Below, piece by piece: positions 1-64,000 of a stretch of DNA of 64,000 nucleotides; the first letter of the stretch is position 1; the number at the start of each line of letters is the position of its first letter. This DNA is from a bacterium (GTDB taxonomy: Bacteria > Patescibacteriota > Minisyncoccia > UBA6257 > UBA9933), in NCBI GenBank assembly GCA_030693235.1, contig JAUYBE010000016.1, forward strand, positions 35,917 through 99,916. Reading direction: 5' to 3'. The position numbers were made by a program, and so were the translations under genes. The notes beneath the pieces were generated by a model. The model worked only from the letters and a program-made list of their open reading frames with translations, was not told the origin of the DNA and did not search any database.

Positions 1-146
1 GCAATATCTTGGCTGATTTTTTTAACCTTATCCCACCACAACTGATCAGCCGGCAAAATATCATGCATGCCCTTAAGAGACTGGAATAACATCTTCGCTT
101 TCTTTTCTATTTTTATACTCTTTGCGCGCTTGGAGAATTTTGGCAT
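1..146 (-). CDS. hisS: histidyl-tRNA synthetase, N-terminal part (gene continues beyond window start)
   Basis: The minus-strand translation from ATG at 146 reads MPKFSKRAKSIKIEKKAKMLFQSLKGMHDILPADQLWWDKV. The KGMxDxLP motif is the conserved HisRS N-terminal motif. The ORF runs off the window at position 1. Confidence 0.55.
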   Translation of the reverse strand, partial: MPKFSKRAKSIKIEKKAKMLFQSLKGMHDILPADQLWWDKVKKISQDI

Positions 147-220
147 AATCTAAAAATTATCCTAATTAACCTAATTATTCTAATTGACCTAAATAAATCT
201 CAAACCCCAATAACCAAAAT

Positions 221-796
221 TTATTGATTAGAATAATTAGAATAATTTTGGTAACTTGGTTTCTCAAATGCCATAACTTTGTTAAAAGGCCAAAGCCGCA
301 ATCTAACCATACCGACGATTTCGTTTTTAGAGAGACTTCCCCAGCTCCGAGAATCATAACTGTAATTACGATTGTCGCCCAACATAAAATATTCGTTGTC
401 TTTCAAAACAATTTCCTCATTTCCCGAAGTTTTTGTCGTAGAGGGTAAATAATTTTCTCCGATTGCAAAACCTTCCGGATATTCTTTATTAAAAACAACT
501 ATTCCGCCGTTTTTAATCGCCAATTTTTCGCCCGGCAACCCGATAATTCTTTTGATGTAATAAACTCTTTCATCGCCGGGATAGTGGAAAACCGCCACCT
601 CGCCCCTTTGGGGCTCCCGAAAACGATAGCTGATTTCGTCAATTAAAAGATAATCGCCGGAAGAAAAATTCGGCTCCATCGAGGCGCCGCTCACCAAAAA
701 AGGCTGGATTAAAAAATTACGAATAATAAGAACGGCGATTACCGCCACTAAAACAACTTCAAAAATTTCCCAAAGAGAGTAAAGAAAAGATTTCAT
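221..796 (-). CDS. lepB: signal peptidase I
   Basis: N-terminal TM helix, SGASMEP catalytic Ser box, GDNRNYSYDSR box. 191 aa. Confidence 0.9.
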   Translation of the reverse strand: MKSFLYSLWEIFEVVLVAVIAVLIIRNFLIQPFLVSGASMEPNFSSGDYLLIDEISYRFREPQRGEVAVFHYPGDERVYYIKRIIGLPGEKLAIKNGGIVVFNKEYPEGFAIGENYLPSTTKTSGNEEIVLKDNEYFMLGDNRNYSYDSRSWGSLSKNEIVGMVRLRLWPFNKVMAFEKPSYQNYSNYSNQ

Positions 797-837
797 AGAA
801 TTTACGAATATACAAATTTATATTATAATCAAATTTT

Positions 838-1497
838 ATGGAAGTCAAACCCCGCTTTATTATCGGCTTGGGCAACCCCGGCAAAGAATACGAAAAGACA
901 TACCATAGTGTCGGATTTTTGGCTGTTGATTTTTTAATTGCTCTGTCATTGCGAGAAGCAGGTAAAAATGGTCATTGCGAGGAGCGGAGCGACGAAGCAA
1001 TCTTTACGAGATTGCCTCGCCTTCGGCTCGCAATGACTGGGATTGCTTCGCCCCTTTTGGGGGCTCGCAATGACAAAACGTTCGCAACGACGCCCTTACT
1101 AAAAAGCGACACCTATATGAATCAATCCGGAAATTTTGTAAAAGCAACGCTTAAGAAATATAAGGCCAAGCCCGAAGAAATTTTAATCGCCCATGACGAT
1201 TCGGACATTGAACTGGGAAAATATAAAATTTCTTTCGGTCGAGGTTCAGCCGGCCATCGGGGCGTGGAATCCATTATAAAATCACTTGGCACTAAAAATT
1301 TTTGGCGACTCAGAATCGGGATTGGACGGACTACAAACTACAAACAACAAACAACGCAAAAAAAAATAAAAGCTAAAGATTTCGTTTTGAAAAAAATCAG
1401 CAAAAATGATTTAAAAGTTTTTAAGAAAGTTTTTCAAGGTGTCATTGCAAGTGATTTGTCATTGCGAGCCCCTGGAAGAGGCGAAGCAATCTTATAG
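838..1497 (+). CDS. pth: peptidyl-tRNA hydrolase carrying an in-frame palindromic-element insertion
   Basis: GLGNPGKEYEKTYHSVGF N-terminus and the MNQSGNFV motif identify Pth. 219 aa, about 40 aa longer than typical Pth. The extra segment (aa ~36-80) is encoded by repeat 945-1075, and the C-terminal 19 aa are encoded by a second copy of the same repeat. Confidence 0.85.
   Translation: MEVKPRFIIGLGNPGKEYEKTYHSVGFLAVDFLIALSLREAGKNGHCEERSDEAIFTRLPRLRLAMTGIASPLLGARNDKTFATTPLLKSDTYMNQSGNFVKATLKKYKAKPEEILIAHDDSDIELGKYKISFGRGSAGHRGVESIIKSLGTKNFWRLRIGIGRTTNYKQQTTQKKIKAKDFVLKKISKNDLKVFKKVFQGVIASDLSLRAPGRGEAIL
945..1075. repeat. palindromic dispersed element, family 1 (GTCATTGCGAG...GAAGCAATC / GATTGCTTCG...CTCGCAATGAC), copy A, in-frame inside pth
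   Basis: Arms gtcattgcgag (945, 971), gaagcaatc (994), gattgcttcg (1041) and ctcgcaatgac (1027, 1065) are mutual reverse complements. Confidence 0.7.
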
Positions 1498-1575
1498 AGA
1501 TTGCCACGAACGCCTGCGGCGTTCTCGCAACGACACTTCGTGTCGGATTGCTTCGGGCTACGCCCTCGCAATGAC
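1441..1575. repeat. palindromic dispersed element, family 1, copy B (pth 3' end and pth-wbaP spacer)
   Basis: gtcattgcaag/gtcattgcgag (1441, 1458), cgaagcaatc (1482), gattgcttcg (1546), ctcgcaatgac (1565). Confidence 0.65.
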
Positions 1576-2848
1576 AATAATTAATATGACAAAATTTAAA
1601 ACAGCGATAATTATTCTGGGAGACATAACAATACTCTATCTTTCTTTAATTTTGACCCTGATTATCCGTTATGGTCAGGATTCTTTCAAAGAGCCTCTCG
1701 CCGCTCACTTAAAACCATTTTCATTGATTTTCCTCGTCTGGATACTGATTTTTTACCTTTTTGACCTTTATAAAGATAGACAATTCAGGATTAGCTTTGA
1801 AACAATTCGGATACTAATTTTGGCGATTTCCACAAGCGTCATCGCTTCGGTTATTTTCTTCTATCTTTTCCCATCGCTTTTCAAACTCACGCCTAAAACC
1901 AATCTGGCGATTTTCGCCTTAATTTTCGGCATTTCAGACATTCTTTGGCGATTTATCCTGATTAAAATCTATGTTTCCGGCGGCTTTAAAAACCGACTGC
2001 AAATTATCGGCGATTCGCCGATAATCAATGAAATTGTCGATTATTTGAAAAACAATCCCCAACTCGGCTATGACCTCAAAAATAATCAAGCGGACACCAT
2101 TGTTATTCAATCGCATCTCAAAAAAAATCCGGAATTCATCAAAACGATCTATCAATTGCTTCCGAAAAAAATCGCTGTGATTGACTTAATAACGTTTTAC
2201 GAAACTATTTTTCAAAAAGTGCCACTGGAAGAGCTTGAAGAGGGTTGGTTTATTGAAAAAATAACCACTTATCGAAATTTTTACGACGCCGCCAAAAGAA
2301 CAATCGATTTCTGTTTGGCGCTGTTTTTAAATATTATTTTTCTGCCGCTAATCCTTATTATCGCTCTTCTGATAAAATCAACTTCCAAGGGGCCTATAAT
2401 TTTCAAACAAGAAAGAACCGGCGTCGATAACAAACCTTTTATCCTTTTTAAATTCAGAACTATGAAAATCAACGAGCCCGGCCCTCTTTGGACCGATAAA
2501 AACGACAAACGCCTGACTCGAATAGGCAAAATCCTCCGCTACACTCATCTGGATGAACTCCCTCAAGTGTATAACATTTTTAAAGGAGAAATGTCTTTTA
2601 TCGGACCACGGGCGGAAAGAAAAGAACTGACCGAGCTTTACAGTCAAATCCCCTATTATGAAATCCGCCACATCATAAAACCGGGTCTTACCGGCTGGGC
2701 GCAAGTCAATTACAAGCCCAGCGCCTCGGTTAAAGAAGCGGCTGAAAAACTGCAGTATGACATTTATTACATCAAAAACCGCTCGCTGATTCTTGATTTT
2801 CTAATTCTTCTTAAAACTATTAAATATCTATTCGTATCGTTAAAATGA
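1571..2848 (+). CDS. undecaprenyl-phosphate sugar phosphotransferase (WbaP/WcaJ-like initiating transferase, bacterial sugar transferase domain)
   Basis: C-terminal domain KGPIIFKQERTGVDNKPFILFKFRTM...DELPQVYNIFKGEMSFIGPRAERKE...PGLTGWAQV with N-terminal TM helices. The tracked ORF starts at 1439 inside repeat B. The likely true start is ATG 1571 (MTIINMTKFK). Confidence 0.8.
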   Translation: MTIINMTKFKTAIIILGDITILYLSLILTLIIRYGQDSFKEPLAAHLKPFSLIFLVWILIFYLFDLYKDRQFRISFETIRILILAISTSVIASVIFFYLFPSLFKLTPKTNLAIFALIFGISDILWRFILIKIYVSGGFKNRLQIIGDSPIINEIVDYLKNNPQLGYDLKNNQADTIVIQSHLKKNPEFIKTIYQLLPKKIAVIDLITFYETIFQKVPLEELEEGWFIEKITTYRNFYDAAKRTIDFCLALFLNIIFLPLILIIALLIKSTSKGPIIFKQERTGVDNKPFILFKFRTMKINEPGPLWTDKNDKRLTRIGKILRYTHLDELPQVYNIFKGEMSFIGPRAERKELTELYSQIPYYEIRHIIKPGLTGWAQVNYKPSASVKEAAEKLQYDIYYIKNRSLILDFLILLKTIKYLFVSLK

Positions 2849-4314
2849 TCACCCGCTTAAAAGAACTGCTTTTCCAAAACCGCGGCGCTAAACAAACAAT
2901 CGTAAAAAATGTTTTTTGGCTAAGCGTCGGACAAATTGGGAGCCGCCTGATAAGAGCGGCTATTATAATTTACGCGGCGCGGATTTTAGGCGCGGCTGAA
3001 TACGGAATTTTTTCCTATATTATAGGATTAGCGGGGTTTTTCACGATTTTCGCGGACCTGGGCATAAGCCCGCTAATGACGCGCGAAATCGCCAGCCACC
3101 CGGAAAAACGTTCAATCTATTTTGCCAACGCTCTGCGGATCAAAGCCGTCTTAATTTCCATTACCGCCGCCTTGATTGTTTTTGTCGCCCCGAAATTTTC
3201 AAACATTGAAGAAGCGATTGCTTTACTGCCATTTGTCGCTCTGCTTGTTATTTTTGATAATTTACGGGATTTTATTTTCGCTTATTTCCGAGGAATTGAA
3301 AAGATGGAACGAGAAGCTTTTCTGACGGTGATTATGAACGCGACAATCGCTTTAACCGGTTTTATAATTTTGTATTTCTATAAAACCACCGGCGCTTTGC
3401 TGTTTTCATATATCGCCAGCGTGGCCATTTTAAGCATTGTCTCTTTTTATTTCATTAAAGATTTAATCAAGGGCATATTTAAAAATTTTGACAAAATGAT
3501 TTTTAAACAATTCATCCGCGATTGCTGGCCATTAGCTTTTACGGGATTATTCGGAATTTTTATGCTGAATATTGATATTGTAATGCTCGGCTGGTGGCGG
3601 ACGCCGGAAGAAATCGGCTATTATTCAGCCAGCCAGCGCATTGTCCAGATACTTTATACCTTACCGGCAATACTCGCCGGCGCGGCCTTTCCGGCGATGA
3701 CGCGTTTTATCAAACAAAACGAATTGATCCGAGCGCGTAATTTAAACGAAAAATCAATGACTTTTTTATATCTTATCGCCGTTCCTTTGGCGATTGGAGG
3801 AGTTATTTTAAGCAGTCCTCTTATAGAATTTATTTTCGGAAAAGCGTATTTACCGGCGGCCATATCGTTTCAAATATTAATTACTACCGTACTTATACAA
3901 TTCCCGGGCGCCATTTTCAGCAATTTAATAATGGCGCACAATCAACAAAAAAAATTCATTAAATATGTGGCTATCGGCTCATTTAGTAATGTGTTTTTCA
4001 ACACTTTGCTTATCCCTTTGTATGGCATTAGCGGCTCGGCAATCGCCACTCTTATTTCACAATTTGCTTATTTTGCGCCGGTTTGGGTTAAAATAAAACA
4101 AATTAGCGACTTTAAAACTATTCGCCACTTAAAAAAAATAATCGTTGCCGGAGTTGTTATGGGAATATTCGGATATTTCTTGAACCGCTTTTTCGGATTG
4201 AACGTCCTTATTAACATAATTCTCTCCGCCATAATTTATTTCGGAATTCTTTATTTACTCAAAGAAAATATTTTAGAAGAATTAAAATCGCTTTTATCAA
4301 GAGCCAAAAAATAA
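2845..4314 (+). CDS. polysaccharide biosynthesis protein, Wzx-type flippase (MOP superfamily)
   Basis: 489 aa polytopic membrane protein. N-terminus KNVFWLSVGQIGSRLIRAAIIIYAARILGAAEYG is typical of Wzx/RfbX. 4-nt overlap with the upstream transferase. Confidence 0.7.
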   Translation: MITRLKELLFQNRGAKQTIVKNVFWLSVGQIGSRLIRAAIIIYAARILGAAEYGIFSYIIGLAGFFTIFADLGISPLMTREIASHPEKRSIYFANALRIKAVLISITAALIVFVAPKFSNIEEAIALLPFVALLVIFDNLRDFIFAYFRGIEKMEREAFLTVIMNATIALTGFIILYFYKTTGALLFSYIASVAILSIVSFYFIKDLIKGIFKNFDKMIFKQFIRDCWPLAFTGLFGIFMLNIDIVMLGWWRTPEEIGYYSASQRIVQILYTLPAILAGAAFPAMTRFIKQNELIRARNLNEKSMTFLYLIAVPLAIGGVILSSPLIEFIFGKAYLPAAISFQILITTVLIQFPGAIFSNLIMAHNQQKKFIKYVAIGSFSNVFFNTLLIPLYGISGSAIATLISQFAYFAPVWVKIKQISDFKTIRHLKKIIVAGVVMGIFGYFLNRFFGLNVLINIILSAIIYFGILYLLKENILEELKSLLSRAKK

Positions 4315-5526
4315 CTTTTCTAATTTATTCAAAATCACGTCAACGGCTAAATTTTCAGAAGCATATTTAAAGCCGTTTTCTCCTATTTCTTTTAATCTAT
4401 CTTTCTCCGCGTAAATCTTGCGCGTTATTTTCTCGGCTTCTTCTAAATCATCTGACTTTACGGCATATCCGCATCCCACTTCATTTAATACGGCGAATCC
4501 ATCGCTTTCTTTATTTAAAAAAGCGATAATCGGCTTACCGGCCGCCATATACCCTAAAATTTTCCCCGGCACGAAAGATGTCTTGTTTTTGCTATTTAAA
4601 CAAACCATACCGACATCACTGTCTTTGACCAAATAAGGGTACTCCTCTTTTGAAACAAATGGCTTAATAACGATATTTTTAAGCGAATGTTTATTTATAA
4701 ATTCTTCAATTTTCGGCTTTTCGCTCCCGTCGCCGACCAATAAAAACACCAAATCCTTTAAATCCGCGACTTTTTGCGCAACTTCGCAAACAAATTCCAA
4801 ACCCTGAGCCGGCCCCATAATGCCGCCGAAAAGAATTATAAACTTGCTTTCTAATCCGTATTTTTTCCTAAAAGAAATATCTTTTGTTAAATTTTTGAAC
4901 GGTTCAATGTCAATCCAATTATGCAAAGTAACGATTTTTTCTTCGGGAACGCCTTTTTTCTCAATTAAAAATTTGCGGCCGCCTTCGGAATGAAAAGTGA
5001 TTTTGTCCGCTTCTTTGTAAACTTTTTTCTCTATCCGCTCGAAAAGCCAAACAGCCGGCTTATGTTTCCATCCCTTAAGCACCCCCAAATCAATGGCGTT
5101 CTGAGGAAAAATATCTTGAATGTTTAAAATGAATTTTGCGCCATAATAACGCTTAATCATTCCGCCGACCAAAGCCAATGGCAAGGGAGGACTATAGACA
5201 ATCACAACGTCCAGCTTTTCTCGAATATATTTTTTTATTTTAAAAAAAAACAAAAAAGGCAGAAAAAGCTGCGAAACGCCTCTGATGATAAAATTTACCT
5301 TTTTTAAAGGAAGCGTCTTAATTCTGATTATTTTAATGCCGGCCTCGTCGGAAAACAATTCAAATTTCTGGCCTTCCAACTCTTTCGGCAAATAATATTT
5401 TGGATAAGCAGTGGCGACCAAAATATTATGGCCGCGCTTTTTAAGGCCTTCGGCAAGCTCCTTCATTAAATTAGCGGCCGAAGAAACTTCCGGAGGATAA
5501 ACATCGGCGACAACAAGAATATTCAT
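4297..5526 (-). CDS. glycosyltransferase family 4 (GT-B, Glycos_transf_1)
   Basis: VFLLVGDGSEKPKIEEF...GKILGYMAAGKPIIAF, the typical GT4 C-terminal domain. Confidence 0.8.
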   Translation of the reverse strand: MNILVVADVYPPEVSSAANLMKELAEGLKKRGHNILVATAYPKYYLPKELEGQKFELFSDEAGIKIIRIKTLPLKKVNFIIRGVSQLFLPFLFFFKIKKYIREKLDVVIVYSPPLPLALVGGMIKRYYGAKFILNIQDIFPQNAIDLGVLKGWKHKPAVWLFERIEKKVYKEADKITFHSEGGRKFLIEKKGVPEEKIVTLHNWIDIEPFKNLTKDISFRKKYGLESKFIILFGGIMGPAQGLEFVCEVAQKVADLKDLVFLLVGDGSEKPKIEEFINKHSLKNIVIKPFVSKEEYPYLVKDSDVGMVCLNSKNKTSFVPGKILGYMAAGKPIIAFLNKESDGFAVLNEVGCGYAVKSDDLEEAEKITRKIYAEKDRLKEIGENGFKYASENLAVDVILNKLEKLFFGS

Positions 5527-6656
5527 TCGCGTCTTTTTTGAATAATTTTAGTTAAACCGACAATCAGCCGCAAAACCTTGCCGGAAACATTAGTATCGCG
5601 ATAATTTCTTGGCACATTGAATTTTTCGCCTGCTTTTAATTGTTTAGTTGTGATTTCAATTGCTTGTAAAATAATATTTTTATCCAAGCCCGACAAAATT
5701 AAAACTCCTTCATCAAACGCTTCGGGCCGTTCCGAACTTTCCCTTACCTGAACTGCCGGAAAACCTATAAGCGACGATTCTTCCTGAATCGTGCCGCTAT
5801 CGGACAAAACACAAAAAGCGTTTTTCTGCAAACTAACATAATCGAAATATCCGAATGGTTTATGAAAATTTATCAATTTATTCGCTTTAAACCCATATTC
5901 TTTTAATCTGCCGGCGGTTCTCGGATGAGTGCTTACCATAATCGGCATTTTATAAGTTTCCGCCACGGCATTTAATGAATTAATAAGTTTTTCCAAAGAT
6001 TCTTTTGCGTCCACGTTTTCTTCCCTGTGGATGCTAGCCACAAAATATTTTCCCTTGATTAATTTCAATTCATTCAAAATTTTTGATTTATCAATGTCTT
6101 TTTCATAGTAATCTAAAACTTCAGCCATTGGCGAACCGGTAACATAAATTGTTCCCGGATGAATACCTTCACGAATCAAATATATCCGGGCATTTTCGCT
6201 GTAGGGCAAATTTATATCGCTTATGTGGTCAACAATGCGGCGGTTTATTTCTTCCGGAACATTCTCGTCAAAACATCTGTTGCCGGCTTCCATATGGAAT
6301 ATCGGTATTTTCATTCTTTTAGCGATAATCGCCGAAAGAGCGCTGTTTGTATCTCCCAAAATCAAAATCGCGTCCGGCATTTCTTTTTGCAAAACTTCTT
6401 CGCTTTTTGAAATTATGTTGGCAATCTGGCCTCCCAAAGTTTCGGATTTCACTTCTAGAAAATAATCCGGCTTACGGATTTTTAGATTTTCAAAAAAAAC
6501 TTTATTTAATTCATAATCGTAGCTCTGCCCCGTATGGACCATAATATGATTTACATATTGGTCCAACTTCGCCAAAATCCGCGAAAGCCGAATAATTTCC
6601 GGCCGCGTGCCGAAAATCGTCATTATTTTCAATTTATTTATTTTATTGTTTTTCAT
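5523..6656 (-). CDS. UDP-N-acetylglucosamine 2-epimerase, non-hydrolysing (WecB/FnlC/CapG-like)
   Basis: FGTRPEIIRL, HTGQSYDYELNKVFFE, ILGDTNSALSAIIAKRMKIPIFHMEAGNRCFD, YVTGSPMAEVL. Confidence 0.85.
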   Translation of the reverse strand: MKNNKINKLKIMTIFGTRPEIIRLSRILAKLDQYVNHIMVHTGQSYDYELNKVFFENLKIRKPDYFLEVKSETLGGQIANIISKSEEVLQKEMPDAILILGDTNSALSAIIAKRMKIPIFHMEAGNRCFDENVPEEINRRIVDHISDINLPYSENARIYLIREGIHPGTIYVTGSPMAEVLDYYEKDIDKSKILNELKLIKGKYFVASIHREENVDAKESLEKLINSLNAVAETYKMPIMVSTHPRTAGRLKEYGFKANKLINFHKPFGYFDYVSLQKNAFCVLSDSGTIQEESSLIGFPAVQVRESSERPEAFDEGVLILSGLDKNIILQAIEITTKQLKAGEKFNVPRNYRDTNVSGKVLRLIVGLTKIIQKRRE

Positions 6657-6658
6657 AT

Positions 6659-7054
6659 TTAAACCTCTTCAAAAAATGTATCAGGATCGTTTAGATTATA
6701 AATTTCGCTAATCCAAATTAAAAGCTTCATTTCTATATCGCCGATGTTTTGAATATTATGCGTCCAATTTAATTTCATTTCAACCAATTCCGGCGCGTTG
6801 CCGGAAACGATTTTTTCTTCAATTTCATTCGTCTCGCGGTTTCTTTGGCGAATTTTCGCTTCGCCTTCAATCACGCAAAAAATCTCTTTCTTTCTTATAT
6901 GATAATGATTCCCTCTGACTACTCCGGGTTTTGTTGTTGAATAAGAAACCTGACCAAACCCAGGTATTTTAAACACTTCAATGAAACTTCCTCTTTCGTC
7001 GCTTTTTATTTCCAATTTTTTATTTTCCATTTTTATATGACAAATCCCACACAT
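6659..7054 (-). CDS. cupin-domain protein resembling the C-terminal domain of CapF/FnlB
   Basis: ERGSFIEVFKIPGFGQVSYSTTKPGVVRGNHYHIRKKEIFCVIEGEAKI is a cupin fold with His ligands. It lies 15 nt downstream of the SDR ORF in the same operon. Confidence 0.55.
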   Translation of the reverse strand: MCGICHIKMENKKLEIKSDERGSFIEVFKIPGFGQVSYSTTKPGVVRGNHYHIRKKEIFCVIEGEAKIRQRNRETNEIEEKIVSGNAPELVEMKLNWTHNIQNIGDIEMKLLIWISEIYNLNDPDTFFEEV

Positions 7055-7069
7055 AATTTGCGATATAAA

Positions 7070-7801
7070 TTATGTATGGGATAAATAAGTTTTGTACAAG
7101 TCTTTATGAAACTTTGATTTTAATTTCGGTTTATTTTTAAAACTTTGCATAAGTTTTGCTAAATTACCGACAGAAATTTCATTTTTTAAATTAACTCTTT
7201 TAAAATAAAAAGGATTTTTTCTATATTTCTTTATCTCTTCTATAATAATTTCTATGACATCGCCGACATAAATAAGATTAATTTTTTTATTTCTGCTTTC
7301 CGGATTTATTGTCAATTCTTTATTATTGGCGATTTGATGACAAAAAGTAGCGACAACGGAATTATAAAACGGTTTACAGCCCTCGCCAAAAACATTGGTT
7401 AATCTGAAAATCGCAACCGGTATTTTAGTCCGCCTAGAAAAATCCTCAAGCATTATTTCCGCCAGCCGTTTACTTTTGCCATAAAGCGTATCTGTTTCCG
7501 CCTGAATTGAAGACAAGAAAATCAGCTTTGCCCGACTCTTGTGTTTTTCCATCGCCGAAATCAAATTATAAGTCCCGACTACGCTTCCGGCGACAACTTC
7601 GATATCGGTTCCCCTGTTAATTGCCGCCGCATGAATTATTACGTTTTTATCTTTAACAAATTCCTTTAACGAATCCTCCTTTAAAATATCACAATCGGGC
7701 ATGTCGCAGCAAAACACCTTTATATTTTTTTTGTTTTTAAAAGTCTCTACTAAATGTTTTCCGATAAATCCGCGACCGCCTGTAATGCCAGTTTTAATCA
7801 T
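7070..7801 (-). CDS. NAD-dependent SDR reductase resembling the N-terminal domain of CapF/FnlB (UDP-2-acetamido-2,6-dideoxy-hexulose reductase)
   Basis: GITGGRGFIGKHL Rossmann motif, YGKSK active-site motif, 243 aa. Confidence 0.6.
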   Translation of the reverse strand: MIKTGITGGRGFIGKHLVETFKNKKNIKVFCCDMPDCDILKEDSLKEFVKDKNVIIHAAAINRGTDIEVVAGSVVGTYNLISAMEKHKSRAKLIFLSSIQAETDTLYGKSKRLAEIMLEDFSRRTKIPVAIFRLTNVFGEGCKPFYNSVVATFCHQIANNKELTINPESRNKKINLIYVGDVIEIIIEEIKKYRKNPFYFKRVNLKNEISVGNLAKLMQSFKNKPKLKSKFHKDLYKTYLSHT

Positions 7802-7802
7802 T

Positions 7803-8837
7803 TTATCGTTTAAAATTTTTCAATTCCTCTTTTATTTCGTCAAGCGAAAGAAGCAACTCTTTTGTTTCGTCATTGGATAATCTTTTGGTATTAGCCGAAG
7901 TATAACCTTCGTGCGGCAAATGATTATTTTTCTGCCCCTTAGAATAATAATTTTTATAGTCCATTTCCGGAACTTCCGGCATTATTTTATAATAATCGCC
8001 GCAATCTTCTGCTCGAAAAGTTTCCTCGCTGGAAATCAAAGTTTCATGCATTTTTTCGCCCGGTCGGATGCCGATTTCTTGAATTCCTTTATTATAATTA
8101 AAAATTTCCACTAAAACTTCGGCCAAATCGCCGACAGTGGCGGCAGGCGCCTTTCTGACATAAATTTCTCCGTCTTTACCGTTGAGCATCACGTATAAAA
8201 CCAAATCCACGGAATGAGCTAATGGCATCATAAAGCGAGTCATATTTTTGTCAGTAATCGTCAATGGCTTGCCGGCTTTCATTAAATCAATAAAATAAGG
8301 AATAACTGAGCCGCGAGTATACATCACATTGCCGTAACGCGTGCCGCACAAAACCGTCTTCCCTCTTTTCTCCCGGGAAATAGCAATCATTATTCTTTCC
8401 ATCAACGCCTTTGTCATCCCCATAACGTTTATCGGATAAACCGCCTTGTCCGTGCTTAAAACCACAACTCGCTCTACGCCGCGCTGAATCGCCGCGTCAA
8501 TGACATTATGAGCGCCCAAGCTATTGGTTTTAATCGCTTCCAAAGGAAAAAATTCGCAATTCGGCACCTGTTTAAGAGCGGCCGCGTGAAAAACATAATC
8601 AACGCCGTACATAGCGTGAAAAATAGCATCTCTATCCCGAACATCGCCAATAACAAATCTTAGCCTGTCATCATTGTATTTATTCCCCATATCAAACTGT
8701 TTTTTCTCGTCACGGCTGAAAATAATGATTTTTTTGGGATTATACTGCAACAATTTATCAACCACCGCATTGCCAAAAGAACCCGTGCCACCAGTTATTA
8801 AAATCGTTTTATTTTCTATGGCGTTTTTATAACCCAT
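7803..8837 (-). CDS. UDP-N-acetylglucosamine 4,6-dehydratase/5-epimerase (FnlA/CapE/WbjB family)
   Basis: KTILITGGTGSFGNAVVDKLL...IIIFSRDEKKQ...HAAALKQVP...MGMTKALMERIM, the classic polysaccharide biosynthesis CapD/FnlA pattern. Confidence 0.85.
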   Translation of the reverse strand: MGYKNAIENKTILITGGTGSFGNAVVDKLLQYNPKKIIIFSRDEKKQFDMGNKYNDDRLRFVIGDVRDRDAIFHAMYGVDYVFHAAALKQVPNCEFFPLEAIKTNSLGAHNVIDAAIQRGVERVVVLSTDKAVYPINVMGMTKALMERIMIAISREKRGKTVLCGTRYGNVMYTRGSVIPYFIDLMKAGKPLTITDKNMTRFMMPLAHSVDLVLYVMLNGKDGEIYVRKAPAATVGDLAEVLVEIFNYNKGIQEIGIRPGEKMHETLISSEETFRAEDCGDYYKIMPEVPEMDYKNYYSKGQKNNHLPHEGYTSANTKRLSNDETKELLLSLDEIKEELKNFKR

Positions 8838-8867
8838 ATCTTTATTATATCCGATTATAATTTTATA

Positions 8868-8960
8868 TCAATTTCCGCGAGATTTGGTTTTCGTTTCATA
8901 AATTTTCGCGTCCACCAAAAACCTATACCAAAAACCTTGCAAAAAGTTGTTTTTTTTTAT
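8868..8960 (-). pseudogene. remnant of a GT2 glycosyltransferase C-terminus (paralog of the 12817-13707 C-terminus)
   Basis: The minus-strand frame reads FLQGFWYRFLVDAKIYETKTKSRGN-stop, against the intact GT2 C-terminus HFLQGCWYRFLVDAKLYEAKNKSKQ. There is no start codon. An upstream T9/A9 homopolymer lies at 8950-8958. Confidence 0.4.
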
Positions 8961-9084
8961 CAATGAATTTCATAAAATTTGACTTTGAATGGTTGGCTGT
9001 TTCTCAATTTTATGCAACGCTTACAGATTTGCAGAAATAATTCCATCAGAGCCCAAATTCAGGATAATCAATCAATTTTAATAC

Positions 9085-9672
9085 TTATCTCAAGAATTTA
9101 AACGAGGCGAGGATTTGGTTGAAAGCGCTCTCATGTCCATAAAATTTTGATGAGCCGCCTATTCCTAATATCACTTTATATTGACCGAGTAGTAAAACAA
9201 CTGCCACCTCAGACAAACTTTCAAATTCATATTCATATTTAATACCGAGCACTCCATCGACAACTATTGTAGACGTAGTTGCCCCTATACTGAGAAATGT
9301 GCGATCAGCGAATTCGGGTAAGACGACGTTGACATCAAAAACTGAGAGGTATTTACCCTCCTTATTCCAATATTCAACTTGGAGATTAAATTTACTATAA
9401 TAACTTCCGAAAGTATTCTCTTGAACAATTAAATCATCAGGGTACTGAAATTCAAATCCATAGTCAGCGTTAGTGTACGTTTTCGTGTTATTCGCACTAC
9501 TTGCTTCAATAGGAAGAGTCAATGATGGTATTACTTGCGGTGCTGAAACTGGAAGCTGATTTTGTGGCAATGGCTTCGGTAATTGTCTGACAAAAATATA
9601 CCCCAAAACTGCAAACACCCCTACAAAAAGGATTGCTGAAATCAACAAATACTTTTTTTTAACAGAGGGCAT
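9085..9672 (-). CDS. hypothetical membrane-anchored/secreted protein
   Basis: N-terminal signal-anchor (LLISAILFVGVFAVLGYIF). No recognisable domain. Confidence 0.45.
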   Translation of the reverse strand: MPSVKKKYLLISAILFVGVFAVLGYIFVRQLPKPLPQNQLPVSAPQVIPSLTLPIEASSANNTKTYTNADYGFEFQYPDDLIVQENTFGSYYSKFNLQVEYWNKEGKYLSVFDVNVVLPEFADRTFLSIGATTSTIVVDGVLGIKYEYEFESLSEVAVVLLLGQYKVILGIGGSSKFYGHESAFNQILASFKFLR

Positions 9673-9682
9673 TATTTCGAGT

Positions 9683-10987
9683 CTATTGCGGTACGATTCT
9701 TACGGAAGCCGAACCTTTAATTATGGTTCCGTTTGTTATTCGACCTACTAAATTTGTTTTGGTACTAGTTGCGGTTAATTGTAGCGCTTGCGTGGATACA
9801 TGGACTGTAAGGTCAATAAATCCATCTCCATTGATGTCACTATAACTTGTCATAGGCTGGCCGTTGTTTTTTAACTTTACTGGTGCATTTGCAACATTGA
9901 TTGTAGTTGCGTCGATTTGCCTGACATCGAATGTCGCGGAACCGAGGATCGCGACAGGTACAACTCCATTAGATTTCAAATTAATACTGTTCGGATAGTT
10001 GCCGGGCTTGATATCTATTGCCACTGGAATAAAAGAACTGATGGTGCCGGTAGCTACTATGGTGATGCCGTAACCCCGACTTGGTATCTGGCTTACTGAA
10101 ATGTTCTGCGCCAAAAGCATGGTCGTGCTCCCTGTTTGGAACGTAAGGCTATAGGTTGCGGTCGGAGAAGCCCCAACTTCAGGAATGGCCGTAAAGATAT
10201 AATCGCCTGTTTTCTGAACTGGCCAATACACTACATCCTCCGGTTTACCATCGGACCCAAGCTCGCTTTCCGAGTAGTACAATTCTCCAGTCACTTCTCG
10301 GAGAAATTCTTCGTCGGTTTGAATTGCGGTCGTTGCAGTAATGGTAAAGCCATCAGGATCTGTAACGACAAGATCAATCGGGGAGCCGGCTTGCAAAGAG
10401 CCGCCGATGGCGGGGCTAAGGGCTACGCGCCGTAGATCTTGGCTTGCGACAAATCCAATTCTTGCCTCAAACTCTACTTTGGTGGTACTACGAATACCCT
10501 GTTGAGGTGAAAACGCCTCTACAATATCAAACGTTACATTATCACCAACATACATCGCAACATGATCTTTTATGCCATTGCTATTTTTATCAAGAAATAA
10601 CAAATCGCCCGGCTGTAAATCATTTTCAGTTATTGCTTCTGAATTATTTTTATATTGCCCATCCGCTCCATCATAACGAATCACATTGCGCAAAAGATTC
10701 CTTTTGGGGTCAAAAGAACGGTTAAATGCCCATTGTACTAATCCAGAACAATCAAGACCCGCTCCAAAATCTATTGTTCTAATCTTATTGTTCCAGAAAT
10801 TATAGCCGTTGAAAATCAAATTTACGGCTACGTATTCTCTCCGTAAAAGATCCCAACCTTTCCCGCCATAAGTATCGCCATCTCCAATATAAGGAGCATT
10901 AATAACAAGTTTCGCTAAATTTGCGGCTTTAGTAGATAAGGGCAACTGTATTTCAAAATCAATATTTCCCGCTGTGCCGAATTCCTG
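9683..10987 (-). CDS. NlpC/P60-family cell-wall peptidase domain plus C-terminal beta-rich domain; no start codon or signal peptide of its own
   Basis: GLDCSGLVQWAF...PGDLLFLD...IKDHVAMYVGDN supplies the Cys and His of the NlpC/P60 catalytic pair. The ORF caller used TTG at 10945. The reading frame is open up to the TAG at 10988-10990 and is the same frame as the upstream LamG ORF. Confidence 0.6.
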   Translation of the reverse strand, partial: QEFGTAGNIDFEIQLPLSTKAANLAKLVINAPYIGDGDTYGGKGWDLLRREYVAVNLIFNGYNFWNNKIRTIDFGAGLDCSGLVQWAFNRSFDPKRNLLRNVIRYDGADGQYKNNSEAITENDLQPGDLLFLDKNSNGIKDHVAMYVGDNVTFDIVEAFSPQQGIRSTTKVEFEARIGFVASQDLRRVALSPAIGGSLQAGSPIDLVVTDPDGFTITATTAIQTDEEFLREVTGELYYSESELGSDGKPEDVVYWPVQKTGDYIFTAIPEVGASPTATYSLTFQTGSTTMLLAQNISVSQIPSRGYGITIVATGTISSFIPVAIDIKPGNYPNSINLKSNGVVPVAILGSATFDVRQIDATTINVANAPVKLKNNGQPMTSYSDINGDGFIDLTVHVSTQALQLTATSTKTNLVGRITNGTIIKGSASVRIVPQ

Positions 10988-12085
10988 CTATTGTGAAGTA
11001 TTACCCTGCGAATCAACCGCTCTTGCTCGCCATTTATAATCTCCATCTGTTAAATTAGATTTTGTAATAACCGCTTCGCTGCCGGAGTTTACAAAATTGC
11101 TTTCTATTAAATTTTGCTCGTTAAATGGTTGATTAAATTCTTTGAGTTCTATTTGAAGTTTAGCTTGGTCATTATTTGGATCATTAAGAACGGTTTTAAA
11201 AATTACGGTTGAATCAGTAGTGATTGTATTTTCAATGATTTGAGTTTGGCCGTCGGATTTAAATTGTCCAAGATTGGAAATAGCCGGCGGCTGATTCAAC
11301 GGAGAAACTGCTAAATTGTAATAATAAGCAATTTCTTCGGCTGAACGAGCAACTTTGGAAATTCTGATTTCGTCAATTATGCCCTGCATTCTCCCTTGAG
11401 AACTTTGATAACCTCCGCCCCAAGTATGACTATTAATGTATAAAGGATCAGGAGTAGTAACTATTAAATTTGGAGAATAAGTACTTACTGCTTCTAATAT
11501 ACCATTAACATAAACCCTAGAATAACTCCCATCATAAGTAGAAACTACATAATACCACTGATTAGGTTCAAACCAACGAGTACTAATAGACGCGCCACCA
11601 AAATTACCGTTAAAATTCAATTGATTAAAACTAGTTGCACTTGCGCACCAACCTTCTTGATTTCGCATAATCTTTAAACTATAAGCATTGCTTTCGTCTC
11701 CCTTGCCCTTCTGGACGAAAGATTCATTATTTGCCCAGCATCCTAAATCAAACCCCGTAGGATAAACCCATGCCTCAATAGTAATTTGAGACAAATCTCT
11801 TAAAGAAGGATTGTCAGGAACAGTAATATAATCACCAATACCATTAAAATATCTGGCTTTGCCGAATTTACCATCTGTAATTGTCGTACCAATGGCAGTT
11901 CCATTATTTACTCCGGTTTCATCGGTTACTGTGGTGCCGAAAATATCATTAAATCTCCACAAGGCAACCGTATCTGCGTCAACGTTGAATAAATTTTGAG
12001 GGCTTACAACTTGAGCATTAACAAAATCAAAATAAATAATACTTAACGATAAAATAATAAAGATAAATATAAATTTTTTAAACAT
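10988..12085 (-). CDS. secreted LamG-like (concanavalin A-like lectin/glucanase fold) protein, probably the N-terminal part of a larger hydrolase interrupted by an amber codon
   Basis: Signal peptide MFKKFIFIFIILSLSIIYFDFVNA, then the LamG-type jelly-roll pattern (GKARYFNGIGDYITVPD...ITIEAWVYP...YVNG). Ends in TAG at 10988-10990, in frame with the downstream ORF. Confidence 0.55.
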   Translation of the reverse strand: MFKKFIFIFIILSLSIIYFDFVNAQVVSPQNLFNVDADTVALWRFNDIFGTTVTDETGVNNGTAIGTTITDGKFGKARYFNGIGDYITVPDNPSLRDLSQITIEAWVYPTGFDLGCWANNESFVQKGKGDESNAYSLKIMRNQEGWCASATSFNQLNFNGNFGGASISTRWFEPNQWYYVVSTYDGSYSRVYVNGILEAVSTYSPNLIVTTPDPLYINSHTWGGGYQSSQGRMQGIIDEIRISKVARSAEEIAYYYNLAVSPLNQPPAISNLGQFKSDGQTQIIENTITTDSTVIFKTVLNDPNNDQAKLQIELKEFNQPFNEQNLIESNFVNSGSEAVITKSNLTDGDYKWRARAVDSQGNTSQ

Positions 12086-12114
12086 AATTTTATTATAATC
12101 CGACTTTTTATAAT

Positions 12115-12729
12115 TTAATTTTTTTCCGCTAAAACAAAAATTGAATGAGAAATTGGATAAATTCGACCGTAATAACCAATTTTAACGGGCGTTAAATTGT
12201 TTTTATTTAATAAATCCAATAATGTCTTTTTAGAAAAGAACCTAATATGTGCGCCAGTCGGATTAAAATGTTTATTAAAAGCAAAAAATGTAATTAATAA
12301 ATTCTTAATAAATCCATGATAGGGAGTCGTAAATAATACTTTCCCGTCGGGCCGCAAAACGCGCGCAATTTCTTTAAAAGCGTTTTCGGTATCATAAATA
12401 TGTTCAATAACCTCCGAAGAAAAAATAAAATCAACGGAATTATCTTTTACTGGAAATTTTTCACCGTCGTTAACTTTATAAAATTCAACGTCTGACAAAT
12501 CTTTTTCCGCCTGTTCTATTGCTGTTTCAGAAACATCTAATCCGATTAATTTTGCCTTTTGATTTATTTTCTTAATTTCTCCCAAGATTTTCCCGTTGCC
12601 GCAACCAAAATCAACAATCATACTGCCTCCCAATGGAATAAATTTTTTTAATTTAGGCCATTTAAGCGAAAAGTCGCTTAAATAATCATTTTGCCCTTCC
12701 CAATAATTTTCATAAAATTGCTTAGTCAT
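12115..12729 (-). CDS. class I SAM-dependent methyltransferase
   Basis: MIVDFGCGNGKILGEI (motif I) ... VDFIFSSEVIEHI ... LRPDGKVLF. Confidence 0.75.
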   Translation of the reverse strand: MTKQFYENYWEGQNDYLSDFSLKWPKLKKFIPLGGSMIVDFGCGNGKILGEIKKINQKAKLIGLDVSETAIEQAEKDLSDVEFYKVNDGEKFPVKDNSVDFIFSSEVIEHIYDTENAFKEIARVLRPDGKVLFTTPYHGFIKNLLITFFAFNKHFNPTGAHIRFFSKKTLLDLLNKNNLTPVKIGYYGRIYPISHSIFVLAEKN

Positions 12730-12816
12730 ATTGTCATTAAAATCACTTCAAAATTTTCAAAAACTTGTTGTTTTTTATCCATTAATGAATTATAGTTCTT
12801 TAAATTTAAAAAACAG

Positions 12817-13707
12817 TTATTGCTTTGATTTATTTTTTGCTTCATAAAGCTTCGCGTCAACCAAAAACCTGTACCAACATCCCTGTAAAAAATGAAATAT
12901 CAAGCCTTCTTTGCCGTCTAAAAACCCCAAACGGAAAAAATAGCGATAAATAAAATATAGAAAAACTCGTAAAAATTTAGGGAATTTATAATAAAAATTT
13001 CTTTTTTTACCGGCGCCGTAATCTTTTCTTAATACGTCTTCCGCTTCGCGGCTGGAATAATTATTATGCTTGGCAATCCAATCCGCTAACGGCTTTTTAT
13101 TATCGTCAATAAAATCATTTTTCAATTTTTCCGCTTTTCCTTCCGATAGAATAATGTGTTCATCCATCGCGCGTTGTTCCGAGCGCGCTTTGCCCTTCTT
13201 AAAAAGCCGCAAAATCCAAGTCGGATAATATCCGCCGTGTTTTATCCAGCGTCCCATAAAATATACGCGGCGTTTCATATAATAGCCGTTAATTTTTTGG
13301 ACATCCGATGTCCTAACATTAACGTCAATATTTGGGACATCTGATGTCCCCATATTGAACAATGTTTCGCCAATTTCTTGTTTAAGTTCTTCTGTCAAAT
13401 ATTCATCCGCGTCCAAGCGTAAAATCCACTCATTTTTAATTTTCAAATTATCCAGCGCCCAATTGAATTGCTGGGCCTGATTCTCAAATTTATGCTGAAC
13501 TACCTTCACAGACCCACGCTGACTGTCCGCGTTGGTCCGCGTTAAGTCCGCGTTAGTCAGCGCTTTGGCGATTTCCAAAGTTTTATCAGTGGAATAAGAA
13601 TCAACAACAAAAATCTCATCCGCCCAATCAGCGATATTTTTCATTAACCGCTCAATATGAATTTCTTCGTTGTAAGTTAAAATTATTATTGAAAGAGGAA
13701 TTTTCAT
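12817..13707 (-). CDS. glycosyltransferase family 2 carrying two in-frame repeat insertions
   Basis: IIILTYNEEIHIERLMKNIADWADEIFVVDSYSTDKT...RLDADEYL (DxD). Repeat family 2 at 13299-13350 encodes TSDVPNIDVNVRTSDVQ. Repeat family 3 at 13521-13563 encodes LTRTNADSQRGSV. Confidence 0.8.
   Translation of the reverse strand: MKIPLSIIILTYNEEIHIERLMKNIADWADEIFVVDSYSTDKTLEIAKALTNADLTRTNADSQRGSVKVVQHKFENQAQQFNWALDNLKIKNEWILRLDADEYLTEELKQEIGETLFNMGTSDVPNIDVNVRTSDVQKINGYYMKRRVYFMGRWIKHGGYYPTWILRLFKKGKARSEQRAMDEHIILSEGKAEKLKNDFIDDNKKPLADWIAKHNNYSSREAEDVLRKDYGAGKKRNFYYKFPKFLRVFLYFIYRYFFRLGFLDGKEGLIFHFLQGCWYRFLVDAKLYEAKNKSKQ
13299..13350. repeat. twin-palindrome element, family 2 (GGACATCCGATGTCC ... GGGACATCTGATGTCCC), in-frame in GT2
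   Basis: Two near-identical 15-17 nt perfect palindromes separated by taacattaacgtcaatattt. A second copy lies at 30949-30999. Confidence 0.7.
13521..13563. repeat. GTCCGCG/GCGGACT-type oligomer repeat, family 3, in-frame in GT2
   Basis: gactgtccgcgttggtccgcgttaagtccgcgttagtcagcgc. Related runs lie at 32521-32622, 33015-33060, 34072-34155, 39381-39462 and 47111-47152. Confidence 0.6.
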
Positions 13708-13718
13708 AAATTTTTCGT

Positions 13719-14771
13719 TTACTTAAAATAATTTTCAGCCGCGAATTTATATTGCTGAATAAATAATTCTTTAAATGCCCTGATATTATTTTGTTCATAA
13801 AAAAGTATTGTTGTTTTTTTGTAATCCGCTTCATCAACGCTTCTGTAAGAAAGCGGACAAATATTATGCGCTAAAAGAATGGCATTCCCGACAAGTCGCG
13901 CCGTTCTTTTATTGCCGTCTTCGAAGGGTTGAATATAAGACATCAAAAGCACCGCAATAAGCGCTTTTACGAAAGGATTTGACATTTTATTTATCAATGC
14001 TGTCGCGTTTTCCATTGCTTCACGCAATTGATATTCATTATCCAACGGCTTATATTTCGCGCCGACAACGCCAACGGCACGTTTTCTTATGTTATAAGAA
14101 ACATTTAATCCGGCAACCAATAAACGATGAATATCGCTTATTTTTCTAATTGTTATTTTTTTAAAATCGCTTTTATTGGCGAAAATATAATCAAGCGCTT
14201 TTTTGTGATTTAGAATCATTATCGCCTCTTCTTTTTTGTGCCCCCTGGCTTCTTTGCGCTCTTTAATAAGAATCTCCGTGTCTATCAAAGAATAAGTATT
14301 GCCTTCTATTTGAGAAGATTTCCAACTCAATTCAATCGTCAATCGCTCAAATTCTTTTTTTAAAATCGCCGGAGATAATTTTTTGATTCTTTTAATATAA
14401 TCATCTTTTATTTTTTGCAAATCAGCTAATTCATCTTCGCTTAAAATATTATTCAAGTCTTTAAAAACGCCGAAATTAAATCTTTCAAAAGCCACCCGCC
14501 TTTCATCCGGTCCTTTTTTAAAATATTCATCAATATCAATATAACCAAGCAATTTGCTTTCAACGGCTTCCTGATAATAGACCCCTCGGCCTTTGCCGAT
14601 TTTTTTAATCAATCCGTTATTCGCAAGAATATTGATATCTCTGACAACAGTAATTCTGGAAAGTTCTCCGAATATTTTTTCCGCATAATTTTTAATTTCT
14701 TTATTGCCGGCTTTCCCGCTTTTTCTAATAAATTCAAGAATTTTAAATTGACGAGCAGTTAATTTTTCCAT
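13719..14771 (-). CDS. Fic/DOC (Fido) family protein with N-terminal winged-helix; degenerate Fic motif
   Basis: The core motif reads QPFEDGNKRTAR in place of HPFx(D/E)GNGRxxR, so the catalytic His is replaced by Gln and the second Gly by Lys. The N-terminal KILEFIRKSGKAGNKEIKNYAEKIFGELSRITVVRDINILANNGLI resembles a wHTH. Confidence 0.7.
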   Translation of the reverse strand: MEKLTARQFKILEFIRKSGKAGNKEIKNYAEKIFGELSRITVVRDINILANNGLIKKIGKGRGVYYQEAVESKLLGYIDIDEYFKKGPDERRVAFERFNFGVFKDLNNILSEDELADLQKIKDDYIKRIKKLSPAILKKEFERLTIELSWKSSQIEGNTYSLIDTEILIKERKEARGHKKEEAIMILNHKKALDYIFANKSDFKKITIRKISDIHRLLVAGLNVSYNIRKRAVGVVGAKYKPLDNEYQLREAMENATALINKMSNPFVKALIAVLLMSYIQPFEDGNKRTARLVGNAILLAHNICPLSYRSVDEADYKKTTILFYEQNNIRAFKELFIQQYKFAAENYFK

Positions 14772-14808
14772 CTTTTTATAATTGTATCATTATTTATCAA
14801 TAATTGTA

Positions 14809-14907
14809 TCATTTTGATACAATAAATACAACGATGTTTTTCAATAACCGCTCAATATGAATTTCTTCATTGTAGGTTAAAATTATGACGCTGACGGGGA
14901 GTTTCAT
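14809..14907 (-). pseudogene. truncated duplicate of the GT2 (12817-13707) 5' end
   Basis: Translates MKLPVSVIILTYNEEIHIERLLKNIVVFIVSK-stop, 32 aa. Nucleotides 14833-14888 match 13633-13688 at high identity. Confidence 0.6.
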
Positions 14908-14909
14908 AT

Positions 14910-15614
14910 TTAATATTTTTTATTTCTATTTTTAATTGTTTTTGTCACCCAATCATCCAATAAATCGCAGTTTGGAATAATGCAATGACCGCCGATTTTA
15001 CCGGACATTGCTCTTAAAATCGGCCGAATAACATTTAATTTGCCTAATTTTCTGTACCCCTCATTATAATCTTGATTGGCGATTGTATAAGCTTCATCAA
15101 AATCCAATTTTAATTTATCACTTATTCTTTTTACTTCTTTGGCAAAAATTATATTCCAACCATAATAAGTCGTGTCTAAAATTTTTAGCAGCTCTGTGGT
15201 TTCCGACTTTTTAAAACGCTTTGTTTTTATGCCTATTTTTGAAAAATATCGCGCCGCTTCTTTGGCTTTTTCTCCGCCGAAATATTTTACAAAAGTTTTA
15301 ATCCCTTTTTCCAAGCGGGGATGCACGCCGCGAACAGGGCTATGCACGGCAAAAGAAGATATTTTTTGCGTTGTCCCGACAGGAATTGTTGAATGAATTA
15401 TAACTAACTTAGGATTATATTCCTTAATATAATTTTTAGTAATATTTATAAAATTTTTAACGGGGGGATAACAAATGTGCAGAATATCAAAATCCCCTTT
15501 TAAATCGCTGTCTTTATCTCTAATAGAAATATCATAATGCTTTTTTAAAACATTAAAGAGAGCGCTCCCTATTTCTCCCCTGCCTATAATTAAATGTTTT
15601 TTATTTTTTTTCAT
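14910..15614 (-). CDS. hypothetical NAD(P)-binding protein with UDP-glucose/GDP-mannose dehydrogenase-like motifs (short form)
   Basis: IIGRGEIGSAL Rossmann motif, DILHICYPP, and a C-terminal GGHCIIPNCD resembling the GGxCxPKD catalytic-Cys motif. At 234 aa it is much shorter than canonical UGDH. Confidence 0.3.
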   Translation of the reverse strand: MKKNKKHLIIGRGEIGSALFNVLKKHYDISIRDKDSDLKGDFDILHICYPPVKNFINITKNYIKEYNPKLVIIHSTIPVGTTQKISSFAVHSPVRGVHPRLEKGIKTFVKYFGGEKAKEAARYFSKIGIKTKRFKKSETTELLKILDTTYYGWNIIFAKEVKRISDKLKLDFDEAYTIANQDYNEGYRKLGKLNVIRPILRAMSGKIGGHCIIPNCDLLDDWVTKTIKNRNKKY

Positions 15615-16779
15615 TAATAATAGATTGATATTCTTCTAAGAATTTTTTGGAAATTTTATCTTCTGAAAATTCTCCTTCAACAAGAATTTTACCATTTTCC
15701 CCCATTTTTTTACCCATACCGGCGTTTTCTAACAACGAAATAATCGCCTCACTCAATTCAGCCTCATTTTTCTCAACAACAATGCCGGCTTTAGCGCTCA
15801 CAATATAAGAAGAAATTCCAACCCCTTTTGTAACTACCACGGGCTTGCCCACGGACATCGCTTCAACTACAGACATTCCAAAGCTTTCCGAATACGAAGG
15901 CATAACAAAAATATTACTGTCTTGAAGGGCCGCAATTTTTTCTCCTCCCGCAAGCATACCGGCAAATAACACGCTTTTATCTAATTGGTATCTTCCGATA
16001 AGCTCATTAATTGTTTTTTTAAATCCATCATCTCCTCCCGCGATAACAAGAATCGCTTCGGGATGTTTTTTGACAACTGTCTTAAACGCCGGGACAAGAG
16101 TGTCAAATCCTTTTATCCAGCTCAATCTTCCTAAATATATTACGATTTTTTTATCGTCAGATATATTAAATTTCTTTCTAAAATAACCGCTAGGAAAATT
16201 TTCCGCTATTTTTTCTAATTTAACAATATTTGGAAGAACAATAGATTTTTTCATTGGAAATTTCCCTTTAATATATTCTTCCTCCTCTGTTGGAACAGTA
16301 AAATGAATCGCGGCCGCGCCTCGTAAATTTCTTTTTTCAATCAGCCAATTATATATGGATTTTTTGAAATTTTTCTTTCCCAACGGACTTAGCATAAGAT
16401 TGCCTCTGGGTGAAATGATATACGGTTTTTTAAATTTCTTCGCGTAATACGCGCCAAGCGTTGAAGCGGAAAGAAAAACAGAAGTGATATGAATTAAATC
16501 AAATTGTCCAGAATTTTTCGCAAGAGCTTTATGTAAATCGCGCGAATAAAACCAAGCGCGGGGAAAAGAACTTTTAAAATAAAAAACTTTCACTCCGTCT
16601 ACCATAACCGGTACTCCGGTAGGCGCATTTAAATCATTCGGACCGTCAATATTGGTCGTATAAACAGTCACTTCAGCGCCGGCTTTTGCCAATCCGACAT
16701 TCAAGCTATGGACGCTTTCAATCGGCCCGCCATAACGATGAGCCGGAATATAACTAGGAACTATGTGTAAAATTTTCAT
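15601..16779 (-). CDS. glycosyltransferase family 4
   Basis: N-terminal Glyco_trans_4-like region plus C-terminal ESFGMSVVEAMSVGKPVVVTKGVG. Confidence 0.8.
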   Translation of the reverse strand: MKILHIVPSYIPAHRYGGPIESVHSLNVGLAKAGAEVTVYTTNIDGPNDLNAPTGVPVMVDGVKVFYFKSSFPRAWFYSRDLHKALAKNSGQFDLIHITSVFLSASTLGAYYAKKFKKPYIISPRGNLMLSPLGKKNFKKSIYNWLIEKRNLRGAAAIHFTVPTEEEEYIKGKFPMKKSIVLPNIVKLEKIAENFPSGYFRKKFNISDDKKIVIYLGRLSWIKGFDTLVPAFKTVVKKHPEAILVIAGGDDGFKKTINELIGRYQLDKSVLFAGMLAGGEKIAALQDSNIFVMPSYSESFGMSVVEAMSVGKPVVVTKGVGISSYIVSAKAGIVVEKNEAELSEAIISLLENAGMGKKMGENGKILVEGEFSEDKISKKFLEEYQSIINEKK

Positions 16780-18067
16780 TTTTTCGCTTTATTAAAAAAT
16801 AATGTATTATCAGCAATAATATAAAAATTTTGACCAATCCCGCGTAAACCGGCGCAATCCAATCTTCCATTCCCTTGATAATATTAAGCCATAAAATACT
16901 ATAAATCATTACTCCCGAGAACGAGATGCCGGTTCTTTTGATAAGATATTCATAAATCAAACGAAACAGCATTCCCATAAAAAACATTCCGAAAATAATG
17001 CCTAAAACGCCAAAATTCATATACCAGTCGCCAACAATAGTCACCCCAACGGTTGATTTTACGCTCGGCGCTAAAAGACCCGAACGGTGTCCAAAGTCGC
17101 CGCCTCCGCTGATAATGGGCTTATTCGTCCAAATAAATCGAGGGGGTCCCAAGCTGATAAAAAAATTCAATAATGGTTTGCCGTACAATAAAGGCTCATC
17201 CATTTCAACAATTCTTGAGAAAACAGTAAATTGGTCTATTCTGGAAAAAATACTGTCAAAAGTAAGGTTGCCCGCGTTTTTAGCATAAGTCAAAGAATTT
17301 TCTATGTTTTCAATTGGTCTTTCCGCCAATGAATAATGGCGTAAAATTTCCGGACTTCGGCAAGCATTGCCAAGTGGAAATACTACAATTATTGCTCCTA
17401 AAATTATAATAACAATCTGTTGCCAAGTAACGCGTGAAAAATAAGATTTCAATATAAGATAAAGAATAATCGGCATTATTACGGAAGTTCGATTGCATGA
17501 CGGCAAAGTGTAAACCATTTCCAATATAAATGTTCCCCAGGCTATTTTTTGCCACAAACGATAACGCGCGTCGTTGTTTTTTTTGAAATAAAAATAACTT
17601 GTAAACGCAATAATCAGGGCGACATAAGACAACCAATCAAAAATTCCAAGCAAGCTGTAAAAAGGACTATTTTGAAACCATGGATTTTGTTGCCAATAAG
17701 AATAAACTCCGCCGAAAATTCTTAAAATTTTTATACCCAAGCCCAAAACAAAGACAACCCCAAAAACCCAAAACGCTTTTTTAAAATCCCACTCTGAATC
17801 TAATTTTAAAAATTTAGGTAGCCGTCCGGCAATAGAAGATGTTTGGCGATTATAATACCCGATCGCAAAAAAAATAAGGCCAAGAGTTAGATAAAAAAGC
17901 GCCTTATAATAAACAACTGAATTTTCCCATAAAAATCCGCGAACGCCGAAAAAAAACAAAATTGACGTAAAATAAAAAATAAAAAAATAATACAATATGA
18001 CGGAATTGCCAAGTTCAAAAAAATCAAAAGATTTTACCTTATTTTTGAGCCAAACCGCTATTTTCAT
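16754..18067 (-). CDS. polytopic membrane protein, putative O-antigen polymerase (Wzy-like)
   Basis: 437 aa, at least 10 predicted TM helices. Its position in a glycan locus next to Wzx and GTs supports the call. No strong motif. Confidence 0.45.
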   Translation of the reverse strand: MKIAVWLKNKVKSFDFFELGNSVILYYFFIFYFTSILFFFGVRGFLWENSVVYYKALFYLTLGLIFFAIGYYNRQTSSIAGRLPKFLKLDSEWDFKKAFWVFGVVFVLGLGIKILRIFGGVYSYWQQNPWFQNSPFYSLLGIFDWLSYVALIIAFTSYFYFKKNNDARYRLWQKIAWGTFILEMVYTLPSCNRTSVIMPIILYLILKSYFSRVTWQQIVIIILGAIIVVFPLGNACRSPEILRHYSLAERPIENIENSLTYAKNAGNLTFDSIFSRIDQFTVFSRIVEMDEPLLYGKPLLNFFISLGPPRFIWTNKPIISGGGDFGHRSGLLAPSVKSTVGVTIVGDWYMNFGVLGIIFGMFFMGMLFRLIYEYLIKRTGISFSGVMIYSILWLNIIKGMEDWIAPVYAGLVKIFILLLIIHYFLIKRKNENFTHSS

Positions 18068-18959
18068 ATGTAAAATCTGGTATTTTGCCCCTCACTAATG
18101 GATAAAAACGCTTACAGCTGGTACATTTATATGCATCGCCAGATTTCACCAAGGGTTTGCCGCAATTAACACAAATCAAATACTTGATTAGATCTATCTT
18201 TTTATTACGAGAATTTTGAGAAAAAAAGCGGCGAAATAAAAATAAAATTGCCTTATTGAATCGGGTTTTTAAACTCAATTTCCCCGCCTCGGAAGAGCCG
18301 GGCATAGCTGACGGCGGTTCCCAATCAAATTTATATTCCGGATTTAAGATTTGATATTTTATTCCGCCGAACTCTTTGCTCCAATAATATCTGACATGGA
18401 AATTAAACGGGTATTTAGAAAATAAATATGGAGCTATTCCGCGCGCCTTGTTTTTAAAAAGTTTCCACAATTCCTCGTCTTGAATGTGTCCCTTTTTTTT
18501 GCGAATGATAAGCGCACCATCAACGTCGGTTATCTCAAGCATATGAAACCTATAATTAGTTAACCGTTCCATAAATGCATCGGGAACTTCAATATATCCA
18601 GCCCTCCCCACTCTTTGTATTTCCTCTAAAAATTTTTTAGGATCCGCCGAATGCTCCAAAACATGCGAAGCTATTACAAAATCAAACACGCCGTCTTTAA
18701 AGGGCAACCGTTCCGCCCTTGCGAGAATGATCGGCCTATCGGCAATGAGCGCTTCAAAAAACCTTTCTTCGGTTTCTAGATACGCATCGCAAAGCACATT
18801 CGCCCGATAATATGGGTTCCCGCCACTGCCAACATCCAAAACCAAATCGTCTTTTTTGACCGGGCAATAAAGCCGACGCAATGACCACGCAATTGAATCT
18901 TGCCCAATGAATCTAAAAAACCTCATCAAACTGCTCTCTTTTTTAATAATTGTTGACAT
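18039..18959 (-). CDS. class I SAM-dependent methyltransferase with C-terminal zinc-ribbon
   Basis: LDVGSGGNPYYRANV ... FDFVIASHVLEHSADP. C-terminal CVNCGKPL...CTSCKRFYPL is a CxxC...CxxC ribbon. Confidence 0.7.
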   Translation of the reverse strand: MSTIIKKESSLMRFFRFIGQDSIAWSLRRLYCPVKKDDLVLDVGSGGNPYYRANVLCDAYLETEERFFEALIADRPIILARAERLPFKDGVFDFVIASHVLEHSADPKKFLEEIQRVGRAGYIEVPDAFMERLTNYRFHMLEITDVDGALIIRKKKGHIQDEELWKLFKNKARGIAPYLFSKYPFNFHVRYYWSKEFGGIKYQILNPEYKFDWEPPSAMPGSSEAGKLSLKTRFNKAILFLFRRFFSQNSRNKKIDLIKYLICVNCGKPLVKSGDAYKCTSCKRFYPLVRGKIPDFTYENSGLAQK

Positions 18960-18969
18960 AAAAAAGTTC

Positions 18970-19992
18970 CTATAAGCGCGGCGTCCTCCCTAAAATATTT
19001 TTTATTATTCTTATTCCCAAATCACAAAATTTTTTACCAAATATTATCAAAAATAGCACGTACATATAATAATAGGGGGTGATATTAAAACCCAATTTAT
19101 TAAGCCCGCGCGCATATTCCAAAAAAACCGCAAGCCCCTCTTCTCTATGAATAGATAAGCTGGGATAAGAATATTTTGATAAATCAAGCATTATTTTTCT
19201 CGTAGAATGAAATCCATGCTTCTGGTCCATAAACTTGGCAATTTTTATATAGCCGCTTAAAAAATTTAAGGAGCGCTTTAAATCTGCCCGCCTTGCGACC
19301 AACTTCCCGGTCTCCTCGTCATACATTAATTCTTTTGCCCTATAACTTTTATTTTCTACGTGACGCGTAATCGGCTCATCAAAATAAGCTGCTCTACTAT
19401 TCAAAACAAGTTCCGCAACCCAATATATTTGGATAAGCGCGGCGCCGTCAAAATAATCCACCAAATATGGCAGAATCGGCTCGCGTTTTATAGTGAAACC
19501 GGAAATAAAAACGCTTTTCCTAAAAAGCTCTTCGTATGTTTTTTCTCCCGGTTCAAAAAATTTATTTCCACTATAATACCGGAACTTTTCTGTCTTACCG
19601 TCATCATGCACCACCTCATAAGACCGAAGCACATAGGTAACTTCATCGTGCTCTTTTAGAAAAGTAATTAATTTATTGAGTTTTTCGGGAATAAACTCAT
19701 CGTCATCACCCATAAAAACGAGCCATTTCCCGCTCGCCGCCTTCACCGTCTCCTTAAGATTACCGTCATACCCAAGATTTTTTTCATTCTCGTGATAAAC
19801 TACGGAATACTTAGATTCTTTTCTAAATTGTTCTACGGTTTTTTTAATCTCTTCGCGCCGAGGACTAAAATCATCACTCACCACTACTTCTATTTCGTTT
19901 AGATTATCAGCGTCTATAGTTTTAAGCAACTGATATAATTTATCGGGACGATTATAGGCGGGAATACAAATTGATATAAATGGATTTTTCAT
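18970..19992 (-). CDS. glycosyltransferase family 2
   Basis: ISICIPAYNRPDKLYQLLKTIDADNLNEIEVVVSDDFS. Confidence 0.75.
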   Translation of the reverse strand: MKNPFISICIPAYNRPDKLYQLLKTIDADNLNEIEVVVSDDFSPRREEIKKTVEQFRKESKYSVVYHENEKNLGYDGNLKETVKAASGKWLVFMGDDDEFIPEKLNKLITFLKEHDEVTYVLRSYEVVHDDGKTEKFRYYSGNKFFEPGEKTYEELFRKSVFISGFTIKREPILPYLVDYFDGAALIQIYWVAELVLNSRAAYFDEPITRHVENKSYRAKELMYDEETGKLVARRADLKRSLNFLSGYIKIAKFMDQKHGFHSTRKIMLDLSKYSYPSLSIHREEGLAVFLEYARGLNKLGFNITPYYYMYVLFLIIFGKKFCDLGIRIIKNILGRTPRL

Positions 19993-19999
19993 TAATAAT

Positions 20000-20914
20000 T
20001 TATTTGTTTACGCGCTTAGCAAAAAGCATTCCCACATACATATCTTTATATTCCCCTTGTCTCTCCGGAACATAGACGTGGGTTGGTTTTGTATAGCTGA
20101 CTGCAAACCCTGCCGCATTTAATCGCCTTTCCAAATTTTCAAACCCGTAATGATATTCTGCGATGAAAAATTCAAACCGTCGAAGAAATTCATCTTTGGT
20201 ATTCTCCAAGATGTCGTATTCCCAACCTTCACAATCTATTTTCAGTACGCCGTCACTAATATTATATTTTTCAACTATTGACTCAATAGTTATCACAGGA
20301 ACATCATGAGTAAAATCAAACTCACTCTTAATTGATGAATATGCTCCAATCACGACCTTAAAAAATGGGTCAAAAGAAATGTCCGCAAGTATAGTGCGAC
20401 CGACGCCAGCATGGATAATATCACAAACAGAATCCAGTTGATTTAATGAAATATTTTCTCGTGCTAACCCAACGCAACTCAGTACAGGTTCGATACCAAC
20501 AACCTTCTTGGCGCCAAGTGTCGCGAAATACACGGGCGTGTCGCCAAACGAGGCGCCGATATCAACTACGACTCTGTTTGATAAATCTATTCCTTTCAAA
20601 AAAACTTCGTAGCTTCCCCATCCAAAAACCTCACAAAGAGAAATTGGTTCAAAATTGCCGCAATTAAATACTAATGTTTTGCCTTTATAATTTATAGTCG
20701 CCCTCGTTCCTTCGATTTTTCCATCCGGAAAATATCTAAAAAAATCTAAATTATGAACGAACATCCCGAAGGTTTGGGTATTTACTTTAATTGAAAATCC
20801 ACTGCGAAAGCGCGCAGTCGCGCCTCTTTTCAAAATGATTGAACCCAAAATTACAGACGGCCAATTCTTCACATAAAGAATAATCTTGATGGCAACTTTC
20901 AATTTTCCAAACAT
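20000..20914 (-). CDS. FkbM-family methyltransferase
   Basis: VVDIGASFGDTPVYFATLGAKKVVGIEP, a Methyltransf_21-type motif. Confidence 0.65.
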   Translation of the reverse strand: MFGKLKVAIKIILYVKNWPSVILGSIILKRGATARFRSGFSIKVNTQTFGMFVHNLDFFRYFPDGKIEGTRATINYKGKTLVFNCGNFEPISLCEVFGWGSYEVFLKGIDLSNRVVVDIGASFGDTPVYFATLGAKKVVGIEPVLSCVGLARENISLNQLDSVCDIIHAGVGRTILADISFDPFFKVVIGAYSSIKSEFDFTHDVPVITIESIVEKYNISDGVLKIDCEGWEYDILENTKDEFLRRFEFFIAEYHYGFENLERRLNAAGFAVSYTKPTHVYVPERQGEYKDMYVGMLFAKRVNK

Positions 20915-21135
20915 AGTAATAATTGTATATAGTTTAACGATTTATTTAAAAATGCTTTTGTTTATATTTTTAATATCTGACACCATCATTATCTGAACCA
21001 ATTCTTCGAATTTTATTTCAATTTTCTCCGGCGAACACACGAATGCCGGGCCAATCACAACATATTTGTGCCAATCCAAACCCATTATAAAATTACAAAG
21101 TTTCTCTTTTGTCTCTTTTCCCTTATAAAACTAAG

Positions 21136-22137
21136 TTATTTCTCTTCTTCAATAATTCTGATATCTTCTCGCACCATCATTTTTATTAATTCCTCAATTT
21201 TCGTTTTAGGCTGCCAATTCAATTTATTTTTTATTTTTGAAATATCGGCAACCATCGGAATATCACCTTCTTTTCTAAAAAATTCGTCGCTGACAACGAC
21301 ATATTTTCCCCAATCAAGACCGACTTCTTTAAACGCTATATCTAAAATATCTTTTACGGAATGAATTTCACCTGTGCCAATAACATAATCGTCCGGCTTA
21401 TCGGCCTGAAGCATTAACCACATAGCTTCAACATAGTCGCCGGCGAATCCCCAGTCGCGCATTGCGTCCAAATCTCCAAGCTTTAATTCTTGCTGCAATC
21501 CTTTTTTAATTCTTGCCGCGGCTTGAATAATTTTCCGCGGAAGAAATTTGGAATCTCTGCGCGGAGATTCATGATTAAATAAAATTCCAAAACACGCGAA
21601 AATTCCGTATGCCTCCCGATACATTTCAACAAGATTACAACCGGCTGTTTTCGCAATACCATAAGGAGTTATTGGATTCTTCGGAGTATTTTCGTCCTGG
21701 GGAGAAACAGCAGGATTACCAAATACAAGACTTGAAGAAGCAAAATAAAATTTTGCTTTGGGAGTATATTCTTTTATGGCGCCAAGAATATTATGAACGC
21801 CGCTCATATTATTATGCAAAATATTAAATTCCGTATCAAAAGAAACAAGAGTGTCCACAATTGCCGCCAAGTCATATATTTCATCCGGTTTTACTTCTGC
21901 AATTACTTCGCGAATTCTTTTTGTATCCGTAATATCCCCTTGGTGCAAGATTATCTGCGGGAAAATGTGATTAATTCTAAAAAAATCTTGCAAATTATTC
22001 TCATTTGGCAATTCGAGCACAAGACCATGTACCTCATATCCTTTTTCAAGTAAAAATTCTGCCAAATAAGAACCATCTTGACCTGCTATTCCGGTTATAA
22101 GCGCTTTTTTCATTATAGTATTAACGAACAACTTCAC
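21136..22137 (-). CDS. GDP-mannose 4,6-dehydratase-like SDR paralog lacking the catalytic Glu (candidate GDP-4-keto-6-deoxyhexose reductase, Rmd-like)
   Basis: [28 protein letters not shown]-terminus identical in pattern to Gmd. The active-site segment reads FASSSLVFG, against [11 protein letters not shown] in the adjacent canonical Gmd. YGIAK (YxxxK) is retained. Confidence 0.6.
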
Positions 22138-23155
22138 CTTTTAATTCGTTTTCAACCATAATTTTGACCAGCTCTTTAAACTTCACCTTCGGCTCCCAAC
22201 CCAATTTCTCTTTCGCCTTTGAATAATCGCCTATTAAAATATCTACTTCAGCCGGTCTGAAATAGCGGGGATCAATTTCAATAATTGTTTCCCCTGTTTT
22301 GCGGTCAATTCCTTTTTCGTCTAAACCGCTGCCTTCCCAAATCAAATCAAAATCCAATAATTTGCACGCTTCTTCGACAAATTCCCTGACAGTATGATTT
22401 TCATTAGTTGCCAAAATATAATCATCTGGTTTATCTTGTTGGAGCATCAGCCACATTCCCTCAACATAATCTTTTGCGTATCCCCAATCTCTTTTGGCGT
22501 TAAGATTGCCTAAATATAATTTTTCCATTTCTCCGCGCTTGATTTTAACCAAATTACTGGTAATTTTTCTTGTCACAAAATTCTCTCCTCGACGCGGCGA
22601 TTCGTGATTAAATAAAATTCCATTAGAAGCATGCATGCCATAGCTTTCGCGATAATTTACCGCCATCCAATAAGCATAAACTTTTGCCGCGCCATAAGGA
22701 CTGCGAGGATGAAACGGCGTAGTTTCTTTTTGAGGGACTTCTTGAACCAATCCAAACATTTCAGAACTTGATGCTTGGTAAAAGCGCGTATTGGGGCTGT
22801 CATGACGAATAGCTTCTAATAGTCTAGTCGTCCCAAGAGCAGTTGTATTACCGGTAAATTCCGGAATATCAAAACTGATGCGAACATGGCTCTGCGCTCC
22901 CAAATGATATAATTCGTCCGGCCGGACATCTTTTATAATCCGATGAAGAGAACTTGAATCGGTTAAATCGCCATAATGAAGAAAAATTTTATGTTTTGCG
23001 CGATGAATATCCGGGGTTAAATGCTCAATCCTTTGCCTGTTAAAAGTGCTCGCGCGCCTGACAATGCCGTGAACATTATAGCCCTTTTCTAAAAGCAATT
23101 CTGCCAAATATGATCCGTCTTGACCGGTAATTCCGGTAATTAAAGCTTTTTTCAT
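22121..23155 (-). CDS. gmd: GDP-mannose 4,6-dehydratase
   Basis: [44 protein letters not shown] ... [11 protein letters not shown] ... [10 protein letters not shown] ... [20 protein letters not shown]. Confidence 0.85.
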
Positions 23156-23163
23156 GTTAAAAA

Positions 23164-24432
23164 TTAATCAACTATTTGAAATTCCGGCAAAGGAACGATA
23201 AATTTGCCTCCATTTTTTAAATATTCAGATTCTCTTTCTTTAAATTCTTTAAGAAAATGCCATGGCAAAATCAAAAAATAATCCGGTTTTTCAGCGCGCG
23301 CCTGTTCTTCTGAAATAATGGGGATGTTCGTCCCCACGGTTTTTTTGCCCCACTTGGCCGGATTTCTCTCCGCAGCAGCAGTGATAATGGTATAGTCAAG
23401 ATTAAAATATTGCAAAAGTGTATTACCCTTAGTTGAAGCGCCGTAAACATATATTTTTTTACCTTTTTCCGCTTCTCCTTTTATGAAATTGGACACTTTT
23501 CTTTTTATTTCCTCAACCCGCGCTACAAAATCATCATAAATTTTCCGGTCATTTAGTCCTAAATCAGTTTCATATTTCCTTAAGTCCTCCACTCTATTTT
23601 GGGCGCCTTCTGAAATTTTAATTGTTTTCCCACGACCAGCATGCCGAATATAAATACGGAAACTTCCTCCATTAATATCATTTAATTCAACATCAAAAAC
23701 TTCCAAACTATGTCTTTTTAAAAGATTTTCAAGCGATAAAAGCGAATAATATTCCAGATGCTCGTGACATATATTATCAAACATATTTTTAACAAGCATA
23801 GATGGCAAATACGCCATCTGGATTATAAACACTCCGTCATCATGAAGGCATTTTACCACATCGGAAACAAATTTATTGGGATCATCCAAATCATAAAACA
23901 TCGCAATCGCAGTGGTTGCCTTTGCCTTGGTGTCTCCAAATTCTTTCTGCCACGCCTCATAACCAAAAAAGTCGTTGATTATTTTCTTTGTGCCTACACT
24001 ATTATATTTTTCCAAATTTTTCGCGGGTTCAAATCCAGTCCGATTTAATCCGGGAAATTTATAACCGCGCAATAAAGTGCCATCATTTGCTCCAATATCT
24101 ATGACAAAATCTTCCGGCTCAAAAGGAATTAACGACTCAACTTTTGCCGCGATTCCATTCAATTCATCCGTCATAGTTTTATTCGTGCCTGAAATGTACC
24201 AATAACGCCTGTACATCACTTCCTCTGAAACCGTGTGCTTCAACTGCAAAAGCCCGCAACCTCCATCACGTTCATTGCAAAGGACTAATTCCAATGGAAC
24301 TTTTTCCGCCTCGCTTTTCTCGCTTTCTTCCAAAAAGTCAGAAATATATAAATCACCCAAAGAAATAATTGGAGTTAGTTTTTTAAAACCGCAAGCACGG
24401 CAATTGTTTATAATTCTTGAAATAGCGCTCAT
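23164..24432 (-). CDS. NDP-sugar C-methyltransferase-like protein (TylC3/NovU family: N-terminal zinc-binding domain + class I MTase + C-terminal C-methyltransferase domain)
   Basis: N-terminal CRACGFKKL...GDLYISDF...C...GGCGLLQL matches the putative Zn-binding domain of sugar C-methyltransferases. [13 protein letters not shown] is SAM motif I. 422 aa. Confidence 0.55.
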
Positions 24433-24467
24433 AGTTTAAAGATAATATCAAATTTTAAAAATAATGT

Positions 24468-25529
24468 CTATTTAAAAAGCGGCTTTGAATTTTCGCCAAA
24501 AATCCATTTCCTGTGGCTGAAAAACACTTTATAAATTTTAAATAAAATTTTATTAACCCAAAGCGGCATTAAAAATAACGGCATTGCAATCCAAAATTCA
24601 GGAAAATTCCAATAATATTTAAACATTCTCCACCGTTTACCTTTTGGCGTATCCCAACCGCCAACCCAAGCTACCAGCATTCCGCGCCAAAGAGAAGCAA
24701 AATTTACAGATAAAATTTTCCGGATAGCTCCTTGGCTAAATTTGTCTTTGAATTCCATCATAATATCATAAAAATCTATGCCATAAGAACTGAATGCTAT
24801 ATTTTCTATGATATCCATTTTGACAAAACTCTTTTTAAATTCTTCTGGAGTTGTTGGGTGACATAATATATATGGACCGCGAAGAAAATAAAAATCTCCT
24901 GGCTGAGAAATTATATATAAAATAGGAACGAGCCCGGCAAAAGAAAATCCGACTATATGTTTTTTTGCAAGAGCCAAAGATGGCAACGCCCTCTCGCGTT
25001 TAACAATTTGAGTTGACGTAAGCCCGATATTGAGCCCGAGGGTATCTAGGATTTCATTCCCGTCTTTAAAAAAACCGTCAGCTCTCACAACTGCCGGATT
25101 GCCCAATTTTTGAAAATCAAAATTAGCCCACATAAATGAAATCTGGGGATATTTTTTTATTAATTCCAAAACTCGAGCAATGGCACCTGGACGCATCTCA
25201 TCGTCATCGCAAAACCACCACACATATTTACCGCGCGCGCGCTCTAATAAAAGTAAATTGGCCGCATCAACTCCAATTTTTTCACCTTTTAAATAATTGA
25301 AATTCCATTTTCTTCTCGCCTTGACCTTTTCAAAAATCTCTTGTGTGGCATAATCCGTACTATCATCTCTGATCACTAACTCTACTTCTCCTGTAATTTG
25401 TGGCGCCAACCCAAACAACAATCGCTCAAATTCTCGCGGCCTATTATATGTTGGAATACAAATACTCAACAAATAATTATTCGCGGAGGCCTTATTTAAT
25501 TTATTTTCTTTCTTATTATTCATTAACAT
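24468..25529 (-). CDS. glycosyltransferase family 2
   Basis: LSICIPTYNRPREFERLLFGLAPQ...VELVIRDDSTD...WWFCDDDE (DxD). Confidence 0.7.
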   Translation of the reverse strand: MLMNNKKENKLNKASANNYLLSICIPTYNRPREFERLLFGLAPQITGEVELVIRDDSTDYATQEIFEKVKARRKWNFNYLKGEKIGVDAANLLLLERARGKYVWWFCDDDEMRPGAIARVLELIKKYPQISFMWANFDFQKLGNPAVVRADGFFKDGNEILDTLGLNIGLTSTQIVKRERALPSLALAKKHIVGFSFAGLVPILYIISQPGDFYFLRGPYILCHPTTPEEFKKSFVKMDIIENIAFSSYGIDFYDIMMEFKDKFSQGAIRKILSVNFASLWRGMLVAWVGGWDTPKGKRWRMFKYYWNFPEFWIAMPLFLMPLWVNKILFKIYKVFFSHRKWIFGENSKPLFK

Positions 25530-25533
25530 CCTT

Positions 25534-26466
25534 CTAATTAGTTTCCTGTTTTTTTATTCTTCCGATTAAAATCGCGTTCGCAAATGGAAATGGAAAATTA
25601 AACTTTACATTTTTTACTTCATCCCAAGAGGCTTCACACCAGCGATTAAATGACTTACGAAGTAGAAACCGACAGGAATAAGTGTTCAGCTTGTTTGTTT
25701 CTATATACAAATTAAGTTGAGGGTTATAACCAATGGGTACGGTAAAAAATATTTCACCTCTATCGACTAAACAATTTTTTATCAAGTTATCAATACCGAG
25801 TAAAAGTTTTCCTTGTCCGTTTGAGGATTTTCCGCCGTATTCATTTTCATCCCAACCGACATGTTCAAAAGTAGAAACGCTTATGATTATGTCATATTTT
25901 TTCTTTGGAATATAACTTACGATATCCTCATTTATAATGCCTTTTTGAACCTCGTATTTATCTAAAACATCGTAGCCGGAGCCCCCGTAACGCCACAAAA
26001 CATTTCCTACTTCCAATATATTCAGTCCTTTTATTTGTGCTTCTTTGACTACAGCTAAGGCGATTGGAACTTCCACCCTCCTTTCATTTCTCCATATATC
26101 CGGATGGCACGAATATTCAAAATAAATATCATTGAGCTTAAATCTACCGGGCCAAAAAAAACAACGAATAGACCTAAAAAAACGAGTACACACGGCCCAA
26201 ACATTTCGCCGAACTGCATTTATTGTATAAATAAGCCCGTGTTTTCTATAAACCCTTTTTGCATCACTAATAATTTTATTAGGAGCGAAGTGGATAATTA
26301 TTTTTTCTTCGCGACCATTTCTAAACCTTGTTTTAAATTCGGTGTTCCCACTTGGATGACCCAACGTAACAGAAAACCAATTTTGGGTTGATTTTATAAT
26401 GTGGGAAAAAAGTTTTACCTTGTTGAACATAAAATCTATTCTATCCTGCAAGTTACACCTCGTCAA
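25534..26466 (-). CDS. hypothetical protein, possibly a methyltransferase-like enzyme
   Basis: Weak MTase-like segments (ILEVGNVL...YDIIISVSTFEHVGWDE). Low confidence. Confidence 0.3.
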   Translation of the reverse strand: MTRCNLQDRIDFMFNKVKLFSHIIKSTQNWFSVTLGHPSGNTEFKTRFRNGREEKIIIHFAPNKIISDAKRVYRKHGLIYTINAVRRNVWAVCTRFFRSIRCFFWPGRFKLNDIYFEYSCHPDIWRNERRVEVPIALAVVKEAQIKGLNILEVGNVLWRYGGSGYDVLDKYEVQKGIINEDIVSYIPKKKYDIIISVSTFEHVGWDENEYGGKSSNGQGKLLLGIDNLIKNCLVDRGEIFFTVPIGYNPQLNLYIETNKLNTYSCRFLLRKSFNRWCEASWDEVKNVKFNFPFPFANAILIGRIKKQETN

Positions 26467-26491
26467 AACTATCGTCTTTGACGATAATCTC

Positions 26492-27541
26492 TTACAAAGT
26501 TTTTTCTAACATTTTTGAAAGCTGCGACTTCATGCTATACCCACTCTTCAAACAACGCTCTCTTCCGGCGGACGCGATTCTCTTTCTCTCTTCTTCGCGC
26601 TCCAAATAGTATTTCACTTTTTTAAACATTTCCTCATTTGAGCTAAAAAATTCGGCCTCTTTCCCCTCTTCAAAAAATTCCAAATGACGCTTCGTGCGCT
26701 CTCCCAGCATAAACCCGCCGCAGGCCGGTATCTCAACGCTTCTCGAGGTAACCTCATCGCGATTTATCTTTCGCAAAAAATTAAGATTGATTTTGGTAGC
26801 GGAAATTGCTTTTGCATAATCAGAGCCAAAAAGAAATTTATTTTTCACATCAAGGTTTTTGTGGCGATTAATCCACGCGTCCCAACCGCTGCCCCACACT
26901 GCGACTTTCACGCCATGCTCGGCAAGATACAAAAGCGATTCAGCTCTTTCTTTCTCAAATGCTCCGATCGCGCTCACATCGCAGGAAAACCGCGCCTTTT
27001 CTTCGTCAGTTAGTTGTATTGGCTTATGCGCGTTCTCACTATACGAATCCAAGAAAAGTTCCGTTCTCTTGGCACCGAGAGATTTCAACTCCTCGAGATT
27101 ATAAGTTTTGGTCGTAAAGACAACCTCGTAGTATTTAAGTCCCCACATGTAATGAAAAGACCTGTTGTGTTTAGCGTACATATCATCCTCCGAAACAGAA
27201 ATTAATTTTGCCTCCGACAAATGCTTTTTTATAAATTTTAGAGTCGCCGGCAGAATCGTGTTCCCTTTTTCTATCCAAACTACATCAAATTTATCTTTGA
27301 GAACTTCTTGCTTTATTTTTTTATTTACACCAACCATGTCCACCGGAATTTTTAATCGCCAAGAAATAACCTCAATTAAACTTCGATTCTTCCGTGGACT
27401 CCATGGAACCTCGGTATGAGAAATTCCAAAAACCTCGCGACCTAACCCAATTAAGGTTTCATATCTTTGAAAACCGCGCCCATACTCGTTTAGATCTCCA
27501 ACATATAGAATCTTAAGGTTTTTACTATTTTTCCGTTTCAT
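26492..27541 (-). CDS. CgeB-family glycosyltransferase-like protein (DUF3880/Glyco_trans_1_2-type)
   Basis: The C-terminal region EIPACGGFMLGERTKRHLEFFEEGKEAEFFSSNEEMFKKVKYYLEREEERKRIASAGRERC is typical of the CgeB family. Confidence 0.45.
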   Translation of the reverse strand: MKRKNSKNLKILYVGDLNEYGRGFQRYETLIGLGREVFGISHTEVPWSPRKNRSLIEVISWRLKIPVDMVGVNKKIKQEVLKDKFDVVWIEKGNTILPATLKFIKKHLSEAKLISVSEDDMYAKHNRSFHYMWGLKYYEVVFTTKTYNLEELKSLGAKRTELFLDSYSENAHKPIQLTDEEKARFSCDVSAIGAFEKERAESLLYLAEHGVKVAVWGSGWDAWINRHKNLDVKNKFLFGSDYAKAISATKINLNFLRKINRDEVTSRSVEIPACGGFMLGERTKRHLEFFEEGKEAEFFSSNEEMFKKVKYYLEREEERKRIASAGRERCLKSGYSMKSQLSKMLEKTL

Positions 27542-28254
27542 CTCTTCGCTAAAACTAATAAATTTTGAGTTAAAATCCCTCTAAAAGATCCTGTCTCTGC
27601 CACCAAATAAAACCTCAAGAACAGCTCAAAAAACATCCATATCACATAACGAAAAAATGATTTTATTCCACGTATAATAGGCCGCTGCGGAAAAACTAGC
27701 ACATTCTTAAATCCCGCAATCATGAGTAATTGTCGAATTGAACTTTCGGTAAATGCTTGTTCGTGAGTAAAATCGCCATGACGAATTTTTCCCCACAACA
27801 GACTTTCTGCATTTGTAGTTTGAATAATAAACGACCCATCCTCTACCAAGCTAAGGGCAGCCTGCTTGCAAAAATTAATCGCGTCATTTTTTCCAAAATG
27901 TTCCAAAACATCGCGCGCAAAAATTGTATCATAACTATTGATATTTTTTGGAAGTTCTTTAAAAATATCGCCCTCATATATATCCGAAAATCCAGCACGC
28001 TTGCCAGCTAAAATTTGTTCGGCACTTATGTCAACTCCTCTTATTTTGTTAAATCCAACATATTTAAGCCAAAATAGAAAATCTCCGGTTCCGCAACCCG
28101 CATCTAAAATCTTTGCATTTTTATCGTTTGGCAATAATTTACCAAAATAGCTATTCCATGTGGCAAAATGCATTCTCGCATCATTCAGGGCGGTTTTACT
28201 ATACAGATTTGCCATGTGAGTAGAAACGTATTCTTTATAGAGCTCTTTATTCAT
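27538..28254 (-). CDS. class I SAM-dependent methyltransferase
   Basis: ILDAGCGTGDFLFWL (motif I) ... YDTIFARDVLEHF ... LVEDGSFII. Confidence 0.7.
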   Translation of the reverse strand: MNKELYKEYVSTHMANLYSKTALNDARMHFATWNSYFGKLLPNDKNAKILDAGCGTGDFLFWLKYVGFNKIRGVDISAEQILAGKRAGFSDIYEGDIFKELPKNINSYDTIFARDVLEHFGKNDAINFCKQAALSLVEDGSFIIQTTNAESLLWGKIRHGDFTHEQAFTESSIRQLLMIAGFKNVLVFPQRPIIRGIKSFFRYVIWMFFELFLRFYLVAETGSFRGILTQNLLVLAKR

Positions 28255-28296
28255 TTAATGTTATTTATTTTTAATAAATGGATATTTCCCTAATTA

Positions 28297-29361
28297 TTAT
28301 TTTTCCCCCTTCAATAAACTAAGTAGTAGCTGTGTTCTCCTACTAAAGCTTTGCAATCCAAATACTTCTATGATTTTATGGCGTAATAATACCCTATCGT
28401 ATAACCGCTTATCAAGCATGCCGCCAAGCAATGCAATTATTGTCGCCGAAATATCTTCTATGCTATCTGGATCAACTAACATTCCAAGTTCTCCATTTAG
28501 AAGAGCTTCCTTCGCGCCCTTTTGTTTCCCTCCCACTACAGAAACCCCGCATGAGAGCGCTTCAAGTAAAACTATCGGCGGGAATCCTTCGTTTTTTGAA
28601 GGGAGAACAAAAACATTAGCGAGATTATAATAATCTACGATTTCTTCGTTGGTTGGCGCTTCTGCTAAAACTACATTTTTCTCAAGTTTTAATTCGGTAA
28701 TCAATTGTTTTACCGCGGAAATGTCGTCTCCGCTGCCAACCAAAAGATATTTTACGTTTGGTATAGCTTCCAAAACTTTGGGCATGGCTTTAATCACCCT
28801 TTGATAACCCTTATTGTCGCCATCCAACTTAGACATTCGCCCGATTGTCAAAATTATTTTTGAGCCCTTCAAACCAAAACGCGAAAGCAATTTTTCAGAT
28901 TTTTCTTTTATCTCAAATTTTTGACCATCAACGGAATTCGGCAGATTGAACAATTTCTTTTCTATCTCAGGAATCTGTCTTATTACGTTCTCTGCTGTAG
29001 CGTTAAATAAGTAAATAATTGTATCTGCCTCTCTCAGCGCGCGTTTAAAAATTTGTTTTTTTATATTGATTACCTCTATTCCATAAACAGAAACGCTATA
29101 AGAAAAATTGAGAAACCTTTTAAGATATAAGCAAATCGGGGAAAAGTGAAGGTGCGCGCATATGACAAAATCAGGACGATGCGTCGCCGCAGAGAATATC
29201 ACGCGAATAAAAAATGATGTTTTTGCTAATAATCCTCCGTGCTGTCGTTCTACCACAATCACGTCTTGTTCAAGTTCTCGGAGCGTCGCGATCAAATTGC
29301 GATTATATTTTTCAATTCCGCCAATTTGATTCACATCTGCGGCAATGTAAAGAATTTTCAT
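28297..29361 (-). CDS. glycosyltransferase family 4
   Basis: ILTIGRMSKLDG...KYLLVGSGDD...LPSKNEGFPPIVLLEALSCGVSVVG. Confidence 0.75.
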   Translation of the reverse strand: MKILYIAADVNQIGGIEKYNRNLIATLRELEQDVIVVERQHGGLLAKTSFFIRVIFSAATHRPDFVICAHLHFSPICLYLKRFLNFSYSVSVYGIEVINIKKQIFKRALREADTIIYLFNATAENVIRQIPEIEKKLFNLPNSVDGQKFEIKEKSEKLLSRFGLKGSKIILTIGRMSKLDGDNKGYQRVIKAMPKVLEAIPNVKYLLVGSGDDISAVKQLITELKLEKNVVLAEAPTNEEIVDYYNLANVFVLPSKNEGFPPIVLLEALSCGVSVVGGKQKGAKEALLNGELGMLVDPDSIEDISATIIALLGGMLDKRLYDRVLLRHKIIEVFGLQSFSRRTQLLLSLLKGEK

Positions 29362-29365
29362 ATTT

Positions 29366-31228
29366 TTAAAATTTATTTAAAACCGCTTTCGCCCAAGAAC
29401 GGGACCAATGGGATTTAGTATTTTGTATTTGGTATTTTGTATCTTGTATCTCGCGAAGCCAGTTTTGAAACGGAAAAGTAAAACCCATTTTTGGACGGGT
29501 GAAAATTTCTTGAGGCAATAAATCGCGAACCGCGGCGACGAGAAGGGGCTTATTTATGTTTTTTAGTTCTTTAGTTTTTAAGTTTTTAAGTTTTAAGTTT
29601 GCGGGCAAACTGCTTAAATATTCAACCAGCGGGTGGTCCAAAAACGGCACCCGGACTTCAACCGAATGACGCATTGACATAAAATCGGTGTCTTTAAGCA
29701 ATTGGTTTTGAAGATAGAATTTAAGTTCAAGATAGGAAAGAAGGCCAATTGGATGTAATTGTTCTAAGTGTTGTAATTGATGCGATAATTTATCTATAAA
29801 ATTATTTACTTCTTGAACATTAGTATCTAAAATCTTCGCGGTTTCTTGAGGAGTGAATAAGCCCCTAATCCCTAAATAAAAACTTAAAATATCGTCATTG
29901 GTAAAATAACTTAATTTAGAATACTTGTCGCCAAATAAACTGCCCAATTTTAGCGGAGATTTTAAAAATTTCGGCAAATTCTGGATTTTTCTTAGTAATT
30001 CCGCCCGGCGAAAATGCGGATAACCCAAAAATATTTCATCCGCTCCTAGTCCGGAAAGAACGGTTTTTAACCCGGCCTGCTTGGCCGCCTTGGCGATAAA
30101 AAAAGTGTTGACGCCGTCTATTGTCGGCTGATCCATCGCTTCAAAAATTTCTTCAAACGAATCGTAAAAATCCTGTTTTGTTATCTTTATTTTGCGATGG
30201 TCGCTGCCTATCTTTTTTGCGACCAAGTCCGAATAATATTCTTCGGAAAATTCTGGTTCGTCGAAAATAATTGATAAAGTTTTAAGACGCTGATTTTTTA
30301 TAGTTTGAGCCGCCAGCGCCGCAATCACCGACGAATCCAATCCGCCGCTTAAAAATACGCCCAAAGGCGCGTCGCTGATAAGATGAAGATTGACGGATTC
30401 TTCTAAAAGACTTCGAATACTATCACGTGTGATAGTATTATCCTGAAAGTTCTGTGTTTTGTTTTTGAAAAATTCTAAAGGCTCATAATATTGAATTAAT
30501 TTTTGACTGCCGTCAGCTTCTCGGACTAAATAATGTCCGGCCGGCACAGCATAAACATTTTTTATCGTAGTTGTCGGTAACGGCACCGAGCCGAAAAGTA
30601 AAAAACCGATATAAGCGTCGGGGTTTTTTTGAACCAGTATTATTCCGCTGTTTTCCAGCGCCTTAACCGTTGAAGCGAAAATTAATTTTTCATTATCCGA
30701 ATAATAATAAAGGGGTTTAATGCCGTATCTGTCTTTAACTAAAAATAATTTTTGATTTTTGCCATCCCAAAGTCCAAAAGCGAACATCCCGCGAAGCATT
30801 TCAAAAGATTTTTCGCCGCATTCGGCGTATAAAGCTAAAATCACCTCGGTATCGGTTTTTGTTTTGAATTTATATCCCTTTTTCTCTAAATCTTTTTTTA
30901 ATTCCAAAAAATTATAGATTTCTCCGCTGTAGGTTATTACTAATGTCTGGACATCCGACGTCCTAAAATTACCGCCAATATTTGGGACGTCGGATGTCCT
31001 TAAAATTGACCCATTTTGCCAAATCATCGGTTGGTGGCCAGACTTTGAAAGGTCGATAATAGAAAGCCGGGAGTGCCCCAGCGCAACACCGTTTTTTACA
31101 TCAACAAAAACGCCTTCGTCGTCTGGACCGCGATTTTTCTGGGAGGTGTTCATTTTCCCCGCTGCCGCTTCCAAATCTTTTTTATTATAAATTTTTTTAT
31201 TTTGATAAATTCCGGCAATGCCGCACAT
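29366..31228 (-). CDS. asnB: asparagine synthase (glutamine-hydrolysing), glycan-locus amidotransferase type, carrying in-frame repeat insertions
   Basis: MCGIAGIY N-terminal nucleophile, SGGLDSS PP-loop, 620 aa. Insertions: family-2 palindrome 30949-30999 (RTSDVPNIGGNFRTSDVQ), and tandem oligomers at 29560-29600 (LKLKNLKTKELKN) and 29425-29455 (IQDTKYQIQNTK). Confidence 0.85.
   Translation of the reverse strand: MCGIAGIYQNKKIYNKKDLEAAAGKMNTSQKNRGPDDEGVFVDVKNGVALGHSRLSIIDLSKSGHQPMIWQNGSILRTSDVPNIGGNFRTSDVQTLVITYSGEIYNFLELKKDLEKKGYKFKTKTDTEVILALYAECGEKSFEMLRGMFAFGLWDGKNQKLFLVKDRYGIKPLYYYSDNEKLIFASTVKALENSGIILVQKNPDAYIGFLLFGSVPLPTTTIKNVYAVPAGHYLVREADGSQKLIQYYEPLEFFKNKTQNFQDNTITRDSIRSLLEESVNLHLISDAPLGVFLSGGLDSSVIAALAAQTIKNQRLKTLSIIFDEPEFSEEYYSDLVAKKIGSDHRKIKITKQDFYDSFEEIFEAMDQPTIDGVNTFFIAKAAKQAGLKTVLSGLGADEIFLGYPHFRRAELLRKIQNLPKFLKSPLKLGSLFGDKYSKLSYFTNDDILSFYLGIRGLFTPQETAKILDTNVQEVNNFIDKLSHQLQHLEQLHPIGLLSYLELKFYLQNQLLKDTDFMSMRHSVEVRVPFLDHPLVEYLSSLPANLKLKNLKTKELKNINKPLLVAAVRDLLPQEIFTRPKMGFTFPFQNWLREIQDTKYQIQNTKSHWSRSWAKAVLNKF
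30949..30999. repeat. twin-palindrome element, family 2, in-frame in asnB
   Basis: ggacatccgacgtcc taaaattaccgccaatattt gggacgtcggatgtcc. Same architecture as 13299-13350. Confidence 0.7.
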
Positions 31229-31246
31229 AGTTTTTTTATTCTTTAA

Positions 31247-31507
31247 TTACTTATACAAATTACTATGCGTATCAATGGCAATGAATATGATTATATCAAA
31301 AGATATTCGCTTATAGATTGACCTAAGATCGCCGGCGATATTGACGCTCCGATAGCCCAAGTATTTTCCCCTAAGCGGGTGATTATTTAAAACCGGATTG
31401 AATTCGTCCTGAATAAATAGAGCTAATCGCTCTTTTACTTTCTCTTTCTCGTTAGTTTTAAGTTTTTTATACTGCTTTTCAAAATTTCTATGAAATCTTA
31501 TTTTCAT
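31247..31507 (-). CDS. type II toxin, RelE/ParE superfamily (YoeB-like pattern)
   Basis: 86 aa. FHRNFEKQYKKL...HPLRGKYLGYRSVNIAGDLRSIYKRISFDIIIFIAIDTHSNLY. Overlaps the upstream small ORF by 4 nt. Confidence 0.6.
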   Translation of the reverse strand: MKIRFHRNFEKQYKKLKTNEKEKVKERLALFIQDEFNPVLNNHPLRGKYLGYRSVNIAGDLRSIYKRISFDIIIFIAIDTHSNLYK

Positions 31508-31782
31508 AACGAGCCAAGATATTCTCTCATTTCTTCCGCCGACTTAAAAACGGGTGATAAATTTTTCTTATTTTTTATGTCCTTTTCCGCAATGCCTAAA
31601 AATTTTTCAAATTCAGGGATTATTTGCGGAATATCGGAAAAACGCACCTCGCGGGTTCTGATAAAATTTCTTAAAGAGGCGTTTATCACATCACTCAAAG
31701 AAATACCAATCTCCTCGGCAATCTTTTGAACATTCTCTTTTACTTCCTTATTGGTTTTTACGCTTATTACTACTTTAGCCAT
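31504..31782 (-). CDS. RelB/DinJ-family antitoxin (RHH)
   Basis: MAKVVISVKTNKEVKENVQKIAEEIGISLSDVINASLRNFI is a RelB/DinJ-type N-terminal ribbon-helix-helix. The tracked ORF extends to 31818, but MAKVV at 31782 is the likelier start. Confidence 0.5.
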   Translation of the reverse strand: MAKVVISVKTNKEVKENVQKIAEEIGISLSDVINASLRNFIRTREVRFSDIPQIIPEFEKFLGIAEKDIKNKKNLSPVFKSAEEMREYLGSL

Positions 31783-31827
31783 ATATCTAAAGTATATACA
31801 ACAGTAATCTGTTGTCAACTATTTTTT

Positions 31828-32394
31828 TTACTGATTTAATATCGCTTTCACCCTCTCATCTTCCGGCCAGTATTTAAGAATTTTTTCGCCGATTTTCCGC
31901 GTGTTTTCCTCGTCGCCTCTTAAACGGTATAGATCAAATAAATTATAAAGAACCGGCGGGAGTTTCGGACCATAAATCAAGGCCTCGCGATAATATTCTT
32001 CTGATTTTAGAAAATCGTTTTCATTACCTGATTTCTCCCATAAAAAGAAATATATCTGAGCCAAAATAAGGAGATGCCTTGTTTCATCTTTTCTCATTTT
32101 TGGCTCTAAATATTCAACTAAATAACGCGAGGCAATTTCTGGATTTTTAGGATTAGCCACCGCATTGACTAAATTATTTCCCAAAAACCTTGCCGCCTCG
32201 TAATCGCCAATCGGCGAATAAAAACCGAAAAGCTTGTCAAAAACTTTCTTAAAGTCTTCCGGGGTTTTCAGAGACGGCATTTGGTAAGCTGATTTTATAT
32301 AAAGTTGAGCCTTTTTAAAAGGCAAAATAGAACCAAAATAGATTGCGAATAAAACAATGACAATGACTATGACAATGATAATTTTTTTAATCAT
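31828..32394 (-). CDS. hypothetical membrane-anchored helical-repeat protein
   Basis: N-terminal TM (IIIVIVIVIVLFAIYFG), then helical TPR-like repeats. Confidence 0.35.
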   Translation of the reverse strand: MIKKIIIVIVIVIVLFAIYFGSILPFKKAQLYIKSAYQMPSLKTPEDFKKVFDKLFGFYSPIGDYEAARFLGNNLVNAVANPKNPEIASRYLVEYLEPKMRKDETRHLLILAQIYFFLWEKSGNENDFLKSEEYYREALIYGPKLPPVLYNLFDLYRLRGDEENTRKIGEKILKYWPEDERVKAILNQ

Positions 32395-34322
32395 ATACGA
32401 ATATCTGCTCTTAATTTATAGGTCGCAAATGCCAAAAACAGAAACAAATTAATATAAAGCGGCAAAATTTCAAATAAAACAATGCCTTGAATAAGATAAG
32501 CAACGGGCAAAGCGAATATTAACGCGGACTCAAGCGGACTTAAAAAAACGGACTTGGCGGACTTGGGCGTTAACGCGGACTGATGCTGACCTAAAACGGA
32601 CTTAGCGGACGAGGCGGACTGAGATAATAGACCCGGGGCATAAATTATTCTTTCTATTTGAACGTCATTTTTTTGACCAAAATTAACTAATAAAGCCAAT
32701 TGATAAGGCAATCCCCTTAAATAGTGCCAAATCTGTTTCTTTTCGTTTCTCCCTAAAAAGGGAAGTGATTTTAATTCTAAAATAATTTTATTCTCAATAA
32801 TAAAATCAGGTTTATAAACACCAACCTTTTTGTTGTTATACATAACATCAAGAGGTTTTTCTCTTTCAAAAATAATACCTCTTTTATTAAATTCTTCTTC
32901 CAAAGCATTCTGATAAATAAACTCTTTATGTCCTAGACCGAGTTGTTTCTTAACATCAAAGATCGCCCCTCTTATTTTATAAGTTATATCCTCGTATAAT
33001 AATTTGGAATTATTGTCCGCCATAGTCCGTGTTTTATCAAAGTCCGCTAAAGTCCGCGTCTTGAAAAGAAGTTGCCAATAAAACACTCCGAAAATGCTCA
33101 AAAAACTTAATAATCCAAGAATGCCGGTTTCGGCCAAATAGTCAAAATAAACGCTGTGCGCTCGGTCAAACCAGGCGCCAAAACCAGATGAAGGAACAAA
33201 ATATTCCGTGTTAAAATGCCGGTCAAAAACTTGTAAGAAATTCTCCGGGCCCCAGCCCAAAAGCGGTCGTTCTTTCCAGCCGTCAATGGCAATTTCCCAC
33301 ATAATTGTCCGGTGCTGAAAAGTTTCTGCCGAAAAAGAAATGTCAAAAAGTCGCGAACCGGGAATAGATTTCACAAAAGGAGTGTCTTTAAAATAAACCA
33401 TTGCGCCAACTCCTAAAATTAAAATAATTGTTAAAGCCAAAAGATGTTTCCGCCATTTCTTTTGTTGATAAACAAAATAAAAGACACCGCCAATAATCGC
33501 GGCAATTAAACCAAGAAAAGCGCCGCGGGTTGCCGCCAACCAGAAGAAGATAAAGAAAAAAATTATCAGGCCGATAAGTAACATAAATTTCTTATCCGTA
33601 TTAATCCGCGTCAATAAAAGATAACCAGCATAAAACAAAGCAAAAATTAAATAGGTGGCAGTATAAGCCGGGTTGCCTAAGGAGCCGGCAAAACGGAAAT
33701 GAGGGTCTTTAAGGGATCCGCCGATAAAACCCTTAAAGGTTTGAAAATAGGGTCCTCCTCGGCCGGTTATTTCTCTAATCTCAAAACCACTTTCTGTCCG
33801 GACGCTCATTTCCGCGTCAATATATTTTAAATGGGCGCCGATTCCGTAAAAAATTACCAAAACCGCGGCTAAAATTGAAATCCAAAATAGTTTTTTCCAA
33901 TCTTTTTCTTCCCGAAACAAAATTACCAGAAGCAAAAAGAAAATCCCAAGATAAAGTATCTGTAAACCGCCTTCCCCTCTTTCAAAATTGGACCAAAAGG
34001 ACATTGCCGGGTCAACGCCGAAAAAACAAGCAAGAAGAAATATCATGACAAAAGCGAAGACCGCCCAAACCAGCGCAGACTTACGCAGACTTAACGCAGG
34101 CTCACACAGAAAATTCCGCGTAGTTCCGCGTGTTTGTCCGCGTAGTTCCGCGTTTTGGAAAAGCAGTCCCAACAGAAAAAATATTAATGCCAAACTCACA
34201 CTTGTTCTAAAAAAAACATATTTACCGACGATAAAAGGAAAAAGCGTAGAAGTAGAAACAATAACAACGCTAAATGGAACAAGATAAAGAAAAAATTTGG
34301 AAAGTTTGAAGTAATTTATCAT
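32391..34322 (-). CDS. O-antigen ligase-like polytopic membrane protein with an internal GxxExxY module and in-frame family-3 repeat insertions
   Basis: About 12 TM helices and a Wzy_C/O-antigen-ligase-like core (aa ~60-420). Aa ~445-545 FDVKKQLGLGHKEFIYQNALEEEFNKRGIIFEREKPLDVMYNNKKVGVYKPDFIIENKIILELKS is the GxxExxY protein-family signature. Repeat-encoded peptides lie at aa ~56-83, ~421-436 and ~567-600. A C-terminal TM helix follows. Confidence 0.55.
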   Translation of the reverse strand: MINYFKLSKFFLYLVPFSVVIVSTSTLFPFIVGKYVFFRTSVSLALIFFLLGLLFQNAELRGQTRGTTRNFLCEPALSLRKSALVWAVFAFVMIFLLACFFGVDPAMSFWSNFERGEGGLQILYLGIFFLLLVILFREEKDWKKLFWISILAAVLVIFYGIGAHLKYIDAEMSVRTESGFEIREITGRGGPYFQTFKGFIGGSLKDPHFRFAGSLGNPAYTATYLIFALFYAGYLLLTRINTDKKFMLLIGLIIFFFIFFWLAATRGAFLGLIAAIIGGVFYFVYQQKKWRKHLLALTIILILGVGAMVYFKDTPFVKSIPGSRLFDISFSAETFQHRTIMWEIAIDGWKERPLLGWGPENFLQVFDRHFNTEYFVPSSGFGAWFDRAHSVYFDYLAETGILGLLSFLSIFGVFYWQLLFKTRTLADFDKTRTMADNNSKLLYEDITYKIRGAIFDVKKQLGLGHKEFIYQNALEEEFNKRGIIFEREKPLDVMYNNKKVGVYKPDFIIENKIILELKSLPFLGRNEKKQIWHYLRGLPYQLALLVNFGQKNDVQIERIIYAPGLLSQSASSAKSVLGQHQSALTPKSAKSVFLSPLESALIFALPVAYLIQGIVLFEILPLYINLFLFLAFATYKLRADIRI

Positions 34323-34356
34323 AACGCTGATTTATAAAGTTTAATAGTTTAATAGT

Positions 34357-34827
34357 TTAATAGTTTAAAGACGGGTGGTCTTTTGGCAAAGCAGAGCGGA
34401 TTAATTCTTTTATTTCTTTTTGTTTTTCGTCTACCGGTTTTTTAAATTTTAAACCTTTATACTTTGAAACTTTTAAGCCGCCTATGAACTTGAAAATTAA
34501 AGCCGAGACGTATTTTGCCAATTCAACCCCGTCTTTTAATTCTTGAGCGCTGATATAGCCTTGATCAAACGCCACATAAAGTTGGGCGCGGACTTCGCCG
34601 CAGGACGCTTTGGCTATATAGAGAAAATAAAGAATTTCTTCCTTACCTCCTCGCTCAAAACCCTCGGCGATATTTGACATTACCGAGACAGCGGCGCGGC
34701 GGATTTGGTCGATTAAGCCGAAGTCGCGGCTGAATTCCAACTTTCGCGTATAACTATAAATCAATTTAACTAATTCGCGAGATTTTTGCCAGACGAACAA
34801 ATCTTCGAAAGATTTTGCGCTGCTCAT
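34357..34827 (-). CDS. four-helix-bundle protein (23S rRNA intervening-sequence protein family)
   Basis: DLFVWQKSRELV, SNIAEGFERG, KASCGEVRAQLYVA. Flanked on both sides by AAAGTTTAA-type tandem repeats. Confidence 0.75.
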   Translation of the reverse strand: MSSAKSFEDLFVWQKSRELVKLIYSYTRKLEFSRDFGLIDQIRRAAVSVMSNIAEGFERGGKEEILYFLYIAKASCGEVRAQLYVAFDQGYISAQELKDGVELAKYVSALIFKFIGGLKVSKYKGLKFKKPVDEKQKEIKELIRSALPKDHPSLNY

Positions 34828-34829
34828 AC

Positions 34830-34975
34830 GCTAAAAGTATAAAAGTTTAAAAGTTTAAAGGCAATACTTATACTTAAAGTTTAAAAGCAGAATCTAAAAG
34901 CTAAAAGTTTAAAGGTTTAAGGGCAAGTTTAAAAGTATAAAAACAATAGAAAATTTAAAAGTTTAAAAGCAAACC
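34830..34975. repeat. AT-rich tandem repeat (AAAGTTTAAA-like units)
   Basis: aaagtataaaagtttaaaagtttaaaggcaa...aaagtttaaaagc. A shorter array lies at 34330-34365 (agtttaat x3). Confidence 0.6.
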
Positions 34976-35005
34976 AAAAACCGCCCGTCGGCGGTTTTTG
35001 GTTTG
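34972..35005 (-). terminator. rho-independent terminator (bidirectional hairpin) downstream of the surface-protein gene
   Basis: aaaaaccgcc-cgtc-ggcggttttt with T-runs on both strands. Confidence 0.6.
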
Positions 35006-35112
35006 TCCGATTATTTGCTATCGGGAAACTTCGGTTCATTCTTATCTTAATCTTACTTGCGTTTCCTTGCAAAACATCAAGATTAATTAATAACCTTGAA
35101 TGGTAATGTTGC

Positions 35113-37005
35113 TTATTTAGCAATATAAGCTTGTACGCCTACAGCTGTTGGAAGAGCATATAAGTAGTCAACAACACCTGTTGTACCATTTGGATTTGCT
35201 GTCAACCGAATTCCACTTAATTTGGCATTGTTATAACCATCAGCTGCTGCTACTGTGATTTTGTAACTAACAGTAAATGTATTTGTTGATCCATTTATGA
35301 TCTTAAATACACCGTCTGTATTAACAGAATCAGTAGATGTTATGTCTAGCTGAGTAAATGAATAAACGGTAGATGTTGGTGTTCCATCTAATACTCCTTG
35401 AGCTAACAAAATACCCTGTGCTGCTCCTGCAGCAGCAGTAATGTATTCATTTCGTCCATTAGCTTTTACGCTAAACGAAAGAGTTCCTGTCATTTGCTGA
35501 GGAGTTGCACTACTAATTATGTTTGCAACTAGTGGAGTGCTTGCACTAACGAAAGCAACAGTCGGAGCATATTCGTAGAAGTACATCTTTTCACCTGTAA
35601 CTGGAGCTGGTGTAGCCACAGCTGTGAATGAAGGACCAGTTGTAGCAGTAATTGTAGAAATAGCTGCAGTAATTGCGTCACCATTAACTACAAAACTTTC
35701 AGCAAGATGATTCATCTTTGCATATACTGACAATGTTTTTGTTACATCTTTTGCTAAATCGATATTTAGAAGAGGGAAGGTAAATGTTCCAGCTCCTGTT
35801 ACAGAAGCTAGAATATTTGCACCATCACGAAGCTCAAATGAAGCAACAGCCCCTGAAACAGTAGTGCTAGCACCAACTCTTGCAGCAGTACCAGCTATAG
35901 CTGTAATATTAACTGCTCCAACTTTTGCTTTAAGATCAAAGTCCATCAACTTAACATCAGTCAAAGTTCCAGCAATAGTGTTAAGACCAGAAACTGCTTG
36001 TGTTTTTGGAGAAGATAAACTTAAAGAATTTTCTAATGTACCTGCTGCAGTAACAGCTGTACTTGAAAGATTTATAATACGAGCTGTCATCTTGTAGACA
36101 TCTGAGATACCTGCACCATCAGTTGCTCTTACTGTACTTGTATTAAGTACATTAGTTGAAACACTAGCAGAAGTAAGTTCTGGACGAGTAACATTCAATG
36201 TCAAAATCTTTGTTGTTCCAACTGGAACTACTACATTAAGACCATTGAATTGAAGTTGATACGCAGAACCTGCTGTAACCTCAGTAACGGTTGAAGCTGA
36301 AAGAGGAATAGTTGCAAGAACTGTTGAGCCATCTGACAAAGTAATATTACTTGCAGACAACCATATACGACTGTCGATATCTAACCACATACGAGTAACT
36401 TTCATATCAGAACCTGTAGCCTTGAGCTTTATAGCCATAACATCTTTACTCTCACCTTTTAGAACAGATAAGTTGTCTGAAGGAAGAGCGTCGTAAGTTA
36501 CGGCGAGTGAACCTTCAACTCCGGGAACTACTGGGGTTGCCGGGGTTGCTGGGGTTGCTGGGGTTGCTGGGGTTGCTGCCAAACTGGCAACATACGCCCG
36601 AGATTTTGGACCAAAATATCCGACTGCCGGAGAAACTCCGACTGCCGCTTGATATTTAGCCAAAGCCGCCTTGGTTAATGAACCGAAGGTGGTTGTTTCA
36701 TTGCCCGCGGAACCGGCTCCAGTAGCAGCCACAGCATAACCTTTTGAATTCAAGAATTGCTGTAACGCTTTAACATCGTCTCCTTTTGAACCAAGAGTGA
36801 GGTCTTTAGTAAAGGTATACGATGGAACGACTGGGGCTGTGGTTAATTGCGCTTGCAACAACTGAATCTGAGCCAATAAGGCGTTAATTTGCGCCTGAAT
36901 GTCAGTTTGAGCTGAAGCTGGCAAAACCATAGTGACGCCAGACAATGAAATCGCGACGGCCAATGAAAGACCAATCGTTGAAAACTTTTTAATTGTATTA
37001 CCCAT
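35113..37005 (-). CDS. secreted cell-surface protein with peptidoglycan-binding domain (PG_binding_1) and long Thr/Ala/Ser-rich beta-rich region
   Basis: Signal peptide, coiled-coil (IQAQINALLAQIQLLQAQL), DDVKALQQFLNSKGY...FGSLTKAALAKYQAAVGV, (PAT)4 linker, about 470 aa of low-complexity beta-rich sequence. Codon composition differs visibly from its neighbours. Confidence 0.55.
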   Translation of the reverse strand: MGNTIKKFSTIGLSLAVAISLSGVTMVLPASAQTDIQAQINALLAQIQLLQAQLTTAPVVPSYTFTKDLTLGSKGDDVKALQQFLNSKGYAVAATGAGSAGNETTTFGSLTKAALAKYQAAVGVSPAVGYFGPKSRAYVASLAATPATPATPATPATPVVPGVEGSLAVTYDALPSDNLSVLKGESKDVMAIKLKATGSDMKVTRMWLDIDSRIWLSASNITLSDGSTVLATIPLSASTVTEVTAGSAYQLQFNGLNVVVPVGTTKILTLNVTRPELTSASVSTNVLNTSTVRATDGAGISDVYKMTARIINLSSTAVTAAGTLENSLSLSSPKTQAVSGLNTIAGTLTDVKLMDFDLKAKVGAVNITAIAGTAARVGASTTVSGAVASFELRDGANILASVTGAGTFTFPLLNIDLAKDVTKTLSVYAKMNHLAESFVVNGDAITAAISTITATTGPSFTAVATPAPVTGEKMYFYEYAPTVAFVSASTPLVANIISSATPQQMTGTLSFSVKANGRNEYITAAAGAAQGILLAQGVLDGTPTSTVYSFTQLDITSTDSVNTDGVFKIINGSTNTFTVSYKITVAAADGYNNAKLSGIRLTANPNGTTGVVDYLYALPTAVGVQAYIAK

Positions 37006-37149
37006 AATTTAATTTATATTTTTATTTATTAATTATTTTTCCGGAAAGTTATGCCCCCGATTGATCGACCACCTACTTATCTCAGTGAGGTAAGATAGCA
37101 GCTCAATGAAAGAATAACTGTAGTGTTATAAATTAAAAAACTCACTTTT

Positions 37150-37215
37150 GGAGTGAGGCGGTGTAGATTAGGTGTTAGGTGATAGGTGTTAGAAAAAAAT
37201 TACCCTAAAAACTAA
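37150..37215. repeat. heptamer-array element, family 4 (GGTGTTA array + CTAAAAAC array)
   Basis: ttaggtgttaggtgataggtgttag-aaaaaaattac-cctaaaaactaaaaactaa. Full copies lie at 49892-49960 and 56683-56750. Confidence 0.55.
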
Positions 37216-37332
37216 AAACTAATAAAGATTCAGCCTCACTTCTGAACCTTTTACAAAATTTTAATCAAAAACACTGTCCTGTCAACTACTTATTAATAAT
37301 GATAACGAATGGATTTAACTTTGGTTTCTCGG

Positions 37333-38160
37333 TTACGGCGACCATTTTGACGCTCCGAAGATAATCATTGCCAGAATCAAAAACATCGTGATGTTTCTTA
37401 AAACTATCCGGCGGTTGATGGTGCCGCTTAAATGATGAACGATAAAATCCTCCAAAATCAGCGCGATGAGCAGCATCAAAGAAGCGGCGTTAAAAGAACG
37501 GAACGGCAAAAAACCAATAACCCAAAGGAATTGAAGAGACAAAAAAGCCGAACCGCTGGCCATTAGATTTACTTTTTGATTTCCGAGCGGAGCTGAGATT
37601 GCTTCGGCTCCGCCTCGCAATGACATAAATAAAAATTCTTTAAAAAGAAAGAAGGTCGCCGAAAATGCCGCCGAAGATTTAACCAGAAACCAAAACGGCT
37701 GCTCAAAATTATTAAAACTGAAAAAATAAACAAAAACCGTTAAAAGCAAAAGACTGTTTAAAAGATAATATAATGGTTCACGCCGGATAAAAATCAAATC
37801 CTTGATTCCCAGGAGAAGGAAGAAGAGGAAGGAGAAGAAAATAACAATGACTATTGACCATTGACTATTAACTATTGACAAATTAACGGCTAATAAAGAA
37901 GCGGCGAGAAGCGTTAAAAAAGAGACGAGAAATTGGCGGGTGTTGAAAAAAGAACGGAAATAGAAATAAAAGGAGACAGTCAAGAACACGATGACTATTG
38001 ACCATTGACTATTGACAAGATAAAGAAGAACGGAAAAAACCGTTGCCTTAAGCGCCAATATTAAGAGTAAGCCCTTGGGGGTCTCTAAAACCGATTTTAA
38101 TTTTTTTAACATTTTTAAACTCGCCTTTAATGATTTTATCTGCCAATTGGTCAAGAACAA
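37333..38160 (-). CDS. hypothetical polytopic membrane protein with internal duplication and family-1 half-element
   Basis: [10 protein letters not shown] occurs twice (DNA 37850-37880 and 37990-38030). [10 protein letters not shown] is encoded by half-palindrome 37596-37624. The annotated start overlaps the clpB 3' end, so the start is uncertain. Confidence 0.35.
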
Positions 38161-40762
38161 GTTTTTGAATCAGTCGTTTGACCGGTCGAGCGCCGTATTC
38201 CGGGTCAAAACCGGCCTCAGCCAAATGCTTTTTCAAAGAATTTTCAAAAACCTGCTTAATGTTTTTCTTAGCCAATCTTTCTTTCACCTGCTCCAATTGA
38301 ATCTCCACGATTTTTTCCATTTCTTTCGCCGTTAAAGAATTAAAAATTATAATCTCGTCCAAGCGATTTAAAAATTCCGGCCGGAAAGTTTCTTTAAGTT
38401 CTGACATTACTTTCTCATGAAAAATTTTAGCCTTGTCGCTCGCGCCTTCTTTTTCTTTATCTGTCGGCGATTCGAATCCAATCCGGGAAATTTCTTTAAA
38501 ATATTCACCGCCGACATTGGAAGTCAGAATAATAACGGCGTTTTTAAAATTAACCAGTTTCCCCTTGCCGTCTGTTAAGCGACCGTTATCCAAAATCTGA
38601 AGCAGGATATTAAAAACTTCCGGATGAGCTTTTTCAATTTCATCAAAAAGAATTAAGCTGTAGGGCCTGTGCCGGACAACTTCGGTTAATTGGCCGCCCT
38701 CTTCGTGACCGACATAGCCTGGCGGCGAACCGATTAGCCGGCTGGTTGAATGCCTTTCCATATACTCGCTCATATCAATGCGAACCAGAGCTTTTTCATC
38801 GTTGAACATAAATTCCGCCAAAGCCCGAGCCAGTTCGGTTTTTCCCACGCCGGTCGGCCCCAAAAACATAAAAGAACCGAGGGGTTTGTCTTCTTCGGAT
38901 AACCCGGCGCGGCCTCGGCGCAACGCGTTGGCAACGGCTTTAATCGCCTCTTCTTGCCCAACCACTCGTTCGCTGAGCACTTCTTCTATTTTAGAAAATT
39001 TTTCCATTTCCGATTCAAGCATTTTTGAAACCGGAATGCCGGTCCATCGGGAAATCACCTCGGCAATATCTTCTTCATAAACCGCTTCTTTGATGAACCG
39101 TTCATCTAACTTTTGACTTTTGACTTTTGACTTTTGACTTTCTCCTGTGTATTTTTTTTCAAACGCCTTAAGCTCTCTTTCGGCCTGCGGCAATTCGCCG
39201 TAAACAATTCTCGCCACCCGTTCCAAACTTCCTTCGCGTTCGGCCATCTCGGCTTGATGGCGCAAGTCCTCAATTTTTTTTCGCAGATTATGAAGATGCT
39301 CAAAAGAAATTTTTTCCGCGTGCCACTTGGCGGAAAGTTCGTCGTTCTCTTCTTTTAATTTCGCCAGTTCTTTTTCAATCGCGGACTTACGCTGACTAAA
39401 CGCAGACTCACGCGGACTTTTTCTGCGTAGTTCCGCATCTTGTTCCGCGTAGTTCTGCGTCTCCGAAAGCAGAGCCTGGCGTTCAATTTCCAAACGGGTG
39501 ATTTCCCGACGTAATTTATCAATTTCCATGGGCAGACTTTCTGTTTCCAATCGCCTGGCCGCCGCGGCTTCGTCAATTAAATCAACCGCTTTGTCCGGCA
39601 AAAAACGGTTGCTGATATAGCGGGCCGAAAGATTAACCGCCGCGATTATCGCTTCATCGCTGATTCTGATGCCGTGATGCATTTCATATTTTTCTTTCAA
39701 GCCGCGCAAAATCGCGATTGAATCTTCAATTGAAGGTTCGTCAACCATAATCGGCGCGAACCGGCGTTCCAAAGCCGCGTCTTTTTCAATATAGCGCTGA
39801 TATTCTCTAATAGTGGTGGCGCCGATTGCCCTAAGTTCGCCGCGCGCCAAAGCCGGCTTCAATAAATTGGAAGCGTCAACCGCGCCTTCGGCGGCGCCGG
39901 CGCCGACAATCATATGAATCTCGTCAATAAAAAGAATATATTTGCCGGCGGCCTGCTGAATTTCTTTTATAAAAGCTTTTAATCGGTCTTCAAATTCGCC
40001 GCGGAATTTGGTGCCGGCAATCAAAGAACCCAAGTCAAGCATAATGATTTCCCGATTTTTCAAAGGCTCGGGAACGTCGCCGGAAATAATTCTTTGCGCC
40101 AAACCTTCAACAACGGCTGTTTTGCCGACGCCGGACTCTCCGATTAAAACCGGATTATTTTTGGTTCGGCGGGACAACACCTGAATCAACCGGCGAAGTT
40201 CTTCATTGCGGCCGATTACCGGGTCAAGTTTTCCGGCTCTCGCCTGTTCGGTTAAATTAACGGCGTATTTTTCCAGAACTTGAAATTTTGATTCCGGCAT
40301 TTCATCGGTAATCCGCATTGAACCTCTAAGACCGGCTAAAATTCTTAAAGCTATTTCCCTGCGCAAGCCGAATTCTTCAAGCAAACGGCTTACTTGCGAA
40401 TCAGATTCCAAAATCGCCAAAAGCAAGTGCTCGCAAGAAATGAATTCGTCTTTTTGATTGGTCGCGATTTTCGCCGCCTTGTCCAGCGCCTTCATTAATT
40501 CCTGGGAAAGATAAAGTTGGGCAAGTCCGCCGCCGCCGACAATTTTCGGCCCCTTTTTTAAAATTTCTTCAACGCGCCGGTTTAACGCTTCCAAATTAAC
40601 GCCGGCCTTGAGAAGAAGCGGCCGCACCAAAGAGCTTTCGTCAATTATCAAAGCCGCCAAAAGATGAACAATTTTAAATTCGCCGTGATTTTCTTTGGCC
40701 GCGATTTCCTGGGCGTTTTGCAACGCCTCCTGAGCTTTAATTGTAAAACGATGAAAATTCAT
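38048..40762 (-). CDS. clpB: ClpB disaggregase (AAA+ chaperone, two NBDs) with repeat-encoded insertions in the M-domain region
   Basis: N-domain, GESGVGKT and GPTGVGKT Walker A motifs, 904 aa. Aa ~433-460 ([20 protein letters not shown]) is encoded by family-3 repeat 39381-39462. Aa ~541-551 ([11 protein letters not shown]) is encoded by the (ttttgac)4 array at 39108-39140. Confidence 0.9.
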
Positions 40763-40830
40763 AAATCAACGAATAAACGAATTCGCTTATTAATATTCAT
40801 TATATTATAATTATAATTAACAAAATTCAA

Positions 40831-42411
40831 ATGTCAAAACTATACCGTTTTTATGAAATAATTCCCGGCTCTTTGGCTTGGACAACGATTATTTTAATAT
40901 TTCTCCTTTCTTGGCTGGCGCCGGCGCTAACGGCGATTTTTATTATTCTTTTTGACATCTACTGGCTTCTTAAAACAATTTATCTTTCCTTCCATCTCCG
41001 CGCCACCTTTTCAAAAATGAGAGAAAATCTCAAAATTGATTGGTTGGAGAAACTCAAAAAATGTCATTGCGAGCGAAGCGAAGCAATCTCAATAACAAAA
41101 GGATTGCTTCGTCGCTCCGCTCCTCGCAATGACAGTATTGCTTCGGGTAATTCGGGTCGCAATTGGTCGAACGTTTACCACCTCATCATCCTCCCGATGT
41201 ATAAAGAACCGTACGAAGTTGTTAAAGAATCTTTTGAAAGCTTGATTAAAACAAATTATCCGAAAGATAAATTTATCGTGGTTTTGGCGACTGAAGAACA
41301 AGGAGGCGAGCCTGCTCAAGAAACCGCCAAAAAAATCCAGCAAGAATTCGGCAATAAATTTTTTAAATTTTTAATCGCGACTCATCCGGCAAATATAGCC
41401 AACGAGCTTCCGGGCAAAGGATCCAACCAAGCCTGGGCAACTAAAGAGGTGAAAAGATTAATTATTGACCCCTTAAAAATTCCCTATGAAAATATCCTGA
41501 CTTCGGTTTTTGATATTGACACCCAAGTCTTGCCGGATTATTTCAGCCGCCTGACTTATGTTTTTTTAACTTGCGAAAATCCCCAACGCTCCAGCTTCCA
41601 GCCGATTCCTTTTTTCACCAATAATATTTTCCAAGCGCCGGCTTTGGGAAGAGTCATCGCTTTCTCCTGCACTTTTTGGCAAATGATGCAGCAATCCCGT
41701 CCCGAACGCTTAACCACTTTTTCTTCCCATTCGATGCCTTTTAAAGCGCTTGTTGAAATCGGCTTTTGGAATACCGATATCGTTTCAGAAGACTCCCGGA
41801 TTTTTTGGCAATGCTATTTTCATTATAACGCCGACTGGCGGGTTGAACCGCTTTTTTATCCGGTTTCAATGGATGCCAATGTGACGCCGAAATTCTGGCA
41901 AACAATGCTCAATTTATACAAACAACAACGCCGCTGGGGCTGGGGCTGCGAAAATATTCCTTATATGCTGGACGGTTTTAGAAAAAATAAAAAGATCTCT
42001 TTTAGAAAAAAAATTCACTGGGCGTTTAACGCGATTGAAGGATTTCATTCGTGGGCGACCAATGCTTTGATAATTTTCGCTTTGGGCTGGCTGCCTTTAA
42101 TGCTGGGCGGAGCTGATTTTAATTTTACTCTTCTTTCTTATAGCTTGCCTCAAATCACTCACTGGATTATGACTTTGGCGATGTTTGGAATTATCACTTC
42201 GGCGATTTTAAGCGTTATTTTGCTTCCGCCAAAACCCGATTGGTTTAAAAAACGGCATTACTTTTTTTATTTCTTGCAATGGGCATTGATGCCGATTACC
42301 TTGATAATTTTCGGCGCTTTTCCGGGGCTGGAAGCCCAAACCCGCTTAATGCTCGGCGGCAAATTCCGCTTGGGTTTTTGGGTAACGCCGAAACAGAGAC
42401 TTAACTCATAG
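40831..42411 (+). CDS. membrane GT2-family processive glycosyltransferase (QxxRW motif) carrying a family-1 palindromic element in-frame
   Basis: Polytopic. LIILPMYKEPYEV...FIVVLATEE, QQRRWGWG (QxxRW). KCHCERSEAISITKGLLRRSAPRNDSIASG is encoded by element 41063-41147. Confidence 0.55.
   Translation: MSKLYRFYEIIPGSLAWTTIILIFLLSWLAPALTAIFIILFDIYWLLKTIYLSFHLRATFSKMRENLKIDWLEKLKKCHCERSEAISITKGLLRRSAPRNDSIASGNSGRNWSNVYHLIILPMYKEPYEVVKESFESLIKTNYPKDKFIVVLATEEQGGEPAQETAKKIQQEFGNKFFKFLIATHPANIANELPGKGSNQAWATKEVKRLIIDPLKIPYENILTSVFDIDTQVLPDYFSRLTYVFLTCENPQRSSFQPIPFFTNNIFQAPALGRVIAFSCTFWQMMQQSRPERLTTFSSHSMPFKALVEIGFWNTDIVSEDSRIFWQCYFHYNADWRVEPLFYPVSMDANVTPKFWQTMLNLYKQQRRWGWGCENIPYMLDGFRKNKKISFRKKIHWAFNAIEGFHSWATNALIIFALGWLPLMLGGADFNFTLLSYSLPQITHWIMTLAMFGIITSAILSVILLPPKPDWFKKRHYFFYFLQWALMPITLIIFGAFPGLEAQTRLMLGGKFRLGFWVTPKQRLNS
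41063..41147. repeat. palindromic dispersed element, family 1, copy C (simplest full hairpin copy)
   Basis: tgtcattgcgagcgaagcgaagcaatctc - aataacaaaa - ggattgcttcgtcgctccgctcctcgcaatgaca. Confidence 0.75.
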
Positions 42412-42473
42412 TTCATAAGGTTTATAAAGTTATAAAGTTTATAAAGTATAATTTCATAATGATTAAAATGTAT

Positions 42474-42875
42474 TCATTCATAAGATTTTATTTCTTTTTG
42501 CAAATCGTCTAATAGTTTTTGTGTTTTTTCAATCTCCCGCTGTGTTTCTTTTGATTGTTGAACTGAATAAACAACCTTTCCGTTAATAGTCATTTTTTCT
42601 AAATATGTTTTTCCATTTTGATATTTAAATACGACATTCCAACTGCTTCTAAGCATTGCGCTAAAACTATTTTGCGAATCAACACAAGAAACGACTTCGT
42701 ACCTATCATCATTTAGGCGATGAACAATAAAATCTAATGGGGAAAACTTTGCAGTTGATGGAGATTTTAAAGCTTGTTTTACATAATATTGTCCCTGTAT
42801 ATAAATATCAATATCGTCCAGTGTTTGTTGTGTCTGTGTTGAAGGATTGTTTTCATTATTTCCACCAAAAAGCAA
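42474..42875 (-). CDS. hypothetical protein; start unresolved (TTG start, or ATG leader joined via an A8 homopolymer)
   Basis: 133 aa with no recognisable domain. An ATG-initiated TM-like leader (MTTQNTEKPKKEYGVKHLIYGLIIFF) lies upstream in another frame across an A8 run at 42898-42905. Confidence 0.3.
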   Translation of the reverse strand: MLFGGNNENNPSTQTQQTLDDIDIYIQGQYYVKQALKSPSTAKFSPLDFIVHRLNDDRYEVVSCVDSQNSFSAMLRSSWNVVFKYQNGKTYLEKMTINGKVVYSVQQSKETQREIEKTQKLLDDLQKEIKSYE

Positions 42876-43024
42876 ACTACAGAATATTATAAAAGAGAAA
42901 AAAAATAATTAACCCATAAATAAGATGTTTTACTCCATATTCCTTTTTTGGTTTTTCCGTATTTTGTGTTGTCATCGCTTTATATCCAGCAATGGGAAAT
43001 AAAAGCCCGCTGTAAAATAAAAAT

Positions 43025-43369
43025 TTATAAAGTTTTTATAAGTCCGGAAATTAATCGCGAAATTTCTAAGGATAAATTATACATCTCATCAAATTCCTTC
43101 TTTGAAATATAACCTAACTCATCAGCTATATAAAGCATTGACCTGTATTCGCCGCAAGAGCCCTTAGCTATAAAAAGAAAATACCTAAATTCTTTATTTC
43201 CGCCACGTTCAAAACCCTCGGCAATATTATTCATAATCGAAATTACCGCCCTTTGAATTTGATCTCTAAATGAATAATCGCGATTTTTATTAAAATTTTT
43301 ATACGTCCTTAAAACAAGTTCTTTCGCTTTTTGCCAAGAATTTATATCTTCAAATTTCTCTATTTTCAT
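43025..43369 (-). CDS. four-helix-bundle protein (23S rRNA intervening-sequence protein family), second copy
   Basis: INSWQKAKELV, NNIAEGFERG, KGSCGEYRSMLYIA. Confidence 0.7.
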   Translation of the reverse strand: MKIEKFEDINSWQKAKELVLRTYKNFNKNRDYSFRDQIQRAVISIMNNIAEGFERGGNKEFRYFLFIAKGSCGEYRSMLYIADELGYISKKEFDEMYNLSLEISRLISGLIKTL

Positions 43370-43408
43370 AACTTTACAAACTTTATTAACTTTATGAACC
43401 TTTAACTA

Positions 43409-44944
43409 CTATTCCTTTTCCCTCACCCGATATTGAAAAGCTTCGGCTAAATGGTTGGCTTTGACTTTTTCCGATTCTTCTAAATCGGCGATGGTGCGGC
43501 TGATTTTTAGAATCCGGTAATACCCCCGCGCCGAGACAAAAGATTTTTCCAAGATATTTTTCAAAAAATTTTCCGCCGTGGCGTCCAAATCAACCAATTC
43601 ATCCGTTTGCTTTGAACTCATTTCAGAATTGAGGCGTATTTTTGATTTAATCAAACGCCCTTGCTGGATATCGCGGGCTTTCGCTACTTGATTTTTTATT
43701 TTTTCGCTTAATTTTTCGTCGCGATTTTTGTTTCTTAAGTCTTCTATTTTCACCCGCGGCACTTCAATTTGAATATCAATCCTGTCAAGCAAGGGTCCGG
43801 AAATTTTTTTCTGATATCTGAAAACTTCATTGGCGCTGCAACGGCATTCTTTCTCGCTATCGCCGAAATAACCGCAAGGACAAGGATTCATCGCCGCCAC
43901 CAAAGAAAATTTTGCCGGAAACGTCAAAGTGTTTTTAGAACGGGAAACACAAATCCGGCCGCTTTCCAACGGCTGGCGCAATGACTCCAATAAATCGCGC
44001 CGAAATTCCGGCATTTCATCAAGAAATAAAATTCCGTAATGAGCCAGACTGATTTCTCCCGGTTTTGGATTAGTTCCGCCGCCGACAATTGAAACCGGCG
44101 AAGCGCTGTGGTGAGGAGAACGAAAGGGCCGAAAATTCAAAAAATTATTTTCTTTAAGCAAGCCCGCCGCTGAATAAATTTGAGTAATTTCAATGGCTTC
44201 TTCCAGAGACGGCGGTGGAAGAATGGAAATCAGAGCTTGCGCCATCATGGTTTTGCCTGCTCCTGGCGGTCCGGTCATTAACAAATGATGGCCTCCGCTG
44301 GCCGCCACCGTCAAAGCTCTTTTGGCGCTTTCCTGGCCTTTGATTTCAGAGATGTCCGTGAAAGACTGATTTTGCCCCGGCTGAAATTCGGTAATCGGCT
44401 GGACTTTTATCAACTCTCTTTCTTCCAAATGATTGATTAATTCTTCAAGATTGGAAACCGGAATAATTTTCGCGCCTTTGATGACCGCCGCTTCAACGGC
44501 GTTTTGTTTCGGCAGAAATAAAAATTTAAAATTCAATTTCTTGGCCAAGCGGCTGATATTCAAAGCGCCGTTAATCGGTCGGATTATTCCTTCCAAAGAA
44601 AGCTCGCCGACAAAAACTTTATCCCCTGTTTCAAATTCCTTAATCTGTTTGGTCGCCAGCATATAACCGACGGCAATGGCCAAGTCATATTGCGAGCCGG
44701 TTTTTTTAATGTCCGCCGGCGCCAAATTAATGGTAATTTTTCGGTTTTCTTTGGTCGGCGGCTTTATGCCGCTATTTTTCAAAGCCGAACTGACCCGTTC
44801 TTTCGCCTCGTTCAGCGCTTTATCCGCCAAACCGACGATATTAAAAGAATGGAGACCGACATTAATATCGGTCTCCACCTCAATAAGTTTAGCTTCAATG
44901 CCTTCAAGTTCGGCGGAATAAACTTTGGAAAAATTTTTCGCCAT
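43409..44944 (-). CDS. comM: YifB/ComM-family Mg-chelatase-like AAA+ ATPase
   Basis: N-terminal Lon-protease-like ChlI domain, LMTGPPGAGKTM Walker A, C-terminal Mg_chelatase_C. 511 aa. Confidence 0.85.
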   Translation of the reverse strand: MAKNFSKVYSAELEGIEAKLIEVETDINVGLHSFNIVGLADKALNEAKERVSSALKNSGIKPPTKENRKITINLAPADIKKTGSQYDLAIAVGYMLATKQIKEFETGDKVFVGELSLEGIIRPINGALNISRLAKKLNFKFLFLPKQNAVEAAVIKGAKIIPVSNLEELINHLEERELIKVQPITEFQPGQNQSFTDISEIKGQESAKRALTVAASGGHHLLMTGPPGAGKTMMAQALISILPPPSLEEAIEITQIYSAAGLLKENNFLNFRPFRSPHHSASPVSIVGGGTNPKPGEISLAHYGILFLDEMPEFRRDLLESLRQPLESGRICVSRSKNTLTFPAKFSLVAAMNPCPCGYFGDSEKECRCSANEVFRYQKKISGPLLDRIDIQIEVPRVKIEDLRNKNRDEKLSEKIKNQVAKARDIQQGRLIKSKIRLNSEMSSKQTDELVDLDATAENFLKNILEKSFVSARGYYRILKISRTIADLEESEKVKANHLAEAFQYRVREKE

Positions 44945-45213
44945 TACCCGGTTAATTCAACTTCAAAAGGCAAAAATTGCTTAGATACCTCTGAAGATTT
45001 TTATTATTATTGAACATTTTCGACCAATTTATTGATTTCATAGAAATATTTTTGCCTACCCAGTGATTCAATTAATTGAATTTACTGGGCCTAATTTATG
45101 TTCTTCTAATTTTTTTCTTGGATTACTTATGTAGCCGATATAATGTTTATTATCCTTAAAACCTAATAATATATAAACGCAGAAGAACATTATTGAAGTT
45201 GAATTACCGGGCA

Positions 45214-45543
45214 TTATTTTTTCTTTTTACAATTTTTGCACAACTTTGATTCCGGCACCACTTTTAAAACATCCGAAGAAATTTCAGCTCCGCATTTCTC
45301 GCAAACACCGTATTTCCCTTTCTCAATTTTATTTAAAGCTGAATCAACTTTTATCAAACGCTCTTTATAGGTTTGAGCGATTGACAATTGCTTGTCGAAT
45401 TCCGCTGTTTCGCTGGTTTCTTCATCAGAATCAACTTCATCGCCAAAATCCGGCGTCTTATAAAGACTCTTTACTTTCTTTTCAATTTCTTTCTTTATTC
45501 CCGCTAATTGATTTTTAAATTTTGTTAAAATTTTGAATTCCAT
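45214..45543 (-). CDS. DksA/TraR-family C4 zinc-finger protein
   Basis: Coiled-coil N-terminus plus CEKCGAEIS...CKNCKK. Confidence 0.55.
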   Translation of the reverse strand: MEFKILTKFKNQLAGIKKEIEKKVKSLYKTPDFGDEVDSDEETSETAEFDKQLSIAQTYKERLIKVDSALNKIEKGKYGVCEKCGAEISSDVLKVVPESKLCKNCKKKK

Positions 45544-45676
45544 GCCAATGTTGTTAAAATTTACGAGCTCAATGCGAAGTAAATTTTACCACAACATTGA
45601 GCACCCAGCACATAACACTTTATGTGCTGGGCAAAGGTTTGATTATGAAAAATTCTACACCTACTGCTTGAATTTT

Positions 45677-46051
45677 TCAATCAAGCCCTTTAAAAAGCCA
45701 TTGCGAAATGACGAAATATCCCAAAAATCCGAAAGCGGCAATGAACGCCGAAATCCCGATAATTATTCCGGTTATTTTCAATTTATTCGTCTTTTTCCCC
45801 GGCTGTTGTTCCTGTTCCGCGGAAATGACGGCAGGCGAAGAAAAAATCGCTTTTTCCGGACCGGTATAACCGGGGATGTTGATATTCGCTTCGATTTTTG
45901 TTTTTTCAAAACTAACCGGCTGACGAGCGACTATCTCGCCGCCGCCCCGCTCAATATCTTCAATATCCGATTCCAAAGTGCGAATCGTTATTCCGGGTTC
46001 CGGAGGCGCCGATATTATTGACGATTTTTGTTTGTTTAAATTTTCTTCCAT
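45677..46051 (-). CDS. hypothetical tail-anchored membrane protein
   Basis: Single C-terminal TM helix (ITGIIIGISAFIAAFGFLGYFVI). No recognisable domain. Confidence 0.3.
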   Translation of the reverse strand: MEENLNKQKSSIISAPPEPGITIRTLESDIEDIERGGGEIVARQPVSFEKTKIEANINIPGYTGPEKAIFSSPAVISAEQEQQPGKKTNKLKITGIIIGISAFIAAFGFLGYFVISQWLFKGLD

Positions 46052-46389
46052 TATAAAATCTTATTTAAATTTTCTAATAATTCATTGGGACTTAAATTAT
46101 CCAAGTTCTCCATCAAAATCCTAGCCCTCATAGAGGCGCCTTCTAAAACGCTTTTGTTTAAAAATTCCGCAGCTTCTTCGCTATTTATCAGGATTTCAAT
46201 ATTATTCAACCTTTCTTTAAAATTTTTAAGCCAGTCTTCCGCGCTTTCGCTATAATAATTCTTGATTTCCGCCACTTCTGTCCCTATTAATCCTTCTAAT
46301 TCTTCTGCTGAGGAAATTTTTTCCTGTTCATTTTGTTCGGCTTGTTCATCTTGTTCGCTTGGAGAACCAAGCATTTCAATGTTTCCCAT
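46051..46389 (-). CDS. hypothetical acidic helical protein
   Basis: 112 aa, Glu/Gln-rich. No recognisable domain. Confidence 0.3.
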   Translation of the reverse strand: MGNIEMLGSPSEQDEQAEQNEQEKISSAEELEGLIGTEVAEIKNYYSESAEDWLKNFKERLNNIEILINSEEAAEFLNKSVLEGASMRARILMENLDNLSPNELLENLNKIL

Positions 46390-46436
46390 ATATTTTTATT
46401 TTATTATTTTAAAACAAATAAGGCAAGGAATAATAG

Positions 46437-46520
46437 TGCGCGGGAGAGGACTCGAACCTCCACGTCCTTGCGGACACCAGCACCTCAAGCTGGCCTGGCT
46501 ACCGATTACAGCACCCGCGC
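46437..46520 (-). tRNA. tRNA-Leu (anticodon GAG)
   Basis: Reverse complement gcgcggg...ccagc-ttGAGgt-gctgg with a long variable arm (gtccgcaaggac). Acceptor gcgcggg/cccgcgc, discriminator A. Confidence 0.8.
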
Positions 46521-46523
46521 AAT

Positions 46524-46826
46524 TTACGCCGCCACCCCGATTTTCTTGCGAGATTTTTTCTTGGATAATTTTCTCAAAAAATAAATTTTCGCCCGACGAA
46601 CTCTTTTAGGAGAACTCAAAATCTTCACCTTGACGATATTCGGCGAATTAATGGGATAAATTTTTTCGCAGCCGATTTCGTCAATAATCGCGCGAACGGT
46701 AAAAGTCGCGCCAATTTCATTGCCGTGTTTTCGAGCGAGCACTACGCCCTTAAAAGCGCCTAGTTTATCCTGAACTGAAACCACGGCGCCAGATCTTATT
46801 TGTTTTAAAATTTCTTCTGGAATCAT
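46524..46826 (-). CDS. rplS: 50S ribosomal protein L19
   Basis: FKGVVLARKHGNEIGATFTVRAI...IYPINSPNIVKVKIL...RVRRAKIYFLRKL. Confidence 0.8.
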   Translation of the reverse strand: MIPEEILKQIRSGAVVSVQDKLGAFKGVVLARKHGNEIGATFTVRAIIDEIGCEKIYPINSPNIVKVKILSSPKRVRRAKIYFLRKLSKKKSRKKIGVAA

Positions 46827-46859
46827 AAAATCAACGAATAACGAATTAGTACGAATATA

Positions 46860-47645
46860 CTAATCTTTATTTTTGAAGCCGTCAAGAATTCTTTTTAATT
46901 CTTCGGGCAGTTCGGCCGCTATTTTTATTCGTCTACCCGGGGAAATATTAAATTCCAAAGATTCGGCGTGAAGAAACTGGCGCTTTAAGCCGAATGAATT
47001 TTCTTTCGGTCCGTAAAGCGAATCACCGACAATCGGATAACCGATTGAAGCTAAATGAACTCTAATTTGATGGGTCCGACCGGTTTTTGGCATTACTTTC
47101 AGCAAGCTGAAAGTCGCTGACTGACGCGGACTTAACGCCGACAAACGCGGAATTTCAATATATTTAATGACTCTATATTCTGTAATCGCCTCTTTTTCCA
47201 GCCTGCCCTTCCAAACGGTTCTTTTGATAGCGCCTGATTTAATACTGATTGGTTTTTTAATAACGCCGGTTTTCGGTTCAAGTTTTCCCCAAACCAAAGC
47301 CAGATAAGTTTTTTTTATTTGACTGCCTTGTCTCCCTTCGGGAGATCTCCCGTAGGGAGAAAAAAGATTTTTTAAATATTCAAAATATTTCTGATTGCGC
47401 GCGACCAACAATACGCCGGAGGTATCTTTATCTAAACGATGAACAATGCCCGGCCGAGTTTGAGGTTCATCGCCGACATTTTTAACTTCGGGATATTTTT
47501 CCGATAGCCAATCAACTAAGGTAAAATCAGGTTTTAGGTTTTGGGTTTTAGGTTTTAGATTAATTGAGTGGACCAAGATGCCGGCCGGCTTATAAACCGC
47601 CAAGAAATTTTTGTCTTTGTAAATGACGCGGATTTGATTTTGCAT
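46860..47645 (-). CDS. RluA-family 23S rRNA/tRNA pseudouridine synthase with repeat-encoded insertions
   Basis: HRLDKDTSGVLLVARN catalytic-Asp motif. NLKPKTQNLKP is encoded by heptamer array 47520-47560. LSALSPRQSATFS is encoded by family-3 repeat 47111-47152. Confidence 0.8.
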   Translation of the reverse strand: MQNQIRVIYKDKNFLAVYKPAGILVHSINLKPKTQNLKPDFTLVDWLSEKYPEVKNVGDEPQTRPGIVHRLDKDTSGVLLVARNQKYFEYLKNLFSPYGRSPEGRQGSQIKKTYLALVWGKLEPKTGVIKKPISIKSGAIKRTVWKGRLEKEAITEYRVIKYIEIPRLSALSPRQSATFSLLKVMPKTGRTHQIRVHLASIGYPIVGDSLYGPKENSFGLKRQFLHAESLEFNISPGRRIKIAAELPEELKRILDGFKNKD

Positions 47646-47744
47646 TAATAAAATCTTAACAAATTGAAAAATAAAAAGAAGTTGCAGGGTAAACCATGCA
47701 ACTTCTGTTTAGTTTTTGCCTGTGCATCTTTGGCGACAAATTCT

Positions 47745-47792
47745 TTTTTAGGAAAAGAAAAGTCCCAAACTGATTAGCTTCCGCAAGGGACT
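47745..47792 (-). terminator. rho-independent terminator downstream of the 47812-48273 gene; a second hairpin plus T-run lies at 47660-47706
   Basis: gtcccttgcggaagctaatcagtttgggac followed by a T-rich run on the minus strand. Second hairpin gaagttgca...tgcaacttc followed by tttttattttt. Confidence 0.55.
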
Positions 47793-47811
47793 AATAAACG
47801 ATTCCCCCACA

Positions 47812-48273
47812 TTAAAATCCTATTACTTGAATTTTCTTGTAGGGCGCGAAAAAAGATTTTTTCTTTTCAACTCTGTCTTTTGTCGTAACGACATACAAGA
47901 CATCAAAGCCGTGATAAACAGCAAGAATGAATTGGTCGCCGTTGACATGACAAAGGACAGTGCCAATTTCAATCACGGGAATCACCACACTGGCATGGAC
48001 GCCCAAATCAGCTAAACGATCCTGAATTTCTGCCTGGTTTTTCTCCAATGTGTCCCTTGCCAATTGTTTCTCTTTCAAGTTTGCAGTTTCGCGACCCAGC
48101 GGGCCGAATTCTCTAACAGACAAACCAGCTGTCGCGAATGCTTCATTGATTTGAGTGCCACCTCCCACGCACACAACTACGAAATATTCTTGGCTCAATT
48201 CTTTAATCCAGCGCAATACATCATCGCTAAGCATATCGCCTGACATTTTAATAAAGCAGTTTTTCCGAGACAT
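47812..48273 (-). CDS. hypothetical protein
   Basis: 153 aa. IKMSGDML...VVVCVGGGTQIN faintly resembles an amino-acid-kinase fold N-terminus. Not a confident assignment. Confidence 0.3.
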   Translation of the reverse strand: MSRKNCFIKMSGDMLSDDVLRWIKELSQEYFVVVCVGGGTQINEAFATAGLSVREFGPLGRETANLKEKQLARDTLEKNQAEIQDRLADLGVHASVVIPVIEIGTVLCHVNGDQFILAVYHGFDVLYVVTTKDRVEKKKSFFAPYKKIQVIGF

Positions 48274-48495
48274 TGGTTTCCTCCTTTCTTCTTGATATGA
48301 ATAGATTTTAACGAGTAGGTAAACTTAAACTCTATTGGAATAATTTACAGCAAAACAAAGAAAAAAGCAAGGTTAAAACAAAAAACAGAAATTCCCAAGA
48401 ATTTCTGCAACAAGCAATATGAAAAATTTTTCTTTTCTTCTTTCTCCTAAAACATGGTTCGAGCCGATATTTTTCTTCGGGTTCTTTTGCAGTTT

Positions 48496-48738
48496 TTATT
48501 TATTCGCCAAAACCGGTTCTTTAATTGATATTTTATTTTCTTTAACAAGATTTTTTACTCTAGCCAAAAATTTACTGGCTTCCAAGATTTCAATCAGCAC
48601 AGGGATGTTATTTTTGGTAAAATGAACAACAACATCGCCGATTTCTTTGGCGTAATCAATCGGCTTATTAGTAATTTCCCACATTAAAACATCAGCTTCC
48701 GGTTCGTATGAAATTTTTACTTTATTTTTATTTTTCAT
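48496..48738 (-). CDS. DUF2283-like small protein (putative antitoxin partner)
   Basis: KISYEPEADVLMWEI fits the YDxExDxLYI-type motif. ...IEILEASKFL. 11-nt overlap with the upstream small ORF. Confidence 0.45.
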   Translation of the reverse strand: MKNKNKVKISYEPEADVLMWEITNKPIDYAKEIGDVVVHFTKNNIPVLIEILEASKFLARVKNLVKENKISIKEPVLANK

Positions 48739-48979
48739 ATTGTTTTTTTCTTGCAGGATAAAACGTAATAATTTTTATAATACCGAATTCTTGCTTATAG
48801 ACTACTCTCAAAACATGGCTTTTGTCAATTTTTAATTGAGCGATTAAAAGCGGCAATCTTGATCCATCAATTAAATCTGGTCTTTCTATGGTTTTTAAAA
48901 CCTGTTTTTCTGTAATCAAAAATTTATGCCTTTTTAAAATTTCAAATTTATTTCTGGCGTGTTTAGTAAAAATTATCAT
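48728..48979 (-). CDS. DUF4258-like small protein (putative toxin partner)
   Basis: IIFTKHARNKF...LRVVYKQEFGIIKIITFY pattern, 83 aa. Confidence 0.45.
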   Translation of the reverse strand: MIIFTKHARNKFEILKRHKFLITEKQVLKTIERPDLIDGSRLPLLIAQLKIDKSHVLRVVYKQEFGIIKIITFYPARKKQYEK

Positions 48980-48997
48980 AAATTAAAATAGTCGTTG

Positions 48998-49081
48998 TGC
49001 CGAGGGAGGGACTCGAACCCTCAAGGGCTTGCGCCCGTAACATTTTGAGTGTTATGCGGTTGCCAATTTCGCCACCTCGGC
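48998..49081 (-). tRNA. tRNA-Leu (anticodon CAA)
   Basis: Reverse complement gccgagg...taaca-ctCAAaa-tgtta, long variable arm cgggcgcaagcccttg. Acceptor gccgagg/cctcggc, discriminator A. Confidence 0.8.
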
Positions 49082-49128
49082 TAAATTTTCATTGATAATA
49101 GCACAATTTTCTCTTATAGTAAAGAATT

Positions 49129-49890
49129 ATGACTCGCGTTATCGCAATCTGTAATCAAAAAGGCGGCGTTGGAAAAACAACTGCCGCTATAAATTTATCA
49201 ACTTATTTGGCGGTTTTGGGTAAAAAAGTTTTACTGATTGATTTTGACCCACAAGCCAACGCCACCTCGGGACTGGGAATAAATCCCAAAGAATTAAACG
49301 ACACTGTTTATCACGGCATCTTGGGATACGCCTCAATTGAAAATTTAATCAAGAATACGAAAATTTTTAATCACCATTTAATTCCGGCGAATCAGCATTT
49401 AGCCGGCGCTTTGGTGGAATTGGTCAATCTGGACGAGCGGGAATTTTTTCTTAAAAAATTCATAAACCGGCTCCGGCCTGAATACGATTATATTTTTATT
49501 GATTTGCCCCCTTCTTTGAGTTTGTTAACCGTCAATGGTTTAGCCGCCAGCGACGAAGTTTTAATTCCCATTCAATGCGAATATTACGGGCTTGAAGGCT
49601 TAGGCCAACTTTTGGAAACCGTTGACATGATTAACAATAATTTAAACCAAAATATTAAAATTGCCGGAGCGTTATTAACGATGTATGATAAAAGAGAAAA
49701 ATTGTCGCGGGAAGTGGCTTTTGAGGTCAGAAAACATTTTCCGCATTATGTTTTTGAAAATGAAATCCCCCGCTGCGTGTCATTGGCCGAAGCGCCGAGT
49801 TTTGGAAAACCGATTATTTTATATAATCCCGGTTCCAGCGGCGCCATGGCCTATGAAAGACTGGCGAGGGAAATAATTGGACGAGAATAA
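49129..49890 (+). CDS. parA: ParA/Soj chromosome-partitioning ATPase
   Basis: IAICNQKGGVGKTTAAINL deviant Walker A. 253 aa. Confidence 0.85.
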   Translation: MTRVIAICNQKGGVGKTTAAINLSTYLAVLGKKVLLIDFDPQANATSGLGINPKELNDTVYHGILGYASIENLIKNTKIFNHHLIPANQHLAGALVELVNLDEREFFLKKFINRLRPEYDYIFIDLPPSLSLLTVNGLAASDEVLIPIQCEYYGLEGLGQLLETVDMINNNLNQNIKIAGALLTMYDKREKLSREVAFEVRKHFPHYVFENEIPRCVSLAEAPSFGKPIILYNPGSSGAMAYERLAREIIGRE

Positions 49891-49891
49891 A

Positions 49892-49960
49892 GTTTTTAGG
49901 TTTTAGTTTTTAGGTTTTAGTAAATTTCTAACACCTAACACCTAACACCTAACACCTAAA
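49892..49960. repeat. heptamer-array element, family 4, filling the entire parA-parB spacer
   Basis: (tttttagg/ttttag)x4 - taaatttc - (taacacc)x4. The two halves can pair as an imperfect hairpin, with GUUUUAG against CUAACAC. Confidence 0.6.
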
Positions 49961-49963
49961 TAA

Positions 49964-50947
49964 ATGTTAGGCAAAGGACTGGAATCTTTAATTCCAAAAA
50001 AACAAAACATTCAGTCTCCTCAACAAGGCCAACAAATCGACTCCAACGAAAAGCCGGCGGAGGGCGCTGATGCTTTTCGCGCAGCAACTCCTGTAAATAA
50101 GCCGGCGGCCAAAGACGCCATCTTTTATATTGAAACGGAAAAAATCAAACCCAATCCCCATCAACCACGCCGAGATTTCAACGAGGAATCTTTAAAAGAA
50201 TTGGCAAACTCCATTCGAGAACATGGTATTCTTCAACCCCTGATCGTTTCCAAAATTGAAAAAGAAACCGAATTCGGAACTAAAGTAGAATATCAATTAA
50301 TCGCTGGCGAAAGACGATTAAGAGCTTCTCAAATAGCGGGATTGGAAAGTGTGCCGGTAATTATTAAAAATATCGTTAAAGATGCCGAGCATCTGGAAAT
50401 GGCGATTGTTGAAAATCTGCAACGCGCTGATTTAAATCCGGTTGAAACCGCCCGGGCTTACGCCAAACTGCAAGATGTTTTCGGCTTGACCCAAAGAGAG
50501 GTCGCTCAACGCTTGGGCAAAAGCCGGGAAACCATTGCCAATACTTTAAGGCTTTTAAATCTGCCGACGGAAATTCAAGAAGCGGTTGCTAAAAATCAAA
50601 TCAATGAAAGCCAGGCGCGGTTGCTTTTGACGATTGGCGACCAAATTCAACAACAAAATCTTTTCAATGAAATTATTTCCAATAATTTAAGCGTCCGGGA
50701 ATTGCGACAGCGAATTCGGAAAACTTCACCCGTCATTGCGAGCGCAAGCGAAGCAATCTCGCCTATTGTTAATCCTGAAATCCTTAATTTTCAAGAACAG
50801 CTCACCGAACTTTTAGGAGCTAAAGTGAAAATTAAACCCTTCGGCAATGCTCAGGGCAAAGGCGGAGAAATTATTATTGATTTTTATTCGGCGGAAGAAA
50901 TTGAAGGAATAATAAAAAAACTTTCTCCGGAAAATAATTTGGAATAG
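49964..50947 (+). CDS. parB: ParB/Spo0J partition protein carrying a family-1 half-element in-frame
   Basis: LQPLIV...LIAGERRLRASQIAG, HTH. SPVIASASEAISPI is encoded by half-element 50732-50760. Confidence 0.85.
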   Translation: MLGKGLESLIPKKQNIQSPQQGQQIDSNEKPAEGADAFRAATPVNKPAAKDAIFYIETEKIKPNPHQPRRDFNEESLKELANSIREHGILQPLIVSKIEKETEFGTKVEYQLIAGERRLRASQIAGLESVPVIIKNIVKDAEHLEMAIVENLQRADLNPVETARAYAKLQDVFGLTQREVAQRLGKSRETIANTLRLLNLPTEIQEAVAKNQINESQARLLLTIGDQIQQQNLFNEIISNNLSVRELRQRIRKTSPVIASASEAISPIVNPEILNFQEQLTELLGAKVKIKPFGNAQGKGGEIIIDFYSAEEIEGIIKKLSPENNLE

Positions 50948-50961
50948 AGAATTTTTGTGTG

Positions 50962-51032
50962 TGGAGGTGCGGAGAATCGAACTCCGGTTTGATCAATGCG
51001 AATGACCCGTTATACCACTTAACTACACCCCC
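50962..51032 (-). tRNA. tRNA-Ala (anticodon CGC)
   Basis: Reverse complement gggggtg...ggtca-ttCGCat-tgatc. Acceptor GGGGGTG/CACCTCC gives the G3:U70 Ala identity pair. Discriminator A. Confidence 0.7.
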
Positions 51033-51165
51033 CCCTATTCTGCTATAATATAACGAGGTAATTAAAAAATCAAAAGGGGTGAATAAAAATACCAACTCGC
51101 TTTTCCGTCGCCGCCAAATTTTCCGCCAGAGACAGACAGGCGTGTCAGCGAATCTGACGCGCCGC

Positions 51166-51894
51166 TTATTCTTTTGCTCTCGCCTTAATTTTTAATTTCT
51201 CTGGCAACTTCTCAATAGCATACCTCAAAGCTGTGCGAGGCATTAACTTTCTATTTTTGATTACAAAATCAAAAACCTCTTTCTGATGTAAATTACTTGC
51301 TTCCTTTAACATCCAACCATAACCTTTCTGCGCTAAATCTTCCTTATCTTGTAAAAGAATTTTTGCCGCACTAAAAGCTTCTTTTAAATATTTTCCTTTG
51401 CGCAGAGAATAGATTAAGACTACAGCGGAAGCACGGCGAAACCATTTATTGGATGATTTGGCCCATTGTTTTGTTTGTGGCAAAAATTCCGGAAATTGGC
51501 ATATAAATTCTCCAAAAGCGTGCGTACATAAATCATCACAACTGCCCCAAGTATCTACGTAGTTTTTGAGCCAGCTTTCAAAAATTTTATAATCCTCTTT
51601 CTGATATTGCTTTCTGATTCTGAAAGCCCAATCAAATGCGATGTCCCGATAACCGCTTCCATTAATTTTTAATAGTTTTTCGCATAAAGAAAAAATTTGC
51701 TTCTTTTCAAGATTTTTTACTTCTTTAAAATTTTTGAAAGCTACTTTTCTTACCAACGGAGTGGCAATGCCGATATGTATTTTGCCATCCTTGTGAAATT
51801 TTGAATAATCCTTAATGTTCTTAGGATTTTTACACAACTTTTTTAACTCAAAACTAATTTTTTCTAAAACATTTACAGTCCCCATACTTTCCAA
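51166..51894 (-). CDS. DNA alkylation repair enzyme (AlkD-like HEAT-repeat glycosylase family)
   Basis: 242 aa all-helical. Pattern ...RKVAFKNF...WAFRIRKQY...WGSCDDLCTHAF... is typical of the DNA_alkylation family. Confidence 0.6.
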   Translation of the reverse strand: MESMGTVNVLEKISFELKKLCKNPKNIKDYSKFHKDGKIHIGIATPLVRKVAFKNFKEVKNLEKKQIFSLCEKLLKINGSGYRDIAFDWAFRIRKQYQKEDYKIFESWLKNYVDTWGSCDDLCTHAFGEFICQFPEFLPQTKQWAKSSNKWFRRASAVVLIYSLRKGKYLKEAFSAAKILLQDKEDLAQKGYGWMLKEASNLHQKEVFDFVIKNRKLMPRTALRYAIEKLPEKLKIKARAKE

Positions 51895-51964
51895 TTTTTA
51901 GGAAAAGTTAATCCCAAAGTTCTGGAATAAACAATCAATTCGCCTTGGTGCAAGATTTCATAAT

Positions 51965-52122
51965 CTACTTTATTAAATCATCAACCAAAACCTCTAATGC
52001 TTTGGCGATTTTAGTTAAGGTTTTAATTGTAGGATTTTGATTAACGCCGTTTTCTATTTTTACAATGGTATTTAGCGATAAATCAACAAAATTTCTTTAA
52101 TAGCAATTTATCCTAAAGACAT
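51965..52122 (-). pseudogene. degraded XRE-family HTH regulator
   Basis: Minus strand reads ATG-MSLG-TAA, then in a shifted frame IAIKEILLIYR-stop, then ...LNTIVKIENGVNQNPTIKTLTKIAKALEVLVDDLIK-stop. Together this is the MSLGxxIKELR...IENGxxNPxxxTLxKIAKALxV..DDL pattern of Cro/C1-type HTH proteins, broken by stops. Confidence 0.45.
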
Positions 52123-52189
52123 CTATCCCTTGAAAAACGCTAATGAAAAATTGAAAGAAAAATTTAAAAATTTTCTAAATGGCTAATTG

Positions 52190-52260
52190 TCGGGCCGCCC
52201 GGATTTGAACCGGAGCTAAATCCTCCCGAAGGACTCGTGCTACCGCTACACTACGGCCCG
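52190..52260 (-). tRNA. tRNA-Pro (anticodon CGG)
   Basis: Reverse complement cgggccg...agtcc-ttCGGga-ggatt. Acceptor C1:G72 (cgggccg/cggcccg), discriminator A. These are bacterial Pro identity features. Confidence 0.7.
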
Positions 52261-53084
52261 ATATTAATTATGGTTATTGCGATTTGTTCTCCATAAAATA
52301 TTTGAGATAAATTTTTGACCCTTTCCGAATCCTCTGTTGTCAGAAAAATTCTCTTGCCGGTTTTTGATAATTTATTTTCTATTTCCGGATGCCGCGCCAA
52401 ATAATTCCTTAATTTCTCCGCGATAATCGGTCCCTGAGAAATCACCTTAATGCCTAGCGACAAATATTTTTTAATTTTATCTTCAATAATCGCGTAATGG
52501 GTACAGCCCAAAATAATCGTATCAATTTTTCGACTTTTTGAGAATAGCTGATTTAAATATTTTTCAATCGCCAAATCCAAATTTTTCTGTTCAATCTCGC
52601 CGGCTTCAATAATCGGAACTAAAAGCGGGCAAGCCTGCTGATAAACTTTAATTTCAGGAAAAAATTTATTAATTTCTTTTTGGTAAGTCAGGGAATTAAC
52701 CGTCGCCTCTGTAGCCAATACTCCAATTTCTCGCGTGTTCGTAAATCTGCCAATTTCTTCGGCAGTCGGAATAATGATGCCAAGAACTCGCTTCTCAGAA
52801 TAGTGCTTCTGTAGAAATTCCCGCTGAATTTTTCTTAAAGCCGCGCTTGAAGAAGTATTGCAAGCCAAAACCACCAATTCCGCGTCGCGCCTAAATAATT
52901 CCTCAACGCCTTCAACGGTAAATTTATAGATTATTTCCTGACTTCTTGAACCATAAGGAGTCCGGGCGTTGTCGCCTAAATAAATATAAGAATATTCCGG
53001 CAAAATTTTAACAACCTCTTTTAGAATTGTTAAGCCGCCGAGTCCGGAATCAAAAAAACCAATCATAAAATTAGTATAAATCAA
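52251..53084 (-). CDS. murI: glutamate racemase
   Basis: IGFFDSGLGGLTILKEV...LVLACNTSS...ILGCTHYA. Confidence 0.85.
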   Translation of the reverse strand: MIYTNFMIGFFDSGLGGLTILKEVVKILPEYSYIYLGDNARTPYGSRSQEIIYKFTVEGVEELFRRDAELVVLACNTSSSAALRKIQREFLQKHYSEKRVLGIIIPTAEEIGRFTNTREIGVLATEATVNSLTYQKEINKFFPEIKVYQQACPLLVPIIEAGEIEQKNLDLAIEKYLNQLFSKSRKIDTIILGCTHYAIIEDKIKKYLSLGIKVISQGPIIAEKLRNYLARHPEIENKLSKTGKRIFLTTEDSERVKNLSQIFYGEQIAITIINIGP

Positions 53085-53159
53085 TTCATTCTATCTCGCC
53101 AACCAAATTAGCATGCTCTAACCCAATAGAGCGCTCTATCGCGATAGAGCGGTAGAAAA

Positions 53160-53196
53160 ATAAAAAAGAGGATAAAAAACTTTATCCTTTTTTAGT
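53160..53196 (-). terminator. bidirectional rho-independent terminator downstream of cca
   Basis: gaggataaa-aaac-tttatcctc hairpin with T-runs on both strands. An adjacent perfect palindrome atagagcgctctat/ctatcgcgatag lies at 53126-53152. Confidence 0.6.
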
Positions 53197-53264
53197 AAAT
53201 ATAAAAATACTTATTAATTATTTACTATCCTATCCTGACGATCGTTTAGATAAGATAGTGATTC

Positions 53265-54788
53265 TTATTTCACGTAAAATTTCTTTTTCATTTCTTCTTC
53301 TATTCCTGATTCAAATTCTTCTTTCTTTCCCCTGCTAATTTTGGCTAATTTTTCAAGCTCAATATCCGACAACTTCCCTAAATCCTGAATCCTGAATTCT
53401 AAATTCTCCTTCGTATTCTTTTCGGGATTTTCAATAACTTCGTCCAACAAAACGGACAAAATCCGACCCACTCGCGGGCCCGGCTCTATGCCCAAAATTT
53501 TCATCACATCCTCTCCGTTGACTTTCAGCATTTTCGGCGAAATCGGGTCTTGCTTCACTTTTTCAATCATAAAAAGCAAGTGCCGCAGTTTATATGGCAC
53601 GGCTTTGGGCACACCCGAACCGATTCTATCCGCTTCCCTGATTTTTATAAAATCATCGACATTTTCCGGACCGACGCGCGCCAAAAATCTGCGCACTCCG
53701 GCTTCGGAGACTTCGCCGACATTGTAATAAAAAAGGTGATAACGAACCAAATGAATAATTTTTTCCGCCAAATCTTTCGGGAAACGAAGCCTATCTAAAA
53801 TTTCGGCGGCTAATTTTGCGCTGACTATTTCGTGATTGTAAAAAGTGCAATCAAGCCCTTCGCCGACTTTGGTCGCCGGTTTGCCGATATCGTGCAAAAG
53901 CGCCGCCAATCGAATTTCCAAAGAATAATTTTTCTTGGCGGCGTAATCCAGCGCTTTTAAATTATGTTCCCAGACCGTGTAAATATGATGCTTATTCTGG
54001 CCGACGCCGATGCCGTCGCGGAGTTCCGGCGCGATAAACCGCAACAAACCCAAATCTTCCAATAATTGAATTCCTGAAACCGCCTTTTCAGCCATTAAAA
54101 TTTTAATAAACTCATCGCGGATTCTTTCTTTGGCAATCATTTCCAACAAACCGGCTTGTTTTTTGACCGCCACGGCGGTCTTTCCTTGTATTGAAAAATC
54201 CAGTTCCGTCGCAAATCGAACGGCTCGCATCAACCTTAAAGCGTCTTCATTAAAACGATCTTCGGGATTGCCGACGGCTCGAATTATTTTATTTTTAATA
54301 TCATCTTGGCCGTTAAAGGGGTCTACTAATTCAGGTTTTAGGTTTTGGGTGTTAGGTTTTAGAGCGATAGCGTTGATAGTAAAATCCCGTCTGCCTAAAT
54401 CTTCTTCAATTGTTTCGGCGAATTTAATTTCATCGGGGTGGCGCTTGTCAGTATATTTTCCTTCTATTCTGAATGTTGTAATTTCTATGATTTTTAACGA
54501 TTCATTATCAGAGCCGGTCTTAACACCAACGGTGCCGAATTTATTTTCATAAACGGTGGCAGGCTTGTCCGCCGTAGCTCCGGCGAAGGTGGAAAAAATC
54601 TTTTGAATTTCTTCGGGTTTTGCGTCGGTGGCAACATCCCAATCTTTCGGTTCCCGCCCCATTAATAAATCGCGAACGCAGCCGCCAACCAAATAAGCAT
54701 TATAGCCGCTAGCCACTAGTTTATTAGCCACTAAAATAATTTCTTCGGGAATACTTGCCCTGAATTTTACTGAAGGGTTGAAATTCAT
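53265..54788 (-). CDS. cca: CCA tRNA nucleotidyltransferase (Pol beta head + HD domain) with heptamer-array-encoded insertion
   Basis: GGCVRDLLMGREPKDWDVATDAKPEEI, RRDFTINA, HD motif LHDIGKP. ALKPNTQNLKPELV is encoded by array 54332-54366. Confidence 0.8.
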   Translation of the reverse strand: MNFNPSVKFRASIPEEIILVANKLVASGYNAYLVGGCVRDLLMGREPKDWDVATDAKPEEIQKIFSTFAGATADKPATVYENKFGTVGVKTGSDNESLKIIEITTFRIEGKYTDKRHPDEIKFAETIEEDLGRRDFTINAIALKPNTQNLKPELVDPFNGQDDIKNKIIRAVGNPEDRFNEDALRLMRAVRFATELDFSIQGKTAVAVKKQAGLLEMIAKERIRDEFIKILMAEKAVSGIQLLEDLGLLRFIAPELRDGIGVGQNKHHIYTVWEHNLKALDYAAKKNYSLEIRLAALLHDIGKPATKVGEGLDCTFYNHEIVSAKLAAEILDRLRFPKDLAEKIIHLVRYHLFYYNVGEVSEAGVRRFLARVGPENVDDFIKIREADRIGSGVPKAVPYKLRHLLFMIEKVKQDPISPKMLKVNGEDVMKILGIEPGPRVGRILSVLLDEVIENPEKNTKENLEFRIQDLGKLSDIELEKLAKISRGKKEEFESGIEEEMKKKFYVK

Positions 54789-54833
54789 TGTTTTTAATTA
54801 TAAACTAAAAATTACGAACTATAAACTAATTTT

Positions 54834-54905
54834 GCCCTCGTAGTCTAATGGATAAAACGCGAGCCTTCGAAGCTCGATTTGGGGGTTCGAGTCCCTCCGA
54901 GGGCA
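54834..54905 (+). tRNA. tRNA-Arg (anticodon TCG)
   Basis: gccctcg...cgagc-ctTCGaa-gctcg...ttcgagt...cgagggc, discriminator A. Confidence 0.75.
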
Positions 54906-54911
54906 CATAAA

Positions 54912-54984
54912 GCGCCCATAGCTCAGTTGGCAGAGCAATTGCCTCTTAAGCAAAAGGTCCCAGGTTCGAGCCCTGGTGGGCGCA
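54912..54984 (+). tRNA. tRNA-Lys (anticodon CTT)
   Basis: gcgccca-ta-gctcagttggcagagc...ctCTTaa...ggttcgagccc...tgggcgc, discriminator A. Confidence 0.8.
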
Positions 54985-54990
54985 CAAAAA

Positions 54991-55200
54991 ATGATTAAAA
55001 AAACATTAATTTTTATAATTATTTTATTTGCTTTACTTGGCCTGTATTTTATTTATAATTATTTTATTCAGCCGAGTAGTGAAGCGCCGATTGAAATAAA
55101 TAATGGTCAAATTCAAGAAATTCCAATAAGCGACGGCTTTCGAGGACCAAGCGGTTCGCCTTCAATAAAAGGCCCGAGCGGTCCACCGCCGGAAAATTAG
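54991..55200 (+). CDS. small hypothetical secreted/membrane protein with Gly-Pro-rich tail
   Basis: MIKKTLIFIIILFALLGLYFIY signal-anchor, GFRGPSGSPSIKGPSGPPPEN tail. May not be expressed. Confidence 0.3.
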   Translation: MIKKTLIFIIILFALLGLYFIYNYFIQPSSEAPIEINNGQIQEIPISDGFRGPSGSPSIKGPSGPPPEN

Positions 55201-55229
55201 GTGTTAGGTTTTAGTTTTTAGTTTAAATT

Positions 55230-55303
55230 GCGGGTGTAATATAGTGGTAATATACGTGCTTGCCAAGTACGATACGAGGGTTCGATTCCCTTCACCCGCT
55301 CCA
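55230..55303 (+). tRNA. tRNA-Gly (anticodon GCC), CCA encoded
   Basis: gcgggtg...cgtgc-ttGCCaa-gtacg...ggttcgattccc...cacccgc-t-cca. Confidence 0.8.
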
Positions 55304-55332
55304 GAAACTAATTAATCTCTCATTCGTTTTAT

Positions 55333-55878
55333 ATGTTAGATGGCGAAAAACAACTAATTGAACGAGCCATTAGAGGTGAGGCCTCGGCTTTTGGCCTGCT
55401 TTACGATAGATATCAAACGCAGATTTACAGATTTATTTATCTTAAGGTCAGCCATCGTGAGGAGGCCGAGGATCTCACTCACCAGGTATTTTTGAAAAGC
55501 TGGCAGACTATCAGCGGATATAAATTTCAAGGACTTCCTTTTTCCAGTTGGCTTTACAGAATTGCCAGAAACCAGGTTATTGATTATTACCGCACCAAAA
55601 AAAATAATTTAAATATTGAAGAAATAAGCGAATCAAAAATTGATGATTCGTCCATTGAGGTAATTGAAATCCTTGACGATAATTCAAACGTTAAAAAAAT
55701 CAAGGAGGCCATTAAACAGCTTAATCCCGGACATCAAGACGTTATAATTTTAAGATTTATTGAAGAGTTGTCGCTTAAAGAAACCGCCTCGGCTTTGAAA
55801 AAAAGCGAAATGGCGGTTAAATTGCTCCAACATCGAGCTATAAAAAATTTAAAGAAAATTTTAGGAAACAATGAATAA
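55333..55878 (+). CDS. RNA polymerase sigma-70 factor, ECF subfamily
   Basis: Region 2 (LYDRYQTQIYRFIYLKVSHREEAEDLTHQVFLKSW...FSSWLYRIARNQVIDYYR) and region 4 (LSLKETASALKKSEMAVKLLQHRAIKNL). Confidence 0.8.
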   Translation: MLDGEKQLIERAIRGEASAFGLLYDRYQTQIYRFIYLKVSHREEAEDLTHQVFLKSWQTISGYKFQGLPFSSWLYRIARNQVIDYYRTKKNNLNIEEISESKIDDSSIEVIEILDDNSNVKKIKEAIKQLNPGHQDVIILRFIEELSLKETASALKKSEMAVKLLQHRAIKNLKKILGNNE

Positions 55879-56356
55879 AAATTTATTGGAAAATTTAAAA
55901 GAGCTTCGTCAAATTCAACCCGATTCCAACTATACAACGCGGTCTCGATTTTTAATACTCGCGGAACCGACCGCAACCGAAAATTTACCGGGATTTAAAA
56001 TAACGCAAATTTACAAACCGGCGTTCGCGATAGGATTAATCAGTATCTTTGTTTTAATGGCGCTTGGAGGCATTTATCAAATAATCAAACCGGGCCAAAA
56101 CGATTTAGTGGTCAGAGCCAACGAGATCAACAGCTCTATTCAAGTGAAATTAGATGAAATTAAATATCTTATTGAGAATAATAATCATCTCAACGCGGAA
56201 AACATTCTCAATATTCAAGCTTTGTTGGAAAAAACGACCAATGAGCTCAAAGAAGCTTCAATTTTAAGCCAAGAGAATAAAGATTTGGGAAAATCCTTGG
56301 AAAAAATAAAGTCCGCTCAAGAAATTCTTCTCCAAATCGACGCGATGCTTCAATAA
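55871..56356 (+). CDS. putative membrane-anchored anti-sigma factor
   Basis: 8-nt overlap with the ECF sigma gene. Single TM helix (AFAIGLISIFVLMALGGIY) and an extracytoplasmic coiled region. Assignment is by gene context only. Confidence 0.4.
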   Translation: MNKNLLENLKELRQIQPDSNYTTRSRFLILAEPTATENLPGFKITQIYKPAFAIGLISIFVLMALGGIYQIIKPGQNDLVVRANEINSSIQVKLDEIKYLIENNNHLNAENILNIQALLEKTTNELKEASILSQENKDLGKSLEKIKSAQEILLQIDAMLQ

Positions 56357-56392
56357 AAAATCCCGCCTGAAAAACAAGGCGGGATTTTTTAT
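56357..56392. terminator. bidirectional rho-independent terminator between the anti-sigma gene (+) and HU gene (-)
   Basis: aaaaaatcccgcc-tgaaaaacaa-ggcgggatttttt. Confidence 0.75.
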
Positions 56393-56398
56393 TGAAAT

Positions 56399-56674
56399 TT
56401 ACTTCACCGCGTCTTTAAGCGCTTTGCCTGCTTTAAATTTCGGCTTTATTGAAGCCGCGATTTGAATTTTTTCTCCGGTCTTGGGGTTAATTCCCATCCG
56501 AGCCGCTCTTTTCATCACTTTGAAAGCGCCGAAACCGGTGATCGCCACTTCTTCGCCGCGAGCCAATGTTTTGGTAATTGTATCAAAAAACGCTTCAACG
56601 GTTTCGGCGGCTTGTTTTTTCACTTCTATGCCGGTGGCTTTCATTATTGCCTCGATAAATTCTGCTTTGTTCAT
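56399..56674 (-). CDS. hup: HU-family DNA-binding protein
   Basis: MNKAEFIEAIMKATG...AITGFGAFKVMKRAARMGINPKTGEKIQIAASIKPKFKAGKALKDAV. Confidence 0.85.
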   Translation of the reverse strand: MNKAEFIEAIMKATGIEVKKQAAETVEAFFDTITKTLARGEEVAITGFGAFKVMKRAARMGINPKTGEKIQIAASIKPKFKAGKALKDAVK

Positions 56675-56682
56675 TTAATAAT

Positions 56683-56750
56683 TAGGTGTTAGGTGTTGGG
56701 TGTTGGGTGTTAGAATTTACTAAAACCTAAAAACTATAACCTAAAACCTT
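56683..56750. repeat. heptamer-array element, family 4 (inverse orientation of the parA-parB copy)
   Basis: (aggtgtt/gggtgtt)x4 - agaatttac - taaaacctaaaaactataacctaaaacc. Followed at 56805-56835 by a gtcaa(n) array. Confidence 0.6.
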
Positions 56751-56846
56751 ACTATCCTCGACCTTTGGTTTAAGTATGTCAAATTATATAGGAAAAGTCT
56801 ACCTTTTTATTGTCAATCGTCAACAGTCAAAAGTCAATAGTTTTCA

Positions 56847-58373
56847 CTACCTGGCGTATTCCACCGCCCTGACCTCCCTTATCACATTAACTTTAATCTC
56901 TCCCGGATATTTTAACTCTGATTCTATCTTTGCCGCAATATCCTTGGCTAACTGCAAAGCCCTGAAATCGTCTATTTTTTCCGGTGTAACAAAAATCCTT
57001 AATTCCCGGCCCGCGGAAATCGCGTAAGCGCTCTTAACGCCTTCAAAATTTGTCGCGATTTTTTCCAATTCTCCCAGCCGCTTGAGATAATTTTCAACAG
57101 TATCGCGCCGGGCGCCGGGCCGAGCTCCGGATAAAGCATCTGCCGCCGCCACCACATAAGCTTCTGGCAGAGCAAAAGGATACTCCTCATGATGCGCTTC
57201 CATCGCTTTTATTATCTCTTCCGAAACGCCGTATTTTTTAAGAATTTTTCTGCCTAATTCAACGTGGCTTCCTTGAACTTCGTGGTCTATGGACTTACCG
57301 ATGTCGTGAAGCAAAGCCGCTTTTTTGGCCGTTTCAACATTGAGCCCGAGTTCGGCGGCAATCATTGAAGACAAATAAGCCGTTTCAATTGAATGGATTA
57401 AAACATTCTGGCCATAGCTGAATCTGAAATGAAGACGGCCCAAAAGCTGGACGATTTCTTTCGGCAAATCATAAATGCCTACTTCGTAAGCAGCCGCCTC
57501 GCCAAACTCCATTATTTTTTTACCCAATTCCTGTCTGGCCTCTTCAACCTTTTCTTCGATTTTCGCCGGCTGAATCCGGCCATCTTTAATCAATTTTTGC
57601 AAAGCCATTCTGGCAATCTCCCGTCTTGTCGGATCAAACGAAGAAATAACAATGCTGTCCGGCGCTTCGTCAATTATAAATTCAACGCCGGTGGCCCGCT
57701 CCAAAGCCCTGATATTTCTGCCCTCCCGGCCGATAATTTTTCCTTTCAAATCTTCGTCGCCGAGACTGAAAACGCTGGTTGTTATTTCGGCAATATGGGA
57801 CCGGGCGTAACGCTGAATCGCCGTAGTGATAATTTCAACGGATTGGCGTTCAATTTCTTCTCTCCTTGATTTTTCCAGTTTCTGAAGAGTCGTTGATAGT
57901 TCCTCCTGAAATTTATCCTGAATATTTTTCAAAAGCAAACTTTTGGCTTCGTCCGTTGAAAATCCCGCGACCCGTTCCAATTCACCGATAATTTTTTGTT
58001 TTAATCCTTCAACCTCCGACTTGCCGGTTTTTAATCTTTCAAATTCATCTGTTAATTGAGCGTCTTTTCGTTTCAAATCGGAAGCGGTCGTTTCAATCTG
58101 CTCTTCTTTTTTTAAAAGCCTTTCCTCCAAGCGGGTAAGTTGGGTTTTGCTCTCCCGCTCTTCTTTTTTAACTTCTTCCAAAAGAGCCGTGGATTTTCCC
58201 TGGGCATCAAGAATTATTTCTTTGGATTTTAAATTCGCCTCTTCAATCTGTCTCTTGATTTTTTGCTCGATTGAATTGGCCGCTTTAGCGGCGACAAATT
58301 GCCGGATAAAATAACCGGCGACCAGACCAAGAAACGCTAAAACTCCCCAAAAAATCGGACTTTGATAAAACAT
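56847..58373 (-). CDS. rny: ribonuclease Y
   Basis: N-terminal TM, long coiled coil, KH domain, HD domain (LLHDIGK). 508 aa. Confidence 0.85.
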   Translation of the reverse strand: MFYQSPIFWGVLAFLGLVAGYFIRQFVAAKAANSIEQKIKRQIEEANLKSKEIILDAQGKSTALLEEVKKEERESKTQLTRLEERLLKKEEQIETTASDLKRKDAQLTDEFERLKTGKSEVEGLKQKIIGELERVAGFSTDEAKSLLLKNIQDKFQEELSTTLQKLEKSRREEIERQSVEIITTAIQRYARSHIAEITTSVFSLGDEDLKGKIIGREGRNIRALERATGVEFIIDEAPDSIVISSFDPTRREIARMALQKLIKDGRIQPAKIEEKVEEARQELGKKIMEFGEAAAYEVGIYDLPKEIVQLLGRLHFRFSYGQNVLIHSIETAYLSSMIAAELGLNVETAKKAALLHDIGKSIDHEVQGSHVELGRKILKKYGVSEEIIKAMEAHHEEYPFALPEAYVVAAADALSGARPGARRDTVENYLKRLGELEKIATNFEGVKSAYAISAGRELRIFVTPEKIDDFRALQLAKDIAAKIESELKYPGEIKVNVIREVRAVEYAR

Positions 58374-58467
58374 AAATTAAATTGTCCGCTAACTTCTTCA
58401 TAATATTGAATTCGTTAGGAACCGTTAATTCTTTACGATAAATCAATTATAATGCTAAAATAAAACA

Positions 58468-60021
58468 ATGTCAAAAAGAACCGTTGTGTTAATTGTCTTG
58501 GACGGCTGGGGAATGGGACGGCCCGACGAATCCAATCCCATCCACGTCGTCAACCCTCAAAACATCAATTATTTAAAAGCCAATTTTCCGTCAGGCACGC
58601 TTCAGGCCTCGGGAATCAGCGTTGGCCTGCCTTGGGGCGAAGAAGGAAACAGCGAAGTCGGGCATCTTAATCTGGGCGCCGGCAAAATTATTTATCAAAA
58701 CTATCCCCGCATCAGTTTAGCTATCCATGATAAAAGTTTTTTTGAAAATCCGGCTTTGAAAACCGCTTTTGAGCATAGTAAAAAAAATAATTCGGCCGTT
58801 AATCTCGTCGGTTTGTTAAGCGAAGGCAATGTCCATTCTTCATTTGAACATTTACTGGCTTTGATTGATTTCGCCAAAAAAGAAGGAGTGAAAATAAATC
58901 TGCATCTTTTCACCGACGGCCGGGACAGCCGACCAGATTCCGCCTTGGAATTATTGGCCAAACTTCCGAAAGAAGATTTTGTCCGTCTTTCCAGTTTAAG
59001 CGGCCGGTTTTACGCCATGGACCGCGAAAAACATTGGGACAGAACCCAAAAAACTTACTCTGTTTTAACCGGCGACGGACCAACAACCGATAATATTGAA
59101 ACCCATATTAAAAAAACTTACGAACGAAAATTTAACGACGAATTCGTGGAACCCGTAAGTTTGATAAGTCCGATAAGTCCAATAGGACCAATTAAAGATA
59201 ACGATTCAATTATTTTTTTCAATTTTCGGGAAGACCGGATGAAACAAATCGCTTCGGCTTTTATTGATAAAAATTTCCGAAATTTTCCGGTGAAAAATTT
59301 CAATAATCTTTATGTCGCCGCGATGGTTCAATACGACGACGATTTTAACGTTCCGATAGCTTTTCCGCCGAAAAAAATTGAAACTTGTTTGGGAAAAATT
59401 TTAGCCGAACGCGAAAAAAATCAGCTCCGAATCGCCGAAACCCAGAAATACCCGCACATCACTTATTTCTTCAACGGAATGAGAGAAGAGCCGTTTAAAA
59501 ACGAATACCGCATTCTTATTCCCTCAAAAACCATTATCCGCCAAGACGAACATCCGGAAATGATGGCTAATGAAATCACCACTCGTATTATTGAATCAAT
59601 CGGCGAAAGCGCTTTTGATTTTATTCTGGCGAATTACGCCAATCCCGATATGATCGCCCATACCGGCAATTACGAAGCTTGTATCAAAGCGGTTGAAATA
59701 ATTGACGAGCAAATCGGCAAAATCACCAAAGCGATCCTGGAATCAAACGCCGTTTTGATTATCACTTCCGACCACGGCAATATGGAAAGAGTTTTTAATC
59801 CTTTGACCGGCGAACCGGAAACCCAACACGACCCGAATCCGGTGCCGATTTATTTGGTGGCGAAAGAATACATGCGGCCAAGAACCGGAATAGAAATCCG
59901 GCAATCCGAAAGAGAAAGCGTAGGCGTTTTGGCCGATATAACGCCGACTGTTTTGGAACTGCTCGGAATTCCCAAACCCAAAGAAATGACCGGAAGAAGT
60001 TTGTTGTCTTTTTTAAATTAA
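58468..60021 (+). CDS. gpmI: 2,3-bisphosphoglycerate-independent phosphoglycerate mutase with a short in-frame low-complexity insertion
   Basis: VLIVLDGWGMG, catalytic Ser region, 517 aa. LISPISPIGPIK is encoded by gataagtccgataagtccaataggaccaatt at 59160-59192. Confidence 0.85.
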   Translation: MSKRTVVLIVLDGWGMGRPDESNPIHVVNPQNINYLKANFPSGTLQASGISVGLPWGEEGNSEVGHLNLGAGKIIYQNYPRISLAIHDKSFFENPALKTAFEHSKKNNSAVNLVGLLSEGNVHSSFEHLLALIDFAKKEGVKINLHLFTDGRDSRPDSALELLAKLPKEDFVRLSSLSGRFYAMDREKHWDRTQKTYSVLTGDGPTTDNIETHIKKTYERKFNDEFVEPVSLISPISPIGPIKDNDSIIFFNFREDRMKQIASAFIDKNFRNFPVKNFNNLYVAAMVQYDDDFNVPIAFPPKKIETCLGKILAEREKNQLRIAETQKYPHITYFFNGMREEPFKNEYRILIPSKTIIRQDEHPEMMANEITTRIIESIGESAFDFILANYANPDMIAHTGNYEACIKAVEIIDEQIGKITKAILESNAVLIITSDHGNMERVFNPLTGEPETQHDPNPVPIYLVAKEYMRPRTGIEIRQSERESVGVLADITPTVLELLGIPKPKEMTGRSLLSFLN

Positions 60022-61047
60022 ACCAATCTTTTTTTTAACCTCTTCCATAGTGACTTGAGCGACAATCCGGGCTTTGGCGGCGCCGGTTTCCAGAATTTTC
60101 ATAATTTTTTGAGGCTGGGCTTTTAATCGCTTTTTTGTTTTTTGAAAAGGAGAGAGGTAGGCGACTATGACTTCCGTTAAATCTTTTTTAAAATCTCCAT
60201 AGCTCTTGTCTTTATATTTCTTTTCAATGCTTTTAATTGACTGCCCTGCCATCGCCTGATAAATTTTCATCAGATTGGAAATTGCCGGCTTGTTTTTGGA
60301 ATCATATTTGATTTCACGGCCGGAATCGGTGACGGCTTTTTTGATTTTCCCGCGAATTATTTCCGGCGAATCGTCCAAAAACAAACAACCGGCAGGCAAG
60401 GATTTAGACATTTTTTTATTCGGATTATCCAGACTCATCAATCGCGGAACTTCTGTTAAAAGCGGCTTAGGTTCAATAAAAGTCTCGCCAAATTTGCCGT
60501 TGAATTTTCTAACTAGCATGCGGGCAAATTCCAAATGTTGAAGCTGGTCCTCGCCAACAGGGACAAATTCGGTTTTGTAAATCAGAATGTCGGCGGCCAT
60601 AAGAACGGGATATTCCGCCAAACCAAAGTTGGATTTTCCAATAATTTCGTCCAATTTCTCTTTCGTAATTTTTTTTCTATCAGATAATTTAAGCGGCTGA
60701 AGCACTTTTTCTTTGAAAGCCGTCATGCGCATAAGCTCGCTTACGGGCGTAAGAGTGCTTAGAATCCATTTCAGTTCTTGAAGGGATTGAATTTTTGATT
60801 GTTGGAAAATAATTGATTTTTTCGGATCAAGTCCGGCCGCCAAAAAATCCATCGCCAGATTTATAATATTAACGCTTAAATCTTTTGCCTCCGGATTTTC
60901 CGTCAGGGCGTGCAAGTCAGCAATGAAAAAATAACATTGGTATCTGCCGGTGTTCTGCAAATCGACAAAATTTTTCAAAGCGCCCAAATAATTCCCGATA
61001 TGAAGTTTTCCGCTCGGCTGAATGCCGGAGATGAGAATGGGTTTCAT
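60013..61047 (-). CDS. trpS: tryptophanyl-tRNA synthetase
   Basis: SGIQPSGKLHIGNYLGAL (HIGH) and KMSKS (KKMSKSLP). 344 aa. Confidence 0.85.
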   Translation of the reverse strand: MKPILISGIQPSGKLHIGNYLGALKNFVDLQNTGRYQCYFFIADLHALTENPEAKDLSVNIINLAMDFLAAGLDPKKSIIFQQSKIQSLQELKWILSTLTPVSELMRMTAFKEKVLQPLKLSDRKKITKEKLDEIIGKSNFGLAEYPVLMAADILIYKTEFVPVGEDQLQHLEFARMLVRKFNGKFGETFIEPKPLLTEVPRLMSLDNPNKKMSKSLPAGCLFLDDSPEIIRGKIKKAVTDSGREIKYDSKNKPAISNLMKIYQAMAGQSIKSIEKKYKDKSYGDFKKDLTEVIVAYLSPFQKTKKRLKAQPQKIMKILETGAAKARIVAQVTMEEVKKKIGLI

Positions 61048-62759
61048 ACCTCTATAATAACCGGCAAAACCATCGGTCTTCTTTTGGTTTTATTGTACAA
61101 AAACAAGCCGACTTGGTCGCGCATTATGGCTTTAATATAATCGGAATCAAGTTGTTGTTGTCTGGGAATTCTGGCAACAAGGCTTTTAACGCGTTTTCTT
61201 AAATCCTCAACGAATTCTTTGTGCTCGCGAAGATAAATAAAACCGCGGGAAATAATATCGGGGTTTTTAAGAAATCGGCCGGTATGGCGATCCAAAGTGG
61301 CGATAATCACCACCATTCCTTCCTGGGCCAAAGTCCGGCGATCGCGCATCACCACCTCGCCGACGTCGCCGACTCCCAAACCGTCAACCATAATATAATA
61401 TGAAGGAACTGTTTCTTCGGTTATTCTGGCGGAATCTTTAGTAAGTAAAACCACCTGGCCGTTATCGGCTAAAATCGTTTCCTCGGGTTTTAATTTTAAA
61501 ACCTCTTGAGCATGCTGGGCGTTCCTCCACCGCATAAAATAATAACCGTGCATTGGAATAAAAAATCTTGGCTTAATAAACTTCATTACAATTTTAAGCT
61601 CTTCCTGGGGGGCATGACCGCTGGAATGAATGTCCATCATTTTATAGTGATAAACCAAAGCGCCTTGGCGAGAAATATTGTCTTTTAATATCTGGACGCT
61701 TCTCTCGTTTCCCGGAACGATTGATGAAGATAGAATCACCGTGTCTCCTTTTTTTATTTGGACATGACGATGTTCTCCATTGGCAATTTTCATTAAGCTG
61801 GCATTGGGTTCTCCTTGCGCTCCGGTGCAAAGAATTAGCAGTTTATCGTCATGGTATTTGGAAATTGACTCTAATGGAATAATGGCGCCTTTTTGAGCCT
61901 TTATAAAGCCGAGGTTTTGGGCAATCTGAATATTGGTTTTCATTGACAAACCGCTGATGGCGATTTTTCTGTCAAGCCGTTCGGCGATTTTAATAATCTC
62001 GGCTAAACGGTCAAGCAAAGAAGCGAAGGTTCCGACAATAATTCTTCCTTCGGCTTTCTTAAAGAGTTTTTCCAACTCCTGTTCCACCACTCTTTCGGAA
62101 ACTGAATAACCCGGCTCCTCGGCTCCGGTCGATTCAAGCAATAGGGTATGAATTTTTTGCTCGCCGATTTTTTTCCAAATATCCAAGCCACGCGGTTTTC
62201 CATCAATGTCATAATCAAATTTAAATTCTCCTCCGTGGACAATCTTGCCGATTGGCGTATCTAAAATTACGCCGAAACCTTCCGGGATATTATGGGTAAC
62301 GCCAAAAAACTCGGCTTTGAAATGTTCTGAGAGTTGGCGAGTCTCGCCCGCTTTAATAATCTCAAATTCGAGTTTTGGCGCGTTGGGAAAATCTTTTTGG
62401 CGCCTTTGAATTATCTCCTTGGCGAGCGCTGTGGTAAAAATAATCGGATTTCCCAGTTTTTGAACGATATGGGGAATGGCTCCGATATGGTCGTAATGAG
62501 CGTGAGTGATAATCAACGCTTTTATTTTTTCTTTTTTCGATTCAAGGTATTCAATGTTGGGTATAATGTAATCAATTCCGGGCGTATCTTCTTCCGGAAA
62601 TTGCAAACCGGCGTCAATAATAATTATCTCGTCCTGATATTCAAAAACCATCATATTGCGGCCGATTTCTTCCAAACCGCCCAAAGCGACAAAACGAACC
62701 GCGTCTTTATGAGTCGCGTCTTCTTTTGTTTTCGGTTTTATTGTTTTTAATTTATTCAT
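61044..62759 (-). CDS. rnj: ribonuclease J (metallo-beta-lactamase/beta-CASP)
   Basis: HAHYDHIGAIPH motif, beta-CASP region and C-terminal domain. 571 aa. Confidence 0.85.
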   Translation of the reverse strand: MNKLKTIKPKTKEDATHKDAVRFVALGGLEEIGRNMMVFEYQDEIIIIDAGLQFPEEDTPGIDYIIPNIEYLESKKEKIKALIITHAHYDHIGAIPHIVQKLGNPIIFTTALAKEIIQRRQKDFPNAPKLEFEIIKAGETRQLSEHFKAEFFGVTHNIPEGFGVILDTPIGKIVHGGEFKFDYDIDGKPRGLDIWKKIGEQKIHTLLLESTGAEEPGYSVSERVVEQELEKLFKKAEGRIIVGTFASLLDRLAEIIKIAERLDRKIAISGLSMKTNIQIAQNLGFIKAQKGAIIPLESISKYHDDKLLILCTGAQGEPNASLMKIANGEHRHVQIKKGDTVILSSSIVPGNERSVQILKDNISRQGALVYHYKMMDIHSSGHAPQEELKIVMKFIKPRFFIPMHGYYFMRWRNAQHAQEVLKLKPEETILADNGQVVLLTKDSARITEETVPSYYIMVDGLGVGDVGEVVMRDRRTLAQEGMVVIIATLDRHTGRFLKNPDIISRGFIYLREHKEFVEDLRKRVKSLVARIPRQQQLDSDYIKAIMRDQVGLFLYNKTKRRPMVLPVIIEV

Positions 62760-62769
62760 ATTATTCTGG

Positions 62770-62853
62770 TGCCGAAGGAGGGACTTGAACCCTCAAGCCC
62801 TTGCGGGCACAGCGTTCTGAACACTGCGTGTTTGCCAATTTCACCACTTCGGC
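62770..62853 (-). tRNA. tRNA-Leu (anticodon CAG)
   Basis: Reverse complement gccgaag...cagtg-ttCAGaa-cgctg (one G-U pair), long variable arm cccgcaagggc. Acceptor gccgaag/cttcggc, discriminator A. Confidence 0.75.
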
Positions 62854-62892
62854 AAATATGCGAGAATTTATTTAGAAATTAGGATTTAGAAA

Positions 62893-63237
62893 TTAGAAAT
62901 TTTGTTTCCCTCTGCCTTCGTATTTTTCGAAAATTGCCCAAAAACTTAAAATTTTATCTCCCTGATTATACACTTTGTGAAAATTGCCCTTAGGAACAAG
63001 CATTAAATCGCCGCTTTTCACTTTAAAAGTTTTCAGCCCAATTTCCATAGTTCCATTACCGTCAATAAACACATAAACTTCGTCGGTATTATCATGTGAA
63101 TGTCCGCCGGTTGATTTATTTTGATAAAGCTCGGTTAGAGAAACATTAAAATTTTCCAAAGCAAGCAAGTCGTAAACCTTGTAGGTATTATTGTCTCGTA
63201 TAAGATTGGCAATTTGTTTATATTCTCTAATATCCAT
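62893..63237 (-). CDS. cupin-domain protein
   Basis: GGHSHDNTDEVYVFIDGNGTMEIGLKTFKVKSGDLMLVPKGNFHKV. Confidence 0.55.
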   Translation of the reverse strand: MDIREYKQIANLIRDNNTYKVYDLLALENFNVSLTELYQNKSTGGHSHDNTDEVYVFIDGNGTMEIGLKTFKVKSGDLMLVPKGNFHKVYNQGDKILSFWAIFEKYEGRGKQNF

Positions 63238-63370
63238 AGATAAATGTCAATAAAAATTATTCTAATCGAATCCCAATAATTAAATAACTAATTATTTTAA
63301 TTTTTATTTGGGGCTTTATTCATTGGGATTTATTTAGGTCAATTAGGTTAATTAGAATAATTAGGTTAAT

Positions 63371-64000
63371 TTACTTAAATATTCTCGCTGTTTTAATATA
63401 CCATTTTTCAATATTTTTGAATCGGTCGCTTGAAAGCGAAATAATCCTTCGACTCTGCTCAGGATCATCAAATCCTTTCAGCGATGTTTTGGCGATATAA
63501 AAATAATCAGGTGAATAAAGAAAGATCGCCGGCATATCCCGAATAATCAACGATTGCAAAGCCGCCAAATCGCGCTCGCGATTCCGTTCGTTCAAATTTT
63601 TCCTGATTGATTCAATCAAGGAATCCGCCGTTTTATTTTCGTAAAGAGCCAGATTGAAGCCGGGGTAAAACCGCTCGGACGAATGCCAAAACGAAGACAG
63701 ATCAGGAACATTGTTGTTCCTGAAAATATTGCCGAAGATGAGCATTTCATAATCCCTGTTTTTGGCAACTTCGTTGCCGATCTCGGCCGTTGAACGGATA
63801 ATCAAATTCAATTTTACGCCGATTTTGGACCAATCTTCTTTTATCAAATTGGCGGTTTCAACTAAAAAAGATATTTGCGGAACGACTAAATTAAATTCTA
63901 ACCGTTCCAGTTCTTTTTTGATTTTTTTCTCCCGAACTCCCCCGTCGTTTAACTGCCAACCGAGATTATCCAAAATTTGATTCGCCTTTTCCAAAGAAAA
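63371..64000 (-). CDS. ABC transporter substrate-binding protein (family 5, peptide/nickel type), C-terminal part; gene continues beyond window end
   Basis: C-terminal SBP_bac_5-like region (…DYEMLIFGN…YPGFNLALYENKTADSL…YSPDYFYIAKTSLKGFD). Open to the window edge. Confidence 0.45.
   Translation of the reverse strand, partial: FSLEKANQILDNLGWQLNDGGVREKKIKKELERLEFNLVVPQISFLVETANLIKEDWSKIGVKLNLIIRSTAEIGNEVAKNRDYEMLIFGNIFRNNNVPDLSSFWHSSERFYPGFNLALYENKTADSLIESIRKNLNERNRERDLAALQSLIIRDMPAIFLYSPDYFYIAKTSLKGFDDPEQSRRIISLSSDRFKNIEKWYIKTARIFK

Follow-up and report, generated by a model that had tools for sequence, protein, structure and literature searches.

Repeat copies and genes in the window

The window (the whole stretch of DNA analysed, 64,000 nucleotides) contains about ten copies of one repeat unit, (C/T)GTCATTGCGAG followed by a variable mini-hairpin and GAAGCAATC, spread over five loci, of which two belong to pth (one internal, one at the 3' end) and the others lie inside a membrane-protein gene, a GT2 gene, and parB. 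Pfam bears out the gene names assigned in a preliminary description of this DNA (Pth at 838-1497, GT2 at 40831-42411, ParB at 49964-50947) and identifies a Bac_transf gene at 1586-2848; the membrane protein at 37333-38160 is without a Pfam match. The host genome is compact, with roughly 38% GC, and Patescibacteria-like. The 11-mer GTCATTGCGAG occurs 12 times in the window at no more than one mismatch (945, 971, 1027(-), 1064(-), 1441, 1458, 1524(-), 1565(-), 37614(-), 41063, 41123(-), and 50732), compared with 0.6 occurrences expected from shuffles, and none of 100 shuffles reaches 12; GAAGCAATC is found after each full unit. The recurrence of a hairpin element, as first described, is thus well founded, but each of 945-1091 and 1441-1576 holds three to four units, nested or clustered, and not the single palindrome then proposed. 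Nor is the exact 29-mer arm repeated, since it has a single occurrence in the window (41062), and the arms of one copy, said to be reverse complements, share two conserved boxes while their variable modules differ.

In the pth loop, an outer, older element begins with the left terminal box TGTCATTGCGAG (944..955, +), which in alignment matches the left end of the one dimer that the orthologous loci L121 and L122 have, and ends with a degenerate right terminal box, TTCGCAACGAC (1081..1091, -), which has two mismatches and aligns with CTCGCAATGAC of L125 and L121. Between these boxes lie a complete unit, GTCATTGCGAG-GAGCGGAGCGAC-GAAGCAATC, read in pth as HCEERSDEAI (971..1002, +), and two complete reverse units (1010..1037, -, and 1041..1075, -), the latter with the distal stem GCCCC/GGGGC. 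The unit at 1010..1037 is absent from the otherwise similar L125 allele and is therefore the most recent addition to pth. The second cluster, at the pth 3' end, consists of a degenerate A-box, GTCATTGCAAG (1441..1451, +), a complete unit that forms the Pth C-terminus (SLRAPGRGEAI; 1458..1491, +), a degenerate reverse unit, GATTGCCAC...CTCGCAACGAC, whose distal hairpin, AACGCC-GCA-GGCGTT, is intact (1499..1534, -), and a complete reverse unit (1546..1576, -) that lies in the spacer separating pth from the sugar transferase gene, whose start is at 1586. The pth stop codon (TAG, 1495-1497) comes just after the forward unit, within the spacer of this cluster, so the last 19 amino acids of Pth are element-encoded, as had been claimed. 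Elsewhere, the membrane-protein gene has a single unit in sense orientation (37597..37624, -), and the GT2 gene has a head-to-head dimer with a left unit at 41063..41088 (+) and a right unit at 41102..41133 (-), followed by an orphan B'-box remnant, TATTGCTTC (41136..41144, -). The right unit is the same 32-mer as that at 971-1002 in pth, and this 32-mer has only one further occurrence in the other 2.33 Mb of fetched loci. The ParB linker contains a single unit in sense orientation (VIASASEAIS; 50732..50758, +).

Anatomy and distribution of the repeat unit

The unit can be parsed as (C/T)GTC / ATTGC / GA / G-variable stem-loop-C / GAA / GCAAT / C(YAG). In single-stranded form (ssDNA), it would have an outer stem of 5 bp (ATTGC/GCAAT), separated by a purine internal loop from a freely varying distal mini-hairpin, and the 5' GTC and 3' C would remain unpaired. 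In the unit alignment the outer stem is 97% paired, and the C directly 3' of the stem is present in at least 90% of the rows, although this base was itself part of the search pattern. The base at -1 is C in 63% of the 634 distinct units and T in 34%. Downstream, 97% of them have C or T at +1, 47% have A and 41% have C at +2, and 44% have G at +3. The variable part ranges from 3 to 24 nt, and many distal hairpins are d(GCGNAGC) or have tandem G.A pairs on their flanks. Four of the five distal-stem pairs change on both sides, with 36 cells showing double changes against 12.9 +- 2.7 in shuffles (0 of 500 shuffles reach 36), and pairing is 84% in register but 14-50% when the register is slid. Support for the structure rests on this covariation, because the nearest-neighbour DNA folding energies of single units are no better than those of shuffles (z about -0.2); only multi-unit clusters fold significantly (z about -6).

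Among 232 units in 120 genome loci, 79 are singletons and most pairs are head-to-head (63 +-, compared with 4 -+, 5 ++, and 2 --), so that each DNA strand of such a pair has one sense unit. The repeat family extends beyond the window, as had been predicted: among the matches listed, exact unit matches come from genomes of many phyla and from viral contigs. The unit is not lineage-specific, and its sequence is near-identical across phyla. A search of the window and ten element-rich loci at the Rfam gathering thresholds, and an E-value search of 900-1620, returned only tRNAs or chance-level matches, while literature searches with the literal unit sequence returned nothing or unrelated PCR primers.

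Insertion into reading frames

Four of the five window loci lie inside reading frames and the long clusters are stop-free in the phase of the gene, in agreement with the earlier claim that the copies leave coding sequence open; the element-encoded peptides quoted with that claim are all present in the ORF translations. Across 944-1091 only one of six frames is free of stops, which is the phase of pth itself, and across 41062-41147 two of six are. Only 11% of random 147-nt frames of the window are without a stop, and the open frame across the long clusters is non-trivial.

Comparison with orthologues shows that the repeats have been inserted in frame into several genes, including the essential pth, apparently without breaking them. 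Pth homologues of 155-175 amino acids do not have the roughly 44-amino acid segment, the GT2 orthologue (P0122 at locus L206, 86% identity) does not have the dimer, and the membrane-protein orthologue at L206 (80% identity) does not have the unit, so the proposed insertions hold for these three unrelated genes. For ParB, the unit is present as described, but it is not a clean insertion; it lies in a hypervariable inter-domain linker with no net length gain, and is a replacement within that linker. Orthologous pth loci form a series from no element (L124) through one dimer (L121 and L122) and a nested dimer (L125) to the window state, and the element at the junction of pth and the sugar transferase gene is absent from L122, which has a 24-nt spacer, and present in L121 and L125. 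An ancestral origin of the Pth segment would have spoken against insertion, and some Pth of related Patescibacteria (P0002-P0006, P0010, and P0020) do carry the element in the same loop; this reflects shared descent within a subclade and not an ancestral feature of Pth. In P0003 and P0004 the copies have decayed, so that the palindrome is lost and the frame is kept, which is expected only if the copies are translated.

The invariant positions of the Pth family are kept in the decorated Pth, as judged from a Pth alignment. An AlphaFold model of the decorated protein, made from a 21-sequence alignment, has a mean pLDDT of 49.5 and is of too low quality to be used. In-gene copies that survive would occupy stop-free phases and be translated into extra peptide, and they may be those that landed in tolerant places, such as, in Pth, a surface loop and the C-terminus, in GT2 and in the membrane protein a loop each, and in ParB the linker.

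Association with genes for Ssn-like GIY-YIG nucleases

Clustering of neighbouring genes in the 120 genome loci gave no recurrent partner of the units. A partner that is a single-copy gene would seldom adjoin a random copy, and three loci proved to hold GIY-YIG genes when searched by motif. PF01541 is confirmed for three of the GIY-YIG proteins, and NCBIfam has no name for the unit-adjacent GIY-YIG proteins. A scan with three Ssn-like GIY-YIG proteins gave 80 metagenomic loci. The unit is within 250 bp of the Ssn-like gene in 61 of these 80 loci, a proportion that describes this subfamily and not all Ssn because the loci were chosen by similarity to proteins found beside the unit, and it is on both sides of the gene in 46. 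Unit density is 4.52 per kb near the Ssn-like gene and 0.128 per kb elsewhere (35-fold enrichment), and the IS-like order unit(+)-gene-unit(-) is seen in 13 of the 80 loci as well as in L118 and L062. Ssn-like loci without the unit mostly have canonical NTS/SRM repeats, including the exact Neisseria NTS consensus, and in a protein tree the proteins of the canonical-NTS loci form one clade within the same Ssn-like family. From these sister loci we infer that the unit-flanked proteins are of the cd10448 type.

The only trace of such a gene in the window is a 48-codon ORF at 45068..45214 (-), which corresponds to the N-terminal third of an Ssn-like GIY-YIG domain; neither the window nor about 80 kb of related Patescibacteria loci contains an intact ssn. 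The ORF matches PF01541 with E=0.0017, below the curated cut-off, with an hhalign value of 83%, and tblastn aligns it to Ssn-like genes at 46-48% identity over about 30 amino acids, while a homology search with the 48-amino acid fragment gave no matches. The ORF is probably what truncation has left of the partner nuclease gene. In viral contigs, Ssn genes are almost never beside the unit (1 in 1.09 Mb), and no specific phage vector can be named.

Comparison with known repeat families

The Ssn proteins that have been studied recognise such hairpins in ssDNA alone and in one orientation, and make their cut a few nucleotides upstream, with the GTC upstream of the palindrome governing cleavage, for which HGTC is required in N. 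meningitidis, and the C after the palindrome governing binding (Chenal 2025, PMC11893778); both GTC and the 3' C are conserved in the unit. The NTS consensus is CGTCATT...AATCYRG (Chenal 2025, PMC11893778), and the unit resembles NTS and Ssn-related motifs (SRM) in its unpaired 5' tag, (C/T)GTC, which agrees with the HGTC of SRM across the 634 distinct units, in its stem ends, ATT...AAT (AT(T)...(A)AT in SRM), in the C right after the stem, and in the YAG tail (YRG in SRM). The loop sequence is likewise free, the dispersed copies number in the hundreds, and the repeats lie on both sides of a single-domain GIY-YIG gene of roughly 90 amino acids (about 90-100 for SRM) that belongs to the same family as those of the canonical-NTS sister loci. 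However, canonical NTS has one stem of 8-9 bp (ATTCCCGC/GCGGGAAT), whereas the unit has the interior ATTGC-GA / GAA-GCAAT, in which a purine internal loop leads to another hairpin of variable length; the unit also has copies inside ORFs of a Patescibacteria-like genome, and the variant is known here from its sequence. The published SRM expression, HGTCWYN(0-2)YYVSBRHN(0-5)WNVSBRGN(0-2)RNCYNB, fits an NTS control but none of the 232 units, and has no matches in the window. The unit is therefore a distinct variant, and since no unit fits the authors' operational definition, its membership in the SRM class rests on architecture and gene association.

The same class of tagged hairpins has been described as CGTC-tagged REPs (families CGTC-1 to CGTC-4), a superfamily that, in Di Nocera 2013 (PMC3733652), includes Neisseria dRS3 as well as the Rickettsia conorii elements RPE-6 (CGTC-1) and RPE-4 (CGTC-4). 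As described there, these repeats resemble the unit in a CGTC or TGTC tag, AT at stem positions 1-2, a CCA-like tail, mostly head-to-head dimers (63 compared with 11 other pairs for the unit), the lack of a dedicated transposase, abundance in Alphaproteobacteria such as Bradyrhizobium, and intragenic copies, which encode 7-30 amino acids. The outer stem ATTGC/GCAAT is common to the unit and CGTC-3, in which the peptide VIAGLDPAIH corresponds to GTCATTGCCGGG...CCCGGCAATC. The published families are, however, simple palindromes with stems of 8-9 bp and loops of 4-5 nt (PMC3733652), which the unit is not, given its 5-bp stem, GA/GAA loop, and distal hairpin. The intragenic peptides listed in that paper include no counterpart of the unit peptide, while the "Bradyrhizobium CGTC-1 with loops of different length" mentioned there possibly overlaps the unit variant. 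The preliminary description had likened the element to Rickettsia palindromic elements (RPE), and had missed its conservation across phyla, its modular hairpin arms in place of one long palindrome, and its pairing with GIY-YIG (Ssn-type) genes.

RPE-1 is the classic element, of 100-150 bp, and is to our knowledge unrelated to the unit in sequence. RPE as a group, reportedly described by Ogata et al. in 2000, resemble the unit as hairpin repeats that a reduced genome carries in frame in numerous unrelated genes, and that persist in the encoded proteins. The orthologue comparisons for Pth, GT2, and the membrane protein support this likeness in behaviour, but the unit is not confined to one lineage. 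With RPE-4 and RPE-6, compared through the peptides that they encode (PMC3733652), the unit has in common the CGTC tag and ATT...AAT stem ends but not the stem interior (RPE-6 is GTCATTCCCGCGAAAGCGGGAATC); the comparison is closer than analogy because both RPE belong to the superfamily whose tag, stem ends, and tail the unit has.

From these comparisons, the repeats are probably a variant of the CGTC-tagged REP/Ssn-related-motif (NTS-like) class of bacterial hairpin repeats; the class is already known, and the variant is new. The unit is most likely the site that a GIY-YIG nuclease of the Ssn family, small and with a single domain, recognises. The unit-ssn-unit arrangement would be the apparent autonomous form, and the short unit-spacer-unit dimers would be apparent non-autonomous derivatives that spread within and between genomes. 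Chenal et al. (PMC11893778) present movement of its repeats by Ssn only as a hypothesis, and we infer Ssn binding and cleavage of this variant, the mechanism of mobilisation, and any current activity in the window genome.

Alternative explanations

Conservation of the boxes across phyla and covariation of the distal stem could also be expected of a structured element under selection for host benefit, either as RNA (a terminator, mRNA stabiliser, or regulator) or as a DNA signal. According to PMC3733652, most REPs lie downstream of genes and are presumed to act as RNA, and the 1441-1576 cluster does sit at a gene end; a terminator would nevertheless be harmful at the four window loci inside reading frames, the repeats match no Rfam family, and SsnA does not bind RNA (PMC11893778). 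At each site examined, close relatives differ in whether they have the copy, and decay of copies, which would be expected in the absence of site-specific selection, is seen in some lineages (L122). One example of a DNA signal is the limiting of recombination of incoming ssDNA, as for NTS and SsnA in Neisseria, where the pair modulates transformation in N. meningitidis (PMC11893778), but a role in ssDNA restriction fits the Ssn-target reading and is not a rival to it. Host benefit in place of selfish spread is therefore considered unlikely.

Mobilisation by RAYT (an IS200-like Y1 HUH transposase) and not by a GIY-YIG nuclease would account for the same layout, as the REP/REPIN model (Bertels and Rainey, as cited in PMC6006769) also involves imperfect hairpins of small size that bear an unpaired tag, larger hairpins formed by head-to-head doublets, recognition as ssDNA, and a single-copy partner gene flanked by its own repeats. 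The unit tag is YGTC and not GTAG, however, and REP sequences are species-specific, whereas the unit is near-identical across phyla. No Y1 transposase family recurs among the neighbours of the units in the 120 loci, Di Nocera et al. (PMC3733652) report no RAYT with CGTC repeats on its flanks, and the gene that actually flanks the units encodes a GIY-YIG nuclease and not a Y1 HUH transposase, so this explanation is very unlikely.

A dimer also resembles the inverted repeat-spacer-inverted repeat of a classical MITE, in which the boxes would be terminal inverted repeats and a DDE transposase acting in trans would cut and paste double-stranded DNA. At locus L046 a Mutator/IS256-family transposase does lie between units; this candidate partner was rejected, as it belongs to an IS with its own unrelated inverted repeats that was inserted between two complete elements. 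In 140 dimers there is no excess of flanking direct repeats of 2-9 bp that would mark target-site duplication, the internal modules differ between arms and pair within their own arm and not across, many copies (79 singletons) consist of one unit only, and no transposase family recurs near the units in the 120 loci. The MITE reading is largely refuted and has very little probability left. Least credible is removal of the in-gene copies before the mature protein (as an intron, by bypassing, or as an intein) to leave the proteins undecorated, since the strong folding of the clusters and the position of a roughly 44-amino acid segment between conserved motifs of an essential protein are outweighed by the lack of intron or ribozyme matches, units of 28 nt that are far too small, the decayed P0003 and P0004 copies that remain in frame without a palindrome, the single stop-free phase across the pth cluster, and the expression of RPE-1-decorated Rickettsia proteins reported by work cited in Di Nocera 2013 (PMC3733652).

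Significance

The repeats join three literatures, on in-frame palindromic elements of Rickettsia, CGTC-tagged REPs, and Ssn ssDNA nucleases, with sequence evidence from a fourth lineage, and CGTC-tagged REPs were previously without a known partner protein. Because a variant abundant in many phyla escapes the published SRM pattern, censuses of Ssn-repeat pairs are likely incomplete. For annotation, the unit accounts for a large class of spurious or extended ORFs with VIASEAKQS, CHCEERSDEAIS, SLRG...AIS, LLRFARND, or IASLRSQ*, and for length differences in essential genes of small genomes. If the Ssn partner acts like SsnA, the combination of invariant boxes and a free distal hairpin would make the unit a candidate substrate in programmable cutting of ssDNA.

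A further reading, which we regard as improbable, is that the unit and its Ssn subfamily are a still-active, self-targeting ssDNA mobile system. New units would be pasted beside or into existing ones to give the stepwise nesting in pth, heptamer (CAATTAC)n scars would mark these sites after excision or repair, and the variable distal hairpin could be a programmable or cargo position. If true, this would be the first mechanism for the multiplication of CGTC/SRM repeats (and of RPE-4 and RPE-6), and would mean that such repeats remodel essential proteins in Patescibacteria.

The unit and its loci

The sequence GTCATTGCGAG occurs 12 times in the window at one mismatch or fewer, against 0.6 occurrences expected; the motif is real and non-random, and the recurrent hairpin element of the preliminary description is confirmed. 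In all full copies GAAGCAATC lies 6-14 nt downstream of GTCATTGCGAG, and the unit was defined as an A-box, a variable part, and a B-box. By sequence and ORF, there is a unit cluster inside pth (944-1091), a second over the 3' end of pth and the spacer before a sugar-transferase gene (1440-1576), a unit inside a membrane-protein gene (37597-37624), a copy inside a GT2 gene (41062-41147), and a unit inside parB (50731-50758); among the genes at these loci, Pfam confirms Pth, Bac_transf, Glyco_trans_2_3, and ParB. The peptides said to be element-encoded are found in the ORFs, and the pth stop codon lies within the spacer of the second cluster, where the element does supply the C-terminal end of Pth. 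The structure first proposed, an arm, a spacer, and a reverse-complement arm, needs correcting: the boxes are common to both arms, but the arms differ in their variable modules. The exact 29-mer arm is found once in the window, and the pth copies are not single palindromes: each of the two loci comprises three or four clustered units. The boxes are perfect in most window copies, which argues for recent copying or for an intact ssn gene (encoding a small single-domain GIY-YIG ssDNA nuclease) elsewhere in the genome.

Neither the window nor some 80 kb of related loci contains an intact ssn. A 48-codon ORF at 45068-45214 (-), flanked by genes for a ComM/YifB-like protein (43409-44944) and a DksA/TraR-type zinc-finger protein (45214-45543), matches an Ssn-like GIY-YIG domain over its N-terminal third only (FCVYILLGFKDNKHYIGYISNPRKKLEEH) and is probably a truncated nuclease gene. 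The window has a GC content of 38%, and the closest homologues are labelled Patescibacteria or Wolfebacteria. Rfam identifies seven tRNA genes in 49000-55300 and 62770-62853, three of them clustered at 54834-55300 and one (50962-51032, -) directly downstream of parB. The close relative L206 encodes at 1856-2326 a 23S rRNA intervening-sequence-type protein (PF05635), whose small gene family is frequently associated with selfish insertions.

Insertions in pth

Among 20 close Pth homologues aligned, out of 4,845 returned by the search, ten have no insert and are 159-176 aa long, versus 219 aa in the window, with a loop of about 12 residues versus 53; the segment is thus an insertion, as had been proposed. 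In seven of the 20 (P0002-P0006, P0010, and P0020) this loop contains peptides derived from the element, as does the C-terminus in some of them. Aligned at the DNA level, four syntenic loci (lepB, pth, sugar transferase) give a series that starts with L124, which is free of the element. One dimer is present in L121 and in L122, where it is already decaying; in L125 the remains of the first dimer enclose a second, and the window has the L125 state plus one further reverse unit. The junction element 3' of pth is present in L121, L125, and the window, and not in L122, which has a 24-nt spacer. In the pth cluster the gene's own phase is the only open one, the GT2 copy has two of six phases open, and decayed copies keep the reading frame; the restricted phases and in-frame decay suggest that the copies are translated. 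Even without an insert, this Patescibacteria clade (Pth alignment A1; window 838-1497) has about 12 residues in a region that spans about 29 (chain residues 34-62) in solved Pth structures, and part of the canonical fold seems to be missing there.

Copies in other genes

A GT2 orthologue with 86% identity (P0122, locus L206) lacks the dimer, and the insertion site is a hypervariable loop throughout the family; the membrane-protein orthologue in L206 (80% identity) lacks the unit. Comparison with orthologues bears out an insertion in GT2 and in the membrane protein. In ParB it points to replacement rather than clean insertion: the unit occupies the linker that joins the HTH and dimerisation domains, and across 30 homologues this linker keeps a similar length and cannot be aligned. 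One and the same 32-mer, with a rare variable module, makes up the units at 971-1002 and 41102-41133 and has only a single further occurrence in the remaining 2.33 Mb of fetched loci; this identity points to copying within this genome.

Three homologues of the protein encoded at 40831-42411 (P0144, P0177, and P0205; 637-648 aa) contain a PF13366 (GxxExxY-type) domain, which in the P0144 alignment is inserted whole and in frame at the hypervariable loop that in the window holds the hairpin dimer. A (CAATTAC)n heptamer microsatellite, giving the peptide QLPITNY, occurs at L124 6494-6530 and L206 10235-10262, exactly at the pth-loop and GT2-loop sites of the window elements (~945-1091 and ~41062-41147); the rest of those 31 kb is free of it. 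The heptamer CAATTAC differs by a single base from the element terminus CAATGAC, and other GT2 homologues have different heptamer-like fillers at the GT2-loop site. The microsatellite could be junk gathered by permissive loops or an element-related footprint.

Distribution and anatomy across genomes

The element is not confined to the window: the exact unit pattern is present in at least 120 loci of a species-representative genome collection. Among the matches listed are Bradyrhizobium, many other Alpha- and Gammaproteobacteria, Pedobacter, Mucilaginibacter, Flavobacterium, Chloroflexi, Microcoleus, Nostoc, Planctomycetes, Helicobacter rodentium, Sporomusa, Desulfobacterota, Omnitrophota, Zixibacteria, Latescibacterota, Melainabacteria, and Patescibacteria, and many matches are also listed in IMG/VR viral contigs.

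The 120 genome loci fetched by unit pattern, kept among the matches listed, contain 232 units as 63 head-to-head pairs, 11 other pairs, and 79 singletons. Head-to-head spacers are 7-60 nt (mode 24-32), often CAG...CTG, and are lineage-specific (e.g. the Bradyrhizobium CAGACTGCC...AGATTCTG family), while the boxes are constant. The variable part is itself a hairpin, closed by the final A-box G and a C. Examples such as GCGAAGC, GCGCAGC, and GCGTAGC have the form d(GCGNAGC), known for very stable DNA mini-hairpins; a common form is G-GA-GC-GNA-GC-GA-C, with tandem G.A pairs, and longer distal stems (e.g. GCCGCC...GGCGGC) are also seen. In 61 distinct 32-nt units the distal stem has two-sided changes at four of five pairs, with 36 double-change cells versus 12.9±2.7 in shuffles (none of 500 reaches 36), and pairing is lost on sliding the register. 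The constancy of the outer stem carries no information because ATTGC/GCAAT was built into the search pattern. C (63%) or T (34%) occupies position -1, the first three bases 3' of the unit are approximately C/T, A/C, and G, and no target-site duplication was seen in 140 dimers. As DNA, folding is far stronger than in shuffles for multi-unit clusters (z about -6) but not for single units.

In a Chloroflexus MAG (L007, 1340-1960), tandem same-orientation units with 13-17 nt spacers, in 3 + 4 copies followed by a closing reverse unit, have the look of one arm amplified locally in tandem. In a Patescibacteria MAG (L046, 556-1838), a Mutator/IS256-family IS, which has inverted repeats of its own (GTAATTAGTACCCTAATGG...), lies precisely where two complete hairpin elements meet.

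Known repeat classes and Ssn nucleases

CGTC-tagged REPs are tagged CGTC or TGTC, with AT at the start of the stem and a CCA tail, form mostly head-to-head dimers, are in part intragenic, have no associated transposase, and occur mainly in Alphaproteobacteria and in five phyla in all; Rickettsia conorii RPE-6 and Neisseria dRS3 are CGTC-1, and RPE-4 is CGTC-4 (Di Nocera et al. 2013, PMC3733652). The initial comparison with Rickettsia palindromic elements is therefore apt. SsnA, a 94-aa single-domain GIY-YIG protein, binds and cuts the Neisseria repeat NTS (CGTCATTCCCGCGMAVGCGGGAATCYRG) only as ssDNA, with GTC controlling cleavage and the C after the stem controlling binding; Ssn-related motifs (SRMs) flank ssn genes across bacteria, and the NTS-ssnA-NTS layout is insertion-sequence-like (Chenal et al. 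2025, PMC11893778). Binding and cutting as known from relatives of the present system are ssDNA-specific and orientation-specific. The SRM search expression of those authors matches NTS but none of the 232 units.

A motif search found three small GIY-YIG ORFs in all fetched loci (PF01541 confirmed); the L118 gene is bracketed by inverted units and that of L062 adjoins one unit. A metagenome scan with an alignment of the three proteins (A3) gave 80 loci. A unit lies within 250 bp of the Ssn-like gene in 61 of these, a figure describing that subfamily since the query proteins were found beside the unit, and on both sides in 46. Close to the gene there are 4.52 units per kb, versus 0.128 per kb in the remaining flanks; in 18 loci the nearest units stand as a whole dimer on either side, and in 13 the order is unit(+)-gene-unit(-). 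Of the 19 loci without a unit, most have other variants or canonical SRMs, among which is the exact NTS consensus. In a neighbour-joining tree nine of ten SRM-flanked proteins group in a single clade within the family; therefore protein lineage and repeat type go together. Our conclusion from these sequence comparisons is that the unit represents a distinct variant of the SRM class with its own Ssn subfamily.

Beyond the observed anatomy, insertions, cross-phylum spread, and gene association, the unit variant would be the site of its Ssn subfamily, and unit-ssn-unit the autonomous form from which dimers derive. New copies would land preferentially beside old ones (compare the pth series and clusters), and in a gene-dense genome only those in permissive loops, linkers, and termini would persist. 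The original finding is correct, and the element is not categorically new because it belongs to a known class. What appears to be new is a variant architecture overlooked by the published search pattern, its tight pairing with one Ssn subfamily, and its in-frame occurrence in a Patescibacteria-like genome, where genes including pth and GT2 carry it and a nesting series can be reconstructed.

Follow-up and report, generated by a model that had tools for sequence, protein, structure and literature searches.

We propose that positions 1571-37005 of the window (the whole 64,000-nucleotide stretch of DNA analyzed here) probably constitute a single chromosomal locus of the Wzx/Wzy route, building a cell-surface heteroglycan and attaching it. 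The glycan cluster is real, yet fairly ordinary for its type, and its host is an ultra-small CPR (Parcubacteria) bacterium; the least ordinary trait of the locus is the small selfish DNA lodged in-frame within several of its genes. The sequence is a MAG of the Patescibacteria (Paceibacterota/Parcubacteria), with a ClpB 66 to 80% identical to those of Patescibacteria/Paceibacterota MAGs.

Gene content of the locus

Pfam and NCBIfam profiles on the window ORFs recovered nearly every gene listed in an earlier note on this DNA and supported its description of a methyltransferase-rich Wzx/Wzy-type glycan locus. Altogether, 23 family-assigned glycan genes fall in 28 consecutive ORFs, far beyond chance, with near-complete co-orientation and small gaps. 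The features are as follows.

1571-2848, +, initiating polyprenyl-phosphate glycosyl-1-phosphate transferase, PGT (PF02397, E 4e-62; TIGR03025, 330 bits, cutoff 296)
2845-4314, +, Wzx flippase, MOP family (PF01943, PF13440)
4297-5526, -, GT4 glycosyltransferase GT4a, conserved backbone (PF13439, PF00534)
5523-6656, -, UDP-GlcNAc 2-epimerase, FnlC/WecB type (PF02350, E 1.5e-92; TIGR00236, 257 bits, cutoff 210)
6659-7801, -, FnlB/CapF-type reductase-epimerase in two ORFs (WbcJ model)
7803-8837, -, FnlA-like UDP-GlcNAc 4,6-dehydratase/5-epimerase (PF02719, E 3e-99)
9085-12085, -, inserted block, 195-aa membrane-anchored protein and LamG-NlpC/P60 (Pfam)
12115-12729, -, SAM methyltransferase (Methyltransf_11, Pfam E 1.6e-23)
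12817-13707, -, GT2 glycosyltransferase GT2a (PF00535)
13719-14771, -, Fic-domain protein, lineage-specific insertion (PF02661)
14825-14905, -, relic duplicate of the GT2a 5' end (alignment with 13630-13710 and the L084 GT2a start)
14910-15614, -, mini nucleotide-sugar-dehydrogenase-like protein, 234 aa (PF00984, weak)
15601-16779, -, GT4 glycosyltransferase GT4b (PF00534, E 2.6e-40)
16754-18067, -, Wzy repeat-unit polymerase (PF01901, 32 bits, cutoff 24)
18039-18959, -, methyltransferase (Pfam)
18970-19992, -, GT2b (Pfam)
20000-20914, -, FkbM-type methyltransferase (Pfam)
21136-22137, -, Gmd paralogue (TIGR01472, 336 bits, below cutoff 415)
22121-23155, -, Gmd (TIGR01472, 557 bits)
23164-24432, -, TylC3/TcaB9-type sugar 3-C-methyltransferase (full-length match to 4rv9, E 3.6e-58)
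24468-25529, -, GT2c (Pfam)
25534-26466, -, conserved 310-aa protein (methyltransferase-like motif only)
26492-27541, -, CgeB-like glycosyltransferase (Pfam)
27538-28254, -, methyltransferase (Pfam)
28297-29361, -, GT4c (Pfam)
29366-31228, -, AsnB-type glutamine amidotransferase (PF00733, PF13537; TIGR01536, 444 bits)
31247-31818, -, toxin-antitoxin pair, RelE 31247-31507 and RelB 31504-31818 (TIGR02385, PF04221)
31828-32394, -, unk188, 188 aa, one TM helix and a helical, weakly TPR-like domain (weak TPR hits)
32391-34322, -, WaaL-fold Wzy_C protein, 643 aa (PF04932, 68 bits)
32547-33062, -, GxxExxY (PD-(D/E)XK) nuclease cassette in the Wzy_C gene, aa 421-592 (PF13366, E 1e-31; TIGR04256)
34071-34154, -, solo in-frame hairpin insert, Wzy_C aa 57-84 (first predicted cytoplasmic loop)
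34357-34827, -, 23S_rRNA_IVP (four-helix-bundle) gene (PF05635, E 6e-34)
35113-37005, -, peptidoglycan-binding surface protein, 630 aa, Thr/Ser/Ala-rich (PF01471, PG_binding_1)
37333-38160, -, conserved polytopic membrane protein, ~250 aa (between clpB and the surface-protein gene)

The two Wzy/ligase-like proteins of the earlier note, now Wzy (PF01901) and Wzy_C (PF04932), both stand, and its count of GT2 genes settles at three (12817, 18970, 24468); its four GT4 genes come down to three (4297, 15601, 28297), and its five to six methyltransferases to four generic ones plus the C-methyltransferase. The ORF of the initiating transferase opens at GTG 1439, and with ATG 1571 as its start the protein measures 425 aa, a length similar to that of the L086 orthologue (432 aa). 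FnlA (427 bits against TIGR04130, equivalog cutoff 730) and both FnlB halves stay under their NCBIfam equivalog cutoffs, which leaves doubt about the exact sugar. The match of the C-methyltransferase, 4rv9, is a mycarose 3-C-methyltransferase. The Gmd paralogue is closer to dehydratases (1rpn, 295 bits) than to the solved reductase Rmd (2pk3, 106 bits), and a reductase role for it is thus a guess. A Pfam search with the 310-aa protein returned no match.

The mini dehydrogenase combines a Rossmann fold with a central domain bearing a GGHC motif and ends without the C-terminal domain; its best PDB match is the UDP-ManNAcA dehydrogenase 4r16 (E 4e-5). Rather than the oddity suggested by the label "mini UGDH", it belongs to a conserved ~234-aa Patescibacteria family found in the glycan loci of relatives, including L086 (71% identity): the best 120 of its 1,540 homologues all measure 220 to 298 aa and are 58 to 84% identical.

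Conserved ends and a reshuffled centre

As judged from gene order, the comparison with relatives shows a locus at a fixed chromosomal site, from lepB-pth to clpB, whose two ends are conserved and whose centre is reshuffled by gene-sized exchange. On one contig of a relative (L081 and L086), the order is ClpB-membrane protein-surface protein-Wzy_C-...-AsnB-...-Gmd-...-Wzy-...-Wzx-PGT-Pth-SPase, and its two flanks, SPase-Pth and ClpB, are those of the window, arguing for a positionally fixed locus rather than a newly acquired island. L084, L083, and L085 are collinear in the order AsnB..GT4c-MT..Wzy..GT4b-GT2a-FnlA-FnlB(N)-FnlB(C)-FnlC-GT4a-Wzx-PGT.

At the PGT end, the initiating transferase (67 to 71% identity, at the same locus end) and Wzx (75%) have orthologues in L084 and L086, GT4a is 80% identical in L084 and 54% in L086, and the FnlC/WecB-type epimerase and the FnlA-like protein reach 82% and 79%, respectively, in L083-L085. 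The SDR half of FnlB (7070-7801) covers positions 2-240 of the WbcJ model and the cupin-like C-terminal half (6659-7054) positions 252-366, with an in-frame TAA (7070-7072) between them. The same split after YKTYLS[YH] is found in L083 and L085 (TAA TAA ATG) and in L084 (overlapping frames), so that we regard it as a conserved fission rather than a fresh pseudogene.

At least nine relatives share, beside clpB, the order clpB-250-aa protein-surface protein-(Wzy_C paralogue)-Wzy_C-unk188 homologue (counted in L002, L004, L019, L028, L029, L039, L040, L045, and L081; in L004, no unk188 homologue was found in this order). The locus thus extends past 31228, where the earlier note had ended it at ~30 kb, to the surface-protein gene (37005), or ~35.5 kb, and the RelE/RelB pair, described as immediately downstream, sits inside it. 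The unk188 gene directly follows Wzy_C in L002, L019, L028, L029, L039, L040, and L045; in L081, the two are separated by a 23S_rRNA_IVP gene, and the unk188 homologue is fused to the Wzy_C C-terminus in P0084, P0089, and P0105. By adjacency and fusion, unk188 is a conserved predicted partner of the Wzy_C protein. The latter is a candidate ligase or O-oligosaccharyltransferase: its AF2 model (pLDDT 79) has WaaL 7tpg as sole significant PDB match (E 3.7e-5), and R266, R291, D386, R387, and H389 are invariant in 57 orthologues. Next to it, the surface protein comprises a signal/TM segment, a coiled coil, PG_binding_1, an (ATP)n linker, and a variable domain. Its N-terminal 145 to 160 aa are 51 to 75% identical to proteins of 1,100 to 1,150 aa at the same position in eight relatives, and the remainder is unrelated to them. 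Positions 34969-35006 form a strong hairpin terminator. Orthologues of the ~250-aa membrane protein, for which no Pfam family was found, occupy the same position in L001-L003, L007, L010, and L081 (33 to 50% identity), as do ORFs of similar size in further relatives.

In the centre, wzy is 92% identical to L082 DNA over exactly 16788-18069, between unrelated flanks, and Wzy is 63% identical in L086. GT4b orthologues adjoin wzy in L083-L086 (45 to 58%), and the methyltransferase at 12115-12729 (GC 0.31, GC3 0.25) is 60 to 62% identical in L083 and L085, while counterparts of the genes at 18039-20914 are absent or only 29 to 51% identical. Gmd and its paralogue reach 87% and 62% in L086, and the C-methyltransferase (61%) adjoins Gmd (84%) in L019. 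The 310-aa protein and GT2c are also neighbours in L082 and L086 (34 to 39%), and the CgeB-like and GT4c proteins are 62% and 46% identical in L081. AsnB directly follows the unk188 homologue in L039 and L045, with one epimerase gene between them in L081.

The variability and gene exchange claimed earlier are thus supported, with ends that relatives share and a centre in which they differ. A compositional scan gave a GC3 of ~0.34 for the locus against 0.43 to 0.46 for housekeeping genes; inserted genes have the lowest values and backbone genes near-genomic ones (0.37 to 0.43). The surface-protein gene has the distinct codon composition ascribed to it (GC3 0.23 versus ~0.44 for housekeeping genes).

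Lineage gains and in-frame selfish elements

The comparison further shows what this lineage has gained: RelBE as a toxin-antitoxin pair, fic, a LamG-NlpC/P60 gene that is now broken, and several palindromic elements in-frame, of which one carries a GxxExxY nuclease. The earlier note described Fic, LamG-NlpC/P60, and RelBE as unrelated elements; having no counterpart at the same positions in relatives, they are lineage-specific insertions. The 9085-12085 block is missing between GT2a and FnlA, and fic between GT4b and GT2a, in L083-L085, and in L039, L045, and L081 the interval from the unk188 homologue to AsnB lacks RelBE (TIGR02385, 43 bits, cutoff 28; PF04221, 21.9 bits, just under the cutoff of 22.4). 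Within the block, the 195-aa protein occupies 9085-9672, and LamG (10988-12085; GC3 0.25) and NlpC/P60 (9683-10945) share one frame with a single TAG (10988-10990) between them. Fused full-length homologues (784 to 815 aa) have Trp at this position in seven of seven cases; by this comparison, LamG-NlpC/P60 (C40 peptidase) is one gene broken by a TGG to TAG change; in a MAG, a single-base feature of this kind may reflect population variation or an error. In the Fic motif QPFEDGNKRTAR, as read from the sequence, Gln replaces the expected catalytic His. The GT2a relic, 88% identical to L084 over 58 nt, is a rearrangement scar upstream of fic.

Alignment with L083-L085 identifies two window-specific in-frame palindromic inserts in GT2a (13510-13563 and 13288-13359), where the motif GGACATCCGATGTCC is present twice. 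AsnB carries another (30944-31021), also window-specific, and the AsnB genes of L081 and L045 have the same element at different positions. The nuclease cassette, a 172-aa insertion, has complementary arms (left, 33015-33062, GCGGACT units; right, 32547-32624, AGTCCGC units; RNA fold z -5.1) and is missing from 117 of the best 120 Wzy_C orthologues; L081 has the same architecture. Its closest nuclease relatives lie in-frame within RecG, LepA, GatB, RtcB, LeuRS, AsnB, and glycosyltransferases. The solo hairpin insert (dG -43 kcal/mol, z -4.8) is missing in 7 of 10 orthologues; it contains repeats D4 and D7. Finally, the 23S_rRNA_IVP gene, bracketed by 8-nt repeat arrays (repeats D1, D2, and I1), appears to form with them a second small cassette, and its L081 homologue lies on the opposite side of Wzy_C.

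Alternative readings and proposed pathway

A decaying, non-functional locus might be suspected from the in-frame TAA of fnlB, the in-frame TAG of LamG-NlpC/P60, and the Wzy_C insertion. We consider this highly improbable, since the fnlB split sits at the identical site in four genomes with both halves 66 to 87% conserved, the Wzy_C frame is intact through the cassette, with the same insertion kept in P0002 and P0013, and the single true nonsense change found lies in LamG-NlpC/P60, outside the glycan pathway. Just as little credit goes to a recently acquired mobile genomic island, the reading implied by the earlier note: GC3 is below that of the flanking housekeeping genes and the region holds the toxin-antitoxin pair, Fic, and selfish cassettes, yet a homologous locus lies between the same flanks in a relative with an 80% identical ClpB, backbone genes are near-genomic in GC3, and neither an integrase in the window nor a tRNA gene at either boundary was found (the nearest tRNA gene is at 46436). 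Two or more independent pathways side by side, e.g., a PGT-proximal half for a FucNAc polymer and a clpB-proximal half for a methylated 6-deoxyhexose glycan modifying proteins, are unlikely. In their favor, the number of glycosyltransferases (seven) and of polymerase/ligase-type proteins (two) is high for a single repeat unit, each of the two conserved ends varies among relatives independently of the other, and a promoter-like site precedes fnlA (8871-8844, 11/12 matches). However, PGT, Wzx, and PF01901 Wzy each occur just once in the window, almost all genes share one orientation with short intergenic gaps, and promoter-like sites exceed the shuffled expectation by only ~2 sd in 1-19500 and match it in 19000-38500.

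The most serious alternative, which we hold possible but the less probable one, keeps the same pathway with a capsule-like or wall-linked product (secondary cell-wall polymer or lipid-anchored glycan) instead of a glycoprotein; Wzy_C would serve as a second polymerase or as a ligase with a lipid or the wall as acceptor, and the surface protein would be a syntenic bystander. The Wzy_C family and WaaL fold cannot separate ligases from protein O-oligosaccharyltransferases, two or three tandem Wzy_C paralogues in several relatives suggest more than one acceptor or function, and a surface protein whose variable domain is unrelated between genomes would be an odd conserved substrate. Against it, the scan of the ORFs revealed no wall ligase of the LCP family, and at least nine genomes (ClpB 66 to 80%) preserve the surface protein-Wzy_C-partner order while downstream genes change. 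Moreover, lipid A/LPS genes are reported missing in CPR bacteria (PMC5220378), so the classical WaaL acceptor would be missing.

In the single-locus glycoprotein pathway that we favor, with roles taken from family assignments, the WbaP/WcaJ-class phosphoglycosyl transferase would prime polyprenyl phosphate, seven glycosyltransferases (three GT4, three GT2, and one CgeB-like) would build the repeat unit, Wzx would flip it, and Wzy would polymerize it. One sugar would be a UDP-L-FucNAc-type 2-acetamido-2,6-dideoxyhexose, made by FnlA, the two-piece FnlB, and FnlC, and another a GDP-6-deoxyhexose with a 3-C-methyl branch, made by Gmd, the TylC3/TcaB9-type C-methyltransferase, and the Gmd paralogue as putative reductase; a GDP-mannose pyrophosphorylase gene is absent from the window and present in L081. 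Four SAM methyltransferases would add O-methyl decorations and AsnB an amide group. Uronic acids were the target suggested for AsnB in the earlier note; the locus yielded no full-length dehydrogenase that would form them. We know of no glycosylation sequon in CPR bacteria. The conserved adjacency of the surface-protein gene to the WaaL-fold gene suggests that the polymer may be transferred by the Wzy_C protein, with its TM-TPR partner, onto this hypervariable protein anchored to peptidoglycan. Such a scheme would resemble the S-layer or surface-protein O-glycosylation of Gram-positive bacteria.

Extent, content and site of the glycan locus

Pfam and NCBIfam scans of each ORF of at least 100 aa in window positions 1 to 45000 gave a glycan-pathway family assignment to 23 of 28 consecutive ORFs, and the gene list of the earlier note is thereby borne out nearly entirely. 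The glycosyltransferases came to three GT4 instead of four and to three GT2 where three to four had been counted; the richness in methyltransferases stands, as four generic SAM methyltransferases plus the C-methyltransferase instead of the five to six listed. The genes on which the argument turns, in a locus that lies mostly on the minus strand, are as follows.

1571-2848, initiating phosphoglycosyl transferase (PGT)
6659-7801, FnlB, as two ORFs
9085-12085, 195-aa protein and LamG-NlpC/P60 protein
12817-13707, glycosyltransferase GT2a
13719-14771, Fic protein
14910-15614, mini-dehydrogenase
15601-16779, glycosyltransferase GT4b
16754-18067, Wzy polymerase
24468-25529, glycosyltransferase GT2c
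25534-26466, 310-aa protein
28297-29361, glycosyltransferase GT4c
31828-32394, 188-aa protein (unk188)
32391-34322, WaaL-fold 643-aa protein (Wzy_C)
32547-33062, nuclease cassette inside the Wzy_C gene
34357-34827, 23S_rRNA_IVP gene (IVP)
35113-37005, PG_binding_1 surface protein
38048-40762, minus strand, ClpB

The assigned assembly set comprises one PGT, seven glycosyltransferases, Wzx, Wzy and the WaaL-fold Wzy_C protein. PGT scores as an initiator (PF02397, E 4e-62; TIGR03025, 330 bits vs a cutoff of 296), Wzx as a MOP-family flippase (PF01943, 123 bits; PF13440, 90 bits) that matched the NCBIfam Wzx equivalogs weakly, and Wzy as a polymerase (PF01901, 32 bits vs a cutoff of 24.2) with orthologues at the equivalent relative position in the related loci L083-L086. 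Altogether, these gene families argue for a Wzx/Wzy-dependent glycan assembly locus, with a repeat-unit polymer as its predicted product. Pfam at relaxed thresholds found no family for ORFs 25534-26466 and 37333-38160; a methyltransferase reading of the former had a motif basis alone with Pfam silent and was not counted, and a search of solved structures with this 310-aa protein gave no match. A promoter scan gave marginally more sites than expected from shuffling in one half of the region and no excess in the other, which is a result at the level of a hint.

The window belongs to the chromosome of a Parcubacteria-type CPR bacterium, as follows from its housekeeping content (ClpB, signal peptidase, Pth, ComM, ParA/ParB, CCA-adding enzyme, RNase Y and RNase J) and from the relatives of its ClpB, which is 66-80% identical to ClpB proteins of MAGs labelled Patescibacteria, Paceibacterota, Wolfebacteria, Jorgensenbacteria or Liptonbacteria. 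The GC content is ~0.38, and the eight tRNA genes contained in the window were the sole matches of an Rfam scan of the window.

The earlier note had closed the locus at 31228 and placed a RelE/RelB pair immediately downstream; neither statement holds, since gene order beside clpB is conserved in relatives. The succession clpB, ~250-aa membrane protein, surface protein, Wzy_C and ~190-aa TM-helical protein is shared by eight related loci (L002, L019, L028, L029, L039, L040, L045 and L081), the Thr/Ser/Ala-rich PG_binding_1 protein of relatives measuring 1100-1150 aa and their Wzy_C, sometimes preceded by a larger Wzy_C paralogue, ~450 aa. The unk188 homologue follows Wzy_C directly in seven of eight relatives and beyond a 23S_rRNA_IVP gene in L081; L004 keeps the order as far as Wzy_C, and no unk188 homologue was found there. 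After the unk188 homologue come AsnB in L039 and L045, an epimerase then AsnB in L081, and a C-methyltransferase and Gmd in L019. The window keeps the order from clpB to AsnB, except that RelB-RelE has been inserted after the 188-aa gene and ahead of AsnB. The conserved order on the clpB side and its match in the window thus place the locus at 1571 to ~37005, with RelBE internal.

Both borders can be followed in L081 and L086, which both come from a single 50-kb JGI contig; its ClpB and that of the window are 80% identical. L081 reads GT2-HtrA-ClpB-membrane protein-surface protein-Wzy_C-IVP-unk188 homologue-epimerase-AsnB-ManC-GT4-CgeB-like; L086 reads Gmd-Gmd paralogue-NUDIX-FkbM-243 aa-GT2+MT-Wzy-GT4-MT-GT2, then mini-dehydrogenase-GFO/IDH/MocA-GT4-epimerase-Wzx-PGT-Pth-SPase-HisRS. 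As both flanks agree with the window, the chromosomal site is fixed. A newly acquired genomic island is ruled against by these equal flanks and by the search of the window, which found neither an integrase nor a border tRNA gene. Remnants of the NUDIX and GFO_IDH_MocA genes of L086 were sought in the window and none were found.

Synteny comparison with relatives bore out the claim of a variable, exchanged locus: the ends are conserved, the centre is mosaic, and wzy has been exchanged alone. Identity between the window and L081/L086 is high for Gmd (87%), Wzx (75%), GT2a (73%) and the mini-dehydrogenase (71%), intermediate for PGT (67%), Wzy (63%), AsnB (63%) and the CgeB-like protein (62%), and low for GT4c (46%), GT2c (37%) and FkbM (36%). 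L081/L086 lack counterparts of the Fnl genes. Three metagenome loci retrieved via Wzy (L083-L085, Wzy identity 44-47%) keep the gene order of the window between GT4b and PGT, and their FnlA, FnlB and FnlC are 66-87% identical to those of the window. The wzy gene itself, over 16788-18069, has 92.2% nucleotide identity to a groundwater contig from Hainich well H41 (L082, 2622-3918) with no match on either side; its neighbours there are unrelated or 34-51% identical, and Wzx is only 45% identical. What the window shares with L082 is an exchange the size of one gene. Base composition fits the conserved ends and mosaic centre: GC3 is 0.43-0.46 in housekeeping genes, near-genomic (0.37-0.43) in backbone genes and ~0.34 on average in the locus, and the compositional scan found clearly low values confined to inserted or variable genes, with 0.25-0.31 in LamG, the methyltransferase at 12115, the mini-dehydrogenase, Fic, GT4b and several centre genes.

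Inserted genes and proposed sugar supply

In L083-L085, GT2a abuts FnlA, and GT4b abuts GT2a or a methyltransferase; this direct abutment argues that the block 9085-12085 and the Fic gene are lineage-specific to the window. The unrelated elements reported as embedded in the locus (LamG-NlpC/P60, fic and RelBE) are indeed present, the LamG-NlpC/P60 hydrolase being two same-frame ORFs with a single TAG between them. Read through, it is covered end to end by seven homologues of 784-815 aa (54-60% identity); the TAG (10988-10990) corresponds to Trp in all seven of these full-length proteins, and the 420 codons downstream remain open. The two ORFs are one gene, in which the TAG would be a recent change, a population polymorphism or a sequencing error.

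The Fic motif (aa 281-292 of 13719-14771) reads QPFEDGNKRTAR, with Gln replacing the catalytic His, and the protein may be inactive as an AMPylase. Upstream of fic, ~75 nt of the GT2a 5' end persist as a relic at 14825-14905, a mark of the rearrangement by which fic arrived. The relic resembles the start of GT2a in L084 more closely than the window's working GT2a copy does. The RelE-RelB genes, by family (toxin TIGR02385, 43 bits vs a cutoff of 28; RelB, 21.9 bits vs 22.4) and by the 4-nt overlap of the antitoxin gene, form a type II toxin-antitoxin pair.

FnlB is encoded by two ORFs, and the in-frame TAA (7070-7072) falls between its SDR and cupin-like domains. The site of the break, by residue, is shared with L083 and L085, where two stop codons precede an ATG, and with L084, where the frames overlap; the junction sequences of the four split FnlB/CapF genes (window 6659-7801, L083 11147-12250, L084 15315-16407, L085 4708-5811) differ. 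A pseudogene was rejected on the same-site split in four loci and the good conservation of both halves, and the split is an old, conserved gene fission rather than decay. NCBIfam scores fall below cutoff for FnlA (427 bits vs 730) and for the FnlB halves (157 and 110 vs 500) and above it for the WecB-type epimerase (257 vs 210). Both the gene order and the identity of 66-87% to relatives speak for a functional module. Compared with FnlABC / CapEFG / WbjBCD, which make UDP-L-FucNAc, the window has the same three adjacent enzyme types in the usual order; it differs in that its FnlB consists of separate SDR and cupin-like polypeptides and its FnlA is below the equivalog cutoff.

What had been described as a mini UGDH-like dehydrogenase is there, and belongs to a widespread and well-conserved Patescibacteria family of ~234 aa (1540 homologues, the best 120 of which are all 220-298 aa long with 58-84% identity). 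It is thus not a fragment, and a truncated pseudogene was rejected given the uniform length within so large a family. In L086 (10001-12359) and L087, it adjoins a 542-aa GFO/IDH/MocA gene. A full-length dehydrogenase forming uronic acids is not present in the locus.

The C-methyltransferase matches the mycarose methyltransferase 4rv9 and TcaB9 over its full length. With these and TylC3 it shares the complete three-domain organization, and it adjoins Gmd and a Gmd-like SDR; unlike these enzymes, which act on dTDP-sugars in antibiotic pathways, its nucleotide carrier and product are inferred from gene adjacency only. A comparable pathway is the GDP-mannose-derived virenose route that has been proposed in Coxiella burnetii. 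We propose a model in which the Fnl genes would supply a FucNAc-type sugar, and Gmd, the C-methyltransferase and the Gmd paralogue a 3-C-methyl-6-deoxyhexose; the glycan would be O-methylated, AsnB would add an amide group, and the polymer would be transferred to the adjacent surface protein.

The surface-protein module and known glycan systems

The Wzy_C protein scores 68 bits against PF04932 (cutoff 31.7). Its AlphaFold model has a pLDDT of 79, with a good core and a poor inserted domain (pLDDT 40-60), and Foldseek retrieved WaaL 7tpg as the sole significant PDB match (E 3.7e-5). R266, R291, R387, H389 and an Asp are invariant in 57 Wzy_C sequences. Altogether, family profile and modelled fold place the protein in the WaaL / Wzy_C ligase-oligosaccharyltransferase family, with a predicted activity. 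CPR bacteria have been reported without lpxC and kdsA, LPS genes being absent from them (Parcubacteria genome analysis, PMC5220378), and a strict WaaL role, with lipid A-core as acceptor, is therefore unlikely for Wzy_C.

In three database proteins (P0084, P0089 and P0105), Wzy_C continues at its C-terminus into the unk188 homologue, a fusion which argues that the two are functionally tied and suggests that Wzy_C and the 188-aa protein may form a two-part transferase. Matches of the 188-aa protein to TPR families are weak (Pfam, relaxed thresholds). The window and at least nine relatives have the surface-protein gene next to the Wzy_C gene or genes. Identity over the N-terminal 145-160 aa of the surface protein is 51-75% in eight relatives (L004, L019, L028, L029, L039, L040, L045 and L081), whereas the exposed domain is unrelated between genomes, the window protein being half as long (630 aa vs 1100-1150 aa). 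A conserved anchor with an unrelated exposed domain is typical of a surface antigen.

The Wzx/Wzy loci for O antigen and capsule (Salmonella rfb, galF-gnd; Streptococcus pneumoniae cps, dexB-aliA) share with the window PGT, Wzx, Wzy, glycosyltransferases and NDP-sugar genes, as well as a fixed site, conserved ends and an exchanged mosaic centre. Unlike them, the window locus belongs to a CPR host, from a group reported without LPS, has no Wzz or CpsBCD-type chain-length/export apparatus, includes a WaaL-fold gene and a candidate acceptor gene, and carries in-frame selfish elements. The slg loci of Paenibacillus alvei and Geobacillus stearothermophilus direct S-layer O-glycosylation, with WsfP/WsaP as initiator and the Wzy_C-domain oligosaccharyltransferase WsfB/WsaB. 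The likeness extends to a WbaP-like initiator, glycosyltransferases, methyltransferases, a Wzy_C-domain transferase with or near the gene of a putative target protein, and a host with a single-membrane envelope. Unlike in the slg loci, the surface protein of the window is a candidate for glycosylation only and is anchored by PG_binding_1 instead of SLH domains, and the transferase has a conserved TM-TPR partner, to which it is fused in some cases. A search of the open-access literature found nothing on a CPR O-antigen ligase or on Patescibacteria S-layer glycosylation; envelope formation and structure in Parcubacteria "remain unclear", and glycoproteins or a glycosylated S-layer have been guessed (PMC5220378).

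In-frame nuclease cassettes and palindromic elements

The Wzy_C ORF (P0001) is 643 aa long vs ~420-550 aa in 117 of its 120 best database matches. Ahead of the last two TM helices lies a 172-aa insertion (aa 421-592) with an entire GxxExxY/PDDEXK_3 domain. On either side of this domain, a ~9-nt unit is repeated in opposite orientations (left, GCGGACT...; right, ...AGTCCGC), and the two arrays form a long stem (RNA fold z -5.1). An equivalent insertion occupies the identical Wzy_C site in P0002, from L081, and in P0013; L081 has a second cassette, within a GT4 gene and with a different repeat unit (L081 cassettes at 11273-11858 and 19113-19590).

An exhaustive phmmer search of a library of 1.84 billion proteins with the 131-aa domain returned 7458 relatives. 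Among the top 33 (E up to 1e-30), ~28 form part of a larger protein (P0361-P0388), and Pfam was run on 20 of these hosts to identify them.

Table. Host proteins of embedded GxxExxY domains (Pfam scans of 20 embedding proteins): host; number; position of the insert
RecG; 7; between helicase motifs II and III
LepA and other EF-Tu-type GTPases; 4; within the G domain
GT4; 3; within or immediately ahead of the C-terminal domain of GT4
GatB; 1; inside GatB_N
RtcB; 1
LeuRS; 1
AsnB; 1; between GATase and Asn_synthase
GT2; 1; inside Glycos_transf_2
No assigned family; 1

Flank inspection in a wider top-match set found shared sites in ~9 RecG, 7-8 GTPases, 2 GatB and 2 GT2 proteins. One layout is common to all, with a left arm of T-x-T-x-A-D/E repeats, the nuclease domain and a right arm of R-x-S-A repeats, and the catalytic columns of the nuclease domain are at least 90% conserved. 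Named hosts are Liptonbacteria and Paceibacterota. In the public (NCBI) naming, the whole of P0001 (Wzy_C ligase-like), P0378 and P0382 (GatB and LeuRS) is called "GxxExxY protein", which hides their real identity.

An intein, the familiar form of in-frame insertion, was rejected: Pfam found no Hint splicing domain in the window protein and the 20 other hosts, which have PDDEXK_3 and host domains only, the insert (~150-190 aa including the arms) is too small, and its junction residues derive from the repeats. Alternatively, the stem-flanked cassette could be removed at the RNA level by its nuclease and a ligase such as RtcB, which the consistent in-frame arrangement makes unlikely. Our tentative reading, held at somewhat less than even confidence, is that the cassette represents an undescribed class of Paceibacterota selfish element, a repeat-flanked nuclease gene inserted in frame at recurrent loop sites and retained in the finished protein without splicing. 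Our search of the open-access literature found no description of in-frame GxxExxY cassettes, and "GxxExxY" and "PDDEXK_3" in passing mentions only. As the inserted domain is poorly modelled, its membrane side in Wzy_C is read from helix alternation and charge alone; by inference only, the three Wzy_C insert sites would be cytoplasmic loops away from the catalytic face.

An orthologue-based indel comparison also revealed in-frame hairpins without cargo, of the cassette's kind in Wzy_C, GT2a and ClpB; a stricter regular-expression scan of peptides found the ClpB case alone.

34071-34154, cargo-less hairpin in Wzy_C
13510-13563, cargo-less hairpin in GT2a
39380-39454, cargo-less hairpin in ClpB
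41053-41166, hairpin of a different sequence type in GT2_526, the GT2 beside clpB
13288-13359, second palindrome type, GGACATCCGATGTCC twice, in GT2a
30944-31021, second palindrome type, GGACATCCGATGTCC twice, in AsnB

Of the eight indels of 7 aa or more that are specific to the window, six fold into strong hairpins (z <= -2.5), and the GGACATCCGATGTCC element occupies three different AsnB positions in three genomes. Present in several genes and absent from the orthologues, the window hairpins are in-frame palindromic elements resembling those of Rickettsia. If the cassette is a selfish class, the cargo-less hairpins in ClpB, AsnB, GT2 and Wzy_C would be footprints or landing sites. The IVP gene, a neighbour of Wzy_C in the window, looks with its repeats like a second small mobile cassette. 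It is bracketed by 8-nt repeat arrays, AGTTTAAT / AAGTTTAA (34334-34971), and its L081 homologue sits on the opposite side of Wzy_C.

By analogy, the closest precedents of these in-frame elements would be the Rickettsia palindromic elements, inteins and "ShiLan", a non-splicing homing insertion in a phage methylase (PMC11855218). All share in-frame selfish DNA at tolerated loops, recurrent housekeeping sites and an associated nuclease; unlike the precedents, the window cassette has a GxxExxY PD-(D/E)XK nuclease read in the host frame, no Hint domain and inverted arrays of short repeats. The cassette architecture also recalls ORF-bearing 23S rRNA intervening sequences, and intervening sequences with ORFs, including the 23S_rRNA_IVP family, are known in CPR rRNA genes (PMC11270868).

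The glycan locus is one more example of a well-known kind, now with better-defined borders, a fixed chromosomal site and a mosaic history on record; the points of most interest are the module of surface protein, ligase and partner and, above all, the in-frame nuclease cassettes. The locus turns the guess about glycoproteins in PMC5220378 into a testable model of the CPR/Patescibacteria envelope, in which a conserved module (hypervariable PG-anchored surface protein, WaaL-fold transferase and TM-TPR partner) stands beside a variable sugar-synthesis region, a layout to be expected if host or phage pressure drives variation in surface antigen and glycan alike. The cassettes, if they are a real mobile class, would constitute a non-splicing counterpart to inteins and account for the NCBI naming of GatB, LeuRS and a ligase-like protein as "GxxExxY protein", and the locus shows the high tolerance of these small genomes to selfish DNA inside genes.

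Follow-up and report, generated by a model that had tools for sequence, protein, structure and literature searches.

Members of the NlpC/P60 (C40) family cleave the stem peptides of peptidoglycan. The named enzymes are targeted by LysM, SH3b, or coiled-coil modules. MepS/Spr of Escherichia coli, LytF/CwlS of Bacillus subtilis, and RipA/RipB of Mycobacterium tuberculosis each combine a papain-like Cys-His core with synthesis as an exported precursor. The gene described here lies on the minus strand of a 64-kb window, the whole stretch of DNA from a Patescibacteria-type bacterium that we analyzed. Its product shares this core and the exported precursor; unlike the named enzymes, however, it would be targeted by LamG and Ig-like modules, it has an extra beta-rich C terminus of 250 aa, and its gene is interrupted. 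Because its matches to the NCBIfam models for RipA/RipB/RipC and to PRK10838 are weak (at most 25 bits, against equivalog cutoffs of 186 to 625), it is not an ortholog of any named enzyme.

An in-frame stop codon followed by an intact frame is also found where stop codons are decoded by design, as in pyrrolysine insertion at UAG, the UGA read-through that yields Qbeta A1, and suppressor tRNAs. The present locus resembles these systems in that respect. In contrast to them, its stop codon is not conserved in relatives, the window encodes no decoding machinery or tRNA-CUA, and no stimulatory structure accompanies the codon.

The most similar genes are uninterrupted. P0002 (C40 family peptidase, Candidatus Wolfebacteria bacterium, 815 aa) and two paralogous genes of the Patescibacteria metagenome-assembled genome (MAG) H41-bin049, L002 and L003 (809 and 791 aa), have the same domain order as the window gene, are 54 to 60% identical to it over 96 to 100% of its length, and are accompanied by the same small downstream partner gene. 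Each is a single ORF with TGG where the window gene has TAG. A search of the literature for NlpC and LamG in Patescibacteria yielded no relevant work. Here, we argue that a recent nonsense mutation, TGG to TAG, has probably turned one ancestral gene into a pseudogene or truncated allele.

Results

The first-pass annotation proposed that a single secreted LamG-NlpC/P60 hydrolase gene is split by an in-frame TAG into two ORFs, 10988-12085 and 9683-10987, whose joint product would have about 790 aa. Minus-strand translation agrees with this layout. The upstream ORF begins with ATG and runs for 365 codons (12085-10991) to the TAG at 10990-10988. Translated as a whole, 9683-12085 comprises 801 codons, of which codon 366 is the only internal stop and the last is a TAG at 9685-9683; past the internal TAG, the frame stays open for 434 codons to 9683, without further stops. 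The read-through product therefore has 800 residues, close to the estimate, and reads NTSQ-X-QEFGTAGNIDFEIQLPLSTK around the stop. As had been noted, the downstream part lacks an ATG and was given a TTG start at 10945. Downstream of the TAG, no start codon comes before this TTG, and the next in-frame Met is residue 511, past the catalytic Cys. The public record lists the gene as two proteins, MDP3015293.1 (LamG) and MDP3015292.1 (NlpC/P60), a division that results from ORF calling.

Pairs of long ORFs in the same frame that are parted by one stop codon occur three times in the window, the hydrolase pair included. The other two, an RluD-like gene with ribosomal protein L19 and an epimerase with a small unrelated ORF that has its own start, are read as unrelated neighboring genes. 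Since there are only these three pairs, the hydrolase split exceeds what would be expected by chance.

Table 1. Positions of the features of the interrupted hydrolase gene and its partner in the window
Feature	Position	Strand	Basis or remark
Whole interrupted gene	9683..12085	-	800 codons + terminal stop, one internal TAG
Putative Sec-type signal peptide, residues 1-24	12014..12085	-	MFKKFIFIFIILSLSIIYFDFVNA then Q; sequence inspection, cleavage site by eye
LamG / concanavalin-A-like lectin domain, residues 82-253	11327..11842	-	PF13385
Predicted Ig-like beta-sandwich linker, residues ~286-380	10946..11230	-	Big_13 match + AF2 model; interrupted by stop
Internal TAG, codon 366	10988..10990	-	TGG (Trp) to TAG; C-to-T on + strand at 10989
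TTG, first possible restart codon	10943..10945	-	14 codons past TAG; start in public annotation
NlpC/P60 (C40) papain-like peptidase core, residues 442-519	10529..10762	-	PF00877
Catalytic Cys446 (DCSGL), codon TGT	10750-10748	-	Invariant
Catalytic His508 (DHVAMYVG), codon CAT	10564-10562	-	Invariant
C-terminal beta-rich region, residues 546-800	9686..10450	-	No Pfam family; 85% identical to P0009
Conserved downstream partner gene, 195 aa	9085..9672	-	N-terminal membrane anchor or signal sequence; tblastn

The domains predicted for the two ORFs were recovered by profile searches. In the upstream ORF, the LamG domain (Laminin_G_3, PF13385) scores 83.2 bits against a cutoff of 27.6 (E value, 2.7e-23; profile positions 2 to 151 of 151) and forms a conserved block at approximately residues 30 to 262 in alignment A1. 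By inspection, the N terminus of this ORF looks like a Sec signal peptide, with two lysines, a hydrophobic core, and VNA ahead of the final Q; its best 15-residue Kyte-Doolittle mean is 2.86. In the downstream part, for which no signal peptide had been seen, the best such mean is 0.99, and a hydrophobic stretch is lacking. The window also encodes a signal peptidase I (221-796).

As described in the first-pass annotation, the downstream ORF carries an NlpC/P60 Cys-His peptidase followed by a beta-rich domain. The PF00877 match scores 43.6 bits against a cutoff of 23 (E value, 3.2e-11); Cys446 and His508 are invariant across the full-length homologs (alignment A2), and Cys446 is also invariant in all 18 sequences of A1. 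A Pfam search of residues 546 to 800 found no matching family, and GC content climbs to 0.46 to 0.52 across 9850-10450.

Between the lectin and the peptidase, the truncated ORF gives a Big_13 match of 18.3 bits that breaks off at the stop; once the Trp is restored, the match continues past it and reaches 23.3 bits, both scores being below the Pfam cutoff of 27. We modeled the repaired protein with AF2 from an 8-sequence alignment; the model is of low confidence (mean pLDDT, 51.7; pTM, 0.34), and our use of it is confined to secondary structure in the Ig-like part, which is predicted better (pLDDT, 61 to 84). There, strands occupy residues 286 to 358, with one more, the last, at 377 to 379. According to this model, the stop falls within the Ig-like domain, ahead of its last strand.

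The contiguous LamG-NlpC/P60 architecture is present in seven homologs (P0001 to P0007; 784 to 815 aa), which have both PF13385 and PF00877 and span 96 to 100% of the read-through product without interruption at 54 to 59% identity. At the position of the TAG, 36 of 37 homologs have Trp and the remaining one has Phe; none has a stop. At the DNA level, L003 reads TCA CAA TGG CAG GAA TTT, against TCA CAA TAG CAG GAA TTC in the window, so that the codons flanking the stop are identical or synonymous, and L002 likewise has TGG. Given the near-invariant Trp and these flanking codons, the stop is best described as one G-to-A substitution in TGG. No decay is apparent in the downstream half, which is 77 to 85% identical to the intact relative P0009, and the rest of the frame is intact, both catalytic residues included. 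An undecayed half without further stops fits a recent event. Judging from sequence, however, 800 undamaged codons would be equally expected if the true base were that of TGG or if the gene worked through read-through.

The first of these alternatives is an error of sequencing, assembly, or consensus, with the organism itself having TGG and a normal 800-aa gene. It would involve one base, and it would leave the remaining frame flawless with every conserved residue kept, as is seen. Moreover, a single genome carries the stop: both ORFs are the sole members of their 90% clusters, the closest relative in the genome collection searched is 60% identical, and neither an exact 22-base pattern across the junction, its variable base set to N, nor a codon-degenerate pattern for AVDSQGNTSQ-?-QEFGTAGN matched any JGI metagenome contig, so no second strain was found there. 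On the other hand, the separately built Logan assembly of SRR13727537, possibly from the same reads as the NCBI assembly, is 100% identical over 7241 bp, TAG included, which makes an assembly slip unlikely. At normal Illumina coverage, wrong bases seldom enter a consensus, and no other broken gene was seen among the approximately 50 ORFs of the window; an overlap of ClpB with the next ORF (38048-38160), considered as a frameshift sign of poor assembly, was discarded since ClpB is complete. Thus, we regard an error as unlikely, although a mixture of alleles, with TAG in the minority or the majority, may lie behind the consensus base.

The second alternative is leaky or regulated read-through, by which a weak UAG-C stop would yield much secreted LamG fragment and little full-length hydrolase. 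A C after the stop codon gives weak termination in E. coli, and the internal TAG is the sole case among 13 TAGs in the window in which C follows, the 12 terminal ones being followed by T, A, or G; weak termination at UAG-C means that some full-length protein may still be made. The intact downstream frame is also compatible with this possibility. Yet the C is the first base of the Gln codon that follows the conserved Trp in the homologs, the stop is absent from all of them, and no homolog ends at the junction motif. A 116-nt stretch beginning at the stop shows no more folding stability than its shuffled versions (minimum free energy, -21.5 kcal/mol; z = -0.71). In addition, truncation would leave the product with only part of an Ig-like domain at its end, an implausible makeup for a designed isoform.

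Nor does the decoding apparatus of the window point to recoding. In agreement with the first-pass annotation, no suppressor tRNA is present: none of the 8 tRNA genes in the 64 kb has a CUA anticodon. TAG also serves as a genuine stop in other genes, including pth (ORF 838-1497; PF01195, 1.5e-43), the example that had been given, and the RluD-like gene that ends just ahead of rplS. Overall, the 52 ORFs of the window end in TAA (32), TAG (13), or TGA (7). The organism uses TAG as a normal terminator, and we rejected a genome-wide reassignment, as all three stops are used, TAG closes 12 other ORFs, and interruption is confined to a single gene of the window. Taken together, these observations make read-through very improbable.

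The two ORFs could also be separate working genes, one for a secreted LamG lectin and the other for a cytoplasmic NlpC/P60 protein translated from the TTG. This is how the NCBI record presents them; LamG-only relatives of 514 to 548 aa do exist, and the peptidase domain is complete in the 420-aa product that starts at the TTG. These LamG-only relatives, however, end elsewhere and have a different C terminus. Among 60 homologs with the catalytic-Cys motif, none begins near the junction, and the catalytic Cys lies at least 219 residues from the N terminus in every one, against position 66 in the TTG-started ORF; nearly all peptidase-bearing relatives begin with a hydrophobic signal or anchor. 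Furthermore, the TTG aligns with an internal Leu of the homologs, and the split lies inside a domain rather than between domains. A search for homologs in which both halves are independent genes with separate starts and signal peptides yielded none. We therefore consider two working genes a very remote prospect.

The partner gene directly follows the hydrolase gene both here and in the intact relatives, with identities of 49% in L002 and 43% in L003 (tblastn), and it is 77% identical to a 193-aa gene that follows P0009 in L020. DNA similarity to the P0009 locus (83% identity) extends from 10971 to 9090 of the window, partner gene included, and thus begins 17 nt past the TAG. We discarded a recombination junction as the origin of the stop, since the region is colinear and in frame with the homologs and the motif differs solely by TGG to TAG; the boundary at 10971 instead reflects a shift from a more divergent Ig-like module to a conserved peptidase module. 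A diversity-generating or repeat-mediated mechanism at the junction was likewise rejected, as no template/variable-type repeat touches the gene and the only nearby repeats are glycosyltransferase remnants. These are the remains of a disrupted glycosyltransferase gene that flank an approximately 5.9-kb block containing the hydrolase gene. Since the block is flanked in this way, the locus is an accessory, rearranged region, and loss of genes from it is plausible.

Discussion

The first-pass annotation left three options for the interruption. A nonsense mutation is favored by the Trp found in 36 of 37 homologs, programmed read-through is unsupported, and a sequencing error is less likely given the identical second assembly. 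The locus is best read as an ordinary broken gene and not as a recoding signal.

The ancestral gene would have encoded, in order, a signal peptide, a LamG lectin, an Ig-like spacer, an NlpC/P60 Cys-His peptidase, and C-terminal beta domains. The intact protein was presumably exported by Sec, bound glycans through LamG, and cleaved peptidoglycan stem peptides, by analogy with the family. One G-to-A transition would then have changed the conserved Trp366 codon from TGG to TAG. With ribosomes halting at codon 366, the secreted product would be a LamG fragment missing the last strand of its Ig-like domain. Of the peptidase half, nothing or only traces would be made; such traces could come from near-cognate read-through or from a second initiation at TTG 10945. 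Protein started at this TTG would lack a signal peptide and therefore could not reach the cell wall. The sequenced population would thus carry a recently inactivated pseudogene or a truncated allele.

The least probable reading of all, to which we give hardly any credence, is that the cell purposely maintains UAG-C as a leaky stop, giving mostly secreted LamG fragment and a small, controlled dose of full-length protein, or, in a milder version, that it is a polymorphic on/off allele. If true, the leaky stop would be a bacterial chromosomal counterpart of the read-through isoforms of phages and viruses, and the polymorphic allele would let an episymbiont switch a surface hydrolase on and off.

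A recent nonsense mutation, our preferred explanation, has no bearing on genetic-code change or programmed recoding. Its consequences concern the public record first: MDP3015293.1 and MDP3015292.1 are halves of one interrupted gene, and the record needs correction. Through the two-protein listing, domain-architecture counts and secretome predictions for the MAG are slightly wrong. The locus further contributes one small observation to what is known of gene loss in accessory cell envelope loci of Patescibacteria.

Beyond the stop codon, the closest relative differs for each module of the window gene, which shows domain shuffling within the family. P0009 and P0011 to P0019 are 61 to 74% identical to the window gene from the Ig-like domain to the C terminus, whereas their N-terminal modules differ, with a beta-helix as one example. 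Related LamG N termini also occur fused to M23 peptidase or lipase-like domains in place of NlpC/P60, according to the Pfam lists. Biologically, the family may be more interesting than the stop itself: it joins a conserved Ig-like/NlpC/P60/beta unit and its partner gene to swappable N-terminal targeting modules.

Reading frame and domain architecture

A single TAG at codon 366 separates two long open reading frames (ORFs) that share a frame on the minus strand. Profile searches detected Laminin_G_3 (PF13385; 83.2 bits) in the upstream part and NLPC_P60 (PF00877; 43.6 bits) in the downstream part; across the stop, the domains run from a signal peptide through LamG, Ig-like, and NlpC/P60 to ~250 aa of beta-rich sequence. 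The upstream part begins with MFKKFIFIFIILSLSIIYFDFVNA/Q, which resembles a Sec signal peptide. No hydrophobic N-terminus was found in the downstream part, where the first start-type codon past the internal TAG is TTG at 10945-10943, 14 codons on. The first-pass annotation had described the split ORFs in these terms, and its account of the frame, TAG, domains, and signal peptide is borne out. Within the 64-kb window, just three pairs of long ORFs share a frame and are split by one stop, this one included: the RluD-like gene and that for ribosomal protein L19 read as unrelated neighbors, as do an epimerase gene and a small ORF with its own start.

Features of the split hydrolase gene and its surroundings (window positions unless a locus is named; protein records are from NCBI, 160,059-bp contig)
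Feature	Position	Strand	Details
LamG ORF (upstream half)	12085 to TAG 10990-10988	minus	ATG start, 365 aa; MDP3015293.1, 'LamG domain-containing protein'
Downstream frame	after 10988 to TAG 9685-9683	minus	434 codons, no other stop; MDP3015292.1, 'NlpC/P60 family protein'
Partner gene	9085-9672	minus	195 aa; N-terminal membrane anchor or signal sequence; directly downstream of hydrolase
Partner-gene relatives	L002 8623-9003; L003 8532-8969; L020 3536-4117		43-77% identity
Inserted-looking block, ~5.9 kb	about 8949 to 14832		Fic-domain gene, intact GT2, methyltransferase, split hydrolase, 195-aa gene
GT2 remnant, first ~25-32 codons	14907-14833	minus	first 25 codons 84% match to GT2 12817-13707
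GT2 remnant, last ~24 codons	8948-8877	minus	75% aa identity to GT2 12817-13707
Intact GT2 glycosyltransferase gene	12817-13707		within block
Fic/DOC-family gene	13719-14771	minus	PF02661, 3.4e-12; within block, among polysaccharide-synthesis genes
Signal peptidase I gene	221-796		in window

Intact relatives

We searched for homologs with the read-through product, carrying X at the stop position. Seven proteins of 784-815 aa span 96-100% of this query at 54-59% identity and contain PF13385 as well as PF00877, among them a 'C40 family peptidase [Candidatus Wolfebacteria bacterium]'. Two such genes, each a single ORF (809 and 791 aa), are present in the Patescibacteria MAG H41-bin049 of the species-representative genome collection. 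Since all of these are single ORFs, the contiguous LamG-NlpC/P60 architecture, a search for which had been proposed in the first-pass annotation, is the norm, and public databases already contain it in intact proteins of Patescibacteria. The profile score and the catalytic residues place the catalytic domain in NlpC/P60, but it is an ortholog of none of the named enzymes, all NCBIfam scores falling far under the equivalog cut-offs.

Origin of the internal stop

Among 37 homologs with the motif W-x-A-R-A-x-D-...-S-x-[?]-Q-E-F-G-...-D-F, the stop position is occupied by Trp in 36 and by Phe in one. At the DNA level, L003 (the locus of one H41-bin049 paralog) reads TCA CAA TGG CAG GAA TTT against TCA CAA TAG CAG GAA TTC in the window; thus, a single G-to-A transition suffices to turn the conserved TGG into the TAG. 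On the plus strand this is C-to-T, which is the most frequent spontaneous substitution where genomes are AT-rich. It is nearly certain that this is a single gene in which Trp has become a stop, and a real mutation at codon 366 is likely. No decay is evident in the downstream half: further stops are absent, Cys446 and His508 are intact, and its identity to P0009, an intact relative with another N-terminal module, is 77% in the peptidase and 85% in the C-terminal region. For want of decay, the mutation would be recent; otherwise, the base call is mistaken or the gene retains some use.

A sequencing or consensus error at the TAG is improbable. The Logan assembly of run SRR13727537 has a 10.5-kb contig that matches the window, TAG included, with 100% identity over 7241 bp. 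This makes an assembler artefact unlikely, although the two assemblies may share reads. No other damaged genes were seen in the window, where a suspicious ORF overlap adjoins a complete ClpB and involves no broken gene. Two scans of JGI metagenome contigs gave no match to the junction, hence no sister strain for comparison.

The stop lies within the Ig-like domain, not at a domain boundary. Big_13 matches the truncated ORF up to its last residue (18.3 bits) and, with Trp restored, spans the stop site (23.3 bits), both scores being under the Pfam cut-off; the Ig_Rha78A_N match behaves in the same way. An AlphaFold prediction for the repaired protein has low confidence as a whole (mean pLDDT, 51.7) but is usable for the Ig-like domain (block means, 61-84), whose strands run from 286 to 358 with a last strand at 377-379. 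Because this strand follows the stop, the truncated product would end in an incomplete beta-sandwich.

It is accordingly hard to regard the halves as two working, independent genes, a reading we consider very unlikely. The catalytic Cys lies at least 219 residues from the N-terminus in all 60 homologs with the catalytic-Cys motif, almost all of which begin with a hydrophobic signal or anchor, whereas it would be residue 66 in the TTG-started ORF; moreover, TTG 10945 aligns with an internal Leu of the homologs. No homolog ends at the stop-site motif, and the short relatives with LamG only differ from the truncated ORF at the C-terminus. Homologs consisting of two genes with their own starts, which the first-pass annotation had named as counterevidence, are therefore not what we found.

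Functional read-through of the TAG has equally little to recommend it. The 52 ORFs in the window end in TAA (32), TAG (13), or TGA (7), and each of the 12 other TAGs terminates a real gene, including pth (838-1497), as previously noted, and the RluD-like gene, which stops ten codons ahead of the rplS start. No CUA-anticodon tRNA is present among the eight tRNA genes of the 64-kb window, in agreement with the earlier report of no suppressor, and a search for a stimulatory RNA structure was negative, the 116 nt from the stop onward being no more stably folded than shuffled controls (z = -0.71). Of the 13 TAGs in the window, the internal one alone is followed by C, a weak termination context in E. 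coli; yet this C merely opens the conserved Gln codon next to Trp, and we therefore read it as an accident of the mutation site rather than a signal. On every point that could be tested, the interruption looks like a nonsense mutation; none of the features sought for programmed recoding was found in the homologs or in the window.

Genomic context and consequences

Remnants of the start and end of a GT2 gene flank the block containing the hydrolase, suggesting that this older gene was disrupted when the block was inserted. The block is a rearranged accessory region, where gene loss is unsurprising. Elsewhere in the window, a 630-aa protein (35113-37005, minus strand) matches PG_binding_1 (4.5e-07), with no other recognised domain, and is a candidate for another cell-wall-acting protein.

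By analogy with the NlpC/P60 (C40) family, the intact protein would be exported by Sec, its LamG domain would bind carbohydrate, and its Cys-His center would cleave peptidoglycan stem peptides. In the source genome, translation is expected to end at codon 366, so that the cell would secrete a LamG fragment whose Ig-like domain is defective and which lacks the peptidase. Traces of the downstream part might arise by rare near-cognate read-through or by re-initiation at TTG 10945, the latter product lacking an export signal. Premature termination could also lower partner-gene expression through polarity. The partner gene follows the hydrolase gene in every relative inspected (L002 and L003, of the H41-bin049 paralogs, and L020, of P0009); its product, which Pfam links to PsbP_2 alone and below threshold, may serve the hydrolase as a partner, anchor, or inhibitor.

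The closest relatives differ by module: P0053 for LamG (75%), P0008 for the Ig-like domain (79%), and P0009 for the peptidase (77%) and C-terminal region (85%). The P0009 locus resembles the window at the DNA level (83%) from 10971, 17 nt past the TAG, to 9090, the end of the next gene, and GC content is 0.46-0.52 over 9850-10450 versus 0.33-0.39 around it. Together, these features suggest module exchange within the hydrolase family. A further homolog, P0085 ('NosD domain-containing protein', 1099 aa), shares the Ig-like motif but keeps its Trp (WRARAVDDKDNKSQWQEFG); it appears to lie on the split gene's contig, outside the window, and probably represents a paralogous module of this genome. 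According to the homologs' Pfam lists, the LamG N-terminus recurs fused to M23 peptidase (PF01551) and lipase/PGAP1-like (PF07819, PF02450) domains, and other N-terminal modules, such as beta-helix (PF13229/PF05048), precede further copies of the Ig-like plus NlpC/P60 unit. The split gene is an ordinary finding, and its main use is the correction of annotation; the domain lists suggest that Patescibacteria have a family of surface enzymes assembled from interchangeable modules.
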